From an uncultured Gemmatimonadales bacterium (GTDB taxonomy: Bacteria; Gemmatimonadota; Gemmatimonadetes; Gemmatimonadales; Gemmatimonadaceae), in contig CAWKNZ010000002.1 of NCBI GenBank assembly GCA_963851265.1, positions 320,001 through 384,000 of the forward strand: 64,000 bases of DNA, read 5' to 3'. Both the position numbers and the translations under genes were made by a program. The notes below the pieces were generated by a model. That model worked only from the letters and a program-made list of their open reading frames with translations, did no database searches and was not told where the DNA came from. Of this stretch, positions 1-64,000 are shown one piece after another. The stretch's first letter is position 1; every line of letters begins with the position of its first letter.

Positions 1-41
1 GCTTCGGCGGGCGGGTGGGGGATGGACCTGTCGTCGGCCAT
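1..41 (-). CDS. 5' end of a gene running off the left edge (MADDRSIPHPPAE...), product unknown
   Basis: Minus-strand ATG at 41 preceded by AGGAG Shine-Dalgarno (tttcAGGAGtttgacATG). Confidence 0.55.
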   Translation of the reverse strand, partial: MADDRSIPHPPAE

Positions 42-275
42 GTCAAACTCCTGAAAGAGGCGAGAGAATGCGTCGGAACGCGCCGTCCGTGAGCGCAAGC
101 TTCGCGCTCGCCACCCTCTGCTGTCTCGCCCGCGGCCCGATCCAGGCCCGACCCGCGGCCGCCCAGCCGCTCCGTCGCCCAGCCGCCGCTCCGCGAGCAG
201 GCGGCTGCCCCACGCCTCCCGACCCCCCCGCACGGTCGCGTCGTCGCCGACACCTTCTGGTCGCCCGCGCTCGGC

Positions 276-1139
276 GTGCGCAAGCAGTTCGTCGTCTATC
301 TCCCGCCCTCGTACGACCGCGAGCCCGCGCGGCGCTACCCGGTCGCGTACTACCTCCACGGCCTGTACGGCAACGAGTGGAACTGGGTCCGCGAGGGCGG
401 CATGGCGACGGTCGCCGACTCGCTCGCCGCGCGCGGGGCAGGAGAGGCCGTCGTCGTCATGCCCGACGGCGACGACGGCTGGTACACTACGTGGAACGCG
501 CTCGGCAACTACGACGGCTGCCGCCGCGACAGCACGCGCGCCGAGCCCGCCACGAGCTACTGCGTGCCCTGGCCGCACTACGACGACTACGTCGCCCACG
601 ACCTCGTCGCCAGGGTCGACTCGACCTACCGCACGCGTCCAGATCGCGCGCACCGCGCCGTCGCGGGACTCAGCATGGGCGGCTACGGCGCGATGGCACT
701 CGCGCTCCGCTACCCCGAGGTCTTCGGCGCGGCCGCGAGCCATTCCGGCGTCGTGTCGCCCCTCTACATCGGCCCCACGCCGTACACGCCCCCCGCGCAC
801 TACGCGTCCACCGTCGCCGAGCTGCAGGCCTACCGCCCCGGCACATGGGCGACCAAACCCCTCGCCTTCGGCACCGACACCGCCGGCTGGTGGGCGCGCG
901 ACCCCGCCCGGCTCGCCGCGCGTGTGCAGCACGCGCGCCCCGCACTCCTCCCGGCCCTGTTCGCCGACGTCGGCACCGAAGACCAGCTCGCGGACGGCAA
1001 CCGCGCGTTCCGCGACCGCCTCGCCGCACTCGGCATCCCGCTCGCCTACCACGAGTGGCCGGGCGCGCACACGTGGACGTACTGGCGCGCGCACGTCGGC
1101 GAGAGCCTCGCCTGGCTGCTCGCGCGCGTTCGGGACTGA
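276..1139 (+). CDS. Putative esterase (alpha/beta hydrolase, S-formylglutathione hydrolase/tributyrin esterase-like); true start probably upstream
   Basis: VYLPPSY, YYLHG, nucleophile elbow GLSMGG, DVGTED, GAHTW; in-frame upstream sequence VVADTFWSPALG continues the family pattern. Confidence 0.85.
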   Translation: MRKQFVVYLPPSYDREPARRYPVAYYLHGLYGNEWNWVREGGMATVADSLAARGAGEAVVVMPDGDDGWYTTWNALGNYDGCRRDSTRAEPATSYCVPWPHYDDYVAHDLVARVDSTYRTRPDRAHRAVAGLSMGGYGAMALALRYPEVFGAAASHSGVVSPLYIGPTPYTPPAHYASTVAELQAYRPGTWATKPLAFGTDTAGWWARDPARLAARVQHARPALLPALFADVGTEDQLADGNRAFRDRLAALGIPLAYHEWPGAHTWTYWRAHVGESLAWLLARVRD

Positions 1140-1234
1140 GCCGCGCGCCAAGTTAGGCATCGCGGAGGCGCCGCGGCCCGCCGGCGCGAAACACGCCGGT
1201 GCGAAACACGGCGGCGCGTCGCTCGTCTCCTGGT

Positions 1235-2479
1235 ATGCCCGCCGCCCTCAGCGCGCCCGCCGCGCGCGCCCTCACGTCCGGCACCCGGCCGCGCGCTTCG
1301 GACCGTCGCGCCGCGGCGCGCCGCCCGCGCCGCCCCGTCGAGGTCACGGTTCTCCTGCCGTGCCTCAACGAGGCCGCGACCCTCGCGACCTGCATCGACA
1401 AGGCCCGGGGCGCCCTCACCGACCTCGGCGTCGGCGGCGAGGTGCTCGTGGCCGACAACGGCAGCACCGACGGCTCGCCCGACATCGCCCGCGCCCACGG
1501 CGCCCGGGTCGTCCACGTGGCGCGCCGCGGCTACGGCGCCGCGCTCTCGGCCGGCATCGACGCCGCCCGCGGGCGCTGGATCGTCATGGCCGACGCCGAC
1601 GACTCCTACGACCTCGCCGGCCTCGCCCCGTTCATCCGCGCCCTGCAGGACGGCGCGGAACTCGTCATGGGCAACCGCTTTCGCGGCGGCATCGTCCCCG
1701 GCGCGATGCCCGCGCTGCACCGCTATCTGGGCAATCCGGTGCTCACCGGCATCGGCCGCGTGCTCTTCCGCAGCCCGTGCCGCGACTTCCACTGCGGCAT
1801 GCGCGCCTTCTCGCGCGACGCGGTTCGCGCCCTCGCCCTCCGCACCACGGGGATGGAGTTCGCGAGCGAGATGGTCGTCAAGGCGACCCTGCACGGCCTG
1901 CGCGTCGCCGAAGTGCCGACGACCCTCTCGCCCGACGGACGCGGGCGCCCGCCGCACCTGCGCTCGTGGCGCGACGGGTGGCGGCACCTCCGCTTCCTGC
2001 TGCTCTACAGCCCGCGCTACCTCTTTCTGGTCCCGGGCCTCCTGCTCGCCGCACTCGGCGCCGTCGCGATGGCCGCACTCCTCGGCGGTCCGCGCCGTGT
2101 CGGCGCGGTCACCTTCGACGTACACACGCTGCTCTTCGCCGGGGTCGCCGTGGTGACCGGCGCGCAGCTCGGCCTCTTCGCCGCGTTCGCCAAGCTCTTC
2201 GCGACGCACGCCGGCCTCCTCCCCCCCGACGCCCGGCTCGCGCGTCTCGCCCGCCACGCATCGCTCGAGCGCGGCCTCGCCGCGAGCGGCGCCCTGCTCG
2301 CCGCGGGGCTGGCCCTCGCCCTCGCCGCCGTGCACACGTGGCAGGCGGCGGGCTTCGGCCCGCTCGCGATCGGAACAGCGATGCGGCTGTCCGTCCCCGC
2401 CGGCACGCTCATCGTGCTCGGCGTGCAGGGAGTGTTCGCGAGCTTCCTGCTCTCGCTCCTCAGCATCCCGCGTCGTTAG
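1235..2479 (+). CDS. GT2 glycosyltransferase, polyprenol-phosphate (DPM1-like) type with C-terminal TM helices
   Basis: VLLPCLNEA, ADNGSTDGS, GYGAAL, MADADDSYD (DxD), DFHCGMRAF, GMEFASEM, SWRDGWRHLRF; hydrophobic C-terminus. Confidence 0.9.
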   Translation: MPAALSAPAARALTSGTRPRASDRRAAARRPRRPVEVTVLLPCLNEAATLATCIDKARGALTDLGVGGEVLVADNGSTDGSPDIARAHGARVVHVARRGYGAALSAGIDAARGRWIVMADADDSYDLAGLAPFIRALQDGAELVMGNRFRGGIVPGAMPALHRYLGNPVLTGIGRVLFRSPCRDFHCGMRAFSRDAVRALALRTTGMEFASEMVVKATLHGLRVAEVPTTLSPDGRGRPPHLRSWRDGWRHLRFLLLYSPRYLFLVPGLLLAALGAVAMAALLGGPRRVGAVTFDVHTLLFAGVAVVTGAQLGLFAAFAKLFATHAGLLPPDARLARLARHASLERGLAASGALLAAGLALALAAVHTWQAAGFGPLAIGTAMRLSVPAGTLIVLGVQGVFASFLLSLLSIPRR

Positions 2480-2506
2480 GCGCCACCCCTCACCGCTCCG
2501 CCCGCC

Positions 2507-3055
2507 GTGCGCTTCCTCGACCGCGTGCTCCAGCGCTGGCGCATCGTCCGCGCGAGCCCTTGGCTTGCCCCGGGTGCCGAGGTCCTCGACGTCGGGTGCG
2601 CCGACGGCGCGCTCTTCCGTCAGCTGCGCCGTCTCGGCCCCGGCATCGGCGTCGAACCGACGCTCCCCGCCCCGCGGGTCGTCGGACGCTCCGAACTCCG
2701 ACCGGGCCTCGTCCCCGACGCGGTCCCTCCGGGTCGCACCTTCGACGCCGTCACGCTCCTCGCCGTACTCGAGCACGTGCCCACGGCCGCGCAGCGCGCC
2801 CTCGCCGACGCGTGCGCGGCCCTCGTGCGCCCCGGCGGCGTCGCCGTCGTCACGGTCCCCGCGCCCGCCGTCGACCGCGTGCTCGCCGTGCTGCACCGCC
2901 TGCGCCTGGTCGACGGCATGTCGCTCGACGAGCACTTCGGGTTCGAACCGGACGACGTGCCGCGCGTGTTCGCGGCCCCGGAGTGGCGACTCGTGCGGCA
3001 CCAGCGCTTCCAACTGGGCCTCAACAACCTGTTCGTCTTCCGGCGCACGGCCTAA
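2507..3055 (+). CDS. Class I SAM-dependent methyltransferase
   Basis: VLDVGCADG motif I, FDAVTLLAVLEHV, LVRPGG. Confidence 0.85.
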   Translation: MRFLDRVLQRWRIVRASPWLAPGAEVLDVGCADGALFRQLRRLGPGIGVEPTLPAPRVVGRSELRPGLVPDAVPPGRTFDAVTLLAVLEHVPTAAQRALADACAALVRPGGVAVVTVPAPAVDRVLAVLHRLRLVDGMSLDEHFGFEPDDVPRVFAAPEWRLVRHQRFQLGLNNLFVFRRTA

Positions 3056-3075
3056 CCGGCGCGCCTACCGCGGCG

Positions 3076-4764
3076 TCACCTGCCGCGCGCCGCGGCCGTC
3101 GCCCCGGGCACCCGGTACCGCGCGACCCACGCGCTCCGCGCCCACACTTCCGCGCTGTCCCCCGGCACCCCGCGCGCCGGCCGCACCCGCGCCACGCGCT
3201 CCCACCCCGGCGCGTGCGCCACCTGCGTGAGCCCGGTGTGTCCGTCGGGCAGCAGCACGAGATCCGCGTCGGCGAGCGGCGCGCGCAACGTGTCCGCCCG
3301 GTGCGAGGCCCGCACCCAGACGTCGAGCGCGATCGCCGAATCCGGGAACACCGCCCGCCCGTCGAGCGACATCGAGTAGCGCGGCAGCCGCCACAGCAGC
3401 GCGTTGCCGTAGTTGAACGTGGTCACCATCCGCCCGCGCCCGTCCGGCGCGATCCGCTCGAGCGAGTCCGCGAGACCGAGCGCGCCACGCGCGACCGGGT
3501 TGGGCAGCCGCCGCGGACTCTCGCTCCGCGCCTCGGCCCGCGCATCGATGCCCTCGCGCGCGTTCCCGGCGGCCATCACGCCGAACACGGCCAGCGGCGC
3601 GAACCGTAGCACGCGCCCGACCCCCGACGTCGTCGGCGCGGGCACGCGCGCGAGCGCCGCGGCCGTGAGCGGCAGGCAGACCAGCCACCATACGAACAGC
3701 CCGCGAATCGCGAGCCCGAAGAACAGCAGCCCGCCGAGCCAGAGCAGTGCGGCCGGTACCGGTGCGGGCACGACCACGCCGTTCGCGTCCGCCGCTTCCG
3801 ATGACGGCCCGCCTGTCGGGCGCACGACCCACGGCAGCAGCGCCAGCGCCGGCGCGATGATCCACGCCGCGCCGAACCCACGCGTCAGGTACACCACCCC
3901 GGGCGTCAGCTCCGTGATCGGCGATGGAAAGCGGAGCAACGGCGTCGGCGCCAGATAGAGGCGGTACACGGCCCCCCATTCCGCGACGTACGGCGTGCAG
4001 AGCAGCCCGAGGCCCACCGCAAGCGCCGCGGTCCCGAACCGCCGCCAGCGACGGTCTCTCGGACCGGGGAGCACGAGCGCGAGCGAGGCCGCGCACGCCG
4101 GCGCGAACAGATGCGTGTTGGCCGCGAGCGCCGTCGCGCCCACGAGCACCGCGTACGGCCAGCGCGCGGCACGGTCGGGCGCGCCGGTGCCGCCGGGCCA
4201 GCTCGCGGCCGCGAGCCGCGCCGTCGCCGCCCAGCACAGTGGCAACGCGACCGCGAGCAGCCCTTGCGGGCGCAGCGTCGGCGCGCAGAGCGCCATGACG
4301 ACGACGTGTCCCGTGACCAGCATCGCGGTCGTCCACGCCGTATGGCGCGCCGCGCGAGAGAACAGCCCGACCGCGAATGTCCCCGCCACGAGCACGGCGC
4401 CGTTGAGCGCCTGCAGCGCCGACGGCCCGAGGCCGCGCCACGCGAGGTAGTACGTGGTCTCGGCCAGCCACGAATAGGCCAGATACGGCGCGCCGGTCCG
4501 CGTCCACGCGAACGGTTCGGTGTGCGGCAACGCGCGGTGCGTCGCGATCCACTCGCCGACGCGCAGATGCATCCCGAGGTCGTAGTCCGCGAGCGGCAAC
4601 GCGGCGCCCACGATCCAGACGAGAGCGGCCGCGGCGGCGAGCACCCACCGCCAGTGCGCGCCCAACAGCGCCGCCCACGAGTGCACCGGGAACGCGCGGT
4701 GGGCACCCGGCGCGCGAACGGCGGGTGACGGGGCGGGTACGAGAGCGGGCACGGAGGGTGGCAC
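3076..4764 (-). CDS. Polytopic membrane protein, GT-C-like (lipid-linked sugar transferase) candidate; start approximate
   Basis: First loop after TM1 reads DYDLGMHLRVGEWI...EPFAWT...YSWLAE; many TM segments; C-terminal soluble domain FNYGNALLW...LDGRA. Confidence 0.6.
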   Translation of the reverse strand: MPPSVPALVPAPSPAVRAPGAHRAFPVHSWAALLGAHWRWVLAAAAALVWIVGAALPLADYDLGMHLRVGEWIATHRALPHTEPFAWTRTGAPYLAYSWLAETTYYLAWRGLGPSALQALNGAVLVAGTFAVGLFSRAARHTAWTTAMLVTGHVVVMALCAPTLRPQGLLAVALPLCWAATARLAAASWPGGTGAPDRAARWPYAVLVGATALAANTHLFAPACAASLALVLPGPRDRRWRRFGTAALAVGLGLLCTPYVAEWGAVYRLYLAPTPLLRFPSPITELTPGVVYLTRGFGAAWIIAPALALLPWVVRPTGGPSSEAADANGVVVPAPVPAALLWLGGLLFFGLAIRGLFVWWLVCLPLTAAALARVPAPTTSGVGRVLRFAPLAVFGVMAAGNAREGIDARAEARSESPRRLPNPVARGALGLADSLERIAPDGRGRMVTTFNYGNALLWRLPRYSMSLDGRAVFPDSAIALDVWVRASHRADTLRAPLADADLVLLPDGHTGLTQVAHAPGWERVARVRPARGVPGDSAEVWARSAWVARYRVPGATAAARGR

Positions 4765-4833
4765 GGTGAGGAGCGCGATCCCACGCGGCGGCCCAACCTG
4801 CGGAGTCTCGGCCGCCCGCGCTACTCTTCTGAC

Positions 4834-5244
4834 ATGCGACATCGCGATAAGCAACTCATCGTCGTCGGCGACCGCGTGCTCGTCCAGCCCGAAGACGGCG
4901 ACGAGCGCACGAAGGTCGGCCTGTACCTTCCGTCGACCGCCGTCGACAGTCAGGCCGTCCAGGGGGGCCGCATCGTCGCCACCGGGCCCGGCCTGCCGTT
5001 GCCCGACCTCGGCAGTGCGGCGGACGACGAGCCGTGGAAGTTCACCGGCGCGTCGTCGCGCGAGACGCGCTTCGTTCCCATGCAGGCGCGCACGGGCGAC
5101 TACGCCCTGTTCTTTCGGAAGGCCGCCGTCGAGATCACGTTCGAAGGCGAGCGCTACCTCGTGGTGCCGCAGGCCGCCGTGCTCGCCCTCGTCCGCGACG
5201 ACGCGCACGAGGCTGCCCCCGACACCGACCGCCTGTTCGAGTAA
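4834..5244 (+). CDS. GroES (Cpn10)-family co-chaperone, stand-alone
   Basis: GDRVLV, TKVGLYLP mobile loop, GRIVATGPG, GDYALF, EITFEGERYLVV. Confidence 0.85.
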   Translation: MRHRDKQLIVVGDRVLVQPEDGDERTKVGLYLPSTAVDSQAVQGGRIVATGPGLPLPDLGSAADDEPWKFTGASSRETRFVPMQARTGDYALFFRKAAVEITFEGERYLVVPQAAVLALVRDDAHEAAPDTDRLFE

Positions 5245-5326
5245 GCCAGCGAGCAGGCAAGCAAGAGCATCTCCCTCGGCACCCGCGGCCCCGTCGCCGC
5301 CCACACCTCTCAGGAAATAGGACTCT

Positions 5327-5764
5327 ATGTATCCGGAACCTCTCGTTGCCCCGATGCGCCAGGAGCTCACCCGCCTCGGCGTCACCGAACTCCGCACGGC
5401 CGATCAGGTCGACGCCGTCGTCGCCGAGCCCGGTACGACCCTCGTCGTCGTGAATTCCGTGTGCGGTTGCGCCGCGCGCAACGCGCGCCCGGCCGTCGCG
5501 ATGGCGCTCGCGCATGCGACGGTGCCCGATCGCTCGACGACGGTGTTCGCCGGTCAGGACGCCGACGCCACCGAGCGCGCGCGCGATCACTTCGTCGGCT
5601 ACCGGCCGTCGTCGCCCGCCATCGGCCTGCTGAAGGATGGCGAGCCGGTGTTCATGCTCGAGCGCTGGCAGATCGAAGGCCGATCGGCCGAACAGATCGC
5701 GCGCGACCTCACGCAGGCGTTCGACACGTACTGCGGCGCCGGCGCGCAGTCGACCGCGGCCTGA
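5327..5764 (+). CDS. BrxA/BrxB-family bacilliredoxin (YphP/YqiW-like)
   Basis: MYPEPLVAPMRQEL, VVNSVCGCAA (CGC motif), TVFAGQD, PSSP, ERWQIEGR. Confidence 0.9.
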   Translation: MYPEPLVAPMRQELTRLGVTELRTADQVDAVVAEPGTTLVVVNSVCGCAARNARPAVAMALAHATVPDRSTTVFAGQDADATERARDHFVGYRPSSPAIGLLKDGEPVFMLERWQIEGRSAEQIARDLTQAFDTYCGAGAQSTAA

Positions 5765-5788
5765 CCGACGTCCCGCACGATGCGGTAG

Positions 5789-5816
5789 GAGGGCCCGGCT
5801 TCGGCCGGGCCCTTCG
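5789..5816 (+). terminator. GC-rich hairpin, probable intrinsic terminator
   Basis: gagggcccggc-ttcg-gccgggcccttc directly after the bacilliredoxin gene. Confidence 0.65.
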
Positions 5817-5957
5817 TGCGTTTCGAGCGCATTCCTCGCGTCGAGTTCGCCCCGCAGACGCAAGTAAAGCCTTGGTTCGAGAGCCAAAGCGGCACACCCT
5901 CTGCACTTACCGTCGTGCTCCCCGTTTCGGACGCTTCACACCTGGAGACACGAACGT

Positions 5958-6596
5958 ATGGCACAAAACGACAACAACAGCACCCTGGGCGCGGGCACCG
6001 ACTCGATCAGCGTCACCGGCGCGGGCGCTGGGCAGGGTAGCACGAGTGGCGGGTACACCCCGTCGCAGGGCGGCTCGCAGGGTCCGAGCAACGCCGGTCA
6101 GCAGGGCGGTGGGCAAGGCTATGCGCAGCAGGCACAGCAGGCCGCACAGAACCTCGGTGACAAGGCCCAGCAGGCCGCGCAGCAGCTCGGCGACAGGGCT
6201 CAGCAGGCGGCACAGCAGCTCGGCGACAAGGCGTCCAGCACCTACGCCGACGTGAAGGATCAGGCGTCCGACCGCCTCGGTCAGGTGCGCGATCAGGCCG
6301 GCCAGCTCAAGAACACGGTGGCCGACAAGCTCGACCAGGGCGCACAGGCGCTCCGCCAGCAGGCGCAGCAGGGTGGTGGTCAGCAGCTGGCCGGCGCCGC
6401 TGGCGGTGTCGTCAACCCCGAGCAGGTGCAGCGCCTTGCGGGCCCCGCGGCCGACGCCATGGAAAAGACGGCGGACTTCCTCCGCAGCGGTGACCTCCGC
6501 GGTGCCATCGAGGAGCAGGTCCGCACGAACCCCGGCCGCACGCTGCTGATCGCGCTCGGGCTCGGGTACGTGGTCGGTAAGGCGATCCGTCGCTAA
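5958..6596 (+). CDS. Hydrophilic LEA-like protein with ElaB/YqjD (DUF883)-type C-terminal membrane anchor
   Basis: Gln/Gly/Ala-rich with 11-aa repeats; C-terminus VRTNPGRTLLIALGLGYVVGKAIRR; GGAG SD. Confidence 0.75.
   Translation: MAQNDNNSTLGAGTDSISVTGAGAGQGSTSGGYTPSQGGSQGPSNAGQQGGGQGYAQQAQQAAQNLGDKAQQAAQQLGDRAQQAAQQLGDKASSTYADVKDQASDRLGQVRDQAGQLKNTVADKLDQGAQALRQQAQQGGGQQLAGAAGGVVNPEQVQRLAGPAADAMEKTADFLRSGDLRGAIEEQVRTNPGRTLLIALGLGYVVGKAIRR
6132..6230 (+). repeat. Three 33-bp in-frame repeats (AQQAAQ[N/Q]LGD[K/R])
   Basis: Seen directly in DNA and protein. Confidence 0.85.
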
Positions 6597-6628
6597 CACG
6601 CCCCCGTCGCACGATCTCCGGCATCGGT

Positions 6629-7042
6629 ATGCCTGCTGCTGAACCGAACGCCGGCGAAGCGCGATCGCTCCCCGCGCTGCTGAAGGACTTCGCCGAGGGA
6701 AGCGCCCAACTCATTCGCCACGAGGTGCGGCTCGCCCGCACCGAGGCGAGTGAACTCGGGCGCCACCTCGGCAGCGGCGCGGCCGCGGTCGCTTCTGGCG
6801 GCGTGCTCGCCCTGGTCGGCGCGCTCGCTTTCATCGTCGGTCTGATCATGCTCGCCGGCGACCAGTGGCTGCAGGACCGCTATTGGCTCGCAGCACTTCT
6901 CATTCTGGTGATCGCCGGTGCGGTCGCCGCAATCTTCGCGAAGCGCGGCCTCGCGCTGCTCGCTCCCGCCCACCTGGTCCCCGACCAGACCGTGGCAACG
7001 CTCCAGGAGGATGTGGAATGGCTGAAACAACAGCGGACGTGA
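6629..7042 (+). CDS. Holin-like (YqjE/Phage_holin_3_6-type) two-TM membrane protein
   Basis: RSLPALLKDF...LIRHEVRLARTE, two TM helices, PDQTVATLQEDVEWLK. Confidence 0.8.
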   Translation: MPAAEPNAGEARSLPALLKDFAEGSAQLIRHEVRLARTEASELGRHLGSGAAAVASGGVLALVGALAFIVGLIMLAGDQWLQDRYWLAALLILVIAGAVAAIFAKRGLALLAPAHLVPDQTVATLQEDVEWLKQQRT

Positions 7043-7449
7043 GGCGCGACATCGAGCTGACGCGCGAGCGGATGTCCTCGACGCTCGCGCAGCTCGAGCG
7101 CAAGCTGAACGTCACGCAGGTCGTGAAGGACAATCCGTGGGCCGCCGTTGGCGTCACGTTCGGAGCCGGGCTGCTCTTGAGTGGCACGCGTTCCGACGTG
7201 AAGGCCGGCGCCGTCACCCTCATGGCTACGAAGGGTGCCAGCGCGCGAATCGCCCCGGCACTCGACGACATCGTCGCGCGTCTGATGCAGGGCGTCGGTG
7301 AAGCCCTCCAGGGCCGCGTCGATGAACTCATCGAGGAAGTCAAGATCGCGATCGGCGCGCCGACCGGCGCGCAGCCGGGCGGGGCGCAGGCGAGCGGCCC
7401 TCAGACAGGCGGCAACCACTCTCCGTCGTCCGGCACCTACGCGAACTGA
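7018..7449 (+). CDS. DUF3618-type protein
   Basis: MAETTADVRRDIELTRERMSSTLAQLERKL; NPWAAVG hydrophobic stretch; GGAGG SD; overlaps upstream gene. Confidence 0.75.
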   Translation: MAETTADVRRDIELTRERMSSTLAQLERKLNVTQVVKDNPWAAVGVTFGAGLLLSGTRSDVKAGAVTLMATKGASARIAPALDDIVARLMQGVGEALQGRVDELIEEVKIAIGAPTGAQPGGAQASGPQTGGNHSPSSGTYAN

Positions 7450-7501
7450 CCGGCGAGAACGAACGCGCAGACGCGCAGCGAGCGCTGGTACTTCGGTCCG
7501 C

Positions 7502-7540
7502 ACCGGCCGCCCCCCAACGGGGCGGCCGGTTTTGCGTTTG
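7502..7540 (+). terminator. Intrinsic terminator
   Basis: accggccgccc-cccaacg-gggcggccggt followed by tttgcgttt. Confidence 0.75.
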
Positions 7541-7801
7541 GGGCGCGCCGCGGCGCGTGCCGTCGCCCGTGTTGCGTTTGGTGAACGCGACCGTCCTTCG
7601 CGCGGGCCAGAGCTCGCGCCATTGCACGGATCCCACACCCGGCGCGGACTGCGGCGTTCAAGCCACTCCCTCGACAAGCCGACACTCCGGATCCGAGGGC
7701 AGCGGACGACGCGACGCCCACACCCCCCGTCCGCAGTTGGGCGGCTCCCCAGGTCCGCCATTCCGGCGGCCAACCACGACCTAGCTCGCAGGAGAACCCC
7801 G

Positions 7802-7981
7802 ATGTCGAAGTTCACCAGTGCCGTCCGCCGCTTCGTCCGTGACGAAGAGGGCGCCACCATGGCCGAGTACGCCCTGCTCGTCGCCGTCATCGCCCTCGTC
7901 GCCCTCGCCGGCGCGAAGACGCTCGGCACCAACATCAGCAGCAAGCTCACCACCGCCGCTGGCAACGTCGCCAACGGGTGA
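7802..7981 (+). CDS. flp: Flp type IVb pilin 1
   Basis: FVRDEEG|ATMAEYALL Flp motif with hydrophobic helix; AGGAG SD. Confidence 0.95.
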   Translation: MSKFTSAVRRFVRDEEGATMAEYALLVAVIALVALAGAKTLGTNISSKLTTAAGNVANG

Positions 7982-8088
7982 GCGTGACCCCGGGAGGCCG
8001 TCGGCGGACGGGCGGCTTGTCAGCCTCCGTCCGTCGCGGTGCGACCTGCGTCGCCGCCGCCGCCCACACGTCCACCCCGGTGACGTGC

Positions 8089-8247
8089 ATGCTGCACGAA
8101 TTTTTCCGCGACGCCCGAGGCGGGACGATGGCCGAGTACGCGCTCTTGCTCGGCGTCGTCACCCTCGTCGCACTCGTGGGTGCGAAAGCGCTCGGCGCGG
8201 CCCTCGCCCGCAACGGCCAACTTCTTCAATACGTCTGGCCGTTCTGA
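8089..8247 (+). CDS. flp: Flp type IVb pilin 2 (paralog)
   Basis: FFRDARG|GTMAEYALLLGVVTLVALVG. Confidence 0.8.
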   Translation: MLHEFFRDARGGTMAEYALLLGVVTLVALVGAKALGAALARNGQLLQYVWPF

Positions 8248-8254
8248 ATCCACC

Positions 8255-8788
8255 GTGCGCTTCATCGTCTCCGACCCGTTCGGCTGGCGGGTCCTCCTCA
8301 CCGCGCTCCTCGGCGCCGCGTGCGCCACGGACCTGCGCGCGCGCCGCATCCCGAACGCGCTCGTCACAACCGTGTTCGCCGCGGCGCTCCTGCGTACCGT
8401 GATTCCGGCCCTCGCCGGTGCCGCGACCGCGATGCCCGGCTTCGCACCGGGCGTCGGTGCGGCGACGACGGGAGCGCTCTGCGGGCTCGCCCTCTGGCTC
8501 CCGCTGTACGCCGTCGGCGCGTTCGGGGCCGGAGACGTCAAGCTGTTCGCCGCGGCATCGGCCTGGCTCGGTCCGTCGGGGGTGCCGAGCGCGACGCTAT
8601 ACGCGGCCCTCGCCGGCGGCGTGCTCGGCCTCGCGTGGTTCGGCGCGCGCCGCGTCGCCCGGTCCGCGCCGGCGATCGCGCCGCGCATGTACCGCGCACT
8701 GCAGCCGACCGCGACCGGGAGGTCGCGCGTCCCCTACGGGCTGGCCATCACCGCGGGCGTGCTCGGCGTCGTGTGGGGTGCGCCGTGA
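8255..8788 (+). CDS. cpaA: A24 prepilin peptidase CpaA/TadV
   Basis: TDLRARRIPN, FGAGDVKL, VPYGLAI. Confidence 0.9.
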   Translation: MRFIVSDPFGWRVLLTALLGAACATDLRARRIPNALVTTVFAAALLRTVIPALAGAATAMPGFAPGVGAATTGALCGLALWLPLYAVGAFGAGDVKLFAAASAWLGPSGVPSATLYAALAGGVLGLAWFGARRVARSAPAIAPRMYRALQPTATGRSRVPYGLAITAGVLGVVWGAP

Positions 8789-9237
8789 GCGCGCGCCGCG
8801 CCGCGGTGCGATGCCTAACGCGATGGGGCCGCGACGAGCGCGGCGCCGCGCTCGTCGAGTTCGCGATCGTCGTGCCGATGCTGTTGGTGCTCGTCCTCGC
8901 GATCATCGACTTCGGACGCATGATGGCCGTCTCGGCCGGGCTGGCCGCCGCCGCGCGCGAGGGTGCCCGCTACGCCGCCACGAGTTCCAACCCGTCCGAC
9001 GCGACGCAGCAGTCCAACATCAAGGCGCGCGTCATCAACGCGTTCCAGGCGTTCGGGGGTCCGGCGCTCCAGACCACGAACATCGCCGTCTCGGTCGACA
9101 ACTCGGCCGGCAACGTCACCGTCGCCGTCACGGGCTACACGTACAAGCCGATCACGCCCGTGATGACCATGATCGGCGCCGGCACCCTCAACTTCTCGCG
9201 CTCGTCCACGTTCCGCTGGGAACGCAGCTTCTTCTAA
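8785..9237 (+). CDS. tadE: TadE-like minor pilin
   Basis: DERG|AALVEFAIVVPMLL...IIDFGR...AAREGARYA. Confidence 0.9.
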   Translation: MSARRAAVRCLTRWGRDERGAALVEFAIVVPMLLVLVLAIIDFGRMMAVSAGLAAAAREGARYAATSSNPSDATQQSNIKARVINAFQAFGGPALQTTNIAVSVDNSAGNVTVAVTGYTYKPITPVMTMIGAGTLNFSRSSTFRWERSFF

Positions 9238-9263
9238 CGGCGCCCGCCGCGGCATCTCCGCCC

Positions 9264-10388
9264 ATGCTGTCCGACCACCGCTACACCGCCATTTTCGGCG
9301 CCGCCCTGCTCACCGCGAGCGGTGCGACGTTCGCCGTCTACCGCATCCTCGGGACGGCGCGGACGCCTCAGCACGAATCCGTGCGCAGTGTCGTCGTCGC
9401 AGTGCGCGACGTGCCGGTCGGCGTTCCCGTTCCGCGTGAGGCACTCGGGGTAGCCTCTTGGCCGGCGCGCGTCGCGCCGTCCGAAAGCTTCGTCAGCGCC
9501 GATTCGGTCGTCGGCCGCGTGACGCGTGCGCCGCTCATGCCGGGCGAGCCCGTGCTCGTGAGTCGACTCGCCGCGCGCGGCGCCGCGCCAGGGCTGGAAG
9601 GGACGATCGATCCGACCCGTCGCGCCATGGCCGTGCGCGTGAACGAGGCGGCGAGCGTGAGCGGTCTCGTGCGGCAGAACAGCCGCGTCGACGTGCTGAT
9701 GGCCGGCCGAGGAGACGGAACGCAGGCCACCGCCCGCGTGCTGATGAGCGACGTGCGCGTGCTCGGCGTCGGCTCGGTGCGGCCGCCCGACACGCCGGCG
9801 AACGGCGCGCCGCCCGACCCGACGCCCTCGGCGACGACGGCCTCCATCGTCACCCTCGAGGTGACGCCCGCGCAGGCGGAGCAGTTGGCGGCGGCGGAGG
9901 GCCAGGGTGCGATCCAGGTGGTCCTGCGCGGGTACGGAAGCACCGAGGCGGCGGCCGGGGGCATCGCGGCTGGTGCGCTCGTGGCCGCGCCGTCGACGGG
10001 TGCCGGCAGCCTCGGTCCCGCGCCGAGTGGCGCGCTCGGTCTGCTCAGCGCGGCGGGCTCGCCGCCGCCCGCGATGCTCAACTCCGGCGCTCCGCGCGTG
10101 GCCTCGAGCGTCGGTGCTACGCCGGTGGCACACGCACCCCGGGCGTCGCACCACTCCGCACGTCCCGCCGGCGACGCGCGTGCCGTGACGCCTGCGGTGG
10201 CGAGCGCCGCGATCGCCGTGCGAACCCGCCCGGAATCCACCACGGTGCGCGTCTACCGGGGCGGCACGATGACCGTGCTGCGCGTCGAGGCGACCGAGAC
10301 TGCTCCGGCCACCGGGGCCGCGATCCGCGACGCCGAGTCGCGGCCCGTCCGGACGGCGGACGCGCAGTTCGGCCCGCACGCGCCGTAG
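9264..10388 (+). CDS. cpaB: Flp pilus assembly protein CpaB/RcpC (SAF domain)
   Basis: VVVAVRDVPVG, RAMAVRVNEAASVSGLV..SRVDV, DVRVLGVG, VTLEVTPAQAEQL. Confidence 0.9.
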   Translation: MLSDHRYTAIFGAALLTASGATFAVYRILGTARTPQHESVRSVVVAVRDVPVGVPVPREALGVASWPARVAPSESFVSADSVVGRVTRAPLMPGEPVLVSRLAARGAAPGLEGTIDPTRRAMAVRVNEAASVSGLVRQNSRVDVLMAGRGDGTQATARVLMSDVRVLGVGSVRPPDTPANGAPPDPTPSATTASIVTLEVTPAQAEQLAAAEGQGAIQVVLRGYGSTEAAAGGIAAGALVAAPSTGAGSLGPAPSGALGLLSAAGSPPPAMLNSGAPRVASSVGATPVAHAPRASHHSARPAGDARAVTPAVASAAIAVRTRPESTTVRVYRGGTMTVLRVEATETAPATGAAIRDAESRPVRTADAQFGPHAP

Positions 10389-10416
10389 TCGCGCCGAGCG
10401 TCGTACGGTGCGGTGA

Positions 10417-10446
10417 CGAAGGGCGCGCCCAAGGGCGCGCCCTTCG
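10417..10446. other. Perfect 14-bp inverted repeat between cpaB and cpaC
   Basis: cgaagggcgcgccc-aa-gggcgcgcccttcg. Confidence 0.7.
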
Positions 10447-10563
10447 CGCGTCCGGGAGGGCGCCGCGGGGCAAGTGTGCCTCCGCTGAGGTTCGCGCGTC
10501 CATATGCCGAAGTTCTCTGCGGTGCCGACGCATCACCACGCGCCTTTGCTGCGCTGACCCCAC

Positions 10564-11916
10564 ATGACCCGACCCGTGTCCTTCCGAGTAGCCGCCTTCG
10601 TGGCGACGCTCTGCGCCTTCCTGCCAGGCGTCCGGGCCGGCGCCCAACGTGCCGCGTCCCCGGCCGCGCAACGCCAGGCCCCGGATCCCGCGCTCCCCGT
10701 CGTGCAACACGTCCTCGGTGTCGCGCCCGAAACGGACGTCGAGCGCGTGCTCGTCTCCCCGGGGCGCGCGCGTCCGCTCACGCTCGGCGCACCCGTCACG
10801 CGGGTGATCGTCGCCGACACGAGCATCGCGGACGCGCTCGTCGTGAGCGACCGCGACGTCGTGTTCAGCGGGCGGAAGTTCGGCGAAACGGACGTGCTGG
10901 TGTGGAGCGGAGGACGGCGCTTGCACTACCGCACCGTCGTCGCGCCCGCGGCCGACCGTCAGCAGGTGATGCTCGCCGTGAAGTTCGCCGAGGTACGGCG
11001 CGACCTGCTGAAGAACATCGGGCTGTCGCTGCGCGCGCGCCGCGTGACCGGGCGCGACGCCACGGGCGGTGGCTTCGGCTCGCTCGATCCGGCCGGGGTG
11101 GGCGGGTACCTGCCGCAGTCGGCGACCGCCGCGTCGGGCATCACGACCATCATCCCGAGCGCGATCTCGGGTGCCGCGACCGGGTTCGGCACGCTCGTCA
11201 CCGACTTCGGCGCGCGCGGCGTGCTCGCCATGCTCGACCTCGAGGAGCAGCGCGGTAACGCGCACACGCTCGCCGAGCCGACGCTCATGGCCGCGAACCG
11301 CGACTCGGCGTCGTTCCTCGCCGGCGGCGAGTTTCCGGTCCCGGCGGCCGTCTCGCCCGGGGCGGCCGGTACGCCGTACGTCACCATCGTGTTCAAGGAG
11401 TTCGGCGTGCGCCTCGCGTTCACGCCCGAGATCCTCAACGACACGCTCGTCAAGCTGCACGTGCGGCCCGAGGTCTCGAGCCTCGACTACGCCAACGCGG
11501 TCACGCTTTCGGGCGTGAAGATCCCCGCGCTCCGCACGCGCCGCATGGAGAGCACGGTCGACGTGCCGCGCGACCAGAGCCTCATCATTTCGGGCCTGAT
11601 GGACGACGAGCGCGAGAAGGTGCGCACGGGCATCCCCGGGCTCATCGACCTGCCAATCCTCGGGCAGCTGTTCTCCAGCACGCGCTGGACGCGCAGCGAG
11701 ACGGAACTGCTCATCATCGTCACCCCGGTCGTCGTCGACCCGAGCCGGCCGCGCCCGCAGGACGTACTCCGGTTCAAGGCCGACAGTGCGCTCCCCGCGC
11801 ACGAAGTGCTCGACCGGCGTCTCGCCGTGCCGCCGACCCTCCCCGGTTCGCCGCCCGCGCCGACTCCCGCGGGCGCCCAGCCGGCCGCCACTCCCTCCGT
11901 TCCCAAGCAGCCGTGA
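10564..11916 (+). CDS. cpaC: Tad secretin CpaC/RcpA
   Basis: Signal peptide; QVMLAVKFAEV, LAEPTL, ASFLAGGEFPVP, FKEFGVRL, GIPGLIDLPILGQLF, ETELLIIVTP. Confidence 0.95.
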   Translation: MTRPVSFRVAAFVATLCAFLPGVRAGAQRAASPAAQRQAPDPALPVVQHVLGVAPETDVERVLVSPGRARPLTLGAPVTRVIVADTSIADALVVSDRDVVFSGRKFGETDVLVWSGGRRLHYRTVVAPAADRQQVMLAVKFAEVRRDLLKNIGLSLRARRVTGRDATGGGFGSLDPAGVGGYLPQSATAASGITTIIPSAISGAATGFGTLVTDFGARGVLAMLDLEEQRGNAHTLAEPTLMAANRDSASFLAGGEFPVPAAVSPGAAGTPYVTIVFKEFGVRLAFTPEILNDTLVKLHVRPEVSSLDYANAVTLSGVKIPALRTRRMESTVDVPRDQSLIISGLMDDEREKVRTGIPGLIDLPILGQLFSSTRWTRSETELLIIVTPVVVDPSRPRPQDVLRFKADSALPAHEVLDRRLAVPPTLPGSPPAPTPAGAQPAATPSVPKQP

Positions 11917-13142
11917 GCGCAGCCACTCTTCTCTCGCGCGGCGCGCCGGCGGGCGCGTCGCCCGCCGCGGGCGCGCCGACGCGCGTGGTGCTGATTGCCG
12001 GCCTCGCACCGGCGCCCGAGGGCGCCGCGGCGGCCGCGCTCACCCGCGCCGGCTACGGCCCGCCCGGGCGCGTGCCCACGCTCGAGGCGGCGGCGGCGCG
12101 CATCGCCCGCGAGCAGGTCGACCTGCTCATCGTCCCGCTCGACGCGCCGCCGGCGGCGCTCGAGGCGGCCGCGCGCGCCGCGCAGAGCGCCGGCGCCGGG
12201 CTGTTAGGCGCCGCGCCGCGGCTGGAGGCCGGCACGCTGCTCAAGGGCATGCGTGCGGGCGTCCAGGAGTGCCTCGTGACGCCGTTCGACGCCGAAGAGC
12301 TCGAGGGAGCGCTCGAACGCATCGAGCGCCGCGCCTCGGGGGGCGTCACCGCCGGGATGGCGGTCGCGGTCTACAGCGCCAAGGGCGGCGTCGGGACCAC
12401 GACGACCGCCGTGAACCTTTCGCACGCGTACGCCCGCAACAACCCGCGCGCGCGCGTCGCGGTCGCCGACCTCGTCGTGAGCGGCGGCGACGTCGCGGTG
12501 CAGCTCGACATGCTGCCCAAGTACGACATCGGCGCGCTCGCCGGCAAGGCGGGCTCGCTCGACGCCGAGCTCCTGCGCTCGGTGCTCGCCGAGCGCGGCC
12601 CGCGCGAGTGGGTGTTGGCCGCGAGCGAGCGCCCCGAGGTGACCGAGCTCGTCGACGGTACGGCCGCCGGCGCGATCGTCGGTCAGCTGCGGAGCGACTT
12701 CGACTTCACGACCCTCGACTGCGAGCACCACGTGAGCGACCGCTCGCTCGCGGCGCTCGACGCGGCCGACCGCGTCGTGCTCATCACGCAGCTCGCGCTC
12801 GCGCCGCTGCGCAGCGCGCAGCGCTCGCTCGCCCTTTTCGATCGGTTAGGCTACCCGCCGGACCGCGTGCTCGTCGTCGTCAACCGCTACCAGAGTGGCG
12901 ACGTGATCACGCTCGCCGACGCGCAGGAGTCGCTGGAACACGAAATCGCGGCCGCCCTGCCGAACGACTTCCGGGGCTGCGCCGATGCGCTCGCCACCGG
13001 CAAGTCGGTGGTCGAGCACGCGCCCGACTCCGCGCTCGCGCGCGGGTACCTGGAGCTCGCCGCGAAGCTCGGCGGCAGCACGCCCGAAGCGCCGGCGCCG
13101 GTCGCGCGACTCGGGCGGCTGCGGTCGCTCCTGCGGCGCTGA
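11913..13142 (+). CDS. cpaE: CpaE/TadZ (degenerate receiver + MinD/ParA-like ATPase)
   Basis: [24 protein letters not shown] deviant Walker A; LPND..A..G. Confidence 0.9.
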
Positions 13143-13155
13143 GCGGGGATCCGCC

Positions 13156-14739
13156 ATGCCGTACTCCATTCGCGACCGCCTGACGCGCGGCTACACGCCA
13201 GGCTCCGACGCCGCGACGCTGGCGCCGCCCACGACCGCGGCCGACGACCATGCGCCGGCGCCCGCGCCGGCGCCCGACATGCACGCGCCCGCCGCGGCCA
13301 TCGCGCCGGAGCCGCACGTCCCCGATGCATCCGGTCCCGCCCCGGAACCCGCGTCGACCGCGTCGACCGCGTCGACCGCGGCGACCGAGTCCGACGCCGC
13401 CCCGAACACGCGTGGCCAGGGCGCACTGCGCGTCGAGGCGCTCGCCGCCGAGGCGCGACGCGCGCAGGCGGACGCGCCGAGCGCGGTCGAGCAGCTCAAG
13501 GCCGAGCTGCACCGCCGCCTCGTCGACCGCCTCGACCTGAAGGCGCTCGAGAAGCTGCAGGACGAGCACCTGCTCGCCGATCAGGTACGCCGCGGCGTCG
13601 CGGACTTCCTGCGCGCGGAGAGCACGCCGCTCTCCACCGCCGAGCGCGAATCGATCGTCGAGCAGGTGGTGCACGAGGTGCTGGGCCTCGGCCCCATCGA
13701 GCCGCTGTTCCGCGACCCGAAGGTGAGCGACATCCTCATCAACGGGGCGAAGGACATCTGGGTGGAGAAGGGCGGCAAACTGAGCAAGGTCGCGACGCGC
13801 TTCCGCGACGACGCGCACCTCATGGCGGTGATCGACCGGATCGTGAGTCGCGTGGGGCGCCGCGTGGACGAGTCGAGCCCGATGGTCGACGCGCGCCTAC
13901 CCGACGGCTCGCGCGTGAACGCGGTCATCCCGCCGCTGGCGATCGACGGGCCGGTGCTCTCGATCCGCCGCTTCGGCGCGTCGATCACGGCGGAGCAGCT
14001 CGTCGGCTTCGGCGCGTTCACCAACAACATGCTGTTCGTGCTCGCGTCGTGCGTGCGCGCGCGGCTCAACGTACTCGTGTCGGGCGGCACGGGCTCGGGG
14101 AAGACGACGCTGCTCAACGCGCTGTCGTCGTTCATCCCCGACGACCAGCGCGTGGTCACCATCGAGGACGCCGCCGAGCTGCGCCTGCAGCAGGCGCACG
14201 TGGTGCGCCTCGAGACGCGCCCGCCCAACAGTGAGGGCCGCGGCGAGGTGAGCGCGCGCGACCTCGTGAAGAACGCGCTCCGCATGCGTCCCGACCGGAT
14301 CATCGTCGGCGAAACGCGATCGGGAGAAGCGATCGACATGCTGCAGGCGATGAACACGGGGCACGAGGGCTCCATGACGACCGTGCACGCGAACACGCCG
14401 CGCGACGCGATCTCGCGTCTCGAGGTCATGGTGCTGTTTTCGGGGACGAACCTGCCCACGCGCGCGGTGCGCGAGCAGATCGCGTCGGCGGTGAACGTGG
14501 TGGTCCAGGTGTCGCGCCAGGCCGACGGCACGCGTCGCGTCATGAGCATCACCGAGATCACCGGCATGGAGGGCGACATGATCTCCGCGCAGGAGATCTT
14601 CCGCTTCCGCCGCATGGGGCTGAGCCCCGAAGGCAAGGTGCTCGGCAAGTTCGAGGCGAGCGGCGTGCGGCCGATGTTCGCCGACAAGCTCAAGGCGGCC
14701 GGGGCGGACCTGCCCGGCTACCTGTTCGAAACGACGTGA
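13156..14739 (+). CDS. cpaF: CpaF/TadA pilus assembly ATPase
   Basis: [59 protein letters not shown]; Pro/Ala-rich N-terminal extension. Confidence 0.97.
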
Positions 14740-14751
14740 GGAGTTAGGCAG

Positions 14752-15720
14752 ATGCTGTTGCTCACGCTGGCGCTGGTCTTCTGCGGCACGCTCGGCCTCG
14801 TCGCCGGCGGCGCCCTCTTCGCGGACCGCAAGCGGCTCGCGGCGGTGCGTGCGGTGCGCCTGCGGCTCGCCGCCCCGCTGCCGGGGGCGGCGGCCGCCGA
14901 AGGGTCCGTGCGCCTGCTGCGCGGGGCCGACCGCCTGAGTGGCTTCGCGCTGCTCGAGCGCATGCTCACGCGGTGGAACGGGACGGCGCGGATCGCCGAC
15001 GCGCTCCGCCGCGCCGGCGTCGAGCACACCGTCGGCGAGTTCGTGCTCGCGACGGCCGCGGCGGGCGCCGCGGGCCTCGTGCTCGGCGACTTCGTGGCCG
15101 GCGCGGCAGGCGGCATAGGGCTCGCCGCCGTGGCCGGCTTCGCGCCGTGGCTACTCGTCTGGCGCCTCACCAAGACCCGCATCGCGGGCTTCGAGGCGCA
15201 ACTCCCGGAGGCGCTCGACGCGATCGTGAACTCGCTCAAGGCCGGGTACTCGTTCCCGGCCGCGCTGGAGTTCGCCGCAGGCGAGGTCCCGGCCCCGCTG
15301 GGCCCTGAACTGGCCCGCGTGCGCGACGAGCAGCGGCTCGGCGTCGAGGCCCGCCCCGCGCTCGCCGCGATGGCCGACCGCGTCGGCACCGCCGACATGC
15401 GCATGTTCGTCACCGCCGTACTCGTGCAGCGCGAGACCGGCGGTAACCTTGCCGAACTGCTCGCCGACCTCGCCACGCTCGTCCGCGACCGCGCCGCCTT
15501 CCGCGGGCGCGTGGCCGCCCTCACCGCGGAGCCGCGCATGAGCGCGATCGTGCTCGCACTGCTGCCGGTGTCGCTGTTCGCCATCCTGTTCGTGCTCAAC
15601 CGGCCCTACATGCAGCCGCTCGTCAGCACGCCGTTCGGGCGCCTGCTGCTCATCACGTCGTCCGTCCTGTCGGTGGGCGGCTACCTCGTGATGCGCAAGC
15701 TCGGCGACGTGGAGCTCTGA
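14752..15720 (+). CDS. tadB: TadB (T2SSF-family platform)
   Basis: FEAQLPEALDAIVNSLKAG, QRETGGNLAELL, ALTAEPRMSA. Confidence 0.93.
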   Translation: MLLLTLALVFCGTLGLVAGGALFADRKRLAAVRAVRLRLAAPLPGAAAAEGSVRLLRGADRLSGFALLERMLTRWNGTARIADALRRAGVEHTVGEFVLATAAAGAAGLVLGDFVAGAAGGIGLAAVAGFAPWLLVWRLTKTRIAGFEAQLPEALDAIVNSLKAGYSFPAALEFAAGEVPAPLGPELARVRDEQRLGVEARPALAAMADRVGTADMRMFVTAVLVQRETGGNLAELLADLATLVRDRAAFRGRVAALTAEPRMSAIVLALLPVSLFAILFVLNRPYMQPLVSTPFGRLLLITSSVLSVGGYLVMRKLGDVEL

Positions 15721-15721
15721 C

Positions 15722-16678
15722 GTGGCCGCCGCTCCGCACCTCGCGCCGTTGTGGCTCGCGGCGTTCTGCATCACGGTCGCGACGCTCGCCGTCGCGGCCG
15801 CGGCGTCGGCCTGGGTCGCCCAGAGCGGCCGCCGCGCCGTGCTCGCGCGCCTCGCCCGGCGCCGGGCGGCGGGATCGTTCAGGGCGTTAGGCGTGTCAGG
15901 AGAGTTCGGGGAGGCGGAGGTCGGCCCCGCGCGCGCGCGGGCCGCCGCGTTCCTCGCGCGCGTGGTGCCGCCCGGCATGCGCGACAAGGCGACGCTCGAC
16001 CGCCTGGCGCAGGCGGGCTTCCACGAGCCCGATGCGGTGCTCTTCTACGCCGCCGCGCGGGTGCTCGCGCCGGTCCTCGGCCCGCTGCTCGTCGTGCTCG
16101 GGACCGGGCTCCAGGCCGGGCCGGGAGGTGGCAGCCCCGCGCCGCTCGCGCTCGGGCTCGGCCTGCTCGCGGGAATGACCCTGCCGTCCGCCATCCTCGA
16201 CCGACAGGCCGGGACGCGGCGGACCGCGCTCACGCTCGCGATCCCCGATGCGCTCGACCTGCTGATCGTCTGCCTCGAGGCTGGCGTCGGGCTCGACGCC
16301 GCGCTCGTCCGCGTGGCGCGCGAGCTCGCGCCGTCGCACCCGATTCTCGCCGCCGAGATGGAGAGCGTGACGCGCCGCGTCGGCGCCGGGCTGCCGCGCG
16401 ACGAGGCGCTCCGGACACTCGTCGTGCGCACCGGCATCGACGACATGCGCGCGATCGTCTCGACCATGATCCAGGCCGAGCGCCTCGGCACGTCGCTCGC
16501 GCGCGTGCTGCGCATTCACGGCGAGTCGCTGCGCTCGCGGCGCAAGCAGCTCGCCGAGAAGCGTGCGGCGCAGGCGAGCGTGAAGATGATGATTCCCCTC
16601 GTGACGTTCCTGCTCCCCGCGTTCTTCATCGTGGTGTTGGGGCCGGCCGTCCTCAGTATGATGGCGAATTCGAAGTGA
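15722..16678 (+). CDS. tadC: TadC (T2SSF-family platform)
   Basis: IPDALDLLIVCLEAGVGLDAAL, QAERLGTS, KMMIPLVTFLLPAFFIVVLGP. Confidence 0.93.
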   Translation: MAAAPHLAPLWLAAFCITVATLAVAAAASAWVAQSGRRAVLARLARRRAAGSFRALGVSGEFGEAEVGPARARAAAFLARVVPPGMRDKATLDRLAQAGFHEPDAVLFYAAARVLAPVLGPLLVVLGTGLQAGPGGGSPAPLALGLGLLAGMTLPSAILDRQAGTRRTALTLAIPDALDLLIVCLEAGVGLDAALVRVARELAPSHPILAAEMESVTRRVGAGLPRDEALRTLVVRTGIDDMRAIVSTMIQAERLGTSLARVLRIHGESLRSRRKQLAEKRAAQASVKMMIPLVTFLLPAFFIVVLGPAVLSMMANSK

Positions 16679-16689
16679 CCGCGACCCCG

Positions 16690-18018
16690 ATGAGGACCCT
16701 CCACCCCCCCCGCCCCCGCGCGCGGCGCGGCGTGACGCTCCCATTCGTGTGCATCATGCTCACGGCGCTCCTCGGTGGGATGGCACTCGCGATCGACATG
16801 GGGCGCGTGTACCTGACGGCGAGCGAGGCGCAAGCCGCCGCGGACGCCGCCGCGATCGCGGGCGTGCGATTCCTGCAGCAGTACAGCGCCTACTACTACC
16901 CGTCCATCAACACGACGTACGGGATCGCCGCGATCTCGCCCCTCAACCACGTCGCCGGCGCCGCCTCGCAGATCCAGACGTCGGACATCCAGCCGGTCAC
17001 CTACGACCCGGTCGCCAACACGGTGACGCCGGCTTCGTGGGCCAGCACGACGTCGGCGGTGACCGTGACCGTCCGCGCGACGCCGCCGTACGTGTTCGGC
17101 CGCGCGTTGGGCATCACGCCGCCGAGCGTGTCGCGCAGCGCGACCGCGTGGATCGCGAACGTCGCGGGCGCGACCTGCGTCCGCCCGTTCGCGCTGCCTT
17201 ACACCCGGATTTTCGAGACGGGCGTCAACCACAACAATCAGGACAGCACGTGGACGCGGCAGGGGGCCGTCGCGCCGGACTTCTCGTACTACACGATCGC
17301 GTCGCTTCAGCCGAGCTACCCGTGGAACAACGCCCCCCAGCATCGGACCGTCACCGTGATTCCGCAGTGGGTGCCGGAGAACGTGGCTGACACCACCTGG
17401 AACGGGGACTACCACGCGATCTCGGGCCGCTGGATCCCGGCCGACTTCGCGGGCGGCGGAATCCCCGCGTACCAGACGTACGTCGGGGCGCCGCCCAAGT
17501 CGGCCCAATGCCAGGCCGCCGCCGCGCAAGTGGGCACGCCGGTGACCGCGCTCGGCGGCTATGCCAACCCGCCCGACACGAGCAAGCAGAAGATGCTCGA
17601 TGCCATGTCGTACGGCGTCTCGCAGCTCTGCAATCGCATGGGCAACGACACGACGGACGCGCACTGCTACGACAGTACGGGCGTGGTCGGCGTGCGCACG
17701 CGTGTCATGTTGACCGACTCCGTCGCGGGCGGTTCGGCCGGGTTTCAGCTCAACCCGCGCGGCGTCACGATGATTCGCATCATGTGCTACGTCCGGCACA
17801 CGGTCGATCACTGTGACCCCGCGTACATCCGCGACGAGAACTCACCCACGACGACCACGCCGAGCGTCCAGTGGCAGTTGTTGGGACAGGCGACGAGCGG
17901 CTACCCACCGGGCACGATCACCGTCCTGTTGGACGGGCCGACGAACATCGACGTGACGTCGGACGTCACCTTCGGCAGCAAGCCGAGCATCACGCAGCGC
18001 GTCTATCTCGTGCGCTGA
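16690..18018 (+). CDS. tadG: TadG-like pilin-type protein with large Cys-containing C-terminal domain
   Basis: RRG|VTLPFVCIML...LAIDMGRVY...AQAAADAAAIAG; CVRPFALP. Confidence 0.8.
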   Translation: MRTLHPPRPRARRGVTLPFVCIMLTALLGGMALAIDMGRVYLTASEAQAAADAAAIAGVRFLQQYSAYYYPSINTTYGIAAISPLNHVAGAASQIQTSDIQPVTYDPVANTVTPASWASTTSAVTVTVRATPPYVFGRALGITPPSVSRSATAWIANVAGATCVRPFALPYTRIFETGVNHNNQDSTWTRQGAVAPDFSYYTIASLQPSYPWNNAPQHRTVTVIPQWVPENVADTTWNGDYHAISGRWIPADFAGGGIPAYQTYVGAPPKSAQCQAAAAQVGTPVTALGGYANPPDTSKQKMLDAMSYGVSQLCNRMGNDTTDAHCYDSTGVVGVRTRVMLTDSVAGGSAGFQLNPRGVTMIRIMCYVRHTVDHCDPAYIRDENSPTTTTPSVQWQLLGQATSGYPPGTITVLLDGPTNIDVTSDVTFGSKPSITQRVYLVR

Positions 18019-18024
18019 CGCCGC

Positions 18025-18060
18025 GGCGCGGGGACGCCCGCGCCGCGGCGTCCCCGCGCC
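18025..18060. terminator. Hairpin between convergent tadG and ABC permease genes
   Basis: ggcgcggggacgcc-N8-ggcgtccccgcgcc. Confidence 0.65.
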
Positions 18061-18066
18061 GACGTG

Positions 18067-19428
18067 TCAGGCCGCCTGCCGCACCCAGTGGGCGAGCTCG
18101 ACGAACGACGGGCGCTTGCCGTACATCAGCAGCCCGATCCGGTAGATCCGGGCCGCGAGCCAGAGCGCGACGATCGCGGCGAGCGCGACGCCCGATGCGA
18201 CGAGCACCACCTCGAGCGGCGACGTGCTCACGAGGGCCATACGCATGGGCATGAGGATGGGCGCGGTGAGCGGGAACCACGCCGCGGTGCGTGCCAACGT
18301 CGACTCGGGGTTCTGGAGCACGGCCTGGAAGAGCACGACCGACGCGAGGATCGGCAGCATCACCGGCAGCGCGGCCTGCTGCGCTTCCTGCTCACTGTTC
18401 ACCATCGCGCCGGCCGCGGCGAAGAGGGCCGAGAACAGCAAGTAGCCGAGCAGGAAAAAGACGATGGAGCCGGCGACGACGCCGAACGAGACCGCGGGCA
18501 TCGCGAACGACGCGGTCAGGTCCGCCGTGTCGGCCGCCTGCCGTGCGGCCGCACTCGCGGGGCCGCTCCCGAGGTGCAGGAAGGGCAGCACGTAATACCC
18601 GACCACGATGCTGCCCGCGAACCAGATCACCTGCTGCAGCAGGCCGACGGCGCCGACGCCGAGCACCTTGCCCGTCATGAGAACGCTGGGCTTCACGCTC
18701 GCCACGATGACCTCGGCCACGCGCGTGGTCTTCTCCTCGACGACGCTCCGCATCACGAACTGGCCGTACAGCAGGATGAGCATGTAGAGCAGGAGCGCCA
18801 CGACGGCGGCCACCACGGCGTTGCCCGCCCCGCCGCCGTGCGCGCCCTGGTCGGTCACCGACGTCGTCGCGAGCCGGAGTCGGGTGCCGGTGATCGGCGC
18901 GATACGCTCGGCGGGGAAGCCGGCCTGCGTGAGGCGCGCGTTGAGCACCTCACGGCGCACGACGTCGGTCAGGCGGGTGACGTCGGCGAGGCTGGACGCG
19001 TTGCGGCCGAGGTAGCGCGCGCGGCGTCCGGCCAGGGTGAGCGAGTCGAGGACGAGCACGCCCTCGCGCTCCTTGCGCACGACGGCCGCGGTCGCGGCGC
19101 TCTCCGCGGCGGCGAGCGCCGCCGGCGCGACCGTGACGACGTTAGGCCGTCCCCCCGCCGCCGGGGCCGAGTCGGCGAGCGCGCGCGCGATCCGGTCGCC
19201 GACGCCCGTGCCGGTCGCGTCGAGCACCGTGACCGCGGCGACCGCCGCCGAGCCCTTTTCACGCATCCCCAGCCAGGCGGGGAAGATCGAGATGCCGGCG
19301 AGGAAGAGCGGGCCCAACAGCGTCCCGATCACGAAGGCGCGCGTGCGGACGCGCTCGAGGAACTCTCGCTTGATGACGGCGCGCAGCTTGGCGGCCGTCG
19401 AGTGGGTGTTGGTCTCAGCCCTGTCCAC
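18067..19428 (-). CDS. ABC-2 type exporter permease (NatB-like)
   Basis: REFLERVRTRAF, VVEEKTTRVAEVI, LMTGKVLG, PILMPMR, ARIYRIGLLMYGK. Confidence 0.9.
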   Translation of the reverse strand: MDRAETNTHSTAAKLRAVIKREFLERVRTRAFVIGTLLGPLFLAGISIFPAWLGMREKGSAAVAAVTVLDATGTGVGDRIARALADSAPAAGGRPNVVTVAPAALAAAESAATAAVVRKEREGVLVLDSLTLAGRRARYLGRNASSLADVTRLTDVVRREVLNARLTQAGFPAERIAPITGTRLRLATTSVTDQGAHGGGAGNAVVAAVVALLLYMLILLYGQFVMRSVVEEKTTRVAEVIVASVKPSVLMTGKVLGVGAVGLLQQVIWFAGSIVVGYYVLPFLHLGSGPASAAARQAADTADLTASFAMPAVSFGVVAGSIVFFLLGYLLFSALFAAAGAMVNSEQEAQQAALPVMLPILASVVLFQAVLQNPESTLARTAAWFPLTAPILMPMRMALVSTSPLEVVLVASGVALAAIVALWLAARIYRIGLLMYGKRPSFVELAHWVRQAA

Positions 19429-20392
19429 TCATCCCTGCCTCGACGCCAGTCGCGCCGACCTTTTCGAGGAAGATCTGGTGCAGCGACGGCTGCACCAGTT
19501 CGAAGCGCGTGATCGCCGCGCCCGCGCCGACGAGGCGCTGCAGCAGCGTCTGGGCGCTCGCCCCGGCGGCGAGCTCCAACTCGAGAAAGCGGTTCTGGTC
19601 GTCGGCCCGCGCCACGAGCCCGCGGTCCGCGAGCACGGCGTCGACGGCCGGGCCGGCGCCGTTCATCGCGGCACGGTCGAGGCCCAACGCGACCTGGCGG
19701 CCGCCGTGCGCCTGCTTGACCTCCTGCACGCCCCCGTCGAGCACCTTTTCGCCGCGCGCGATGATGCACACGGCGTCGCAGAGCCGCTCGGCGTTGTCCA
19801 TCAGGTGTGTCGAGAAGATCACCGTGCGACCGCGCCGGTGCAGCTCGACGACCGTGTCCTTGAGCGCCTGCGCGTTTACCGGGTCGAGGCCGCTGAACGG
19901 CTCGTCGAGGATGACGAGGTCGGGGTCGTGCAGCAGTGTGCCGATGAACTGCACCTTCTGCTGCATGCCGCGCGAGAGCTCGTCGACTTTCTGCGCGCCC
20001 CAATCCTTCTCGGGCGTCTTCAGCGACAGGCGTTCGAGCCACTCGTCGATCCGCCGGTCGGCCTCGGCCGCGCGCACCCCCTTGAGCTCGGCCAGGAAAC
20101 GCAGCACGCGCCGGACCTGCATCTTCTTGTACAGGCCCCGCTCCTCGGGGAGGTAGCCAACGGAGTCGAGCGCGCCCGCCTCGCGGTTGGGGCGCCCGAA
20201 GAGCGCGATGCTGCCCGAGTCGGGGCGGATCACGTCGAGCAGCATGCGGATGGTGGTCGTCTTGCCGGCGCCGTTGGGGCCGAGCAGCCCGTACACGGTG
20301 CCGCGCGGCACCTGCAACGAGAGGTCGCGCACGGCCGTGTGCTCGGCGTAGCGCTTGACCACGTGGCGGACGTCGATCGCCAGTTCGGTCAT
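19415..20392 (-). CDS. ABC exporter ATP-binding subunit (DUF4162-type C-terminus)
   Basis: GPNGAGKTT, LSRGMQQK, ILDEPFSGLD, STH, PSLHQIF. Confidence 0.95.
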   Translation of the reverse strand: MTELAIDVRHVVKRYAEHTAVRDLSLQVPRGTVYGLLGPNGAGKTTTIRMLLDVIRPDSGSIALFGRPNREAGALDSVGYLPEERGLYKKMQVRRVLRFLAELKGVRAAEADRRIDEWLERLSLKTPEKDWGAQKVDELSRGMQQKVQFIGTLLHDPDLVILDEPFSGLDPVNAQALKDTVVELHRRGRTVIFSTHLMDNAERLCDAVCIIARGEKVLDGGVQEVKQAHGGRQVALGLDRAAMNGAGPAVDAVLADRGLVARADDQNRFLELELAAGASAQTLLQRLVGAGAAITRFELVQPSLHQIFLEKVGATGVEAGMSGQG

Positions 20393-20519
20393 GGGGGGAG
20401 GAGGGGAGGGGATGCGGGGCGGGACCGAGCCTCGCACACTGCACTACGGGGGCGACGCGGCATCGGTGTCGCGCCCGTCCAAGTTCCCTCGGGCGGCGTT
20501 CCAGCGCTACCGGCGCGCC

Positions 20520-21056
20520 CTACGACTTTGGCAGGTGGAGCCCCGCGGTCGCGAGTACGCGTCCGCTCGGCCACGCGACCGTCACGCGCCACGCGTTGAA
20601 GCAGTGCTCGCCGCACGCGCGCCCAACGACCACCGACGCGAGCGTGTCGCCGCTCCACGCGGGCCGCGCGAGTTCGACGAGCCCCGGCGCGGCGGGGTAC
20701 CGGGCGAAGAACGCCGCCCAACCGTCGGGGTGCGCGCGGAAGAGGCGGTCGAGGTCCGGCGCATCGACACCCACGACCGGCGCCGGGATCGCGGCGCCCA
20801 GCGCCGCGGTGTCGACGTCCGCGTCGCGCGCCTGGAGTACGTCGAAGGTCGGTCCGCGCTCGGCCCGGTCGGTCCAGAGGACGATGCGACGGGCGTGCTC
20901 GCGTGTGACGAACAACTCGTGCACGGCGGCGGCCTCCACGCGCGCGTCGTTCGCGTGGCGCACCGGCGTGCAGCCAGCAAGACCGAGCGCGAGCGTCGCC
21001 ACACGCCGCGCGACCACGCGTCGCGCGGCATGGGTAGCGACACCGCCACGCGTCAC
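20520..21056 (-). CDS. Hypothetical lipoprotein
   Basis: Lipobox LAGC; C-terminal CGEHC; start overlaps stop of upstream gene. Confidence 0.6.
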   Translation of the reverse strand: MTRGGVATHAARRVVARRVATLALGLAGCTPVRHANDARVEAAAVHELFVTREHARRIVLWTDRAERGPTFDVLQARDADVDTAALGAAIPAPVVGVDAPDLDRLFRAHPDGWAAFFARYPAAPGLVELARPAWSGDTLASVVVGRACGEHCFNAWRVTVAWPSGRVLATAGLHLPKS

Positions 21057-21520
21057 GCGTGATCGTCCGCCAGTTCGAGCGCGAACTTGAAGACGAGGCG
21101 ACGCCCATCGTGCTCGATCCAGCCGTCGACGAGGTCGAAGAGGCCGAGGTCTTCCCAGACCCCGACCTCGAGCTTCTCGTACAGGCGAACGTGTTCGGCG
21201 GCGCGGACACCGGCCCGGGAGCCCTGGGCTGCGGCGAGGAAGCGCGCGTTCTGCGTCGGTCGCCCGGTGACGGTGGTCGCAGGCTGATCGAGGAGCGCGG
21301 GGTCGGCGGTCGCCTCGACGCGGCGCGGGGCGTCATGGCCGCGGTAGACGACGCGTCGGTTGCCGGGCGAGAACGTGTCGTGGTACGGCGCGCCGAGCGC
21401 CCGGCGGGTGGTCAGCAGCACGGAGTGATCACCACCGAGGCCGAAGTTCATCCCCCGGCGGAGACGCGGGGCGCGCTCGCGGCGGCACATCTCGGCGTAC
21501 GAGACGACCTCCCCTCGCAC
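21053..21520 (-). CDS. Stand-alone SRA/YDG-like domain resembling the N-terminal domain of SRA-HNH endonucleases
   Basis: SYAEMC..RGMNF..HSVLL..APYHD..VVYRGHD..DQP..QNARF..VRLYEK..W..GLFDLVD..RLVFKF pattern; no HNH domain follows. Confidence 0.55.
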   Translation of the reverse strand: MRGEVVSYAEMCRRERAPRLRRGMNFGLGGDHSVLLTTRRALGAPYHDTFSPGNRRVVYRGHDAPRRVEATADPALLDQPATTVTGRPTQNARFLAAAQGSRAGVRAAEHVRLYEKLEVGVWEDLGLFDLVDGWIEHDGRRLVFKFALELADDHA

Positions 21521-21538
21521 GCCGTCGCAAACCCGCGA

Positions 21539-21910
21539 TCAGCCCTTCTGTTCGTCGTGCCGGCGGTCGACGGCCGAGCCGCCGACGCTCTCGCTTCCCC
21601 AGCCCGGGCCGCCCATACGACCGTCGAGCTGCTTGGCGAATTTGGCGGGGTCGGGCGCGTCGTCCGGGCCGGCGCCGCCGTGGCGGCTCTGCTCGCGGTC
21701 GCCGCTGTCGACCGCCTTCTCGTCGTTCATCACCTCGCGCGAGTCGCCGGTCCCGTGCGTGCCGTGCGCGTACACCGAGGCGCCGTCGGTGCTGCCGTCG
21801 CCGGGGTTGGGCATGTCGCCCGTGCCAGCCGCGCCCTGCTGTGCGCCCTCGGGGTTGTGGTCGCCGCGCTCGGGGGCGGGGCCGGCGTCGGGGTGCGGAT
21901 GGACGGGCAT
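21539..21910 (-). CDS. Small hydrophilic, probably disordered protein
   Basis: ATG with AGGAG SD immediately after glycosylase stop; Gly/Asp/Pro-rich. Confidence 0.7.
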   Translation of the reverse strand: MPVHPHPDAGPAPERGDHNPEGAQQGAAGTGDMPNPGDGSTDGASVYAHGTHGTGDSREVMNDEKAVDSGDREQSRHGGAGPDDAPDPAKFAKQLDGRMGGPGWGSESVGGSAVDRRHDEQKG

Positions 21911-21915
21911 GGCAG

Positions 21916-22842
21916 CTACTCCTGCGGCGGGGCCGCGTTGAGATCGAACAGGGTGGGACCCCCACCGTCGGAACTCCGAGCACCGGGGGCGGGGTCCACG
22001 TCGGGGGCAAGGCGCGTTCCCGCGGGGGCGTCGGGAGCGGCCTTGCCTAGACGGGCCTGCCCCGTCGGGCAGAGGTCGAGCACGACGCAGCGCGCGCACG
22101 CCGGCTCGCGCCAGAAGCACACGTGCTGGCCGTGGAGCATCAGCACTTCGTGGTTGTCGTAGACCTGCTGCGCGTCCCAGTCGGGCGGCAACTGCGCCTC
22201 GAGCCACGCGTGCGCCGGCCCGACGTCGACGTGCTCGGGGATGAGGCCGAGTCGGACCGCCACGCGGTGGTGGTGGCTGTCGACCGGCAGCGCGGGGCGC
22301 CGCAGGCGCGAGAACGAGAGCACGGCCGCGCTGGTCTTGGGGCCCACGCCGGTGATCGACTCGAGCCAGTCGCGCGCCTCGCGCACCGGGAGCGCGCCGA
22401 GGAAGTCGAGCGCGCCGTCGCCTAACGGATCCGCGCCGGGGGGTGCGTCGGGCGCCGCGTCGGCCGCGCCGGCGAGGCGAACGGTGATCTCGCGCAGCGT
22501 CGCCTGGATGCGCGGCGCCTTCTGCTCGGGCCAGGTGGCGGGCGTGATGGCGGCCTGCACGTCCGCGACCGGCGCATCCCGCACCGCCGTCCACGACGGA
22601 AACGCGCGCCGCAGTTGCTTGAACGCGCGCCCGGAGTCGGCGTTCTTGGTGCGGTGCGACAGGAGCGACGAGACGAGCTCGCTCAGCGGGTCGAGGTCGT
22701 GGAAGTAGCCGATCGGGCAGTGGTACTCGGCGCAGAGCCGCGCGTGCACCTCGAGCACCTTCGCCCGGAGCTCGTCGGAGAACGTGGCCGGCGGGGTGCT
22801 GCTGCGGGCCGCGGTGCGGCGCTGGGCGGGACGCGAAGGCAT
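21916..22842 (-). CDS. HhH-GPD DNA glycosylase with 4Fe-4S cluster (endonuclease III superfamily, DEMETER-like branch)
   Basis: LLSHRTKN, ITGVGPKTSAAVL (HhH), LPVDSH (catalytic Asp), HGQHVC-x6-C-x2-C-x5-C. Confidence 0.88.
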   Translation of the reverse strand: MPSRPAQRRTAARSSTPPATFSDELRAKVLEVHARLCAEYHCPIGYFHDLDPLSELVSSLLSHRTKNADSGRAFKQLRRAFPSWTAVRDAPVADVQAAITPATWPEQKAPRIQATLREITVRLAGAADAAPDAPPGADPLGDGALDFLGALPVREARDWLESITGVGPKTSAAVLSFSRLRRPALPVDSHHHRVAVRLGLIPEHVDVGPAHAWLEAQLPPDWDAQQVYDNHEVLMLHGQHVCFWREPACARCVVLDLCPTGQARLGKAAPDAPAGTRLAPDVDPAPGARSSDGGGPTLFDLNAAPPQE

Positions 22843-22895
22843 AGCGGGCCGCGGGTCAGCTTGCGTGCCAGCGTCGCGCGCGCAATGCTGTCCGC

Positions 22896-23471
22896 ATGCC
22901 CTCCGATCCGTCCACCCCCTCGCCGTCGGCGCCGCAGCCCGCGGCCGCCCCGCCGCACCCGCCGGCGGGCGGCGTGCCCGTACACCGCGACTACACGGGC
23001 GACGGGATCGTCGTCCACTGGCGGGCGGAGCGTTGCATCCACACGGGGCGGTGCATCGCGGCGCAGCGGTTCGTGTTCGACCCGAAACGGCGGCCGTGGG
23101 TCGACCCGTCGCTCGGGACGGCCGAGCAGATCGTCGTCGCGGTCGAGCGCTGCCCGACAGGCGCGCTCACCTACACGCGTACCGACGGCGGGGCGCAGGA
23201 AGTCATCCCCGAGACCGTCGAGATCCGCATCGGGCGCGACGGGCCGATCACGGTGCACGGCGCCGCACGTGTGACCGGCGAGCGAGTCGGCCCGCTCGAC
23301 GAGCCTCGCACCGCTACGGGTCGCTTCGCGATGTGCCGCTGCGGTCAGACGGGGCACGCGCCGTACTGCGACAACAGCCACCGCGCGCTGGCGCCCGGGT
23401 GGGGGAGCGACGATCGCGGCGTCACGCCGGCACCGGCGCCCGCCCCGGCCTCGCCCGACGTGCGGCGCTGA
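22896..23471 (+). CDS. Fe-S protein: divergent 4Fe-4S (Fer4_19/YjdI-like) domain plus CDGSH 2Fe-2S domain
   Basis: CIHTGRC...VFDP..RPW...CPTGAL; MCRCGQTGHAPYCDNSH. Confidence 0.88.
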   Translation: MPSDPSTPSPSAPQPAAAPPHPPAGGVPVHRDYTGDGIVVHWRAERCIHTGRCIAAQRFVFDPKRRPWVDPSLGTAEQIVVAVERCPTGALTYTRTDGGAQEVIPETVEIRIGRDGPITVHGAARVTGERVGPLDEPRTATGRFAMCRCGQTGHAPYCDNSHRALAPGWGSDDRGVTPAPAPAPASPDVRR

Positions 23472-23503
23472 CCGGTCCTGACGCTGACCGGTCCTGGATC
23501 CGA

Positions 23504-23827
23504 CTAGTCCTCCGGCAGGTCCGGCTCGGGCGCCGCGACGCGTTCGAGGTCGGCGAGGCCGGTGGTCGGGGCCCACGGGAGCAGCTCGTACTGCACCATG
23601 CCGGCGCGCGTGTACGGGTCCTCGTCGCGGACGCGATCGAGCGCGGCCTCGTAACCCGCGTCTGGGACGCGGAGCAGGAGGATGCCGGCGGTGCGCGGCA
23701 CGCACGGGCCGGAGGCGACGATCACGCCGCGGGCCTTGAGGTCGGCCGTGTAGGCGCGGTGGGCGTCCTGAACGGTGACCACCTCGTCGAGCGGACGGCG
23801 GTAGCGAAGGATGGCGAGGGCGTACAT
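23504..23827 (-). CDS. YciI-family protein
   Basis: AHRAY, ASGP..PRTAG, EDPY. Confidence 0.8.
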   Translation of the reverse strand: MYALAILRYRRPLDEVVTVQDAHRAYTADLKARGVIVASGPCVPRTAGILLLRVPDAGYEAALDRVRDEDPYTRAGMVQYELLPWAPTTGLADLERVAAPEPDLPED

Positions 23828-23984
23828 GGGCGGGGAACATAGTGCCGCCCCCGGCTTCGAGCCGCGGCTTCCGACGTAGCGGTCGGGCGTGGCATCATCC
23901 CCCGGGTTGCGCGGTGGCCGTGCGACGGTAGCGTACGTCGCGCCCCTCCCGGTCGCGTGCAGTGTGCGCATCGCCAACGGTCCC

Positions 23985-24647
23985 GTGACCCGCCCTCTCG
24001 CCCCTGCACGCCGCAGGATCGCCGTCGGTCTCGGGCTCGCCCTTGCCGTCGGGCCGAGGATTGCGGCGGGACAGATCGTGTACCGGTCCGCCAACATCGC
24101 GATTCCGGCATACGGCCCGGCCGTGTTCCTGAATGTCGTCGACGGCAGCTACACCACGGACCACTCCCCAACCTGCCCAGGACCGGGGTGTAATTTCGAC
24201 GTTGGGGTCGTCCACGACGGGTACAATTTCTTTGCCGCGTTCGCGCCCACGTCGTATGGCGTCGATCCGGCGCCCGTGGCTCCCGACGCGCGCGGGGTGA
24301 CGGCGTCCCTCGCGCCCGGCGCGCCGGTCGGGGCGTCGACCACGTTCAGCGACGACGCGATTCTGTTCGCGCCATACGAGCCCGGCGCTCCGGCACAGTT
24401 GATCGGGATCCGGTTCCGCGACGAGGCGGCCAACACGGTGAACTTCGGGTGGGCGCGTATCGAACTCGCGATGAGAACGGTCCAGTATCGCATTCTCGAC
24501 TACGCGTTCGAGGCCACGCCCGGGCGGGCGATCGCCGCCGGCGACATCGGGGGGGCCGCGGTCGTGCCGGAGCCCCGCGCGGTGTTGCTCGTCGGCACGG
24601 GGCTTCTCGTACTCGGCGCAGCGGCCCGGCGCGCGCGTCGCGCCTAA
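23985..24647 (+). CDS. Secreted PEP-CTERM protein
   Basis: Signal peptide; C-terminal VPEP + TM helix + RRARRA; FGWARI..DYAFE..PG..I.AG. Confidence 0.8.
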   Translation: MTRPLAPARRRIAVGLGLALAVGPRIAAGQIVYRSANIAIPAYGPAVFLNVVDGSYTTDHSPTCPGPGCNFDVGVVHDGYNFFAAFAPTSYGVDPAPVAPDARGVTASLAPGAPVGASTTFSDDAILFAPYEPGAPAQLIGIRFRDEAANTVNFGWARIELAMRTVQYRILDYAFEATPGRAIAAGDIGGAAVVPEPRAVLLVGTGLLVLGAAARRARRA

Positions 24648-25156
24648 CCCTCGCGCTCGCCTCGGCCGGCGTCGCCCTTGAGCGCGTCGTCCAGCGCGCC
24701 CCACGCGAGCGTCGCGCAGCGGATGCGTGCCGGGAACCGCGACACGCCCTGCAGCGCGCGCATCTCCCCCATCGCCTTGTCGGCAGCGGCTTCGGCGTCC
24801 CCGTGCGCGAGCGCCACGAAGCGCCGCACCAGCGACTCCGCTTCCGCGCGCGTCTTGCCGCGGACGGCCTGCGTCAGCATCGACGCGGACGCCTGCGAGA
24901 TGGAGCAGCCGCGGCCGGTGAACCGCGCCTCGCGCACCACGTCGCCGTCGAGCGCGACTTCCAGCGAGATCTCGTCGCCGCACAGCGGGTTGCGCCGTTC
25001 GGCGGCGAGGTCGGGTGCGTCGAGCACGCCCTTGCCGCGCGGACGTCGGTAGTGGTCGAGGATGATGTCCTGGTAGATCGCCGCGAGCCGGGCGTCCGAG
25101 TCGGGACGGGCGCCGTCGGGCCGTGCGGCCTCGGGACGGTCAGCGATGTCGGCCAT
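24644..25156 (-). CDS. sufU: SufU Fe-S scaffold/sulfur acceptor
   Basis: YQDIILDHYRRPR, NPLCGDEI, GCSISQASAS, RIRCATLAW. Confidence 0.95.
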   Translation of the reverse strand: MADIADRPEAARPDGARPDSDARLAAIYQDIILDHYRRPRGKGVLDAPDLAAERRNPLCGDEISLEVALDGDVVREARFTGRGCSISQASASMLTQAVRGKTRAEAESLVRRFVALAHGDAEAAADKAMGEMRALQGVSRFPARIRCATLAWGALDDALKGDAGRGEREG

Positions 25157-26460
25157 CAGATTCCCCCCACGCCGAAGATGCGCTGCGCCGCGCGCACGCC
25201 GTCGACGAGCGCGTCGACGTCCGCGGGCGTGCTGTAGACCCAGAAGGACGCGCGCGCCGTGGCCGGCTCGCCGAGGCGCCGCATGAGCGGCTGCGCGCAG
25301 TGGTGCCCCGCGCGGATGCACACGCCGCGCTCGTCGAGCACCGTCGCGAGGTCGTGCGGGTGGAGCCCCTCGACCGAGAAGCTGACCACGCCGCTCCTCG
25401 AGTCGGCGTGCGGGCCGTAGAGCGTGAGGCCGGGGAGGGCGCCGAGCCGCGTCATGGCATCGGCGACGAGCGCGCGCTCGTGGGCGAGCACCGCCTCGGG
25501 GCCTAACGCCGCGAGGTACGTGACCGCCGCGGCGAGCCCGGCCGCGTCGGCGACGTTGGGCGTGCCCGCCTCGAACTTGTGCGGGAGCTCGTTCCAGGTC
25601 GTCTCCTGCTCGCCGACGAGCGAGATCATGTCGCCGCCGAACTGCCAGGGCGGCATCTGCTGCAGCACCGCGCGGCGCCCCAGCAGCGCGCCGACCCCCA
25701 TCGGCCCGCCGACCTTGTGACCGGAGAACGCGTAGAGGTCGACCCCTAACGAGTCGAAGTGCACCGGCAGGTGCGGCACGCCCTGCGCGCCGTCGCAGAC
25801 GACGAGCGCGCGCCCCGCCGACCGCTCGCGGGCGAGCGCGGCGATCTCGGCGACCGGGTTGATCGTGCCGAGCGCGTTGGAGACGTGCGGGAAGGCGACC
25901 ACGCGCGTCCGCGGCGACACGAGCGAGGCGAGGTGGTCGAGGTCGACGCGGCCGTCGGCGGTGAGCTCGGCGACGCGGAACGTCGCCCCGCGCTCGCGCG
26001 CGAGCTGCTGCCAGGTGACGAACGTGGCGTGGTGGTCCATCGCCGTGACGACGACCTCGTCGCCCGCGCCGACGTTGGTCCGCCCCCACGCGCCCGCCAC
26101 GAGGTTCATCGCCTCGGTGGTGCCGCGCACGAACAGACAGCAGTCGGCGTCGGCCAGGCCGCAGAAGCGGGCCACGCGCAGGCGCGCGGCCGCGTACGCC
26201 TCGGTGGCGGCGTTGCTCAGCCGGTAGGCCCCGCGGTGCGGGTTGGCGTTCTCGGTCTCGTAGTAAAAACGGAGCGCGTCGAGCACCGCACGCGGCTTCT
26301 GCGCCGTCGCGGCCGAATCGAGGTAGTGCAGCGCGGGGTCGCCGGCGAGGAGCGGGAAGTCCGCGCGCGGCGCGAGCGACCCCTCGGCCCGCCCCGCGAC
26401 CGCGCGCACCCCCGCGGCCGGCGTCGGCGCGAGCGTGCCGACCAGCGCGGCGGCGGTCAC
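25156..26460 (-). CDS. sufS: SufS cysteine desulfurase
   Basis: YLDSAATAQKP, DGAQ, FSGHK (PLP Lys), FEAGTP, IRAGHHCAQP. Confidence 0.95.
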   Translation of the reverse strand: MTAAALVGTLAPTPAAGVRAVAGRAEGSLAPRADFPLLAGDPALHYLDSAATAQKPRAVLDALRFYYETENANPHRGAYRLSNAATEAYAAARLRVARFCGLADADCCLFVRGTTEAMNLVAGAWGRTNVGAGDEVVVTAMDHHATFVTWQQLARERGATFRVAELTADGRVDLDHLASLVSPRTRVVAFPHVSNALGTINPVAEIAALARERSAGRALVVCDGAQGVPHLPVHFDSLGVDLYAFSGHKVGGPMGVGALLGRRAVLQQMPPWQFGGDMISLVGEQETTWNELPHKFEAGTPNVADAAGLAAAVTYLAALGPEAVLAHERALVADAMTRLGALPGLTLYGPHADSRSGVVSFSVEGLHPHDLATVLDERGVCIRAGHHCAQPLMRRLGEPATARASFWVYSTPADVDALVDGVRAAQRIFGVGGI

Positions 26461-27871
26461 GACGCGTACCGCTCGAGCACGAGCGCCTCGAGCGCGTGTT
26501 TGACCGGGTCCAGCTCGATCGTCTCGAGCACGTCGGCGGCGAAGGCGTAGGTGAGCAGCTTGCGCGCGGCCTCGGTACCCACGCCGCGGCTCTGCATGTA
26601 GAACAGCGCGGTCTGGTCGAGGCGCCCGACGGTCGCGCCGTGCGTGCACTTCACGTCGTCGGCGAAGATCTCGAGCTGCGGCTTCGTGTCGATGCGCGCC
26701 TCCTCCGACAGCAGCAGCGTGTTGTTGGTCTGCTTGCCGTCGGTCTTCTGCGCGGCGGGGTGCACGTACACCTTGCCGTTGAACACGCCGTGCGCGCGCC
26801 CGTCGAGCACGCCCTTGTACAGCTCGCGGCTGTAGCAGTTGGGCTCGCGGTGCTCGATGCGCGTCTGGCTGTCGCAGTGCTGCTCGCCGCCCACGGCGTA
26901 GAGCCCGTTGAGCGTCGCGCCGCACCCCTCGCCCGCGAGCAGGGTGTAGACGTTGGCGCGCGCGAGCTTCGCCCCGGTGGCGAACGAGAACGAGACGAAG
27001 TGGCTGTCGCGCCCCTGCCGCGCCTCGACGTGCGCGAGATGGTACGCGCGCTCGCTCTCGCGCTGCACCTTGAGGTGGTGCACGGTCGCGCCGTCGGCGA
27101 CGTCGATCTCGGTGACCGCGTTGGTCAGGTACGACGCGCCGCCGATGGCGACGTGGCTCTCGATCACGCTCACCTTCGAGTGCCGCTCGGCCACGACGAG
27201 CACCCGCGCGTGCGACGCGGTGCGCGCGGCCGTCGCGTCGGTGACGAAGAGCAGGTGCACCGGGCGGTCGGCCTCCATCTCCTTGCGCACGACGACGAGC
27301 GCGCCGTCCGTGAACACCGCCTGGTTGAGCGCGACGAACGGCTGGGCGTCGGGGCTCGCGACCCGCCCGAGAGTACGCTCGACGAGCTCCGGCTCGCGGT
27401 CGAGCGCCTCGTTCCAGGAGAGCGCCTCGACGCCCTCGGGGAGCGCGTCGCGCGCGGAGAGCGCCGCGTCGAAGCGCCCGTTCACGAAAACGAGCGTCGG
27501 CCACCCCGCGCCGCCCAACGGCTGCCCGAAGGTGAACGGCAGCAGCGCGTCGGCGCCCTCGACGGCGCCCGTCGCGGCCGCGGTCGACGCGTAGTCGGCC
27601 TCGGCGATCGCGGCCGTCGACGTGTAGTGCCAGTCCTCGTGCCGCGTGGTCGGGAAGCCCTGGCGCGCGAACGCGGCCGCGCCCACGCGGCGCGCCGCGG
27701 CCAGCCACGCCGGCCCGTCCGCCTCCGCGCCCGCGACCGCCGCGCGCACGTCGGCCTCGACCGCGGCCGGCGCGGGGAGGAACTGCCCCGGTGCCCGCGA
27801 CGCGTCCTGCTGCGCCGCGAGCGCGCGCGCCTCGGCGACGCTGCCGGCCTGCGAAGGCTCGGTCACGGTGC

Positions 27872-27875
<4 letters not shown>
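26457..27875 (-). CDS. sufD: SufD
   Basis: [46 protein letters not shown]. Confidence 0.95.
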
Positions 27876-28624
<749 letters not shown>

Positions 28625-28665
28625 GGGGTGACCCGGAGAGTGCGTGTGGGGGACGGACGGGCGCG

Positions 28666-30098
<1,433 letters not shown>

Positions 30099-30102
<4 letters not shown>

Positions 30103-30794
30103 GCGGCGCTCTCCTGAACGGCGTCTCTGGTAACCGGCGCGCCGGCCGCGACGTACTCGCAGACCGCGCAGCCGGCGGGGATGTACTTGGTGCGCACCAC
30201 GGGCACGCCGAGCAGCTCTTCCATGAGCTCCTGCTCGGCGGCGCAGATCTCCGGGAATCGGGCGACCACGTCGCGCACGGCGCAGTGGTGCTCGCGCACG
30301 GCGACGCTGCCGTCCGCGTTAGGCGCGGCCTCGGCCATGTAGCCCTGCGACGAGCGGAGCTCGGCCACCAGCTGCGCGCGCTCCTCGAGCGGCAGCTCGG
30401 CCAGACGCGAGCCCGCGCCCGACACCAGCGGCGCCCACTGACGTCGGACGGCCGTCCGCACCCCGTCGGTCCCGGCCGCCTCGCGCAGCGTGTCGAGCAC
30501 GGCTTCGAGCACGGGCGCGTACGCTTGGGGGAAGAGCGCCTCGCCCGCGGCAGTGAGCGCGTACGCGTGCACCGGGGCTCCAACGCCCCGGACCTCGCGA
30601 TCGTGCCGGACGAGTGCGTCGGCCTCGAGCGCGTCAAGGTGCCGCCGGAGTGCGTTGGGCGTCACGCCGAACTGCTCGGCGAGCTCGCGCGCGGTGAGCG
30701 CGTGCGGCGCCTTCTTGAGCGCGATCAACAACTCCGCCCGCAGACCGCGGAATCCGCCGAGCGGGGCGGCGTCTGGAGTCGGGAGATATTGCAC
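30099..30794 (-). CDS. sufR: SufR-type HTH regulator
   Basis: HTH ([16 protein letters not shown]); GVGAP; EHHC..EIC..C Cys ligands; first gene of the suf operon. Confidence 0.8.
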
Positions 30795-30802
30795 TGCAAC
30801 AA

Positions 30803-30855
30803 GTTACGCGCTTCCAACTGATTCGTCAACGAAACCGTGTGTGAATCAGCGTAAC
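30803..30855. promoter_or_regulatory. Candidate operator/promoter of the suf operon
   Basis: AT-richer segment with inverted arms CTGATTC(30818)/GAATCAG(30843) and GTTACG/CGTAAC, enclosing CAAC-N6-GTGT. Confidence 0.5.
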
Positions 30856-30940
30856 GTCGGCGATACGCGTGACGCGCTAGGCCGTTCAGTGCACGACGGG
30901 GCCGGTCGACACTCCGGGGCAACCCTCTCGTCCCGGCTTC

Positions 30941-31378
30941 ATGCTCCCGATCGCCATCCTCACTTTCCTCCTCGTCGGTGCGACCGGCTTCGCCGTCGCG
31001 AGCGTTCGCGCGCTCGCGCCAAGTCGCGGCACCCTCGACGCGCCGTGGCGCCGGCAGTTCCTGTCCGAGTTCGACCACGAGGGACTGCCCGCCAACGTGC
31101 TCGTCGAAACGTACGAGGCCCTCGGCCGGCGGACGACGGGCAACGGCGCGCGCGTGCGGCGGGGCGCCGACCTGGCGCTCGACCTCGGCCTCAGCGATGC
31201 GGACGTCGAGGACGTCGCCCTGCTCGTCGTCGCCCGGTGCGACGGCGAGTTGCCCACCGCCGCCGACCTCAACGCGCTCGACATCGGCGTCCGCACCGTC
31301 GGCGAACTCGTGCGTTTCGTCACCCCGTTCTGTGTGGCGCCGGGGAGCGGGCGGGCGCGACTGGCACTGATGGCGTAA
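30941..31378 (+). CDS. Membrane-anchored acyl-carrier-protein-like protein
   Basis: N-terminal TM; ADLALDLGLSDADVED...VRTVGELVRFV resembles ACP helices II and IV. Confidence 0.5.
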   Translation: MLPIAILTFLLVGATGFAVASVRALAPSRGTLDAPWRRQFLSEFDHEGLPANVLVETYEALGRRTTGNGARVRRGADLALDLGLSDADVEDVALLVVARCDGELPTAADLNALDIGVRTVGELVRFVTPFCVAPGSGRARLALMA

Positions 31379-31411
31379 CGAGCGCCCAACCGCCAACCGA
31401 TCACAGGACCA

Positions 31412-31449
31412 AGGACCCCCGCGCGTGCGCGGGGGTCCTCGTTTGTTTG
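31412..31449 (+). terminator. Intrinsic terminator
   Basis: aggacccccgcgc-gt-gcgcgggggtcct then cgtttgtttg. Confidence 0.7.
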
Positions 31450-31470
31450 ACGACCCGCTTAGCGTTGGGC

Positions 31471-33198
31471 GTGCTCCCGCCCCGTGCTCATCGATCCGCT
31501 GCCGCGCTTCTCGCGGCGGCTCTGGTTTCCACGACCGCGCGCGGCCAGACCGTCTCGACGGGCGTCGCGCTACCGCCGGCGGCGACGGTCGCGCCCGACG
31601 AGCCGGTCGCGCGCGTGGCGGACGAGATGCTCGCCCTCGCGCCGGTTCGCGGTGCGATCGTCGGGCAGCGCCCGTATTCGGTTCGCGAGCTGACGCGACT
31701 CGCCCGGGCCGTGCAGCGCGCCGTCGCCGACCGGGCCGGTCGCGGCGCGCCGACGCCCGCCGACGCGCGCGCGACCGCGCTCGCCGAACAGGTGCTCGCC
31801 GCCCTGGGGGCGACGTCGGGCGCGGCAGCGCCGGCCGGCAGCGCCGCCGAACTGCGCGTGATCCCGCTGCAGTCGGTGCTGCTCTCCAGCGCGGCGACGA
31901 GCGCGCCCCTCCGCCGCGTCCCGGTCAACGGTCAACTCGGCGGCGTCGACGCGATCACGCTGCCGCCGCTCGACGGCCGGTTCGGGCGGCCGGCGGTGGA
32001 CGGCGTCTCGACCTCGCTCGAGACGGTGAGCGCGCTCGGCGTCGGCGGCTGGCTGTCGGTGGTCGCGCAGCCGCGCCTGACGTGGACCGCCGCGCCGGGC
32101 CACGCTCCCGTCGGCCCGGCGGGCAGCCGCGTGACGCTCGTGCCGCAGCGCCTGTACGTCCGCGCCGTGGTGGCGAACGTCGCCCTGGAGGCCGGCGTCG
32201 ACGAGCGCGTTTGGGGGCAGGCGCCGCTCGGCCCGGGGATGCCGGGTGGCACGCTCGTATCGGCCAACGCGCCGCCGCTGCACGCGGTCTCGGTCGGATC
32301 GGACACGGCGTTTTCGCTGCCGTGGCTACTGCGCTACCTCGGGCGTGTGCGCGCCGAGTTGTTCGTCGCGGACCTCGGCGCGCGCGACCAGATCTTCCCG
32401 CATTCGAAGCTCGCCGTCTACAAGGTCACGCTGAACCCGACGCCCAACGTGGAGCTCGGGGCCGGCATGATGGACGAGTTCGGCGGGAGGGGCGCGCCGC
32501 CGCTCCCGTTCGCGAGCCGGGTGACGGACCTCTTCCCGTTCCTCACGTGGCTCAAGAAGGGCGCCGACAAGCAGGAGTCGAACAAGATCGCGCCGCTCGA
32601 CGTGCGGGTGCGCGTGCCGGCCCTGCGGGGCGCGGAGGCGTACTGGGAGCTCTCGCTGGACGACTTCGACGCGCGCCGGCTGCGGAGCGTGCTGTGGCAG
32701 GATTCCGGGCACCTGTTCGGCGTCTCGCTGCCGCGGCTGCGCGACGACGGCGCGCTCGCGCTCGACGCGTTCTACCAGCACACGTCGCTGCGCCTGTACG
32801 AGCACGGCCAGTTCCAGTCGGGGGTCACGTACCGGGAGCAGATCATCGGCTCGCCGCTGGGGCCTAACGGGGAGGCGTTCACCGGCGCGCTCGCGTGGCG
32901 CCCGACGCCCACGCGCACCGTCCGCCTGGTCCTGACGGGCGAGCGCCGCGACCCCAGCCCCTACACGACGACGACCGTCGACGGCACGCCCGCGGGCGCG
33001 TTGAAGTTCGTACAGCTCGCGCGGCTTCCGGTCGAGGGGCGTGCGCGCGCGCAGGTCGCGCTCGAGCAGGGGCTGCCCGGGCGCGGCCGGTTCGTGACGG
33101 CCCGAGTGGGCGCGGACCGCGTGACGAACGAGAACTTCGTCGCGGGACAGACGCGCGTCCGGCCGTTCGGCGAGGCCGCGGTGCGGTTCGGTTTCTAG
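31471..33198 (+). CDS. Capsule assembly Wzi-family outer-membrane protein; start approximate
   Basis: Signal peptide; RVWG..G.LVSANAPP; SNKIA.LD; Y.H..F.SG.TY....IGSPLGPN; C-terminal Phe. Confidence 0.75.
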   Translation: MLPPRAHRSAAALLAAALVSTTARGQTVSTGVALPPAATVAPDEPVARVADEMLALAPVRGAIVGQRPYSVRELTRLARAVQRAVADRAGRGAPTPADARATALAEQVLAALGATSGAAAPAGSAAELRVIPLQSVLLSSAATSAPLRRVPVNGQLGGVDAITLPPLDGRFGRPAVDGVSTSLETVSALGVGGWLSVVAQPRLTWTAAPGHAPVGPAGSRVTLVPQRLYVRAVVANVALEAGVDERVWGQAPLGPGMPGGTLVSANAPPLHAVSVGSDTAFSLPWLLRYLGRVRAELFVADLGARDQIFPHSKLAVYKVTLNPTPNVELGAGMMDEFGGRGAPPLPFASRVTDLFPFLTWLKKGADKQESNKIAPLDVRVRVPALRGAEAYWELSLDDFDARRLRSVLWQDSGHLFGVSLPRLRDDGALALDAFYQHTSLRLYEHGQFQSGVTYREQIIGSPLGPNGEAFTGALAWRPTPTRTVRLVLTGERRDPSPYTTTTVDGTPAGALKFVQLARLPVEGRARAQVALEQGLPGRGRFVTARVGADRVTNENFVAGQTRVRPFGEAAVRFGF

Positions 33199-33245
33199 CG
33201 CCCGTATCGCGCGCGATTAGCTTAGACCGCCCCCGCTCCCAACCG

Positions 33246-33929
33246 ATGGTGCCTCCTTCCTTCCGCGGCCGCGCGGCCGCGCGCGCGGCCGCCCTCCTCC
33301 TGCTGACCGCGTGCGCCGGACAGACGCGCGTCGCCACGCGGCCGACCGTCGCGCCGGGGCCGCGCGTCGACGTGCCGGGCGTCGGGGAGCCGAAGGTCGC
33401 CGCCGGGACCGCCGTCGTCACCGAGGACGACCTCGCGTACCTCCGCGAACGCGAGCTGCTCGTCCCCGTGGCCGGCGCCCGCGCGGCGCGCATCGCGGGC
33501 AGCTTCGACGAGGACCGGAGCGGCGGGCGCGTGCACCACGCCACCGACATCCTCGCCCCGCGCGGCACGCCGGTGCTCGCCGCGGACGAGGGGCGCGTGT
33601 GGAAGATGCGCCCCAATGCGTTAGGCGGCATCACGATCTACGCCGTCGACCCGCTCGAGCGCTTCGTGTACTACTACGCCCACCTCGACCACTACCGCGA
33701 CGGCCTCGTCGAGGGCGCGACGGTGCAGAAGGGGGACACGCTCGGCTACGTCGGCACGACGGGCAACGCGCCGCCCGACGTGCCGCACCTCCACTTCCAG
33801 GTGGCGCGGCTCGGCGCGGACCGCCGCTACTGGGCGGGCACGCCCGTGGACGTGCTGCCGTTCCTGCGCGCGGCCGACGCCGCGCGGGCGAAGCGCGCCG
33901 CCGCGGGCGCGGTCACGGCGATTCGTTAG
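33246..33929 (+). CDS. M23-family peptidase lipoprotein
   Basis: LTAC lipobox; HHATD (HxxxD), YYAHLD, GYVGTTGNA, PHLHF. Confidence 0.92.
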   Translation: MVPPSFRGRAAARAAALLLLTACAGQTRVATRPTVAPGPRVDVPGVGEPKVAAGTAVVTEDDLAYLRERELLVPVAGARAARIAGSFDEDRSGGRVHHATDILAPRGTPVLAADEGRVWKMRPNALGGITIYAVDPLERFVYYYAHLDHYRDGLVEGATVQKGDTLGYVGTTGNAPPDVPHLHFQVARLGADRRYWAGTPVDVLPFLRAADAARAKRAAAGAVTAIR

Positions 33930-34147
33930 GCAATGCGAAGCGGGGGGCGGCCGTCACCGGCCGCCCCCCGCCCCGCACGCCCTCTGAGGTGCCGACGCCG
34001 CGCGCGTGCCCGGAGCCTCCGCGGGCCGGATCGGCGCCGGCCCGCGGCGCCGCCGTGGCCACCATGCGCCCGCGACGTGATCCAGTGTCGGCCGGGCCAC
34101 GCCGGACTGAAGTGCGCGGGGCGCCCGCCGCGGCGGAGACCGCCGCG

Positions 34148-35635
34148 TCAGAAGCGGAGCGCCAGGTACCGGTACGACGCCGTGTATTCCTGGTTGAACT
34201 GCTTGGGACCGTACAGCCACGCGCCGTTGACCCCGCCGGCGAACACGGCGTCCGCCTTGTCGTAGTAGCTCGCGTCGCCGGTCTGCCTGGCGATGAACGC
34301 GTACCCCGACGAGATGAGGTTGTTGAGGTCTGCCGCGCCCGGCGCGCCCCCCGACTCGCTCGATATCGAGCAGGCACCCTCGATGTACGTGAACGCCGAC
34401 GACGCGGTGAACCAGTCGTTCGCCCACATGTAGTCGACCGCGCGTTTGATCGACGCGACGACGCGAGGGTCGGGCTGCACCTGCGTGTAGTAGCGGATGA
34501 GCGCGTCGTTCAGCATGCCCACCATGTACGGCTTGTTGTACCCGCACTGGTGGTAGTACGGGTACGACCCGCTGCTGTCCTGGCCGGCGACGATCCGCCC
34601 GACCAGGTCCTGCATGATCGCGCGGTAGTCGTACCCCGCGGGGCTCTTCACGCCAAGCAGGTATGCGTCGATGATCGCGTTGAGGACGCGCGCGGAGTTG
34701 CGCGAGTCGCCGTCGCTGGTGCTCGTGGGCGCCACCCCGGCGGTGTAGTTCCAGTAGCCGTGCGGGTTCGCCATGTAGTCCGCGACGAAGGCCACGGTGT
34801 TCGCCGACGTCGTGTCGTGCGTGACCAGCGCGTGCAGCGCCACGCCGTCGAGCATCATCCGGTACGACTGCGGATAGTACGGCAGCGTCAGCACGTCGGC
34901 GGTCGGGTTCGCGGGGTCCGGCCCGGTCTTGCCGGCCAGGTAGTCGCGCGTGACGAGGGCCAGCTTGTTGGCGCGGTCGAGGTACGTCGCGTTGCCCGTG
35001 CGCGCCCACCACACGTAGTAGATCATCGCGCGGTCGTAGAAGTTCGCACCCTGAGGCGACGTGCTGTCGATCTGCCAGTGGTAGTCGGCGAGCTTCGCGA
35101 AGTCCGCCTCGTACCGCGCGAACGCGCCGCCCATGGCCTGCACGGCCGCGACGCTCGGCACGTTCGCCGCACCCATGTAGGCGAGGACCGCGGCCGGGGT
35201 CGCGGTGGCCGGCGCGGGCGGCGCGGCGGCGGGGCGTCCGGCGGCCGCGGCGACCACGACGTGCACGCTGTCGACCACGGCGTGCGCCTGCACCGCGCGC
35301 AACGTGGCCGCCCCCGGGGCGACCGCGCGCGCGAATCCGTTAGGCATCACGGCCGCGACCGCCGAGTCGGACGTCGTCCACGTCACGGGGCCGTTCGCCG
35401 CGGGGGTCGTCCGCGTCACGGCGAGCAGGATCGAGTCCCGCACGGCGACCGTGTCGGTCTTCACGGCGACGGCCCCGTTCGCGGGTTGGACGGCCGGCGT
35501 CGTCGCGGGTGGAGCGTCGGGAGCCGTCACGGCGCGGTCCTGACACGCGGCGGACGCGAGGGCGATCGAGAGAAACCAGGCGGTGCCACGAGCGCGGGCG
35601 ATGCCGCGGCGCGCGGCGGCCGGAGAGGCCTGCAT
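34148..35635 (-). CDS. Lipoprotein with N-terminal Big_2 (Ig-like) domain and Tyr/Trp-rich helical C-terminal domain
   Basis: SAAC lipobox; VTWTTSDSAVAAV..G..AVAPG.AT Big_2 pattern; WARTGNATYLDRA and RQTGDASYYDKA repeats typical of (alpha/alpha)6 barrels. Confidence 0.7.
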   Translation of the reverse strand: MQASPAAARRGIARARGTAWFLSIALASAACQDRAVTAPDAPPATTPAVQPANGAVAVKTDTVAVRDSILLAVTRTTPAANGPVTWTTSDSAVAAVMPNGFARAVAPGAATLRAVQAHAVVDSVHVVVAAAAGRPAAAPPAPATATPAAVLAYMGAANVPSVAAVQAMGGAFARYEADFAKLADYHWQIDSTSPQGANFYDRAMIYYVWWARTGNATYLDRANKLALVTRDYLAGKTGPDPANPTADVLTLPYYPQSYRMMLDGVALHALVTHDTTSANTVAFVADYMANPHGYWNYTAGVAPTSTSDGDSRNSARVLNAIIDAYLLGVKSPAGYDYRAIMQDLVGRIVAGQDSSGSYPYYHQCGYNKPYMVGMLNDALIRYYTQVQPDPRVVASIKRAVDYMWANDWFTASSAFTYIEGACSISSESGGAPGAADLNNLISSGYAFIARQTGDASYYDKADAVFAGGVNGAWLYGPKQFNQEYTASYRYLALRF

Positions 35636-35654
35636 GAGGCGGGAGCGTGACGAG

Positions 35655-35762
35655 GTTCGGCGGCCCGACGAGCGTGGCGGCGGGGACACCTGCGGTGCCG
35701 ACCGGGCGGTAGCCTCGTAGCTTTGCGTCGCCGCCTTTCGACGGGTTTGCCGTGGTCGCCCT
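35655..35762 (-). ncRNA. c-di-GMP-I (GEMM-I) riboswitch
   Basis: Minus strand reads GGCAAAC-CCGTC-GAAA-GGCGG-CGACGCAAAGC-TACGAGGCTAC...CTCGTCGGGCCGCCGAA, matching the GEMM-I consensus; ends about 20 nt before the ATG at 35635. Confidence 0.88.
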
Positions 35763-35902
35763 CAGCAGCCGCGTCTGGCGCGGGTCGCGGAGCGTGCCGC
35801 GCGGCGTTGGCACGGGCGGCGCGTTGGAGTGTCGGCGGGCCGCCGCCGGGGCTGAACGCGGCCGGCTTCGTCGTCCTGCAGATCTGACCGAAGGAGCACG
35901 CC

Positions 35903-36214
35903 GTGCCGATGACCGGAAAGGAGCGCGCAGCCCTGCGTGCCGAAGCGCACCACCTCACACCCCTCGTCCACGTCGGACACCAGGGGCTCACGCCGACCCT
36001 CTTTCAGGCGCTCGACGACGCGCTGCGCGCGCGCGAGCTGGTCAAGGTCCAGCTCGCGCGCACGGTCGACGTGCCGGTCAAGGACGCGGCCAACGCGCTC
36101 GCGACGGCGTCGGCCGCAGAAGTCGTGCAGGTGATCGGGCGAACCGCGACCCTGTACCGGCACAACCCGGAGTTGCCGCGGAAGGCCGGCGCCGAGCCGC
36201 CGTGGCGCGTCTGA
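35903..36214 (+). CDS. yhbY: YhbY (CRM-domain) RNA-binding protein
   Basis: MTGKERAALRAEAHHLTP.VHVG..G, ELVKV, VQVIGR...LYR; AAGGAG SD. Confidence 0.92.
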   Translation: MPMTGKERAALRAEAHHLTPLVHVGHQGLTPTLFQALDDALRARELVKVQLARTVDVPVKDAANALATASAAEVVQVIGRTATLYRHNPELPRKAGAEPPWRV

Positions 36215-36257
36215 CGACGCGCCGGGCGTTCGACGTGGCCGCGATCCGCCGCTCGCG

Positions 36258-36650
36258 TTAGGGCTTGTACGTGATCGGAAGCTGGACGCGGGCGCGGACG
36301 GCCGATCCGTCCTTCTTCCCCGGCACGAATTCCATCTTCTCGACCACCGACTTCGCCGCGCCGGCGAGGCTGGGCGTCGACGCCGACACGACTTCGATGC
36401 TGCTCGGCTCGACGTGCCCGTCCTTGTTGATGGTGAACATGATCTGGACGGTGCCGCTCACGTTCGCGCGACGCAGGTCCTCAGGCATCGAGCGCGCGAT
36501 GAGGCGCGCGGTGGCCGCGGGGGAGACGAGCTTCGGCGGCGAGCTCAGATCTTCTCCGCCGTAGACGTCGGCCGCTTGGGCGTGTGCGAACGTCGGGATG
36601 GCGAGCGCGGCGACGAGGCCGAGGGCGGCGGGAAACGTGCGAGCGAACAT
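36258..36650 (-). CDS. Small secreted TonB C-terminal-domain protein
   Basis: Signal peptide AHA|Q; P..LRRANVSGTV..F.INKDG.V...FVPGKKDG.AV. Confidence 0.8.
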   Translation of the reverse strand: MFARTFPAALGLVAALAIPTFAHAQAADVYGGEDLSSPPKLVSPAATARLIARSMPEDLRRANVSGTVQIMFTINKDGHVEPSSIEVVSASTPSLAGAAKSVVEKMEFVPGKKDGSAVRARVQLPITYKP

Positions 36651-36827
36651 GGGAAGGATTTCGAGGGAGGCCGACGATGTCACGATGACGCGGGCCACGG
36701 TCGTGGCGCCGAAGCATCGGGCCGTGAGCAGGAACGTCGGCATCTCCGCGGCGAAAGTTGAACGCGCGTTTGGAGCTAAGTCGCTGCTCCGTAGACGCTT
36801 ATCGACCCGTCATGATCCGACGCACGC

Positions 36828-36858
36828 AAAAGGGCGGGGCCGCGTGGCCCCGCCCTTC
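36828..36858 (-). terminator. Intrinsic terminator after the Omp85-like gene
   Basis: aaaagggcggggcc-gcgt-ggccccgccctt; U-tract on the minus strand. Confidence 0.7.
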
Positions 36859-36919
36859 ACGTGTCCGTGCGTCGAGATGACCGCCGTGCCGGGCCGAGAC
36901 CCGGCGCGCGCTCGCGCGC

Positions 36920-39900
36920 TTACCAGCCCGGCGCGAGTTGGAAGCCGACCACGTTCGGCTTGTCCGGACGCTGGAACGCGTGGGCGTAGAACACTTCGAC
37001 GACCGCGAAGCCGAGCAGGTTGATGCGGGTCGAGACACCCGTGCTCGCGATCGGGATGTTGCGCGTCGCATTTCGCGCCGCGTCGCCCGTGAGGAACTTG
37101 AGTTCGGGGCTATTCAGCCCGCTCCACGCGACGCCCGCGTCGACGAACGGGACGAGGTCGACGGGCAGGATGTTGGTGTTGATGAGCCCGAGGCCGGCCG
37201 GCGCGAGCAGGGGGATGCGGAATTCCGCGCTCGCCACGGCGATGCGGTTGCCAAACAGTCGCGCGAGGGCCGGGCATCCGCTGTAGGACGTGGCGTTCCC
37301 GCACTCGCCCGCCAGGTTGTTGCTGCTCAGCAGGTCGTAGCCACGAACCAGGCTGGGGAGGCCGACGTAGTACGGCTGCGACGGGCTGAATTCGCCATAG
37401 CCGTTGAACAGGCTGTCGAGGTTCGTGCCCTGGTTCGAGTTGCCGCCGTAGCGCCCGATGTGCAGCCCGCGGAAGGCGAACGTGACCGGCCGCATGTACA
37501 GGTACTGCCGGTAGTCAGCCGTGATCGCGGTGTAGTGCAGGTCGCCGAAGCTCGGCGCGACTTCCAGACGGTAGCGAGCGCCGGCAATGGGCGACGTCAG
37601 GCCGAAGGTGGAGTAGTCACCGACGAAGCCCGCGCTGAGCTGGGCGTAGTTGTAGGCCGGCGACAGTCCGGTCACGCGCCCGCTCGTCTGCCCGATCACG
37701 TAGCTCCCGCTCGGGTCGAGTTGCGTGGTGTACTGCCGGGCGCTCACGGTCTGGCGCGTGAGGCCGGCCGTGAACTCGAAGCGCTGCGTCGAGTTGAGCG
37801 GGTACTGCGTGATGCCGTAGACGAAGTCCTGCGTGACGCGGCCGATGTACTGGGTGTAGTTGATGTTGCCCTGCGCGTCGTACGCCGCGCCGGCCACGCC
37901 GAAGGGAATCGGCACGTGCCCGATGCCGCCGCCGAAGTTCCAGCGGTACTTGCTGTTGATGTACTGCACCTGGCCGCCGATGTCGGCGAGCTGGCCTTGT
38001 GCCTGCACGACGGCGGCGAGGTTCTGGTTGCCGAGCTGGTCGCTGAAGAAGGCCGCGACCCCGCCGCTCACGCCCGTGCCGAAGTACGAGTTGTAGCCGA
38101 CGCCCACGGTGGGCGGGGCGACGTAGTCGAGCGAGATGCGCGGCACGAGCTTGGTGTGCGCGAACGTGGTGTCGGCGCGCGGCAGACCGTTGCCGGCGTC
38201 GGCGAGGTAGCCTTCGATCGCGCTCGAGCGGCCGGGGGTGGCGGGCGGAAGCACTCCCCCCGCGCCCGCGGCGGTCGCGTCGGCGACACCGACGGCGGTC
38301 GTCGCACTCGCGGCCGCCGAGATGGCGTTGTTAGGCGCGGTGGCGGCCGTGCCCGAGCTCACGATGGCGTTGGTGGTGCCGCCGGTCGCGCTACCGCTGG
38401 CCGCCACGGCGGGCGCGGCGGTGGTGGCCGGCACGGGCGTCCCCTGCGCCTCACTCGCCTCGAGGCGTACGATGTCATAGCCGCCGCGGTCGAAGACGGA
38501 GAACATCACGCGGCCCGTCTGCCGCGCGACCGAGATGGCGGGCGAGAGGTTGGTGATGCCCGCGACGCCGGTGGCGCTGCGCGTGAGCCGGTAGCGCTGC
38601 CCGCTCGCGAGATCCTGGCGGTACAGGTCCGAGAAGCCGTCCGGGTCGGCCACGTAGTAGATGGACCGGCCGTCGGGGGCGAACTGCGGATTGATGTGCC
38701 GCGCGCCGGGGAAGCCGTCGAGCACGCGCAGTTGCCGCGTGTCGAGGTCGAAGATCCCGATGCGGGTCGGCGCGAAGGTCATGCGCTCGAAGTCCGTTCC
38801 CGGGCCCTGGTCGGTGACGAAGGCGAGCGTGCGGCCGTCGGGGCTCCACGCCGGCTGGAGCTGGGCGTAACGGTCGTTGGTCAGCCGCGTCACGCGGTCC
38901 GACGCGAGGTCGTACGTGTAGAGGTCGGAGATCCCGCCGACCTGGCCGACGAAGGCGAGCGTGCGGCCGTCGGGGCTCCACGACGGGTCGAGCGCGGCGC
39001 CGATACCCGGTGTCTTGAGCGTGCGTTCCGTCTTGCGACGCAGCACGTCGTAGACCTGGATCACCTGGTTCCCCTGCTCGTAGACGACGTACGCGAAGCG
39101 GCGGCCGTCGGGGCTCCACGTGCCGGCGGAGTTGACGAACGAGAGCGCGTCGAAGTGCCGGGGCGAGTTCAGTGACCCGAGCTGCGCGGTGACCTTCCCG
39201 GTCTCCGCATCGGCGAGGTAGATCTCGATGCTGAACAGCCCGCGGCTCGAGTAGAAGGCGACCGTGCGCCCGTCGGGGCTCACCGTGGGGCCGATGTTGT
39301 ACTCGCCGCCGCGCTTGGTGCGCTGGAGGATGATCGGCTTGGCCGTGCCGTCAGGGGGCGTGCGTCCGGCGATGAGCGGCAGGTACGCGCCCTGGATCGA
39401 CGCCTTCCAGTCCTTCGAGAGCTGGTCGGTCGAGACGTCGAGCGTGCGCCGGATGGCGCCCTCGAAGCCGTAGCGCAGCGCGGCACGGTAGACGTCGACG
39501 ACGGCCTGATCGCCGTAGCGGCCGCCCACGTACGCCCACAGCGCCTGCCCGTAGCGGTACGGGAAGTAGCGCGGGTCGTTGGTCAGCTGCTTGATGGTCG
39601 GCACGTCGTTGCGGCGCGCGGCGTCGCGCAGCCACATCGCGGTGTTCACGTCCGAGCGGCCGAGCGAGAGGTACTCCGCCATGCCCTCGATGAGCCAGAG
39701 GGGGAGCGTGTTGAGCCCCTGCTGCGCGCCCGGGGTGGCGTTGGCAATGTCGTACTGGAAGACGTGCACCAGCTCGTGGCCGAGCACGTGGTTGTTGTCC
39801 GCGTACACGCCCGTGAAGGGCATGATGACGCGCTGGCGGAAGCTCTCGGTGACGCCGCCCGTACCTTCGCTCTCGATGTCGGTGATGTTGTTCTGCTGGA

Positions 39901-40222
39901 AGTCCGACTGGTCCGAGAAGAAGACGATCGTCTTGCGCTGGAACGTGTGCCGCATGAACGGGCTCAGGCGCGCGTACCACCGTTCGGCGAGTCGGCCGCC
40001 GTCCTCGGCAGCCTGCTGCTCGTAGGGGTAGTACAGGACGTCGAAGTGCGGCGTCTTGAGCGTCCGGAAGTTGAAGGTCTGGTAGTTGACCTTGTTCCGA
40101 CCGAAGTATTGCGCGTCGGCCGAGCGACTGACTCCGGCGAACGCGGCGAGGGTGGGGAGGACGACGGCAGCCGCGCGCGCGAGGCGCCGCAGTACCGAGG
40201 TGAGGGCTGCTGGGCGGTGCAT
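36920..40222 (-). CDS. Zn-peptidase (MA clan) + PD40/TolB-like propeller + Omp85/BamA-like beta-barrel protein
   Basis: Signal peptide ADA|QYFGRNKV; HELVH and WLIEGMAEY; repeated WSPDG; VRGY motif; C-terminal Trp. Confidence 0.85.
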   Translation of the reverse strand: MHRPAALTSVLRRLARAAAVVLPTLAAFAGVSRSADAQYFGRNKVNYQTFNFRTLKTPHFDVLYYPYEQQAAEDGGRLAERWYARLSPFMRHTFQRKTIVFFSDQSDFQQNNITDIESEGTGGVTESFRQRVIMPFTGVYADNNHVLGHELVHVFQYDIANATPGAQQGLNTLPLWLIEGMAEYLSLGRSDVNTAMWLRDAARRNDVPTIKQLTNDPRYFPYRYGQALWAYVGGRYGDQAVVDVYRAALRYGFEGAIRRTLDVSTDQLSKDWKASIQGAYLPLIAGRTPPDGTAKPIILQRTKRGGEYNIGPTVSPDGRTVAFYSSRGLFSIEIYLADAETGKVTAQLGSLNSPRHFDALSFVNSAGTWSPDGRRFAYVVYEQGNQVIQVYDVLRRKTERTLKTPGIGAALDPSWSPDGRTLAFVGQVGGISDLYTYDLASDRVTRLTNDRYAQLQPAWSPDGRTLAFVTDQGPGTDFERMTFAPTRIGIFDLDTRQLRVLDGFPGARHINPQFAPDGRSIYYVADPDGFSDLYRQDLASGQRYRLTRSATGVAGITNLSPAISVARQTGRVMFSVFDRGGYDIVRLEASEAQGTPVPATTAAPAVAASGSATGGTTNAIVSSGTAATAPNNAISAAASATTAVGVADATAAGAGGVLPPATPGRSSAIEGYLADAGNGLPRADTTFAHTKLVPRISLDYVAPPTVGVGYNSYFGTGVSGGVAAFFSDQLGNQNLAAVVQAQGQLADIGGQVQYINSKYRWNFGGGIGHVPIPFGVAGAAYDAQGNINYTQYIGRVTQDFVYGITQYPLNSTQRFEFTAGLTRQTVSARQYTTQLDPSGSYVIGQTSGRVTGLSPAYNYAQLSAGFVGDYSTFGLTSPIAGARYRLEVAPSFGDLHYTAITADYRQYLYMRPVTFAFRGLHIGRYGGNSNQGTNLDSLFNGYGEFSPSQPYYVGLPSLVRGYDLLSSNNLAGECGNATSYSGCPALARLFGNRIAVASAEFRIPLLAPAGLGLINTNILPVDLVPFVDAGVAWSGLNSPELKFLTGDAARNATRNIPIASTGVSTRINLLGFAVVEVFYAHAFQRPDKPNVVGFQLAPGW

Positions 40223-40587
40223 CGATCGGATCCCCGTGCAGGGGTGGCACGAACGGCCGCGACCGGTCGGTAGCCGGGGCGGCGGTGCGTTGGAGCGGCG
40301 ACGCGTGAGCGAGCGCGCCACGGGTGACGGGGCAACTGCCATACCACGTGCGCGCCAGCCCGCGCCGGACGTCACGTTCGTAAAGCTCCCGTCGACCCGT
40401 AACACACTTCGGAACGCTCGTTCCCTCACGCCCCCAACCACAAACGCCGGCGCCGGTCGTTGGGGTCCCTGTGCATCTCCCTGCCGCGGCGCCTTGTTAG
40501 CCTTGAACGTGCCCCGGTAACTTGCGCGCGGATAGACCGTCGCCCTCGTCGCCTCGTACCCGTCTCACCGTCCGCGACCCCACGCCC

Positions 40588-40851
40588 ATGCCGTACGTCA
40601 TCACCGAAGCCTGCATCAACGTCAAGGACAAGTCGTGCGTCGACGTCTGCCCCGTCGACTGCATCTACGAGGGGGGCGACCAGCTCTACATCCACCCCGA
40701 CGAGTGCATCGACTGTGGGGCCTGCGAGCCGGAATGCCCGGTCACGGCGATCTTCCCCGAGGAGGACGTGCCGTCCACGATGGCCGTGTTCATCACGAAG
40801 AACCGCGACGTGTTCAAGAGCCCCACGCCGCCGGGCCGCCCGACGCGCTGA
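40588..40851 (+). CDS. 7Fe-type ferredoxin (FdxA family)
   Basis: [24 protein letters not shown]...[12 protein letters not shown]. Confidence 0.95.
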
Positions 40852-40926
40852 CCGGCCGCGGGCGCAGGACGGCAGGCCCCCGCTCCGGCGGGGGCCTTCT
40901 CGCGTCCGGCGCCCGTGGGCCGCGTG

Positions 40927-41574
40927 CTACCGCATGGTGACCCAGTGCTTGACGCCCAGCGCGGCGGCGAGTCCGACATATTGCAGCAGCGTCGACACCT
41001 CGCTGCGGAGCGCCTCCCCCCACGCATGCGGCCCGTGCTCGGGCGGACGCGGCGGGCGCGGAAACCAGCGCGGGGTGCGCGCCTTGTACGCGAGGTATTC
41101 GGCGCCGAAGATCGACTCGAGCACGCCCTCCTCGTAGCGCACGATGAGCGTGTACTCGACGGCGAACAGGAGCGCGGCGACGGGGAGGAACCACAGCACG
41201 CCGCTCGCGACGACGACGCCGAGCCAGGCGAAGAAGTTGCCGACGTAGAGCGGATTCCGCATCCACGTGAAGATGCCGTACGTGACGAGCCGTTGCACGG
41301 AGCGCGAACGGCGTCGCGTGACCGTCCCCGCGGCGGCGACTCCGGCGAGGCGGAACAGCTCGCCGAACACGACCAGCAGGCCGCCCGCGACCCACGCCGT
41401 AACGTGCTGCCCGGGGCCGAGCGTGGACGGTGCGAGCAGGGGGACGGCGACGAACGGCACCGGCAGCCAGCCGCGGTTGCGGAATAGCACCGCACCGAGC
41501 GCGGCGGCGCGCGTCTGCTCGGCTTGGGAGACGGCTGCGTCGGCGGCGGACGGGGTGTGGGGGGCGGTCGTCAC
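40927..41574 (-). CDS. ICMT/PEMT-family membrane methyltransferase
   Basis: LVTYGIFTWMRNPLYVG, EEGVL..FGAEY..Y...TPRWFP. Confidence 0.88.
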   Translation of the reverse strand: MTTAPHTPSAADAAVSQAEQTRAAALGAVLFRNRGWLPVPFVAVPLLAPSTLGPGQHVTAWVAGGLLVVFGELFRLAGVAAAGTVTRRRSRSVQRLVTYGIFTWMRNPLYVGNFFAWLGVVVASGVLWFLPVAALLFAVEYTLIVRYEEGVLESIFGAEYLAYKARTPRWFPRPPRPPEHGPHAWGEALRSEVSTLLQYVGLAAALGVKHWVTMR

Positions 41575-42029
41575 GCCGGCAACTTATCCGATTGGCGTCG
41601 TCGCGGAGCCACGAAGGCGTCATCGACCGCGTCATCCCAGGCCGGAAAGATCGCTCGCCAGCGCTCGGGTACCGGGGTGGGACGCCCGTCGCGCGTGAGG
41701 CAGACGAAGGTGAGCGTGGCCGCCGCGTGGAGCCGACCGGTCACGGCGTGTCGCACGCTCTGCCGGATGGCGTAGCTCGTCCGGCCGATACGCAGCAGTC
41801 CCGAACGAATCACGAGGTCATCGCCCGGAACGCTCTGCCAGTCGTACGAGATGTCGACGTGGCGTACCACCGTCCACACCGCACCATGCGTGAGGTCGGC
41901 GAGCGAGATGGCCGGCTCGAGCAGCGCCCAGCGCGCGTGCTCGAGCAGGGTGATCATCGTGGCGTGGTTGACGTGCCCGAAAACGTCGCAGTCGCTCGGG
42001 TAGACGTGGTGCGTGATCTCGTGGGGCAT
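41571..42029 (-). CDS. 4HBT/YbgC-type hotdog acyl-CoA thioesterase
   Basis: DCDVFGHVNHA, IGRTS, PVPERWR. Confidence 0.88.
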   Translation of the reverse strand: MPHEITHHVYPSDCDVFGHVNHATMITLLEHARWALLEPAISLADLTHGAVWTVVRHVDISYDWQSVPGDDLVIRSGLLRIGRTSYAIRQSVRHAVTGRLHAAATLTFVCLTRDGRPTPVPERWRAIFPAWDDAVDDAFVAPRRRQSDKLPA

Positions 42030-42058
42030 GGGCGACGGGGATCGAATTCGGTGCGTGC

Positions 42059-43522
42059 TCAGCCGCGCCGTGGTCCGGCCACCGCGAGCCTCTCCGCTTC
42101 GCGCCCGCCGCCTTCCTCCTCTTCATCCATGTCCTCCTCGGCGTCCTCGGCGCCGCCCACGTCGTCGCCGATCGTGTCTCGCACCCAGAGGAGCTTGATC
42201 GGGACGAGCACGGCCGCCGTGAGCGGTACCGCCACCATCAGGCCGAGGAAGCCGAAGACGAGGGTCATCAGCGCCTGCGACACGAGGGTCAGCGCGGGCG
42301 GCAGGTCCATCGCGCCGCGCATGAGGAAGGGGATGAGGAAGTTGTTCTCGAGGAACTGGATGGCCCAGAACGCGACGAGCACGTAGAGCGCCTTCTCGGG
42401 CGAATCGACGAAGCCCATCGCGAGGGCCGGCACGGCGGACAGGATCGGCCCGACGGTCGGAATGAATTCGAGCATCCCCGCGATGAAGCCGAGCGCGAAC
42501 GACGCCTTCACGTGCAGCACGAGCATCGCCACGGTGACCGTCACCCCGATCACGGCCATCGCGATGAGCTGCGTGACGAGCCACTTGCGCAGCACGGCCG
42601 AGATGTCGGTGAGCACCTCGCCGGCCTGCCTGCGCGCGCGATGCGGGAACAGGTGCATGAGCCCGTCGTGGTACGTGTCGGGTTCCGCTCCCACGTAGAC
42701 CGCGAGGAAGATGATGAGCAGCACGCCGCTCACGAGCGCGGCCGACGACGACAGGAATGGGAAGAGGTACTTGGTGGCGTCCGACAGCGAGCCACCGAGG
42801 CGCTCTTTCAGGCTCTCGGTCGCCGACGGTGCGCCCGCGGACTGTGGCTGAACCTGCGTCTGCGTCGCGCGCGCGGTCGCGCCGGACCGCGTCGGCGATC
42901 CGGGCACGGAGCCGGTCGTCGCGGTGCCGACCGTCGCCGCCCCTGTGGTCGCGACGGTACTGGGGTGACTCGTCGCCGCCTCGGCGGCCGCGTTGGCGCT
43001 GCCGGGAGGCGCGCTCTGGCCGCGCAGGACCGTGGCGAGGATGCCGTTCTGGTGCGTGCTGACGTACTTGTCGATCTTGTCGAGCGCGGCCGGAAGCTGC
43101 TGCCGCAAAACGCCGATCTGGTCGGTGAGGGTTGGGGCGATGAACGCGCTCGTCCCGCCGATCGCGCCGAGCGCCGCCAGCACGACGAGCGCGGAGGCCA
43201 CGCCGCGGCGGATGTGGAAACGTTCGAGCTTGTCGACCACCGCCGCCACGGCGAGGCCGAACAGCACGCCGAGGAAGACGACGAACACGAGCGAGTTGGC
43301 GAACCAGAGCAGCCGCCCGAGTACGTAGATCGCGAAGACGATCGCGGTGGCGCGGGCGACGTCGCGGCTGCGCCAGCCGTGCGCGCGGTCGCGCCGCTCG
43401 CGCACGCCGAGCGGCGGACCGGTGAGCGGGCGGGTCGCGGCGGGGCCGGCGAGCGGGACGTCGGCGCTGCGACGCGAACGATCGCCCGCGCCGCCGACAT
43501 CTGGGATGACGGTGGAAGACAT
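42059..43522 (-). CDS. AI-2E family transporter
   Basis: EFIPTVGP, QFLENNFLIP, GFLGLMVAVPL; multiple TMs. Confidence 0.9.
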   Translation of the reverse strand: MSSTVIPDVGGAGDRSRRSADVPLAGPAATRPLTGPPLGVRERRDRAHGWRSRDVARATAIVFAIYVLGRLLWFANSLVFVVFLGVLFGLAVAAVVDKLERFHIRRGVASALVVLAALGAIGGTSAFIAPTLTDQIGVLRQQLPAALDKIDKYVSTHQNGILATVLRGQSAPPGSANAAAEAATSHPSTVATTGAATVGTATTGSVPGSPTRSGATARATQTQVQPQSAGAPSATESLKERLGGSLSDATKYLFPFLSSSAALVSGVLLIIFLAVYVGAEPDTYHDGLMHLFPHRARRQAGEVLTDISAVLRKWLVTQLIAMAVIGVTVTVAMLVLHVKASFALGFIAGMLEFIPTVGPILSAVPALAMGFVDSPEKALYVLVAFWAIQFLENNFLIPFLMRGAMDLPPALTLVSQALMTLVFGFLGLMVAVPLTAAVLVPIKLLWVRDTIGDDVGGAEDAEEDMDEEEEGGGREAERLAVAGPRRG

Positions 43523-43602
43523 GTAGCAGCGTTGAGGCAAGCGAGGTGCCCGGGCGATGGCGGGGGATTGACTTCCGCGCCGCGTCGTGCGGGCTTGTGG
43601 AC

Positions 43603-44880
43603 GTGTCCCGACCATCGTTCGCCTACCTCGACGCGCCCGACGCCACGGCGCGCTTTCTCGCCGGCCTGGGCGCCGGCCCTCCACCATCGGGCCCGACGGC
43701 CGGCCGCCAACCCACGCGCGATCTCGCGATCGACACCGAGGCGGCGAGCTTCCACCGCTTCACCGACCGCGTCTACCTCCTCCAACTCACGGCACGCCTC
43801 ACCGACGAGACCACGGGCGGCGACCGCGAGGTGAGCGCCGTGATCGACCCGCTGAGCGCCGGGCCGCTCGCCGCGCTCGGCGCGCTCGTGGAGGACCGGG
43901 CGGTGCAGAAGGTGTTTCACGACGCCGACTACGACCTGCGTCTGCTGCGGCAGGACTACGGCTGGCAGGTCGCGAACGTCTTCGACACGCGCATCGCCGC
44001 ACAGTTGCTCGGCGAGCGCGCCTTCGGCCTCGCCGCGCTCCTCGACCAGGAGTTCGGCGTGAAGCTCGACAAGAAGCACCAGCGCGCCGACTGGTCCATG
44101 CGTCCGCTCACGCCCGACATGCTCGACTACGCGGCGCAGGACACCCACTGGCTGCTTGGCCTCCGCGACCGGCTGCGCGACCGACTCGTGCGGCTCGGCC
44201 GGATGGCGTGGGCCGAGGAGGAGTTCGGGCGACTCGAGCAGGTGCGCTGGGCGCCGGAGGACGCGGGCGAGGCGTACCTGCGCGTGAAGGGCGCGCGCGA
44301 CCTGTCACGGCGCGAGCTGGCCTTGCTGCGCGAACTCGTGCAGTGGCGTGACGGGGTCGCGCGCGAACTCGACCGCGCCACGTTCCGTGTGGCCGCGAAC
44401 GACGTGCTGCTGGAGGTCGCGCGCCAGGCGCCGCGCACGCGCGAGGCGTTGGGCGCGATCAAGGGCGTGCCGCGCGGTTCGCTCGACGGGCGCGCGGGCG
44501 ACATGCTGGACGCGGTGCGGCGCGGGCTCGCGGTACCCGAAGGCGAACTGCCGCGCTTTCCGCGCGCGGCGCGCTGGGACCGTGACCCCGACTTCGACGC
44601 GCGCGTGGGGCGGCTCCGCATGGTGCGCGACGCGGCCGCGGCGCGTCTCGCGCTCGACCCCGGCGTGCTCTGCTCACGCGAGCGCCTCGAGACGATCGCG
44701 CGCCGTCGACCGACGACGGTCGACGAGCTGGCGGAGGTACCGGATCTGCGCCGGTGGCAGATCGGGGAGCTTGGCGAGGGGTTGCTGGCCGCGCTCCGCG
44801 CAGTCCCCGACGCGGCACCGTCCGATGATCGCGGCGACCGTGGCCAGGCGACCGACCGGTCACCGTACCGCGATCGGTGA
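43603..44880 (+). CDS. rnd: Ribonuclease D (DEDD exonuclease + HRDC)
   Basis: AIDTE, KVFHDADYD, FDT, DWSMRPL, YAAQD, WRD..A...D HRDC. Confidence 0.92.
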   Translation: MSRPSFAYLDAPDATARFLAGLGAGPPPSGPTAGRQPTRDLAIDTEAASFHRFTDRVYLLQLTARLTDETTGGDREVSAVIDPLSAGPLAALGALVEDRAVQKVFHDADYDLRLLRQDYGWQVANVFDTRIAAQLLGERAFGLAALLDQEFGVKLDKKHQRADWSMRPLTPDMLDYAAQDTHWLLGLRDRLRDRLVRLGRMAWAEEEFGRLEQVRWAPEDAGEAYLRVKGARDLSRRELALLRELVQWRDGVARELDRATFRVAANDVLLEVARQAPRTREALGAIKGVPRGSLDGRAGDMLDAVRRGLAVPEGELPRFPRAARWDRDPDFDARVGRLRMVRDAAAARLALDPGVLCSRERLETIARRRPTTVDELAEVPDLRRWQIGELGEGLLAALRAVPDAAPSDDRGDRGQATDRSPYRDR

Positions 44881-45110
44881 TGTGCGGCAGCCGCAGCGCT
44901 ACACGCGGCATGTGGCAGGATCGCCACATCGTGACCGAGTGTGGCGCGCGATCGGCAGCGGGGCGAGGATCGGCGTTACGCTGTAAACAATTGCGATAGA
45001 AGAACTTGCGACAACGTCGCACGGCAGTCGCCGGTGCGGCGCCGGGCCGCGTGGGCAGGTACGACGCGTGCACCGGGGCCCGGCATCCCCCCGCACCTGG
45101 AGCTTCTGAG

Positions 45111-45770
45111 ATGGCCAGCGTTCTTTCGTTCGATCTCGCGTTTCGCCGTCGCACCCCCGCCGGTGCGCGTCGCGCCGTAGCGGCCCCGCCGGTGCGCCCC
45201 ACGCCGCTGCCACGTCGCGCGCTCCGGGCGGTGGGGTCGGCCGCGATCGGGGCGACGCCGGTGATCTCGGAGACGGCGCTCGCGCGACGCTTCTTCACCG
45301 CGGCGCTTCTCGTCGCCACCGTCGACCTGCTGGCGAAGGCGCTCGCTGCGGCGGCCCTGCCGCTCGGCGAGTTGCTCGGGCGCGGGCCGATCGCCCTCAT
45401 GCTCGCGTACAACACCGGCACAGCGGGCGGGATGTCGCTCGGCGTGCACACGCGGGCGATCAACCTCGTCTCGACGGGGATCGTGGTCGGGCTGCTCGTG
45501 ATGCTCGTCCCGACGCTGGCGCGCATCGATCGGCGGTCGACGGCGTGGCTGGCGCTGGTCGTCGGCGGCGGGTTGGGGAACCTCGCCAGCCTCGCGACGT
45601 CGTCCAAGGGCGTGGTGGACTTCCTGGTGCTGCGGGCCGGCAGCCACGCCATCGTCGTGAACGTGGCCGATCTCGCGATGTGGATCGGGCTCGCGCTCCT
45701 GGCGCGGACGGGACTCGAACTCGTCCGCGAAATCCGACTGAAGGGGGGCGCGGTCGCGGTGCCCCGCTGA
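45111..45770 (+). CDS. Signal peptidase II (LspA)-like protein, divergent
   Basis: YNTG, GGGLGNL, GVVDF, VNVAD. Confidence 0.75.
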   Translation: MASVLSFDLAFRRRTPAGARRAVAAPPVRPTPLPRRALRAVGSAAIGATPVISETALARRFFTAALLVATVDLLAKALAAAALPLGELLGRGPIALMLAYNTGTAGGMSLGVHTRAINLVSTGIVVGLLVMLVPTLARIDRRSTAWLALVVGGGLGNLASLATSSKGVVDFLVLRAGSHAIVVNVADLAMWIGLALLARTGLELVREIRLKGGAVAVPR

Positions 45771-45776
45771 CGAACG

Positions 45777-45802
45777 CGGACCCCCGCCTTCGCGGGGGTC
45801 CG
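45777..45802. terminator. Hairpin between convergent genes
   Basis: cggacccccgc-cttc-gcgggggtccg. Confidence 0.65.
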
Positions 45803-45806
45803 ACGG

Positions 45807-46208
45807 TCAGAATCCCATGTATGCCCGGACGCGCGGCTCGATGCGGTCGGGGGTCCAGGGCGGCGACCACACGAGATTCATCTCGACATCGCCCACTCCG
45901 GGAAGCGATCGCAGCTGGTCCTCGGCTTCCTTCATGATGTCCGGGCCGGACGGGCACCCCGGCGAGGTCAGGCTCATGTCGACGCGCACGAGGTCACCGA
46001 CGACGTCGATCTCGTAAACGAGTCCGAGATCGACGATGTTCAGGTTGAGTTCGGGGTCCTTGACCCGACGCAGGGCCAGCCTCGCCTGGTCGCGGCTGAC
46101 GGCCGGCGCATCGTCCGGATCGGACGCGTCGTGCTCGGCGGGTGCAGGAGCGGACGCGGCGTCCGCGATCGCGTCCGCGTCGTCCGGGGTGAGATCGGGT
46201 GTGGACAT
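45807..46208 (-). CDS. SufT/PaaD-like (DUF59) metal-sulfur cluster assembly factor
   Basis: VKDPELNLNIVDLGLVY, LTSPGCP, VWSPPWTPD. Confidence 0.92.
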   Translation of the reverse strand: MSTPDLTPDDADAIADAASAPAPAEHDASDPDDAPAVSRDQARLALRRVKDPELNLNIVDLGLVYEIDVVGDLVRVDMSLTSPGCPSGPDIMKEAEDQLRSLPGVGDVEMNLVWSPPWTPDRIEPRVRAYMGF

Positions 46209-46215
46209 GACTCGA

Positions 46216-47775
46216 TTACCCGCGGTGCGTCGCCGAGTGCCCGTGGGCGCTCTTCGACGCGGAAGCTTTGCTCTTGGCGCTCGACTCGTGCGAGGCGTGC
46301 GACGATTTGTGGGACGCGGCGTGGGACCCGTGACTCGAGACGTTCGTCGAACCCTTCGCGTGCTTCGCGCCGTGTTTCGCGCTGGCGGATTCGTGGTGCG
46401 ACTTGCTGCCGTGGTGCGACCGGCTGCTCGCGTGGCGTGAGGTGGCGCGTTCGGGCGCGCGGTTCCAGCCAGTCTCGTCGTCCGCTCGGAAGCTCGCGGG
46501 CATGTCGCGCACGCCGCGCGGGTCGTCGAGCACGGCGAGTTCGGCGGCGTCGGCGAGGTCGGCGCGCACGTCGGCGATCACCTTGGCCGGGCGGCGGGCG
46601 CGCGCCTCGTGCACCCGGTTGGTGAGCAGCACGACGAACATGTTGCGGTCGGGGTCCATCCAGAGCGACGTGCCGGTGAACCCGGTGTGGCCGAACGCGG
46701 TCTCGCCCATGAGCGAGCCGCAGGACCCGCTCGTGCTGCCGCCCAGGCAGGTGTCCCAGCCGAGGGCCCGGGACCCGGCCTCGCGGTGGGTGAAGAGGCG
46801 GACGGTGCTGTCGGCGAAAACGCGGACGCCGGCGTAGGTGCCGCCGTTGAGCAGGGTCTGCGCGAAGATGGAGAGGTCGGCGGCCGAGCTGAAGAGCCCC
46901 GCGTGCCCGGCGACGCCGCCTAACGCGTACGCGTTCTCGTCGTGCACCTCGCCGCGCAGCGGGTAGCCGCGGGGGGGGGCGACTTCGGTGGGTGCGATCC
47001 GGTTGCGCAGCGGCGCGGGGGGGCGGAAGTACGTGTCGTTCATGCCCAACGGTCCGTAGACGCGCTGCGCGAGGAAGGCGTCGAGGCGCTGGCCGCTCAC
47101 GGCCTCGACGACGAAGCCGAGCATGTCGGCGCCGAGGTCGGAGTACTCGTAGCAGACGCCCGGCGCGCAGCCGAGCGGCGTCTCGATGACGATGCGGCGC
47201 GCCTCGGCGGGCGAGGAGGCGAGGCGCCAGAGGTCACGCCCTGCGGGCAGGCCGGAGCGGTGCAGAAGCAGGTGGCGGACGGTGACGCGGTCCTTGGCGC
47301 CGCCCGAGAACGCGGGGACGTAGGTGCGCACCGGCGCGTCGAGGTCGATCTTGCCCTCGTCGTAGAGCACCATGATGGCCGACGTGGTGCCGACGACCTT
47401 GGTGAGCGAGGCGAGGTCGTAGATCGAGTGCTCGTCGGCCGGCGGGCTGTCCGCGGTCCACCCGAGGTGGCCGTAGCCGCGTTTGACGACGGAATACCCG
47501 CCGCGCCCCACGACCACCGCCGCGCCGGGATAGCCGCCCGCGCTGATGCCGCTGAGCACGACGCGGTCGACTGCGGCGAGGCGTTCGGCCGACATCCCGA
47601 CGGTGGTCGGGCTGCGCAGCGGGAGGCCGTCCGAGAGCGGGGCGGTGAGCGCCGCGAATGCGCGCACGACGCCGGGCGCGGCCGTACGGAGCGCGCCGGC
47701 GGCGTCGCCCGCGAGCGCGCCAGACGTGCCGAGCACCGCGAGCGCGGCGGCGGTGACGAGGGGCCTGAACGACAC
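46216..47775 (-). CDS. Secreted beta-lactamase-family serine hydrolase with His/Ser/Lys-rich tail
   Basis: DLASLTK (SxxK), YSD, GEVHDENA, GHAGLFS, FGHTGFTG; AGGAG SD before GTG. Confidence 0.9.
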   Translation of the reverse strand: MSFRPLVTAAALAVLGTSGALAGDAAGALRTAAPGVVRAFAALTAPLSDGLPLRSPTTVGMSAERLAAVDRVVLSGISAGGYPGAAVVVGRGGYSVVKRGYGHLGWTADSPPADEHSIYDLASLTKVVGTTSAIMVLYDEGKIDLDAPVRTYVPAFSGGAKDRVTVRHLLLHRSGLPAGRDLWRLASSPAEARRIVIETPLGCAPGVCYEYSDLGADMLGFVVEAVSGQRLDAFLAQRVYGPLGMNDTYFRPPAPLRNRIAPTEVAPPRGYPLRGEVHDENAYALGGVAGHAGLFSSAADLSIFAQTLLNGGTYAGVRVFADSTVRLFTHREAGSRALGWDTCLGGSTSGSCGSLMGETAFGHTGFTGTSLWMDPDRNMFVVLLTNRVHEARARRPAKVIADVRADLADAAELAVLDDPRGVRDMPASFRADDETGWNRAPERATSRHASSRSHHGSKSHHESASAKHGAKHAKGSTNVSSHGSHAASHKSSHASHESSAKSKASASKSAHGHSATHRG

Positions 47776-47935
47776 CGAGGACTCCTGAACGACAGACGGC
47801 GACCGGCGTCCGCCGTGTGCGGACGCCGGCGGTGACGGCGGATACGACGAATGGCCGAAGCGCTGGATCTTGGGCGCCACGGGCGCCGTCGTCAAGCCGT
47901 GCGGTCAGGCCACCGCGTGCGCGCGACCCGTGTGT

Positions 47936-49018
47936 TCAGCTACCCCAGGTGGTCGTGGCCGACATGGCGTGCGCGGTCGGCTTATACCCACTGCCGTCCT
48001 CGACGTTCTCCGGCGGCGGACGTTTGCGCAGTTTGCGCTGCTCGGGTACGAGCGACTTGTGGATCGCGAGCGCGGCGACCGCTCCGTCGGCGGCGGCGGC
48101 GATGCCGAGCTGCGGTCCGGGCACGAGGTCGCCGGCGGCGAAGACGTTGTACACGGACGTGTGGTACGCGTCGTCGACGATGGCGTGGCCGTTCTCGTCA
48201 CGTTCGCAGCCGAGTTGTGCGGCGAGGTCGTCGGCCGGGTACTGGCCGATCGCGTAGAACACCTTCTCGACGCCGAGCGTCGTGCCGTCGACGAAGTGGA
48301 GCGACCGTAGCGCGTGGTCGCGGAAGTTCAGCTCCTTGATGGACGTCGTGACCACCGGGATGCCGTTCGCCGCGAGCTTCTCCGAGAGTTCCTCGTCCAT
48401 CTCGGGCTCGTGCCCCGCGGTGCAGACGGTGATGTCTTCGGTCCAGGTGGTGAGGTTGAGCGCCATCCCGACCGCTTTTCGCCCCCACCCGAGCACCACC
48501 GTCTTCTTGCCATGCGCGTCGTAACCGTCGCAGTCGGGGCAGACGTGCGCCTTGTCGCCGTAGATCTGTTCGAGTCCCGGCACTCGGGGCCACACGTCGC
48601 GCATGCCGATGGCGAGCAGGAGGCGCCGCGCGTAAACGGGCGTGGTGTCGGCGTGCAGCGCGTTGTCGTCGGGGGCGCGCGCGTGGCTCGGCCCGTGGCC
48701 GTTTCGGTCGGCCTTGGTCTCGTCGATCGGGTCGTACTCGACGAGGAAGCGGTCGGGCGTCTCGCAGCGGACCTGCACGGCGAAGCCGTTGATCAACTCG
48801 ACCCCGTAGCGCCGCGCCTCGTCGCGGCCGGCCTTGCGCAGGTCGGCGGGGCGGATCTCGGGCAGGCCGAGGTAGCCGTTCACGCCGCGCGTCTCCCAGT
48901 TGCGGGGATCGCCGGAGTCGATCAGGGCGACGCGGTGGAGGTAGCGTCCAAGCCAGATCGCGGCGGACAGCCCGGCCGGGCCGCCGCCGACGATGACAAC
49001 GTCGTAGGGTTCCGTCAT
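47936..49018 (-). CDS. Thioredoxin-reductase-like NAD(P)/FAD oxidoreductase
   Basis: VVIVGGGPAGLSAA, CPDCDG, TSVYNVFAAGD. Confidence 0.88.
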   Translation of the reverse strand: MTEPYDVVIVGGGPAGLSAAIWLGRYLHRVALIDSGDPRNWETRGVNGYLGLPEIRPADLRKAGRDEARRYGVELINGFAVQVRCETPDRFLVEYDPIDETKADRNGHGPSHARAPDDNALHADTTPVYARRLLLAIGMRDVWPRVPGLEQIYGDKAHVCPDCDGYDAHGKKTVVLGWGRKAVGMALNLTTWTEDITVCTAGHEPEMDEELSEKLAANGIPVVTTSIKELNFRDHALRSLHFVDGTTLGVEKVFYAIGQYPADDLAAQLGCERDENGHAIVDDAYHTSVYNVFAAGDLVPGPQLGIAAAADGAVAALAIHKSLVPEQRKLRKRPPPENVEDGSGYKPTAHAMSATTTWGS

Positions 49019-49082
49019 AGGGTCGCCTGCGGGGGCAGGCGGCATGCCACGTGACGGTCCCGCGGCGTTGTTACACGTGCCG

Positions 49083-49904
49083 TTACATGCGCCCCGGGGG
49101 GAGGGCGTAGACGAGGCGCGCGGTGGCGTGGTCGGCGGCGGAGAGCTCGCGCACGCGGACGCGCGCGGCCATGACGCTCGTCTGGTCGGTCGTGTGGTCG
49201 AGGCCGAGCAGGTGCCCCACCTCGTGCAGGGCGATGGCGCGCACCTGCTCCTCGTCGAGCGGGTTGCCGTCGCTGTGGTGGAGCGCGAGGGTGATGTTCG
49301 CGTCGGTCATCCACCAGTGCTGGTCGCGCGTCCACACCGTGCGGCCCGAGATCGGCTCGCCGAAGCGGTCGGTCCAGCCGACGTGCACCTCGGCGGCGCT
49401 CGAGTCCTGGACGAAGCGGAAGCGCACCGGGACGCCGGTGCTCTCCCACGCGGCGAAGGCGTCGGCGACGCGGGCGACGTAGGCGGGCCGCCAATCGGGG
49501 AGCCCCGGGGCGTTGGCCACCCACACGGTGAGCGGGCGCTCGACGCGGTCGGGCCAGCGCACGACGGACGAGTCGCGCGCGCGGAGCACCTCGCCGATGT
49601 ACGTCCCGCGTGCGCCGAACGCGAGGCGCTGGCGCGGCGTCAGCGCCCGGAGCGCGGGCGCGTCGGGCTCGGAGTCGGGGCGCGCGTGGGCGGCGGGGTG
49701 CGCGCGGTGCGGGAGTGCGGGCGCGAAGTACGCGGCCAGGCTGCCCGTCGCGACGCCGGTCGCGCGCGGCGCGGCGCCGTCGTTGGGCACCGCGCCGTCG
49801 AGCGCCGCGCTCGCGATGGCGACGAGTGCGGCCGCGCCTGCGAGCGCCGCGCGGGGCGCTCGCGCGCGGGCGGGCGGGGAGCTACCGGCCGGGCACTGCT
49901 GCAT
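49083..49904 (-). CDS. Matrixin (M10)-family metalloprotease; start uncertain
   Basis: HEVGHLLGLDH and Met-turn SVM. Confidence 0.85.
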   Translation of the reverse strand: MQQCPAGSSPPARARAPRAALAGAAALVAIASAALDGAVPNDGAAPRATGVATGSLAAYFAPALPHRAHPAAHARPDSEPDAPALRALTPRQRLAFGARGTYIGEVLRARDSSVVRWPDRVERPLTVWVANAPGLPDWRPAYVARVADAFAAWESTGVPVRFRFVQDSSAAEVHVGWTDRFGEPISGRTVWTRDQHWWMTDANITLALHHSDGNPLDEEQVRAIALHEVGHLLGLDHTTDQTSVMAARVRVRELSAADHATARLVYALPPGRM

Positions 49905-49988
49905 CGAGGAACCCACGCAGGCGGAAGAGGTCGGAGTGTGAACCACGTCCGACCAACGCGCGGGGGCCGGGGGGCCGCGCGGCGTTGG

Positions 49989-50849
49989 TCAGCCGTCCGT
50001 CGTCGGGAGTGTCGGCCGGTCCAGGAATAACTCCACCGCGGCGAAAAACTCCGCGGGCGTCTCCCAGAACGGCATGTGGCCCGCCTGTGCAAGAACCGTG
50101 ATCGTGGCCGCCGGGAGTACGGCGGCGGTCGCGCGCCCAACGCCGGCGTCGAGGACGTCTGCGTCGCCGTGTAGCAGAAGTGTCGGCGCGTGGACCGCTG
50201 TGACGACATCCGACCAGTCGTAGCCATCACGGCGCAAGCGTGCAGCGATGGTGACGCCGGTCACACTCACGTCGTTGGGCGGCGCAAACCTCGGCGCGAG
50301 TGACTGGTCCACGAACCACGCCGGCGAGAACGCGCGCGCGTACGCCGCGTGGTAGGCGGGGTCGGGTTCGGAGAGTCGCGCGGGGTCGAACGCGGCGAGC
50401 GCGTCGTGTGCGTGCGGGTTCACGCGCGCGAGGCGGTCGAGCGCGCGGCCGTGCAGGGGCGGCAGCCAGGCGCTGGTGGCCCCGACCGCGTCGACGAGCA
50501 CGAGGCGGCGCACGCCCGCGTCGGGCTCCGCGGCGGAGCGCATGGCGATGCCGCCGCCCCACGAGTGGCCGAGCACGTCCCACGCGGGGATGCCTAACGC
50601 GGCGCGGAGCGCGGGGAGGTCGAGCGCGTCGTGCTCGATGCGCGCGGCGCGGACGCCGGGCGGCGCGGCGCTCTCGCCGCGCCCGCGCTGGTCGTAGAGG
50701 ACGACCTGGCGCCGGGCGGCGAGGGGCGAGAGCGTGGGCCAGAGCGAGCGGTGGCCGTAGAGCAGGCCGCCGTTCACGCAGCAGAGGGGGACCGCGCCGG
50801 GGACGGGCGGGGTGGTCCAGACGGCAAAATCGAGCCCCCGCGCCCGCAC
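49989..50849 (-). CDS. Alpha/beta hydrolase (proline iminopeptidase-like); frame open a further ~40 codons upstream
   Basis: YDQRGRGES, GHSWGG, HGDAD, AGHMPF. Confidence 0.88.
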   Translation of the reverse strand: MRARGLDFAVWTTPPVPGAVPLCCVNGGLLYGHRSLWPTLSPLAARRQVVLYDQRGRGESAAPPGVRAARIEHDALDLPALRAALGIPAWDVLGHSWGGGIAMRSAAEPDAGVRRLVLVDAVGATSAWLPPLHGRALDRLARVNPHAHDALAAFDPARLSEPDPAYHAAYARAFSPAWFVDQSLAPRFAPPNDVSVTGVTIAARLRRDGYDWSDVVTAVHAPTLLLHGDADVLDAGVGRATAAVLPAATITVLAQAGHMPFWETPAEFFAAVELFLDRPTLPTTDG

Positions 50850-50975
50850 CGTGTGACGGGTGAGGCGGGGGGGCCGGGGCTGCGCGGCGCGGAACGCCGC
50901 GTAGCGTTGGGCGTGGCTCAGGAGTTCACGGGCTCGGGGGCGCGTGGTGCGGCGCGAGGGCGCGTGGGCCGCGGG

Positions 50976-52901
50976 TCAATTCCGCCCCACCTCGGCCGGC
51001 GACGTGCCGGCGGTGCCGGCCTCGTCGCCGCTCATGCGCTCGGCGGCGTCGGGCGGCTCGATGGGCGGGCCGCTCTGGTCGAGGACCGCGTCGGGGACGA
51101 CGTAGCGGGCCGACTCGCGGAGCGCGGTCGCGACCGCGCGGCGCGTGTCGTCGACGCGCTCCGCGCGGCCCGCCAGGAGCAAGCGTTGGGCGCGGAACCG
51201 CTGGCCGCTTTCGACGCAGAACAGGTCGCACAGCGCGAGCTCGTGCGCGCACGCGGCCGCGCCGCGCGCCTCGACGAGCTTCTGCGTGCGCGCGATGGTG
51301 GCGGCGCGCGCGTAGAGCTCGATCGCCATGTTGGCGAGGCGCTCGGTGACGAACTGGCGCTCGACGAGCTTCCGGCGGTGCTGCGTGATGGCCGCCTCGG
51401 TGGCCGCCTTGAGCTCGGCGACGTGCTTCTCGAAGTAGCGCTTGTGCGGCAGCAGGCGCTCGTCCAGGCGGGCGGCGACGCCGTCGGCGAGCGGGGCGGC
51501 GCCTAACGGGGCGGCCGCGGAGCGCACCCGCGCGGTGACGCGCTCGGTGGCGTAGCCGGCGACGACGTTGAACTCGTGGATCGGGTTCCGGAGCGCCCTG
51601 CCCACGGCCTCGAGCCGGCCGGCGGGCTCCTGCACGCCGTTGAGCGCGACGAACAGCCGGAGCACGTCGTTGGCGCCCTCGAAGATGCGGTTGATGCGCG
51701 CGTCGCGGAGCATGCGCTCGTACGGGTACGGCTTGACGTAGCCGCGGCCGCCCGCGATCTGCACCATGTCGTCGGTGGCGCGCCAGACCGTTTCGGAGGC
51801 GAACACCTTGGCCGCGGCCGCCTCGAGCGACGCGTCGACCTCGGGGTTGTCGAGCGCGGCCGAGAGGTGGCCGACGATGGCGTCGCAGGCGTACGCGTCG
51901 GCGGCGTTCGACGACAGCTTGCGCTGCGTGATCTCGAAGGCGGCGAGCGGGGCGCCGAACTGCACGCGTTGCTCCGCGTAGCGCGCCATCTCGCCGACGA
52001 CGTCCTTGGTGCTCTGTGCGCAGCCGGCCGCCAGGGCGAGGCGTCCGCCGTTGAGCACGTTGACGGCGACGCTGAACCCCTTGCCGACCGTGCCGAGGAC
52101 GTGGTCGTCGGGGACGCGCAGGCCGTCGAAGGCGAGTTCGGCCTGGGTGGAGCCGCGGATGCCCATCTTGCGCACCGTGCCGACTACGCGGAAGCCGGGC
52201 ATGTCGGGGCGGACGATGAAGGCGGTGGGCTTGTGCGTCGGCCGGCCGTCCTTGCCGGTCACCGGCGTCTGCGCGAACACGGTGATCACGCCGGCGCGGT
52301 GCGCGAGGCCGATCCAGTGCTTGCGGCCGTGGATGCGCCACGCGCCACCGTCGGGGTCGCGCTCCGCCCGCGTGACGATGTGCTGCGCGTCCGAGCCGGT
52401 CTCGGGCTCGGTGAGCGCGTAGGCGGCGAGGGTCTCGCCGCGGGCGAGCATCGGGAGGTACCGCGCCTTCTGCTCGTCCGTGCCGAACAGGACGAGGGGC
52501 TTGCAGCCCAGCCCCGCGTGGACGCCGAGCAGCACGCCAAGGGAGGCGTCCATGGCGGCGACGGCACCGAAGACGCGGGCGTAGCCGGTGTTGGAGAGCC
52601 CCACGCCGCCGTAGTCGCGCGGCACCGTGATGCCGAGCAGTCCCGCGTCCGCAAAGGCGCGGATGGTCTCTTCGGGGAGCGTCTCTTCCTCGTCGAAGCG
52701 GGCCGAATCGATCAGCCCGCCGGCCTTCATCTCGTCGAGCGCGACCAGAAGTCGGCGCACGACGCGGGCCTCCTCGGGGCGCTGGCGCTCGAGCGAGTCG
52801 GGGTAGGGGAAGAGCAGCGCGTCGTCGATGCGGCCCCCGAAGAGGCCGCGGAGGAAGGACGGCCTGGGTGTCCGCGCGTCCGAGGGGCGTGTGTCCGGCA
52901 T
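50976..52901 (-). CDS. Acyl-CoA dehydrogenase (ACAD9/VLCAD-like, long form)
   Basis: YALTEPETGSDA, GRKHWI, KMGIRGS, RVQFG, GGRGY, RIFEGANDVLR. Confidence 0.93.
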   Translation of the reverse strand: MPDTRPSDARTPRPSFLRGLFGGRIDDALLFPYPDSLERQRPEEARVVRRLLVALDEMKAGGLIDSARFDEEETLPEETIRAFADAGLLGITVPRDYGGVGLSNTGYARVFGAVAAMDASLGVLLGVHAGLGCKPLVLFGTDEQKARYLPMLARGETLAAYALTEPETGSDAQHIVTRAERDPDGGAWRIHGRKHWIGLAHRAGVITVFAQTPVTGKDGRPTHKPTAFIVRPDMPGFRVVGTVRKMGIRGSTQAELAFDGLRVPDDHVLGTVGKGFSVAVNVLNGGRLALAAGCAQSTKDVVGEMARYAEQRVQFGAPLAAFEITQRKLSSNAADAYACDAIVGHLSAALDNPEVDASLEAAAAKVFASETVWRATDDMVQIAGGRGYVKPYPYERMLRDARINRIFEGANDVLRLFVALNGVQEPAGRLEAVGRALRNPIHEFNVVAGYATERVTARVRSAAAPLGAAPLADGVAARLDERLLPHKRYFEKHVAELKAATEAAITQHRRKLVERQFVTERLANMAIELYARAATIARTQKLVEARGAAACAHELALCDLFCVESGQRFRAQRLLLAGRAERVDDTRRAVATALRESARYVVPDAVLDQSGPPIEPPDAAERMSGDEAGTAGTSPAEVGRN

Positions 52902-53011
52902 CCCGACTCGTACCCGTGAGGGCCGGGGATGATCGGGCGCGTACGCCACGCGGGGCGCCGTCGGACGTTGCCGACGGCGCCCCGCGTAGCGTGCCAACCT
53001 GACCGCCGGAA

Positions 53012-54217
53012 TTACTGGACGGTGACGGTGAGCGTGGCCGCGGTGCCTTGCGGCGCGTTGTTGGCGTCGAGCGCCTGCACGGTGATCGTCGTGGTGCCGG
53101 ACGCGACCGCGGTGAGCTGTGTGCTGCCGCTGCTGACGCCCGGGATGGTGGCGACCCCTGGGTTGCTCGACGTCACCCTGAACGTGCGGTTGAACAGCGT
53201 GTTGCCGACCGCGTCGAGGGGCGTGAGCGTCAGCGCGGTCGTGGTGCCGGTTGCGACGGTGAGCGTGGTGATCGTCCCGCTGGCGTTGGAGATGCGCACC
53301 GTGTTGGTCGGGGCGAGCACCGCGACCGTCACCGTCGTGACGCGCTGGCCGAGCAGGGGGTACCCGGGCACGACGTCGGCGGTGGCCGTCACCGTCGTGG
53401 TGTAACCGGCGGTGACCGGGGTGGCGAGGCCGCTGAGGCTGTCGATCGCGAGGATCGTCGGGTTGGTACTAGCCCACACCACCTTGCGGTTGACGACCGC
53501 CTGAAGACTGTCGGTGACCGTAGCCGTGAAGAACTGCGTCTGCCCGGTGTAGATCGTCGAGTTGGTGGGGGCGACCCGGACGTCGATGACCGGCGTGAGG
53601 GTCACGGTCGTGAGGACCGAGTCGACCGCCGGGGTGGCGCCCGGCCCGTTGTCGACCGTCGCGACCACCCACGACGTGCCGAGCGCGGCGGGCGTGACGA
53701 CGCCCGTGCTCGTGATCGAGAGCACGGCCGGAGTACGGGACACCCACGCGATCGCGCGGCCCCCGATGGCGTTGCCCACGGTGTCGAGGACCGTGGCGCC
53801 GAGTGAGTTGATCGCCCCCTGCCGGAAGATCGGGGTGCGCGGGCCGATGATGATCTGGCGCGCGAACACGGGGCGTACGGTGATGAGGGCGCTGTCTTGC
53901 TTCCCGCTGCTCTCGCCGACGATGTACGTGGTGCCGTTCTTCTGGCCGACGATGACGCCGTTGGTCGCGTTGACGCTCGCGATGTTGGGGTCGCGCGACT
54001 GGTACGTGACGTTGTAGCGCGAGCCGCTCAGGGCCTGGCTGCCGTCGAAGGCGACGCCGGACGCGACCGACTGCTGGCCGACGCTGATGACGGTCGGCGA
54101 CACGCTCACGCTGACGCGGGATACGGGGTGCACGCCGGTGAGGAACGTGCAGCCACTGCCCGCGAGCGCGGCGGCTGCGGCGAACAAAGAAACGGCGGTC
54201 GTGCGGAGGGGCCGCAT
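53012..54217 (-). CDS. Lipoprotein with tandem Big_2 Ig-like domains
   Basis: GSGC lipobox; repeated W/Y-xSxxPxVA/IxV...G motifs; Thr/Val-rich. Confidence 0.8.
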   Translation of the reverse strand: MRPLRTTAVSLFAAAAALAGSGCTFLTGVHPVSRVSVSVSPTVISVGQQSVASGVAFDGSQALSGSRYNVTYQSRDPNIASVNATNGVIVGQKNGTTYIVGESSGKQDSALITVRPVFARQIIIGPRTPIFRQGAINSLGATVLDTVGNAIGGRAIAWVSRTPAVLSITSTGVVTPAALGTSWVVATVDNGPGATPAVDSVLTTVTLTPVIDVRVAPTNSTIYTGQTQFFTATVTDSLQAVVNRKVVWASTNPTILAIDSLSGLATPVTAGYTTTVTATADVVPGYPLLGQRVTTVTVAVLAPTNTVRISNASGTITTLTVATGTTTALTLTPLDAVGNTLFNRTFRVTSSNPGVATIPGVSSGSTQLTAVASGTTTITVQALDANNAPQGTAATLTVTVQ

Positions 54218-54263
54218 GATCGTGAGGTAGAGTGGGCGGAGCGAATGTGGGCGGCGCGGCAGA

Positions 54264-56375
<2,112 letters not shown>

Positions 56376-56436
56376 ACGGTGCAACTATTTGGGCGGTGTG
56401 GCGTGCTGCGTCGCGGCCCGGATTTAGGTTGGGCGC

Positions 56437-56820
56437 ATGCGAAACCTAGTGTGGGCCGAGGTGGGGCTCGTGGCCGCGGGCGGGGCGCTCGGGTGCGTGT
56501 CGCGGTACGTCGCGGCGCTCGCGGCGGGCCCGGTGTCGGCGGGGTTTCCGTGGGGGACGTTCGCGATCAACGTCGTCGGGTCGTTCGTGCTCGGCGCGCT
56601 GCTCGGCGGGCTGCCGCCGGGGCACGCGGGGCGGTTGCTGTTCGGGACCGGATTCTGCGGCGGGTTCACGACGTTCTCGACGTTCAGTACGGAGGTCGTC
56701 GGGCTCGTCGAGCGCGGGGCGTGGGGGCGGGCCGGGGTGTACGCGGGCGGGAGCGTGCTGGCCGGCGTGCTGGCGGCGGCAGCCGGAATCGCGGTGGGGC
56801 GGGTGGTGGTGACGCGGTAG
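56437..56820 (+). CDS. crcB: Fluoride channel Fluc/CrcB
   Basis: GGALG..RY, FPWGT..IN..GSF, GFCGGFTTFSTF. Confidence 0.95.
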   Translation: MRNLVWAEVGLVAAGGALGCVSRYVAALAAGPVSAGFPWGTFAINVVGSFVLGALLGGLPPGHAGRLLFGTGFCGGFTTFSTFSTEVVGLVERGAWGRAGVYAGGSVLAGVLAAAAGIAVGRVVVTR

Positions 56821-56917
56821 CGCTGATGCCGGGGCGGGCGGAGCCGCTGCGCGTCTCCTCGCTGCGATCGAGCGCGCCTGCGAGGGCGCCCGCCGCCCGC
56901 CGGCTCAGGGGTGCGTG

Positions 56918-57727
56918 TTAGGCAGCCGCGGCGCGCAGTGCGGCCGCGGCGTGCGGTGCGGCCGCGACGACTTCGGCGGGGGCGGTGGTGCGGGCGCGGG
57001 CGGCTTCGGTTCGGGCGAGTTCGGTGAGGGCGTCGCGCATCGCGGATTCGCCGCCGAACTGGAAGCCGAGTTGCGAGGCGTAGGCGGCGCACGCGTCGAG
57101 CTTGGCGGCGAAGGCCGCCTCCGTGGGGTGGAGGGCGACGTCGACGAGATCGTGGGCGATAGGGTCGGGCGGAAGGGCGCCGGGGTGGCGGATGACGTAC
57201 GGGGTGTCGCGGTACCATGCCGTGGCGAGGGGGCGGCCGGCGGCGGCGCGGGTGTGCGCGATCTCGCGCACCGCGCGGACGACGTGCCGGTGGTCGGCGT
57301 GGCCGCCGATGGCCTGGGGAGCGAAGACGAGGGCGGGGGCGAGTTCGTCGACGAGCGCGGCGACGTCGGCTGCGACGGCGCGCCACGCGTCGGCGTCGGC
57401 GGGATGCACGCCGGCGAAGAGGGCGGCGGCGGAGTGGTAGCCGCGGTGCGGGGCCTCGGCGTGCGCGAGCCAGCGGACGGAGGCAGCGCCTAACGCACGC
57501 GCCGCCTCGGCGTCCTCGGCGCGGCGGAGGGCCATGTAGTCGACGTCGGCACCGAGGCCCTTGTCGGTCTGGCAGGCGAGGGCGAAGCCCCGCGGATCGG
57601 GGATGGAGCGGGTGAAGACGGTGACGAGGTGCGCGTCCCAGCCGCCCGCGGCGAGCGCGGCGAACGCGGCGCCGCAACTGAACGCGACGTCGTCGAGGTG
57701 CGGCGAGAGGAAGAGTGCGTTGGGCAC
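56918..57727 (-). CDS. PIG-L/LmbE-family deacetylase
   Basis: LSPHLDD, RRAED, GGHADH, Y.D.PY, AYASQ. Confidence 0.9.
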   Translation of the reverse strand: MPNALFLSPHLDDVAFSCGAAFAALAAGGWDAHLVTVFTRSIPDPRGFALACQTDKGLGADVDYMALRRAEDAEAARALGAASVRWLAHAEAPHRGYHSAAALFAGVHPADADAWRAVAADVAALVDELAPALVFAPQAIGGHADHRHVVRAVREIAHTRAAAGRPLATAWYRDTPYVIRHPGALPPDPIAHDLVDVALHPTEAAFAAKLDACAAYASQLGFQFGGESAMRDALTELARTEAARARTTAPAEVVAAAPHAAAALRAAAA

Positions 57728-57741
57728 GGCGGGCGGCGCGC

Positions 57742-58998
57742 TCAGAGTAGGTGCGGGGCGGCGCGGAAGCGGCAGGGGTCGATGGCGTCGTCGAACGGCC
57801 ACCACCGGTCGGGGCCGCGGTAGTCGCGCACGACCCGTGCGTACTCGCCGACGATCTGCCGCGCGATGGCGGGCCACGAATAGGTGGCGCGCACCTCCGC
57901 GAGGGCGGCGGCGGCGAGGCGCGCGCGGAGTGGGGCGTCGTCGAGGATGCGCGCGAGGGCGGCCGTGAGGGCGGGCACGTCGCCCGGGCCGACGAGCAAG
58001 CCGTTCTCGCCGTCGCGCAGACAGTCGACCACGCCCACGGTGCGGGTGCTGACGACGGCGAGTCCACTCGCCATCGCTTCGAGGATGGTGTTGCTGAACC
58101 CCTCGGCGTAGGTCGGGGAGACGAATACGTCGCCGCCGTGGTAGACGCGCGGCACGTCGTCGTACGCCGCGGGGCCGCGGAGCGTAACGCGGTCGGTGAG
58201 GCCGAGTTCGCGCGTGCGCTCGGCGACGGCGGCGGAGTCGGGGCCGATACCCGAGACGACGAGGCGCGCGGGGCGGCCGCCGCACGTCAGGGCGGCGAAT
58301 GCATCGAGCAGGTCGAGCGCGCCCTTGCGACGGTCGACGCGGCCGTGGTACACGAGCCGCGGCTCGTCGGGGTCGACGAGGGCGCCGGGGGTCCAGCCCC
58401 CGCGCGGGGTGAAGCGGGTGACGTCGACCGCACCGGGAACGATGGTGAGGCGGTCGAGCGCGACGCCGAGGTTGGCGTGCACCTCCTCGGCGAAGGAGCG
58501 GGCGCCGATGAGGAGGGCGTCGGCGTGGGCGAGGACGGCCTGCATGGCGCGGCGGTGGGTGCCGCAGCAGAGGCCGACCCAGTGCCCGTCGCCGCCCTGG
58601 ATGCTCACCACGACGGGGAGGCCGAGGCGGCGACCGGCTTCGAGGGCGGCGAAGCCGTTGGGGTAGCCGTACTGGGCGTGGAGGAGGTCGAAGGGGCGCT
58701 CGGCGTGGAGCCGCTCGACGAGGGCGACGCGGGTGTGGAGGTCGCGCTCGAAGTCGGCGGCGGCGCCGGCCGTCGCGGCGGCCTCGCCCGCGCTCTCGAC
58801 GCCGACCACGCGCACGCCGGCGACGGCCGGGGGCGGCCCGCCGCCGTAGACGGCGGTGCCGGCGGCGTCGGCGCGATAGTCGGAGAGCATGGTCACGTCA
58901 TGGCCTAACGCGACGAGCTCCCGCAGGAGGTTGGCGGCGTAGACGCTCATCCCCGAGACCGCGGGGAAGAAGCGGCGGGAGAGGAAGCAGACGCGCAT
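57742..58998 (-). CDS. GT4 glycosyltransferase
   Basis: FFPAVSGM, GRVDRRKG, EGFSNTILEAMASG (E-x7-E), GENGLLV. Confidence 0.92.
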   Translation of the reverse strand: MRVCFLSRRFFPAVSGMSVYAANLLRELVALGHDVTMLSDYRADAAGTAVYGGGPPPAVAGVRVVGVESAGEAAATAGAAADFERDLHTRVALVERLHAERPFDLLHAQYGYPNGFAALEAGRRLGLPVVVSIQGGDGHWVGLCCGTHRRAMQAVLAHADALLIGARSFAEEVHANLGVALDRLTIVPGAVDVTRFTPRGGWTPGALVDPDEPRLVYHGRVDRRKGALDLLDAFAALTCGGRPARLVVSGIGPDSAAVAERTRELGLTDRVTLRGPAAYDDVPRVYHGGDVFVSPTYAEGFSNTILEAMASGLAVVSTRTVGVVDCLRDGENGLLVGPGDVPALTAALARILDDAPLRARLAAAALAEVRATYSWPAIARQIVGEYARVVRDYRGPDRWWPFDDAIDPCRFRAAPHLL

Positions 58999-59843
58999 CA
59001 GCCGCCGCGCTCGGCGGCTCTCAGGTACGCCAGCGCCCGCGGGACCATCTCGTGCGCGCGGTGCGAGTCGCGGGACAGCTCGACGGTGACCAGCCGGTCG
59101 AAGCCGATCGCGCCGAGCGCGGCGAGGACCGACGGGGTATCCATGTCGCCCTCGCCGAACGGAAGGTGCTCGTGTACGCCGCGGCGCATGTCCTCGACGG
59201 CGACGGTGCCGAGGTCGGCGCGGCACTCGCGGACGGCGGCGGCGGGGTCGCGGTCGCCGGTGACGAGGCAGTGGCCGGTGTCGAGGGCGAGGCGGAGGAG
59301 CGGGGCGGCGGTGCCTAACGTATCGCGGAGGCGGCGCCAGTCGTCGACGGTCTCGACCAGCATGCCGGGCTCGGGCTCGAGCGACGCGGCGACGCCGCGC
59401 TCGGCGGCGAGCGCGACCACCTCGGCCACGCCCTGCTCCAGCCACCCCCACGCCTCGCCGCGGTCGACGCCCGGCCGCGGGACGCCGGCCCAAAAGCTGA
59501 CGGTCTCGCCGCCGCACTCGGCGCAGACGTCGAGGCAGCGGCGGAGGAAGTCGACGCGGCGCGCGCGCCCCTCGGGCGACGGGGTGACGAGCGTGGGCTC
59601 GTGCTTCGCGCGCGGGTCGAGGAGGTAGCGCGCGCCGGTCTCGACGACGAGGCCGAGCCCGAGGTCGCGGAGGCGCCGGGCGAGGGCGCGCGCGCGGTCG
59701 CGGAAGTCGTCCGCGAACGGGTCCAGGTGGTGCACGTCCAGCGTGAGCGCGACGCCGTCGTACCCCGCGTCGGCGATGAACGCGAGCGCGTCGTCGAGGC
59801 GGTGGTGCGCGGTGCCGTTCGTGTTGTAGGCGTAGCGGAGCAT
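58998..59843 (-). CDS. Sugar-phosphate isomerase/epimerase (xylose-isomerase-like TIM barrel)
   Basis: YNTNG..H, VETGARY, LEPEPGM, LDTGH, EDM..GVHEHL..GEG, VELSR. Confidence 0.88.
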   Translation of the reverse strand: MLRYAYNTNGTAHHRLDDALAFIADAGYDGVALTLDVHHLDPFADDFRDRARALARRLRDLGLGLVVETGARYLLDPRAKHEPTLVTPSPEGRARRVDFLRRCLDVCAECGGETVSFWAGVPRPGVDRGEAWGWLEQGVAEVVALAAERGVAASLEPEPGMLVETVDDWRRLRDTLGTAAPLLRLALDTGHCLVTGDRDPAAAVRECRADLGTVAVEDMRRGVHEHLPFGEGDMDTPSVLAALGAIGFDRLVTVELSRDSHRAHEMVPRALAYLRAAERGG

Positions 59844-59846
59844 GGC

Positions 59847-61376
59847 CTAACGGGTTGCGGTGGCTGGCGCGTTCTCGGCCGCGGCGGCTGCGGCCGCGGC
59901 CGAGAACGCCAGGACGTGCTCGCCGGGCTCGCGGTAGAGGGCGTAGAGGCGGCCGAGCCGGCGTTCCGCCTCGGCGACGTCGAACCAGCCGCTGCCGCCG
60001 AGTTCGGCCTCGGCCTCGGCGGTGAGCGGCACGCGAGCGACGCCGTCGGGGAGGTCGAGGTTGCCGCCGTGGGCGTTGATCCCGCCGAGTCCGTCGCCGC
60101 GTTCGGCGAGGAGTTGGAGGCCGCGCGGGCCGACGCGGTGGTAGCTCATGCCCTCGACCTCGAGCTCGGGGACGAGCACCTTGACCGCGCGCGACGGCGC
60201 GCCCGGCGCGGTCACGTCGACGTACCACACCTGCAGCTCGTCGCGATCCAACCGTTCGGTGACGTCGGCGAGGAGGGCAGCGGGGTCGTCGAGCGCGCCC
60301 GCCGGGACGGTGGGCAGGTCGGAGAACGGAACGCGCCGCCGCACCGAGAGGACGGTGTCGCGGATCATCGCTACGACCGCGTCGGGGCCCTGGGCCATCA
60401 GGTCGCGCATCGCGGCGAGCGCGCGGCCCTCCTCGTCCCACCCGGGCGGGTTGCGTTCGAGCCGGGCGCGGTAGTCGTCGGGGAGCAGCGGCGAGACGAC
60501 GTCCCAGCGGTCGTGCGCGAAGCGCTTGCGCACCCGGCTCGAGCAGAATTCCAGCATGGCCTTGCGGAGTGCGCGCTCCCGGTCGGGGTGGGCGGCCTCG
60601 CCGCAGGCGGTGAGCATGATCGGGTGCGGCGCCCGGCGCGGGTCGCGTTCGCCGCCGACCACGTACACGTTCGCGATCCCGAACGCGGTGGAGGCGAGCT
60701 TGGGGAGGACCTCGATGCCCGCGGCGTCGAGCCGGGCGCGGAGGTCCCGGACGACGGGGTCGGTGACGGCGTCGAGGTCGATGGCGACGCCCTGGTCGAG
60801 GGCGCGGTAGGCGAGCGAGTTGCCGTCGCGCTGGACGAGCTCGAGCAGGCCGTGGGCGAGGGCGCGTTCGAGCGTGTCGCCCGCGCCCATGCCGTTGGTG
60901 ATGGGCGTGAAGAGCCACTCGCCGGGGCCGGTGTCGCCGACGTTGCTCGCCGCGTACTCGAGCGGGACCCAGCGGCGGGCGCCGTCGGGCCATCGCACCG
61001 CCTCGACCCACTGCAGCGGGCGGTCGTGCGTGTAGCCGGTCCCGACCGGGAGTCGGCACTCGAGCGGGTCGAGGGCGAGGGTGCCCGCGCGGCGGAGTTC
61101 GTTGTAGCTGCCCGACCGGCGCGGGAGCGACCGGAACGACGCGAAGGTGCTGTAGGTCTCGACCATCTCGCCTAACGCACTGGCGCGGGCGGTGTGGTCG
61201 TCCGCGCCGTACCCGACGCCGGTGAGGGCTATGTCGTCGGGGGTGAACGCGGCGGCGTAGTAGACCGGAACGTCGAGCACGTCAAGCGCGTGGAGCGGGA
61301 ACTCGTAGCGCTCGAAGTCCGGGGGGATGGTTGCCCGGTACGCGGCGGCGGCGCGGGCGAGGGGGGCGTCGGTCAC
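59847..61376 (-). CDS. YcaO-family ATP-dependent amide-activating enzyme
   Basis: GVGYG...SALGEMVE, TNGMGAG....ALAHGLLELVQRD, GEAAHPD..RALRKAMLE, VKVLVPELE. Confidence 0.88.
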   Translation of the reverse strand: MTDAPLARAAAAYRATIPPDFERYEFPLHALDVLDVPVYYAAAFTPDDIALTGVGYGADDHTARASALGEMVETYSTFASFRSLPRRSGSYNELRRAGTLALDPLECRLPVGTGYTHDRPLQWVEAVRWPDGARRWVPLEYAASNVGDTGPGEWLFTPITNGMGAGDTLERALAHGLLELVQRDGNSLAYRALDQGVAIDLDAVTDPVVRDLRARLDAAGIEVLPKLASTAFGIANVYVVGGERDPRRAPHPIMLTACGEAAHPDRERALRKAMLEFCSSRVRKRFAHDRWDVVSPLLPDDYRARLERNPPGWDEEGRALAAMRDLMAQGPDAVVAMIRDTVLSVRRRVPFSDLPTVPAGALDDPAALLADVTERLDRDELQVWYVDVTAPGAPSRAVKVLVPELEVEGMSYHRVGPRGLQLLAERGDGLGGINAHGGNLDLPDGVARVPLTAEAEAELGGSGWFDVAEAERRLGRLYALYREPGEHVLAFSAAAAAAAAENAPATATR

Positions 61377-61417
61377 AGGCACACGGTCTCGGGGCGACGT
61401 GAAGGGGAGTGGCGCGC

Positions 61418-62341
61418 TCAACCGGCGGTCACCACCCGTCCCGCGCCGTGCGCCGCCCGCCAGGCGCGCTCGGGCACGCGCTCGCCCGTGGGGGCGCCGC
61501 CAGGGCCTAACACGACGCGGTCGGTGAACGGGTGCGGGGCGGCGAGGGCCAGATCGAGTAGGGCGCGCGCGGCCGGCATGCCGCCCGCGCGCACGACCTC
61601 CCACGGCGTCACGACGACGGCGGCGTCGACCGGGGCGAGGGTGCGCGCGTAGCCGGCGATCTGCGCGCGGGTGAGCGGGAGGTCGGCGTCGAACGCGAGG
61701 TGGGTGCTCACGCTCGTCGCCGCGCCCGCGGCGTCGACGGTGAACTTGAACGCATCGCCGCAGAAGAGGGTGCGGCGGGCCCGGCCCGCGTGCGGCGCGT
61801 CGTCCCAGACGAGCGCGGTGTGGCCCGGCGTGTGGCCGCCCGTGTGGACGAGGGCGACGCCCGGCGCGAGGTCGGCGCGGTCGTCGAAGGCCCACGACAC
61901 CGGCAGCGCCTTGGCGAAGCCGAGGTCGTCGCGGTGGAGTACGAGTTCGGGCGAGAACCGTTCGCACACGCGCCAGAGCGCGCCGTAGACGTGCGGGTGC
62001 GAGGCGGCGGCCCAGCGCACGCCGCCCGCGTCGGCGATCGCGTCGAGCGCCGCGTCGTCGTACCAGCCGCACCCCTCGAACGCGACGTTGCCATGCGGCG
62101 TGCGCAGGAGATAGCCCGACGGGCCGATGCCGATGGCCGGGCTCGCCGTGACGGCGAGAACGTCGGGCAGCACCTCCTCGACCGCGCACCGCGAGCGGGC
62201 GGCCACCGCGGCGGCGGTCGTGAAGCGCCACCCGTCGTCGGGGAGCGGGTGGCGGAAGTCCTCGCAGACGGGGCAGGCGGCCGGGGCGAAGTGGCGCTGC
62301 CAGAAGCCGCAGTGCTCGCAGACGAAGTACGCGAGAGGCAT
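61418..62341 (-). CDS. MBL-fold hydrolase with N-terminal CxxC...CxxC zinc-ribbon/rubredoxin-like module
   Basis: CEHCG...CPVCEDFR; SHPHVYG; GGHTPGH; LFCGD. Confidence 0.8.
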   Translation of the reverse strand: MPLAYFVCEHCGFWQRHFAPAACPVCEDFRHPLPDDGWRFTTAAAVAARSRCAVEEVLPDVLAVTASPAIGIGPSGYLLRTPHGNVAFEGCGWYDDAALDAIADAGGVRWAAASHPHVYGALWRVCERFSPELVLHRDDLGFAKALPVSWAFDDRADLAPGVALVHTGGHTPGHTALVWDDAPHAGRARRTLFCGDAFKFTVDAAGAATSVSTHLAFDADLPLTRAQIAGYARTLAPVDAAVVVTPWEVVRAGGMPAARALLDLALAAPHPFTDRVVLGPGGAPTGERVPERAWRAAHGAGRVVTAG

Positions 62342-63426
62342 CAGCGTGCCGCGGCCGCGGCCTCGTCGACCGCCCACCCGGGCGGCGCATCCACGCGCAC
62401 GAGTTCCTCGCGCCCACACGCCTCCACGAGCCGCATCGTGTGCAGGTCGCGCGCGGGCGGGAAGGGGAACGGCTCGCCGGCGAGCAGGCACCCCGCGAAC
62501 GTCTCGACCTGCGCGACGAAGGGCGACCGGTCCTCCTCGGCGAAGCTCGCGTCGCGCTCCACGCCGTCGAGACCGGTCAGCGTCAACCGGCCGCCGGGCG
62601 TTTGCCCCATCGTGTTGGTCGCGAGCGCGCGCCCGCGGTCGCCGATCACCTCCAGCTCGCGCCGGGGGAAGACGTCGGGGCGGTTGTAGGCGACCGTGAG
62701 GGAGACGAGCACGCCGCCGTCGGTGCGCGCCGTGATCACGGCGCCGTCGTCGACGGGGTAGTCGAAGACGCGTCGCTGGAGCAGGCAGGCCACCGTCGTG
62801 ACCGGTTCGGCGACGAGCATCTGCACGAGGTCGAGGCCGTGCGGCGCGAGGTCGATCATCGCCCCGCCACCCGCGCGCGCGGGGTCGACGCGCCAGTTGT
62901 CGTGCGCGTACTCGGCGGGCCGCCAATCGGGCGGCGTCCAGCAGGCGTAGTGGATGCGGACGCAGGTGACTGTGCCCAACGCACCGGCCGCGACGAGCGC
63001 GCGCAGACGGCGGTGCGCCGCGTGGAAGCGCTGGTCGAACGCGGTGGCGTACGCGACGCCCGCGGCGGCGCACGCGGCGACCATCGTCTCGGCCTCGCCG
63101 GCCGTCGGCGCCATGGGCTTCTCGCAGAGCACGGGCTTGCCGGCCGCGGCCGCCGCGCGGACGACCGCGCCGTGGCTGCTGTTGGGTGTCGCCACGTAGA
63201 CGGCGTCGACGGCGGGGTCGTCGAGCAGCGTGTCGAGGTGGAGGTGGCAGGTCGCGCCGGGCGCGAGTGCGCCGACGCGGCCGAGCGCGGCCGGGTCGCG
63301 GTCGCACAGCGCGACGATCTCGCCGTTGGTCGAGCCGCGGATCGCGGGCGCGACGTAGTCGCGCGCCACCCAGCCGCAGCCGACGACGCCCCACCCGATC
63401 GCAGGCGACGTTCCGCCCGCGTGCAT
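62341..63426 (-). CDS. Gfo/Idh/MocA NAD(P)-dependent oxidoreductase
   Basis: GVVGCGWVA, AVYVATPN..H, VLCEKPMA, NWR.D...GGGA..DLAPH. Confidence 0.93.
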   Translation of the reverse strand: MHAGGTSPAIGWGVVGCGWVARDYVAPAIRGSTNGEIVALCDRDPAALGRVGALAPGATCHLHLDTLLDDPAVDAVYVATPNSSHGAVVRAAAAAGKPVLCEKPMAPTAGEAETMVAACAAAGVAYATAFDQRFHAAHRRLRALVAAGALGTVTCVRIHYACWTPPDWRPAEYAHDNWRVDPARAGGGAMIDLAPHGLDLVQMLVAEPVTTVACLLQRRVFDYPVDDGAVITARTDGGVLVSLTVAYNRPDVFPRRELEVIGDRGRALATNTMGQTPGGRLTLTGLDGVERDASFAEEDRSPFVAQVETFAGCLLAGEPFPFPPARDLHTMRLVEACGREELVRVDAPPGWAVDEAAAAAR

Positions 63427-63434
63427 TGGTACGC

Positions 63435-64000
63435 TCACGCGTGGAGCCCGGCGGCCCGCAGCGCGGCGCGCTCGACCTCCTGGTTGGGCCCGGGGTGCAG
63501 GATGTCGAACGCGCCTCCGCGCTCGCCGAGAGCGGCGTCGAGGGTGAACGCCGCGGCGCGGGCGAACCACTCCATCTCGAAGACGCGGTCGAGTGCGTCG
63601 GCGGCGTGGAAGGCGCGTGCCTCGGGCGACCGCGTGTCGGGCGGGACGTCGAGGGCGTCCTCGACGGCGTCGCGCAGCTCGGGGGGCACGTGGGTGAGGG
63701 CGCGCTCGCGTAGCTCGGCCGAGAGCCCGGCGAGCGCGCCGCCCAGCGCGACGTCGGCCGCGTCGCCGGCGTCGGGAAGCCACGCGTTGGCGAGGTGGTG
63801 CGCGAGGCCGGCGAGGAACACGCGCGCGGGGTCGGCGTCGTACGCGGGCGCGACGAGCGCGCCGGTGACCGCCACGGCCCAGCAGTGCTCGGCATGGCTC
63901 TCCATGGGCACGAGCATCAGGCGCGGCGTGTCGGGGCGCGTGGGGCCCGCGCGCGGCTGCTCGGCGAGGAGCGCGACGAATGCGGGCACGGCGGCGTGCC
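63435..64000 (-). CDS. HD-domain (YfbR-like) protein, 5' end beyond the window
   Basis: QPRAG...ESHAEHC, LAHH (HD position), ADALDRV; frame open to the window edge. Confidence 0.7.
   Translation of the reverse strand, partial: HAAVPAFVALLAEQPRAGPTRPDTPRLMLVPMESHAEHCWAVAVTGALVAPAYDADPARVFLAGLAHHLANAWLPDAGDAADVALGGALAGLSAELRERALTHVPPELRDAVEDALDVPPDTRSPEARAFHAADALDRVFEMEWFARAAAFTLDAALGERGGAFDILHPGPNQEVERAALRAAGLHA

Follow-up and report, generated by a model that had tools for sequence, protein, structure and literature searches.

Genome words of the uptake type are described in two families of Proteobacteria, and cyanobacteria have been proposed as a further case. The uptake sequences of the Neisseriaceae (DUS) and Pasteurellaceae (USS) are 9–12 bp long, and for Haemophilus we know of no reader yet of its uptake word. 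Chi and KOPS are over-represented 7–8-mers that are read by a DNA motor and are strongly skewed to one replication strand. DUS and USS are described as short and non-palindromic, present in thousands of copies on both strands, located inside genes in the frames of lowest cost, where they raise the matching peptides, evolving in place by point mutation and common to related genera (PMC2817400). HIP1 (GCGATCGC) of the cyanobacteria is a hyper-abundant 8-mer inside genes that has been lost in some lineages; its function was long obscure, is now tied to transformation (PMC5861425, PMC13756078), and an uptake signal has been proposed on grounds similar to those considered below (PMC13756078). The literature that we searched yielded no description of GTTAGGC as a genome word and none of Gemmatimonad uptake sequences.

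We analysed GTTAGGC in a stretch of 64,000 nucleotides (the window) and in its source genome, that of a soil bacterium (G000; assembly 94% complete). Between positions 1152 and 61511 the window carries 32 dispersed copies of GTTAGG/CCTAAC, 16 on each strand, as counted in the preliminary description, and the extensions given there also hold, to GTTAGGC in 30 of the 32 and to CGTTAGG in 23. The chance level for GTTAGG in 100 dinucleotide shuffles is 5.91 ± 2.43 copies, the largest value being 14, and CGTTAGGC occurs 21 times against 1.23 expected. The GC content, earlier assumed to be about 74%, measures 73%. On gene calls curated by GC3 and Pfam, 11 copies read TTA-GGC, 5 CCT-AAC, 2 CTA-ACG and 3 GTT-AGG, 7 lie at stop codons (2475, 3051, 24643, 33925, 36257, 56917 and 59846) and 4 are uncalled. 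An earlier tally (15 Leu-Gly, 6 Pro-Asn, 2 CTA-ACG, 7 stop, 2 intergenic) agrees in the stop and CTA-ACG classes but differs in the remainder and misses the GTT-AGG class, because the gene calls differ. The features referred to here and below are:

2475..2480, plus strand: GTTAGG copy whose TAG ends a family-2 glycosyltransferase gene (1199-2479)
3051..3056, minus strand: GTTAGG copy whose TAA, in GCC-TAA-C, ends a methyltransferase-domain gene (2507-3055)
8320..16678, plus strand: Tad/Flp pilus locus (TadE-like, secretin, ParA-like, CpaF ATPase, two TadB/C)
12203..12208, plus strand: G-TTA-GGC (Leu-Gly) copy, an example of the dominant class, in a TadZ-like gene
24643..24648, minus strand: GTTAGG copy shared by the ends of two convergent ORFs
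28517..28522, plus strand: antisense copy, CCT-AAC (Pro-Asn), in a G-P-N-G motif; the gene lies between two SufB/D genes, a position from which it is assigned as a SufC-type ATPase

The copy at 24643 provides the TAA of 23889-24647 (plus strand) and the TAG of 24644-26089 (minus strand, NifU_N). The double stop of two convergent genes reported there stands in that ORFs on both strands end within the word, but the plus-strand ORF has no Pfam hit.

The over-representation of (C)GTTAGGC is confirmed as real and genome-wide. GTTAGGC occurs 1,762 times in the source genome (885 forward, 877 reverse) and ranks first among its 7-mers and 8-mers, with observed/expected ratios of 14–28 under order-2/3 Markov models; k-mers were ranked at orders 2–4, and a maximal-order ranking was rejected as uninformative because GTTAGGC dominates its own sub-words. 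Enrichment is not confined to the window, as every one of the 12 contigs carries the word at 0.33–0.55 copies per kb. Called ORFs contain 1,089 copies, whereas 10 rounds of synonymous shuffling within genes leave 67.7 ± 10.5, a 16-fold excess that bears out the earlier claim that the word overrides codon bias. TTA codons, described as essentially confined to the word, are mostly so (751 of 1,114 lie in G-TTA-GGC), yet not essentially all. None of the three outcomes that the preliminary description had named as refuting it (a count at the codon-aware level, many TTA codons elsewhere, enrichment in the window alone) was thus obtained. The variant GTTGGGC, reported as frequent, proved only mildly so, with 1,393 copies (observed/expected 2.5 at order 1, 1.28 at order 0). 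Conservation around the word is limited to positions −1 to +7, with C or T at −1, and the logo reveals no palindrome on its flanks. Variants one letter away show no enrichment (xTTAGGC: G 1,762, A 14, C 10, T 8), an observation that speaks against an uptake sequence.

Placement of the word points to a force acting on DNA. The word is found in all frames, its occupancy is governed by coding opportunity, and among synonymous opportunities it fills 12.5% of xxG-Leu-Gly, 20.9% of xxG-Pro-Asn and 10.6% of xGC-Leu-ACx sites. Moreover, GCC-TAA-C ends 87 of the 549 Ala-ending genes of the source genome, and xGT-TAG-GC ends 54 of the 774 genes able to carry such an ending. Corrected for coding opportunity, both orientations are filled at similar rates, and stop codons are used in both, in support of the DNA-level rather than protein- or RNA-level force originally proposed. 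GC skew in this genome is too weak for mapping of ori and ter; in opportunity-corrected bins there is no clear switch, and no strong replication skew is seen, so that the contrast drawn earlier with Chi and KOPS stands. Close spacing is depleted, 174 gaps of 50–500 bp being found where 273 are expected. Only 19 of the 46 neighbouring copies less than 200 bp apart form inverted pairs, a low number and a further observation at odds with an uptake sequence. At orthologous positions in three relatives of the same genus (G001, G002 and G004, at about 80% nucleotide identity), we found GTTCGGC, GTTGGGC, GCTCGGC and similar states; the copy at 12203 is also present in all three. On this comparison, copies arise and are lost in situ, and what persists is density, not individual positions. 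A/T-ending codons are retained in 14 of 26 cases inside the word compared with 942 of 2,364 elsewhere.

Across genomes, the state of the word is all-or-none. In each of the six other rich genomes sampled, GTTAGGC again heads the k-mer ranking; three belong to the same genus (G001, G002, G004) and three to three other genera (G012, G040, G008), GC spans 62–74%, and the emphasis is slightly shifted in G012. Counting a genome as rich when it has 300 copies or more and no less than twice the control, we found 17 rich ones among 401 in the phylum. All come from two families (f1 and f2), and the 135 genomes of families f4–f12 include none. Among Gemmatimonad-titled loci, 27 of 29 have no copy, one has a single copy and one has 13 in 8.9 kb. 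The word is off in most relatives, and a ComEC tree implies at least 6–9 on/off changes, the tree being of a single gene, made by a quick method and omitting G099 (truncated frame), G218, G021 and G089. No substitute word or dialect was found in 400 kb each of two genomes from poor genera (G006, G021); unlike the uptake-sequence dialects of the Neisseriaceae (PMC3630211), this lack of a replacement counts against an uptake reading.

With respect to DUS and USS, the likeness extends to the short non-palindromic form, the strong genome-wide over-representation on both strands, the low-cost frames inside genes with a rise in the matching peptides, and evolution in place by point mutation; sharing among related genera holds for the rich genomes sampled, most genera carrying none. 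The average spacing of one (C)GTTAGGC per 2.6 kb is of the same order as the densities from the counts of 1,471, 765 and 1,892 uptake sequences per genome tabulated by Findlay and Redfield (PMC2817400). GTTAGGC differs in being shorter (7–8 bp), in being present or absent genus by genus, in its few inverted pairs and in its use of the rarest codons. An uptake sequence, as first suggested, is still the best analogy, and by that analogy we tentatively propose, at somewhat below even probability, that the word is an uptake-type self-DNA tag read by a putative accessory protein. (C/T)GTTAGGC would then be a DNA-level tag comparable to DUS and USS. In the uptake route a sequence-specific protein, possibly a pilus-associated or periplasmic receptor acting with the type IV pilus, ComEA, ComEC and DprA, would bind word-bearing double-stranded DNA and favour its import. 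Because imported conspecific DNA would recombine into the chromosome, point mutations that create the word would spread and those that destroy it would be replaced, a process of molecular drive with or without selection. The word would settle where its cost is lowest, in spacers, at stop codons and at Leu-Gly and Pro-Asn. Its reader would be encoded by an accessory gene with a history of repeated loss, each loss leaving codon bias to erase the word. Enrichment at the DNA level, symmetry between strands, turnover in situ, the on/off distribution and the general uptake genes are observed; from them we infer both uptake as a process and the existence of a single reader gene.

Candidates for such a reader were compared across 22 word-rich and 22 word-poor genomes. 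The Tad/Flp locus in the window had been put forward as a possible uptake machine; orthologs of its secretin (at least 46% identity, E ≤ 1e-90) occur in 7 of 22 rich and 6 of 22 poor genomes, and as the secretin does not track the on/off pattern, this idea fails. The source genome encodes ComEC, a ComEA-type HHH_3 protein, DprA and a PilQ-like secretin, together with two PilA-like pilins and two minor-pilin clusters. Pilus, ComEA, ComEC and DprA are, however, encoded equally in word-poor genomes (ComEC in 20 of 22, HHH_3 in 22 of 22, PilA-like pilin in 21 of 22), and the machinery therefore explains nothing of the on/off pattern. None of these three proteins tracks the word, nor does a 411-aa minor pilin, and a 330-aa minor pilin failed on a panel of 5 genomes. 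Vsr, RecC and the Eco57I-like protein do not follow the word on the 22 + 22 panel either, and no candidate reader emerged from the comparison. In Neisseriaceae the dedicated receptor is ComP; a search with the ComP_DUS profile (PF16732) gave no match in the source genome, but as the control genomes likewise gave none, this negative carries little weight.

As an alternative to the uptake tag, the word might be the binding site of an accessory chromosome-associated protein, such as a factor for nucleoid association, segregation or occlusion, that requires sites every ~2–3 kb; the density would be maintained by selection, and once the gene was lost the sites would decay. The even density over all contigs, the deficit of close pairs, the sharp 7–8-bp specificity and the all-or-none distribution all suit this explanation. 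In addition, the longest word-free gap in the source genome, 45 kb (P ~5e-5), lies over gidA-parA-parB-mnmE, another gap of 15 kb contains dnaA, and two relatives (G001, G004) are about twofold low in the word around gidA. The gidA gap is not conserved, however: G304 has 76 copies of GTTAGG per 100 kb there and for G401 the figure is 95 per 80 kb, gidA itself containing copies; both values are at about the levels implied by the whole-genome 8-mer counts. Origin exclusion over gidA-parAB, promising at first, was rejected on this ground. A parS-type consensus gave no site within 2 mismatches. Positional conservation of the word is weak, and we know of no chromosome-protein family of this kind that uses an asymmetric 7-mer at comparable density. 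We consider this alternative unlikely.

In a drive linked to modification or repair, reportedly proposed by Elhai for HIP1, a methyltransferase would mark the word, and short-patch repair or a methylation-dependent step would favour it. A patchy distribution is typical of modification genes. The word offers adenines on both strands, and HIP1 provides a precedent with orphan methylases (PMC4390886, PMC13756078); HIP1, however, is a palindrome recognised by two methylases, whereas GTTAGGC is asymmetric. Among five Pfam families searched, no intact, patchy methylase was found in the source genome, which weakens the methylation-linked option raised in the preliminary description: PF00145, PF01555 and PF02086 gave no match, PF02384 turns up as frame-broken fragments near two contig ends and weakly inside an Eco57I-like ORF, and all 44 of the 44 genomes carry the sole intact Eco57I-type protein. 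Vsr was found in 2 of the 22 rich genomes and in 8 of the 22 poor ones, with no match in the source genome, and C-to-T repair would probably not yield a TTA core against 73% GC. Such a drive seems quite improbable.

Very improbable, in our view, is a Chi-like self signal that tames a helicase-nuclease (of the AddAB or AdnAB type) or a defence nuclease and spares the cell's own DNA. An over-represented 7–8-mer has the format of Chi, and in one C2 stretch there is a mild excess on the presumed leading strand (Leu-Gly 103 of 736 versus 17 of 198; Pro-Asn 11 of 39 versus 14 of 106), in a test that is partly circular, since "leading" was defined by gene orientation. The opportunity-corrected bins show no consistent skew, RecC has matches in 3 of 44 genomes, the source genome not being among them, and a 14–28-fold enrichment far exceeds the few-fold enrichment of Chi in E. 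coli.

A point absent from the preliminary description is that GTTAGGC matches, letter for letter, the canonical form of the integron attC/attI core, including the inverse core GCCTAAC, and is the attC core spelling found in the order Gemmatimonadales; integron papers write this core as GTTRRRY. In cassette arrays of G025, G027 and the source genome, the word is the attC R' box and its complement the R'' box, and the genome-wide −1 base, C or T, matches R' (C) and R'' (T). An uptake tag leaves this identity unaccounted for. Integrases are reported to insert cassettes at genomic sites, but such attG sites are described as requiring only GWT (10.1101/2022.09.11.507474). More than 99% of the copies are solitary in ordinary genes and lack the ~90-bp imperfect palindrome; the attC architecture (R''-L''...L'-R', ~60–130 bp, ending in GTTRRRY) is not seen around them, and GCCTAAC...GTTAGGC pairs at 40–160 bp number only 8 (16 of 1,762 copies, <1%). 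Word abundance does not track IntI. On a first panel of 41 genomes, the integrase exceeds the cut-off in 6 of the 11 rich, 2 of the 4 intermediate and 17 of the 26 poor ones; it is in pieces in G001 and G012, and has no hit over the cut-off in G002, G008 and G018. Dependence on IntI is not borne out, as both kinds of genome, rich and poor, carry the integrase and the source genome has it in split form. That the copies are secondary or attG-like sites, or cassette seeds, for an integron integrase or other cassette recombinase is the least probable of the explanations, the more so as recombination within genes would be harmful.

Through this identity, a connection between transformation and the capture of cassettes becomes open to test. 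It is a long shot, though conceivable, that a Gemmatimonadales uptake receptor reads the integron core itself, so that cassette DNA from any donor would be imported preferentially because each cassette carries the word twice (R'' and R'). In Vibrio, transformed single strands are reported to feed chromosomal integrons (PMC12614218). The genome-wide copies would then be a by-product, or the self-tag side, of a cassette-harvesting receptor, and natural transformation would be coupled to integron gene capture.

For annotation, the word accounts for most TTA codons and many TAA and TAG stops in these genomes. The multiple on/off switches within one order make this case unusually amenable to analysis and give a full gene-family correlation, of the kind carried out for HIP1 (PMC13756078), real power to name the putative reader. 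If the uptake reading is correct, GTTAGGC would add a case from a soil phylum rich in uncultured members and would mark such tags as a general device of bacteria.

Recounting the 64-kb window returned 32 copies of GTTAGG/CCTAAC, 16 per strand, the figures given in the preliminary description, versus 5.9 ± 2.4 expected from dinucleotide shuffles; the 8-mer form, CGTTAGGC, occurred 21 times versus 1.2 expected. The word, (C)GTTAGGC on either strand, is spread past the window. In the source genome (G000; 4.60 Mb, 12 contigs, GC 73%), where the window occupies C2:320001-384000, GTTAGG, GTTAGGC and CGTTAGGC total 1,848, 1,762 (885 forward, 877 reverse) and 1,396 copies, respectively, and contig by contig the density of the word is 0.33–0.55 per kb. 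It is the strongest over-represented 7-mer and 8-mer of this genome, with observed-to-expected ratios of 14–28 under order-2 and order-3 Markov models. The logo reads Y (C 0.79, T 0.14) followed by GTTAGGC, whose last C stands at 0.95; the next base is G at 0.53 or A at 0.22, and no flanking conservation was seen outside these positions among the aligned G000 copies. Specificity at the first base of xTTAGGC is sharp (G 1,762, A 14, C 10, T 8).

Coding context was assessed on 2,425 ORFs called crudely from GC3, which together cover ~75% of G000. Within ORFs, 1,089 copies were observed versus 67.7 ± 10.5 after within-ORF synonymous-codon shuffling (10 shuffles), so that the proposed override of codon bias was borne out under a codon-aware null.

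Phases of the 1,762 G000 copies relative to called ORFs, and occupancy of synonymous opportunities by the word
Sense G-TTA-GGC: 750 copies
Antisense G-CCT-AAC: 203 copies
GC-CTA-AC: 73 copies
GTT-AGG-C: 56 copies
Two stop-codon phases: 50 and 75 copies
Beyond called ORFs: 555 copies
xxG-Leu-Gly opportunities: 12.5% occupied (751/5,989)
xxG-Pro-Asn opportunities: 20.9% occupied (208/996)
xGC-Leu-ACx opportunities: 10.6% occupied (74/700)
Val-Arg-Cxx opportunities: 1.7% occupied (56/3,227)

As occupancy is measured against synonymous opportunity, the sense excess is a proteome effect, not one of transcription. TTA leucine codons had been described as essentially confined to the word; in called ORFs most are (751/1,114), the remainder lying outside it. 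The frame split first reported for the window (15 TTA-GGN, 6 CCT-AAC, 2 CTA-ACG, 7 stops, 2 intergenic) stands for CTA-ACG and the stops, the other copies now being 11 TTA-GGC, 5 CCT-AAC, 3 GTT-AGG and 4 uncalled. Genome-wide, 87 of the 549 Ala-ending genes read GCC-TAA-C at their end, and xGT-TAG-GC closes 54 of the 774 genes where it is possible. Two further window copies join the one at 24643 in lying where ORFs on both strands terminate, with Pfam support for the minus-strand genes only:

36257-36262, copy at the ends of ORFs 35752-36261 (+) and 36258-36743 (-)
56917-56922, copy at the ends of ORFs 55926-56921 (+) and 56918-58285 (-)

Along the G000 chromosome, gaps of 50–500 bp between copies are depleted (174 versus 273 predicted by an exponential). 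No consistent strand skew was found after correction for coding opportunity, and the GC skew is too weak for placing the origin. The longest word-free gap (45,086 bp; C1:182876-227962; P ~5e-5) spans gidA, parA, parB and mnmE, and dnaA (C1:12048-12530) lies inside a separate 15-kb word-free gap. In two congeners the gidA region is also about twofold low, the word occurring there 27 times per 100 kb in G001 and 33 times in G004. For the relatives G304 and G401, the surroundings of gidA carry 76 GTTAGG per 100 kb and 95 per 80 kb, some of the latter inside gidA itself, approximately as implied by each one's whole-genome 8-mer count; the exclusion of the word at gidA-parAB, absent in these two genomes, is not a conserved one. 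We regard it as unlikely that the word is the site of a chromosome-binding protein.

Within the genus, each of the five genomes is word-rich, carrying 727–2,415 copies of CGTTAGGC. A genome was counted as rich if it had 300 or more copies and no fewer than twice the number of a reversed-word control; by this definition, 17 of 401 surveyed genomes of the phylum are rich (13 in family f1, 4 in f2), versus 0/135 in families f4–f12; two additional f3 genomes, G036 and G040, are rich by the same definition in a separate count beside this survey, which also covered the genus. Word-poor rows in that count and in the 401-genome and IntI-panel tallies include the unpublished G011, G085, G203 and G124, which are the basis of nothing beyond those tallies. 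Genus g48 is split, three genomes having 3,479–4,141 copies and one 66. Six other rich genomes were sampled (G001, G002 and G004 from the genus, and G012, G040 and G008 from three other genera), and in every one the word ranked first among k-mers, including G012 (GC 62.5%), which has 1.95 GTTAGG per kb and a preference for CGTTAGG(C/T); no comparable word was seen in G006 or G021, two poor genera sampled at 400 kb each. A 40-genome ComEC tree (one gene, quick method) requires at least nine changes of state, at least six of them forced by well-supported branches, and the early f1 branches are all rich, which fits an ancient presence of the rich state followed by repeated loss. The loci nearest to the ComEC alignment carry Gemmatimonadaceae or Gemmatimonas MAG titles (n = 29); 27 have no copy, one has a single copy and one has 13 within 8.9 kb.

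G001, G002 and G004 each have a stretch syntenic with the window (nucleotide identity ~80%), in which some of the 32 sites recur and others have GTTCGGC, GTTGGGC, GCTCGGC or similar in their place. Retention of A/T-ending codons was 14/26 inside the word versus 942/2,364 elsewhere, a small, non-significant difference. Separately, the 80-kb syntenic stretch of G004 (C1:845001-925000; L035–L038) contains 76 runs of eight G (or, equally, eight C) versus 4 expected, an excess absent from the other genomes sampled.

A putative reader, i.e. a protein recognizing the word, was sought in 22 rich and 22 poor genomes.

Proteins in the reader panel (rich; poor)
Vsr: 2/22; 8/22
ComEC: 22/22; 20/22
PilA-like pilin: 22/22; 21/22
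411-aa minor pilin: 19/22; 15/22
HHH_3 (ComEA type): 22/22; 22/22
Ortholog of the window's Tad secretin: 7/22; 6/22
RecC: 2/22; 1/22
1,141-aa Eco57I-type protein: 22/22; 22/22

General uptake machinery does not separate rich from poor genomes, and the Tad/Flp locus, earlier put forward as a possible uptake machine, loses that standing with its secretin at 7/22 versus 6/22. DprA is present in G000. Profile searches of G000 gave no match to PF01555, PF00145 or PF02086, nor to PF16732 (ComP_DUS), which control genomes likewise did not match. PF02384 (N6_Mtase) matched frame-broken pieces and, weakly, the Eco57I-like ORF:

C7:771474-772495, PF02384 pieces in several frames, at a contig end
C9:923-1858, PF02384 pieces in several frames, at a contig end
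C7:582086-585511 (-), Eco57I-type N6-adenine methylase domain protein, 1,141 aa, NPPW motif

The pieces represent either type I-like methylase genes in decay or misassembly of a repeat. The Eco57I-type protein is kept in 44/44 genomes, with ~50–58% identity across most of the family's other genera and ~40% in the sister families, a conservation unusual for a restriction-type enzyme. A modification- or repair-linked drive appears distinctly improbable, and a Chi-like signal very improbable.

Two poor genomes, G025 and G027, contain dense same-strand runs of the word; these runs are classic cassette arrays, whose attC sites consist of GCCTAAC(A), an ~85 bp imperfect palindrome and (C)GTTAGGC. 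G000 has eight attC-like pairs, four at the C10 end and one adjoining intI:

C6:1592-1702, attC-like pair
C6:3005-6044 (L178), intI split into model positions 2–265 and 260–313, ~2 kb apart, by an insert with an opposite-strand gene for a large serine recombinase that has Resolvase, Recombinase and Zn-ribbon domains
C10:183629-214564, last 35 kb of the contig, 32 copies (0.9 per kb), four attC-like pairs, short ORFs

The C10 end probably represents the G000 integron's cassette array, parted from intI by a contig break. IntI scored above the curated cut-off in 6/11 rich, 2/4 intermediate and 17/26 poor genomes of a first panel; word and integron core share a spelling, but word abundance is independent of the integrase. 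Recombinase sites are the least credible explanation of the word.

Our literature search found no paper on use of the word as a genomic signal and none joining Gemmatimonad with 'uptake sequence'. Findlay and Redfield (PMC2817400) describe the interplay of uptake sequences with reading frames and peptides, a feature common to them and the word, and cyanobacterial HIP1 has recently been argued to be an uptake-type signal (PMC13756078). By analogy, the word's format best fits uptake sequences, and we tentatively favor uptake-type tagging as a possible explanation. A DNA-level process with a sequence-specific, often-lost reader is required to account for the word.
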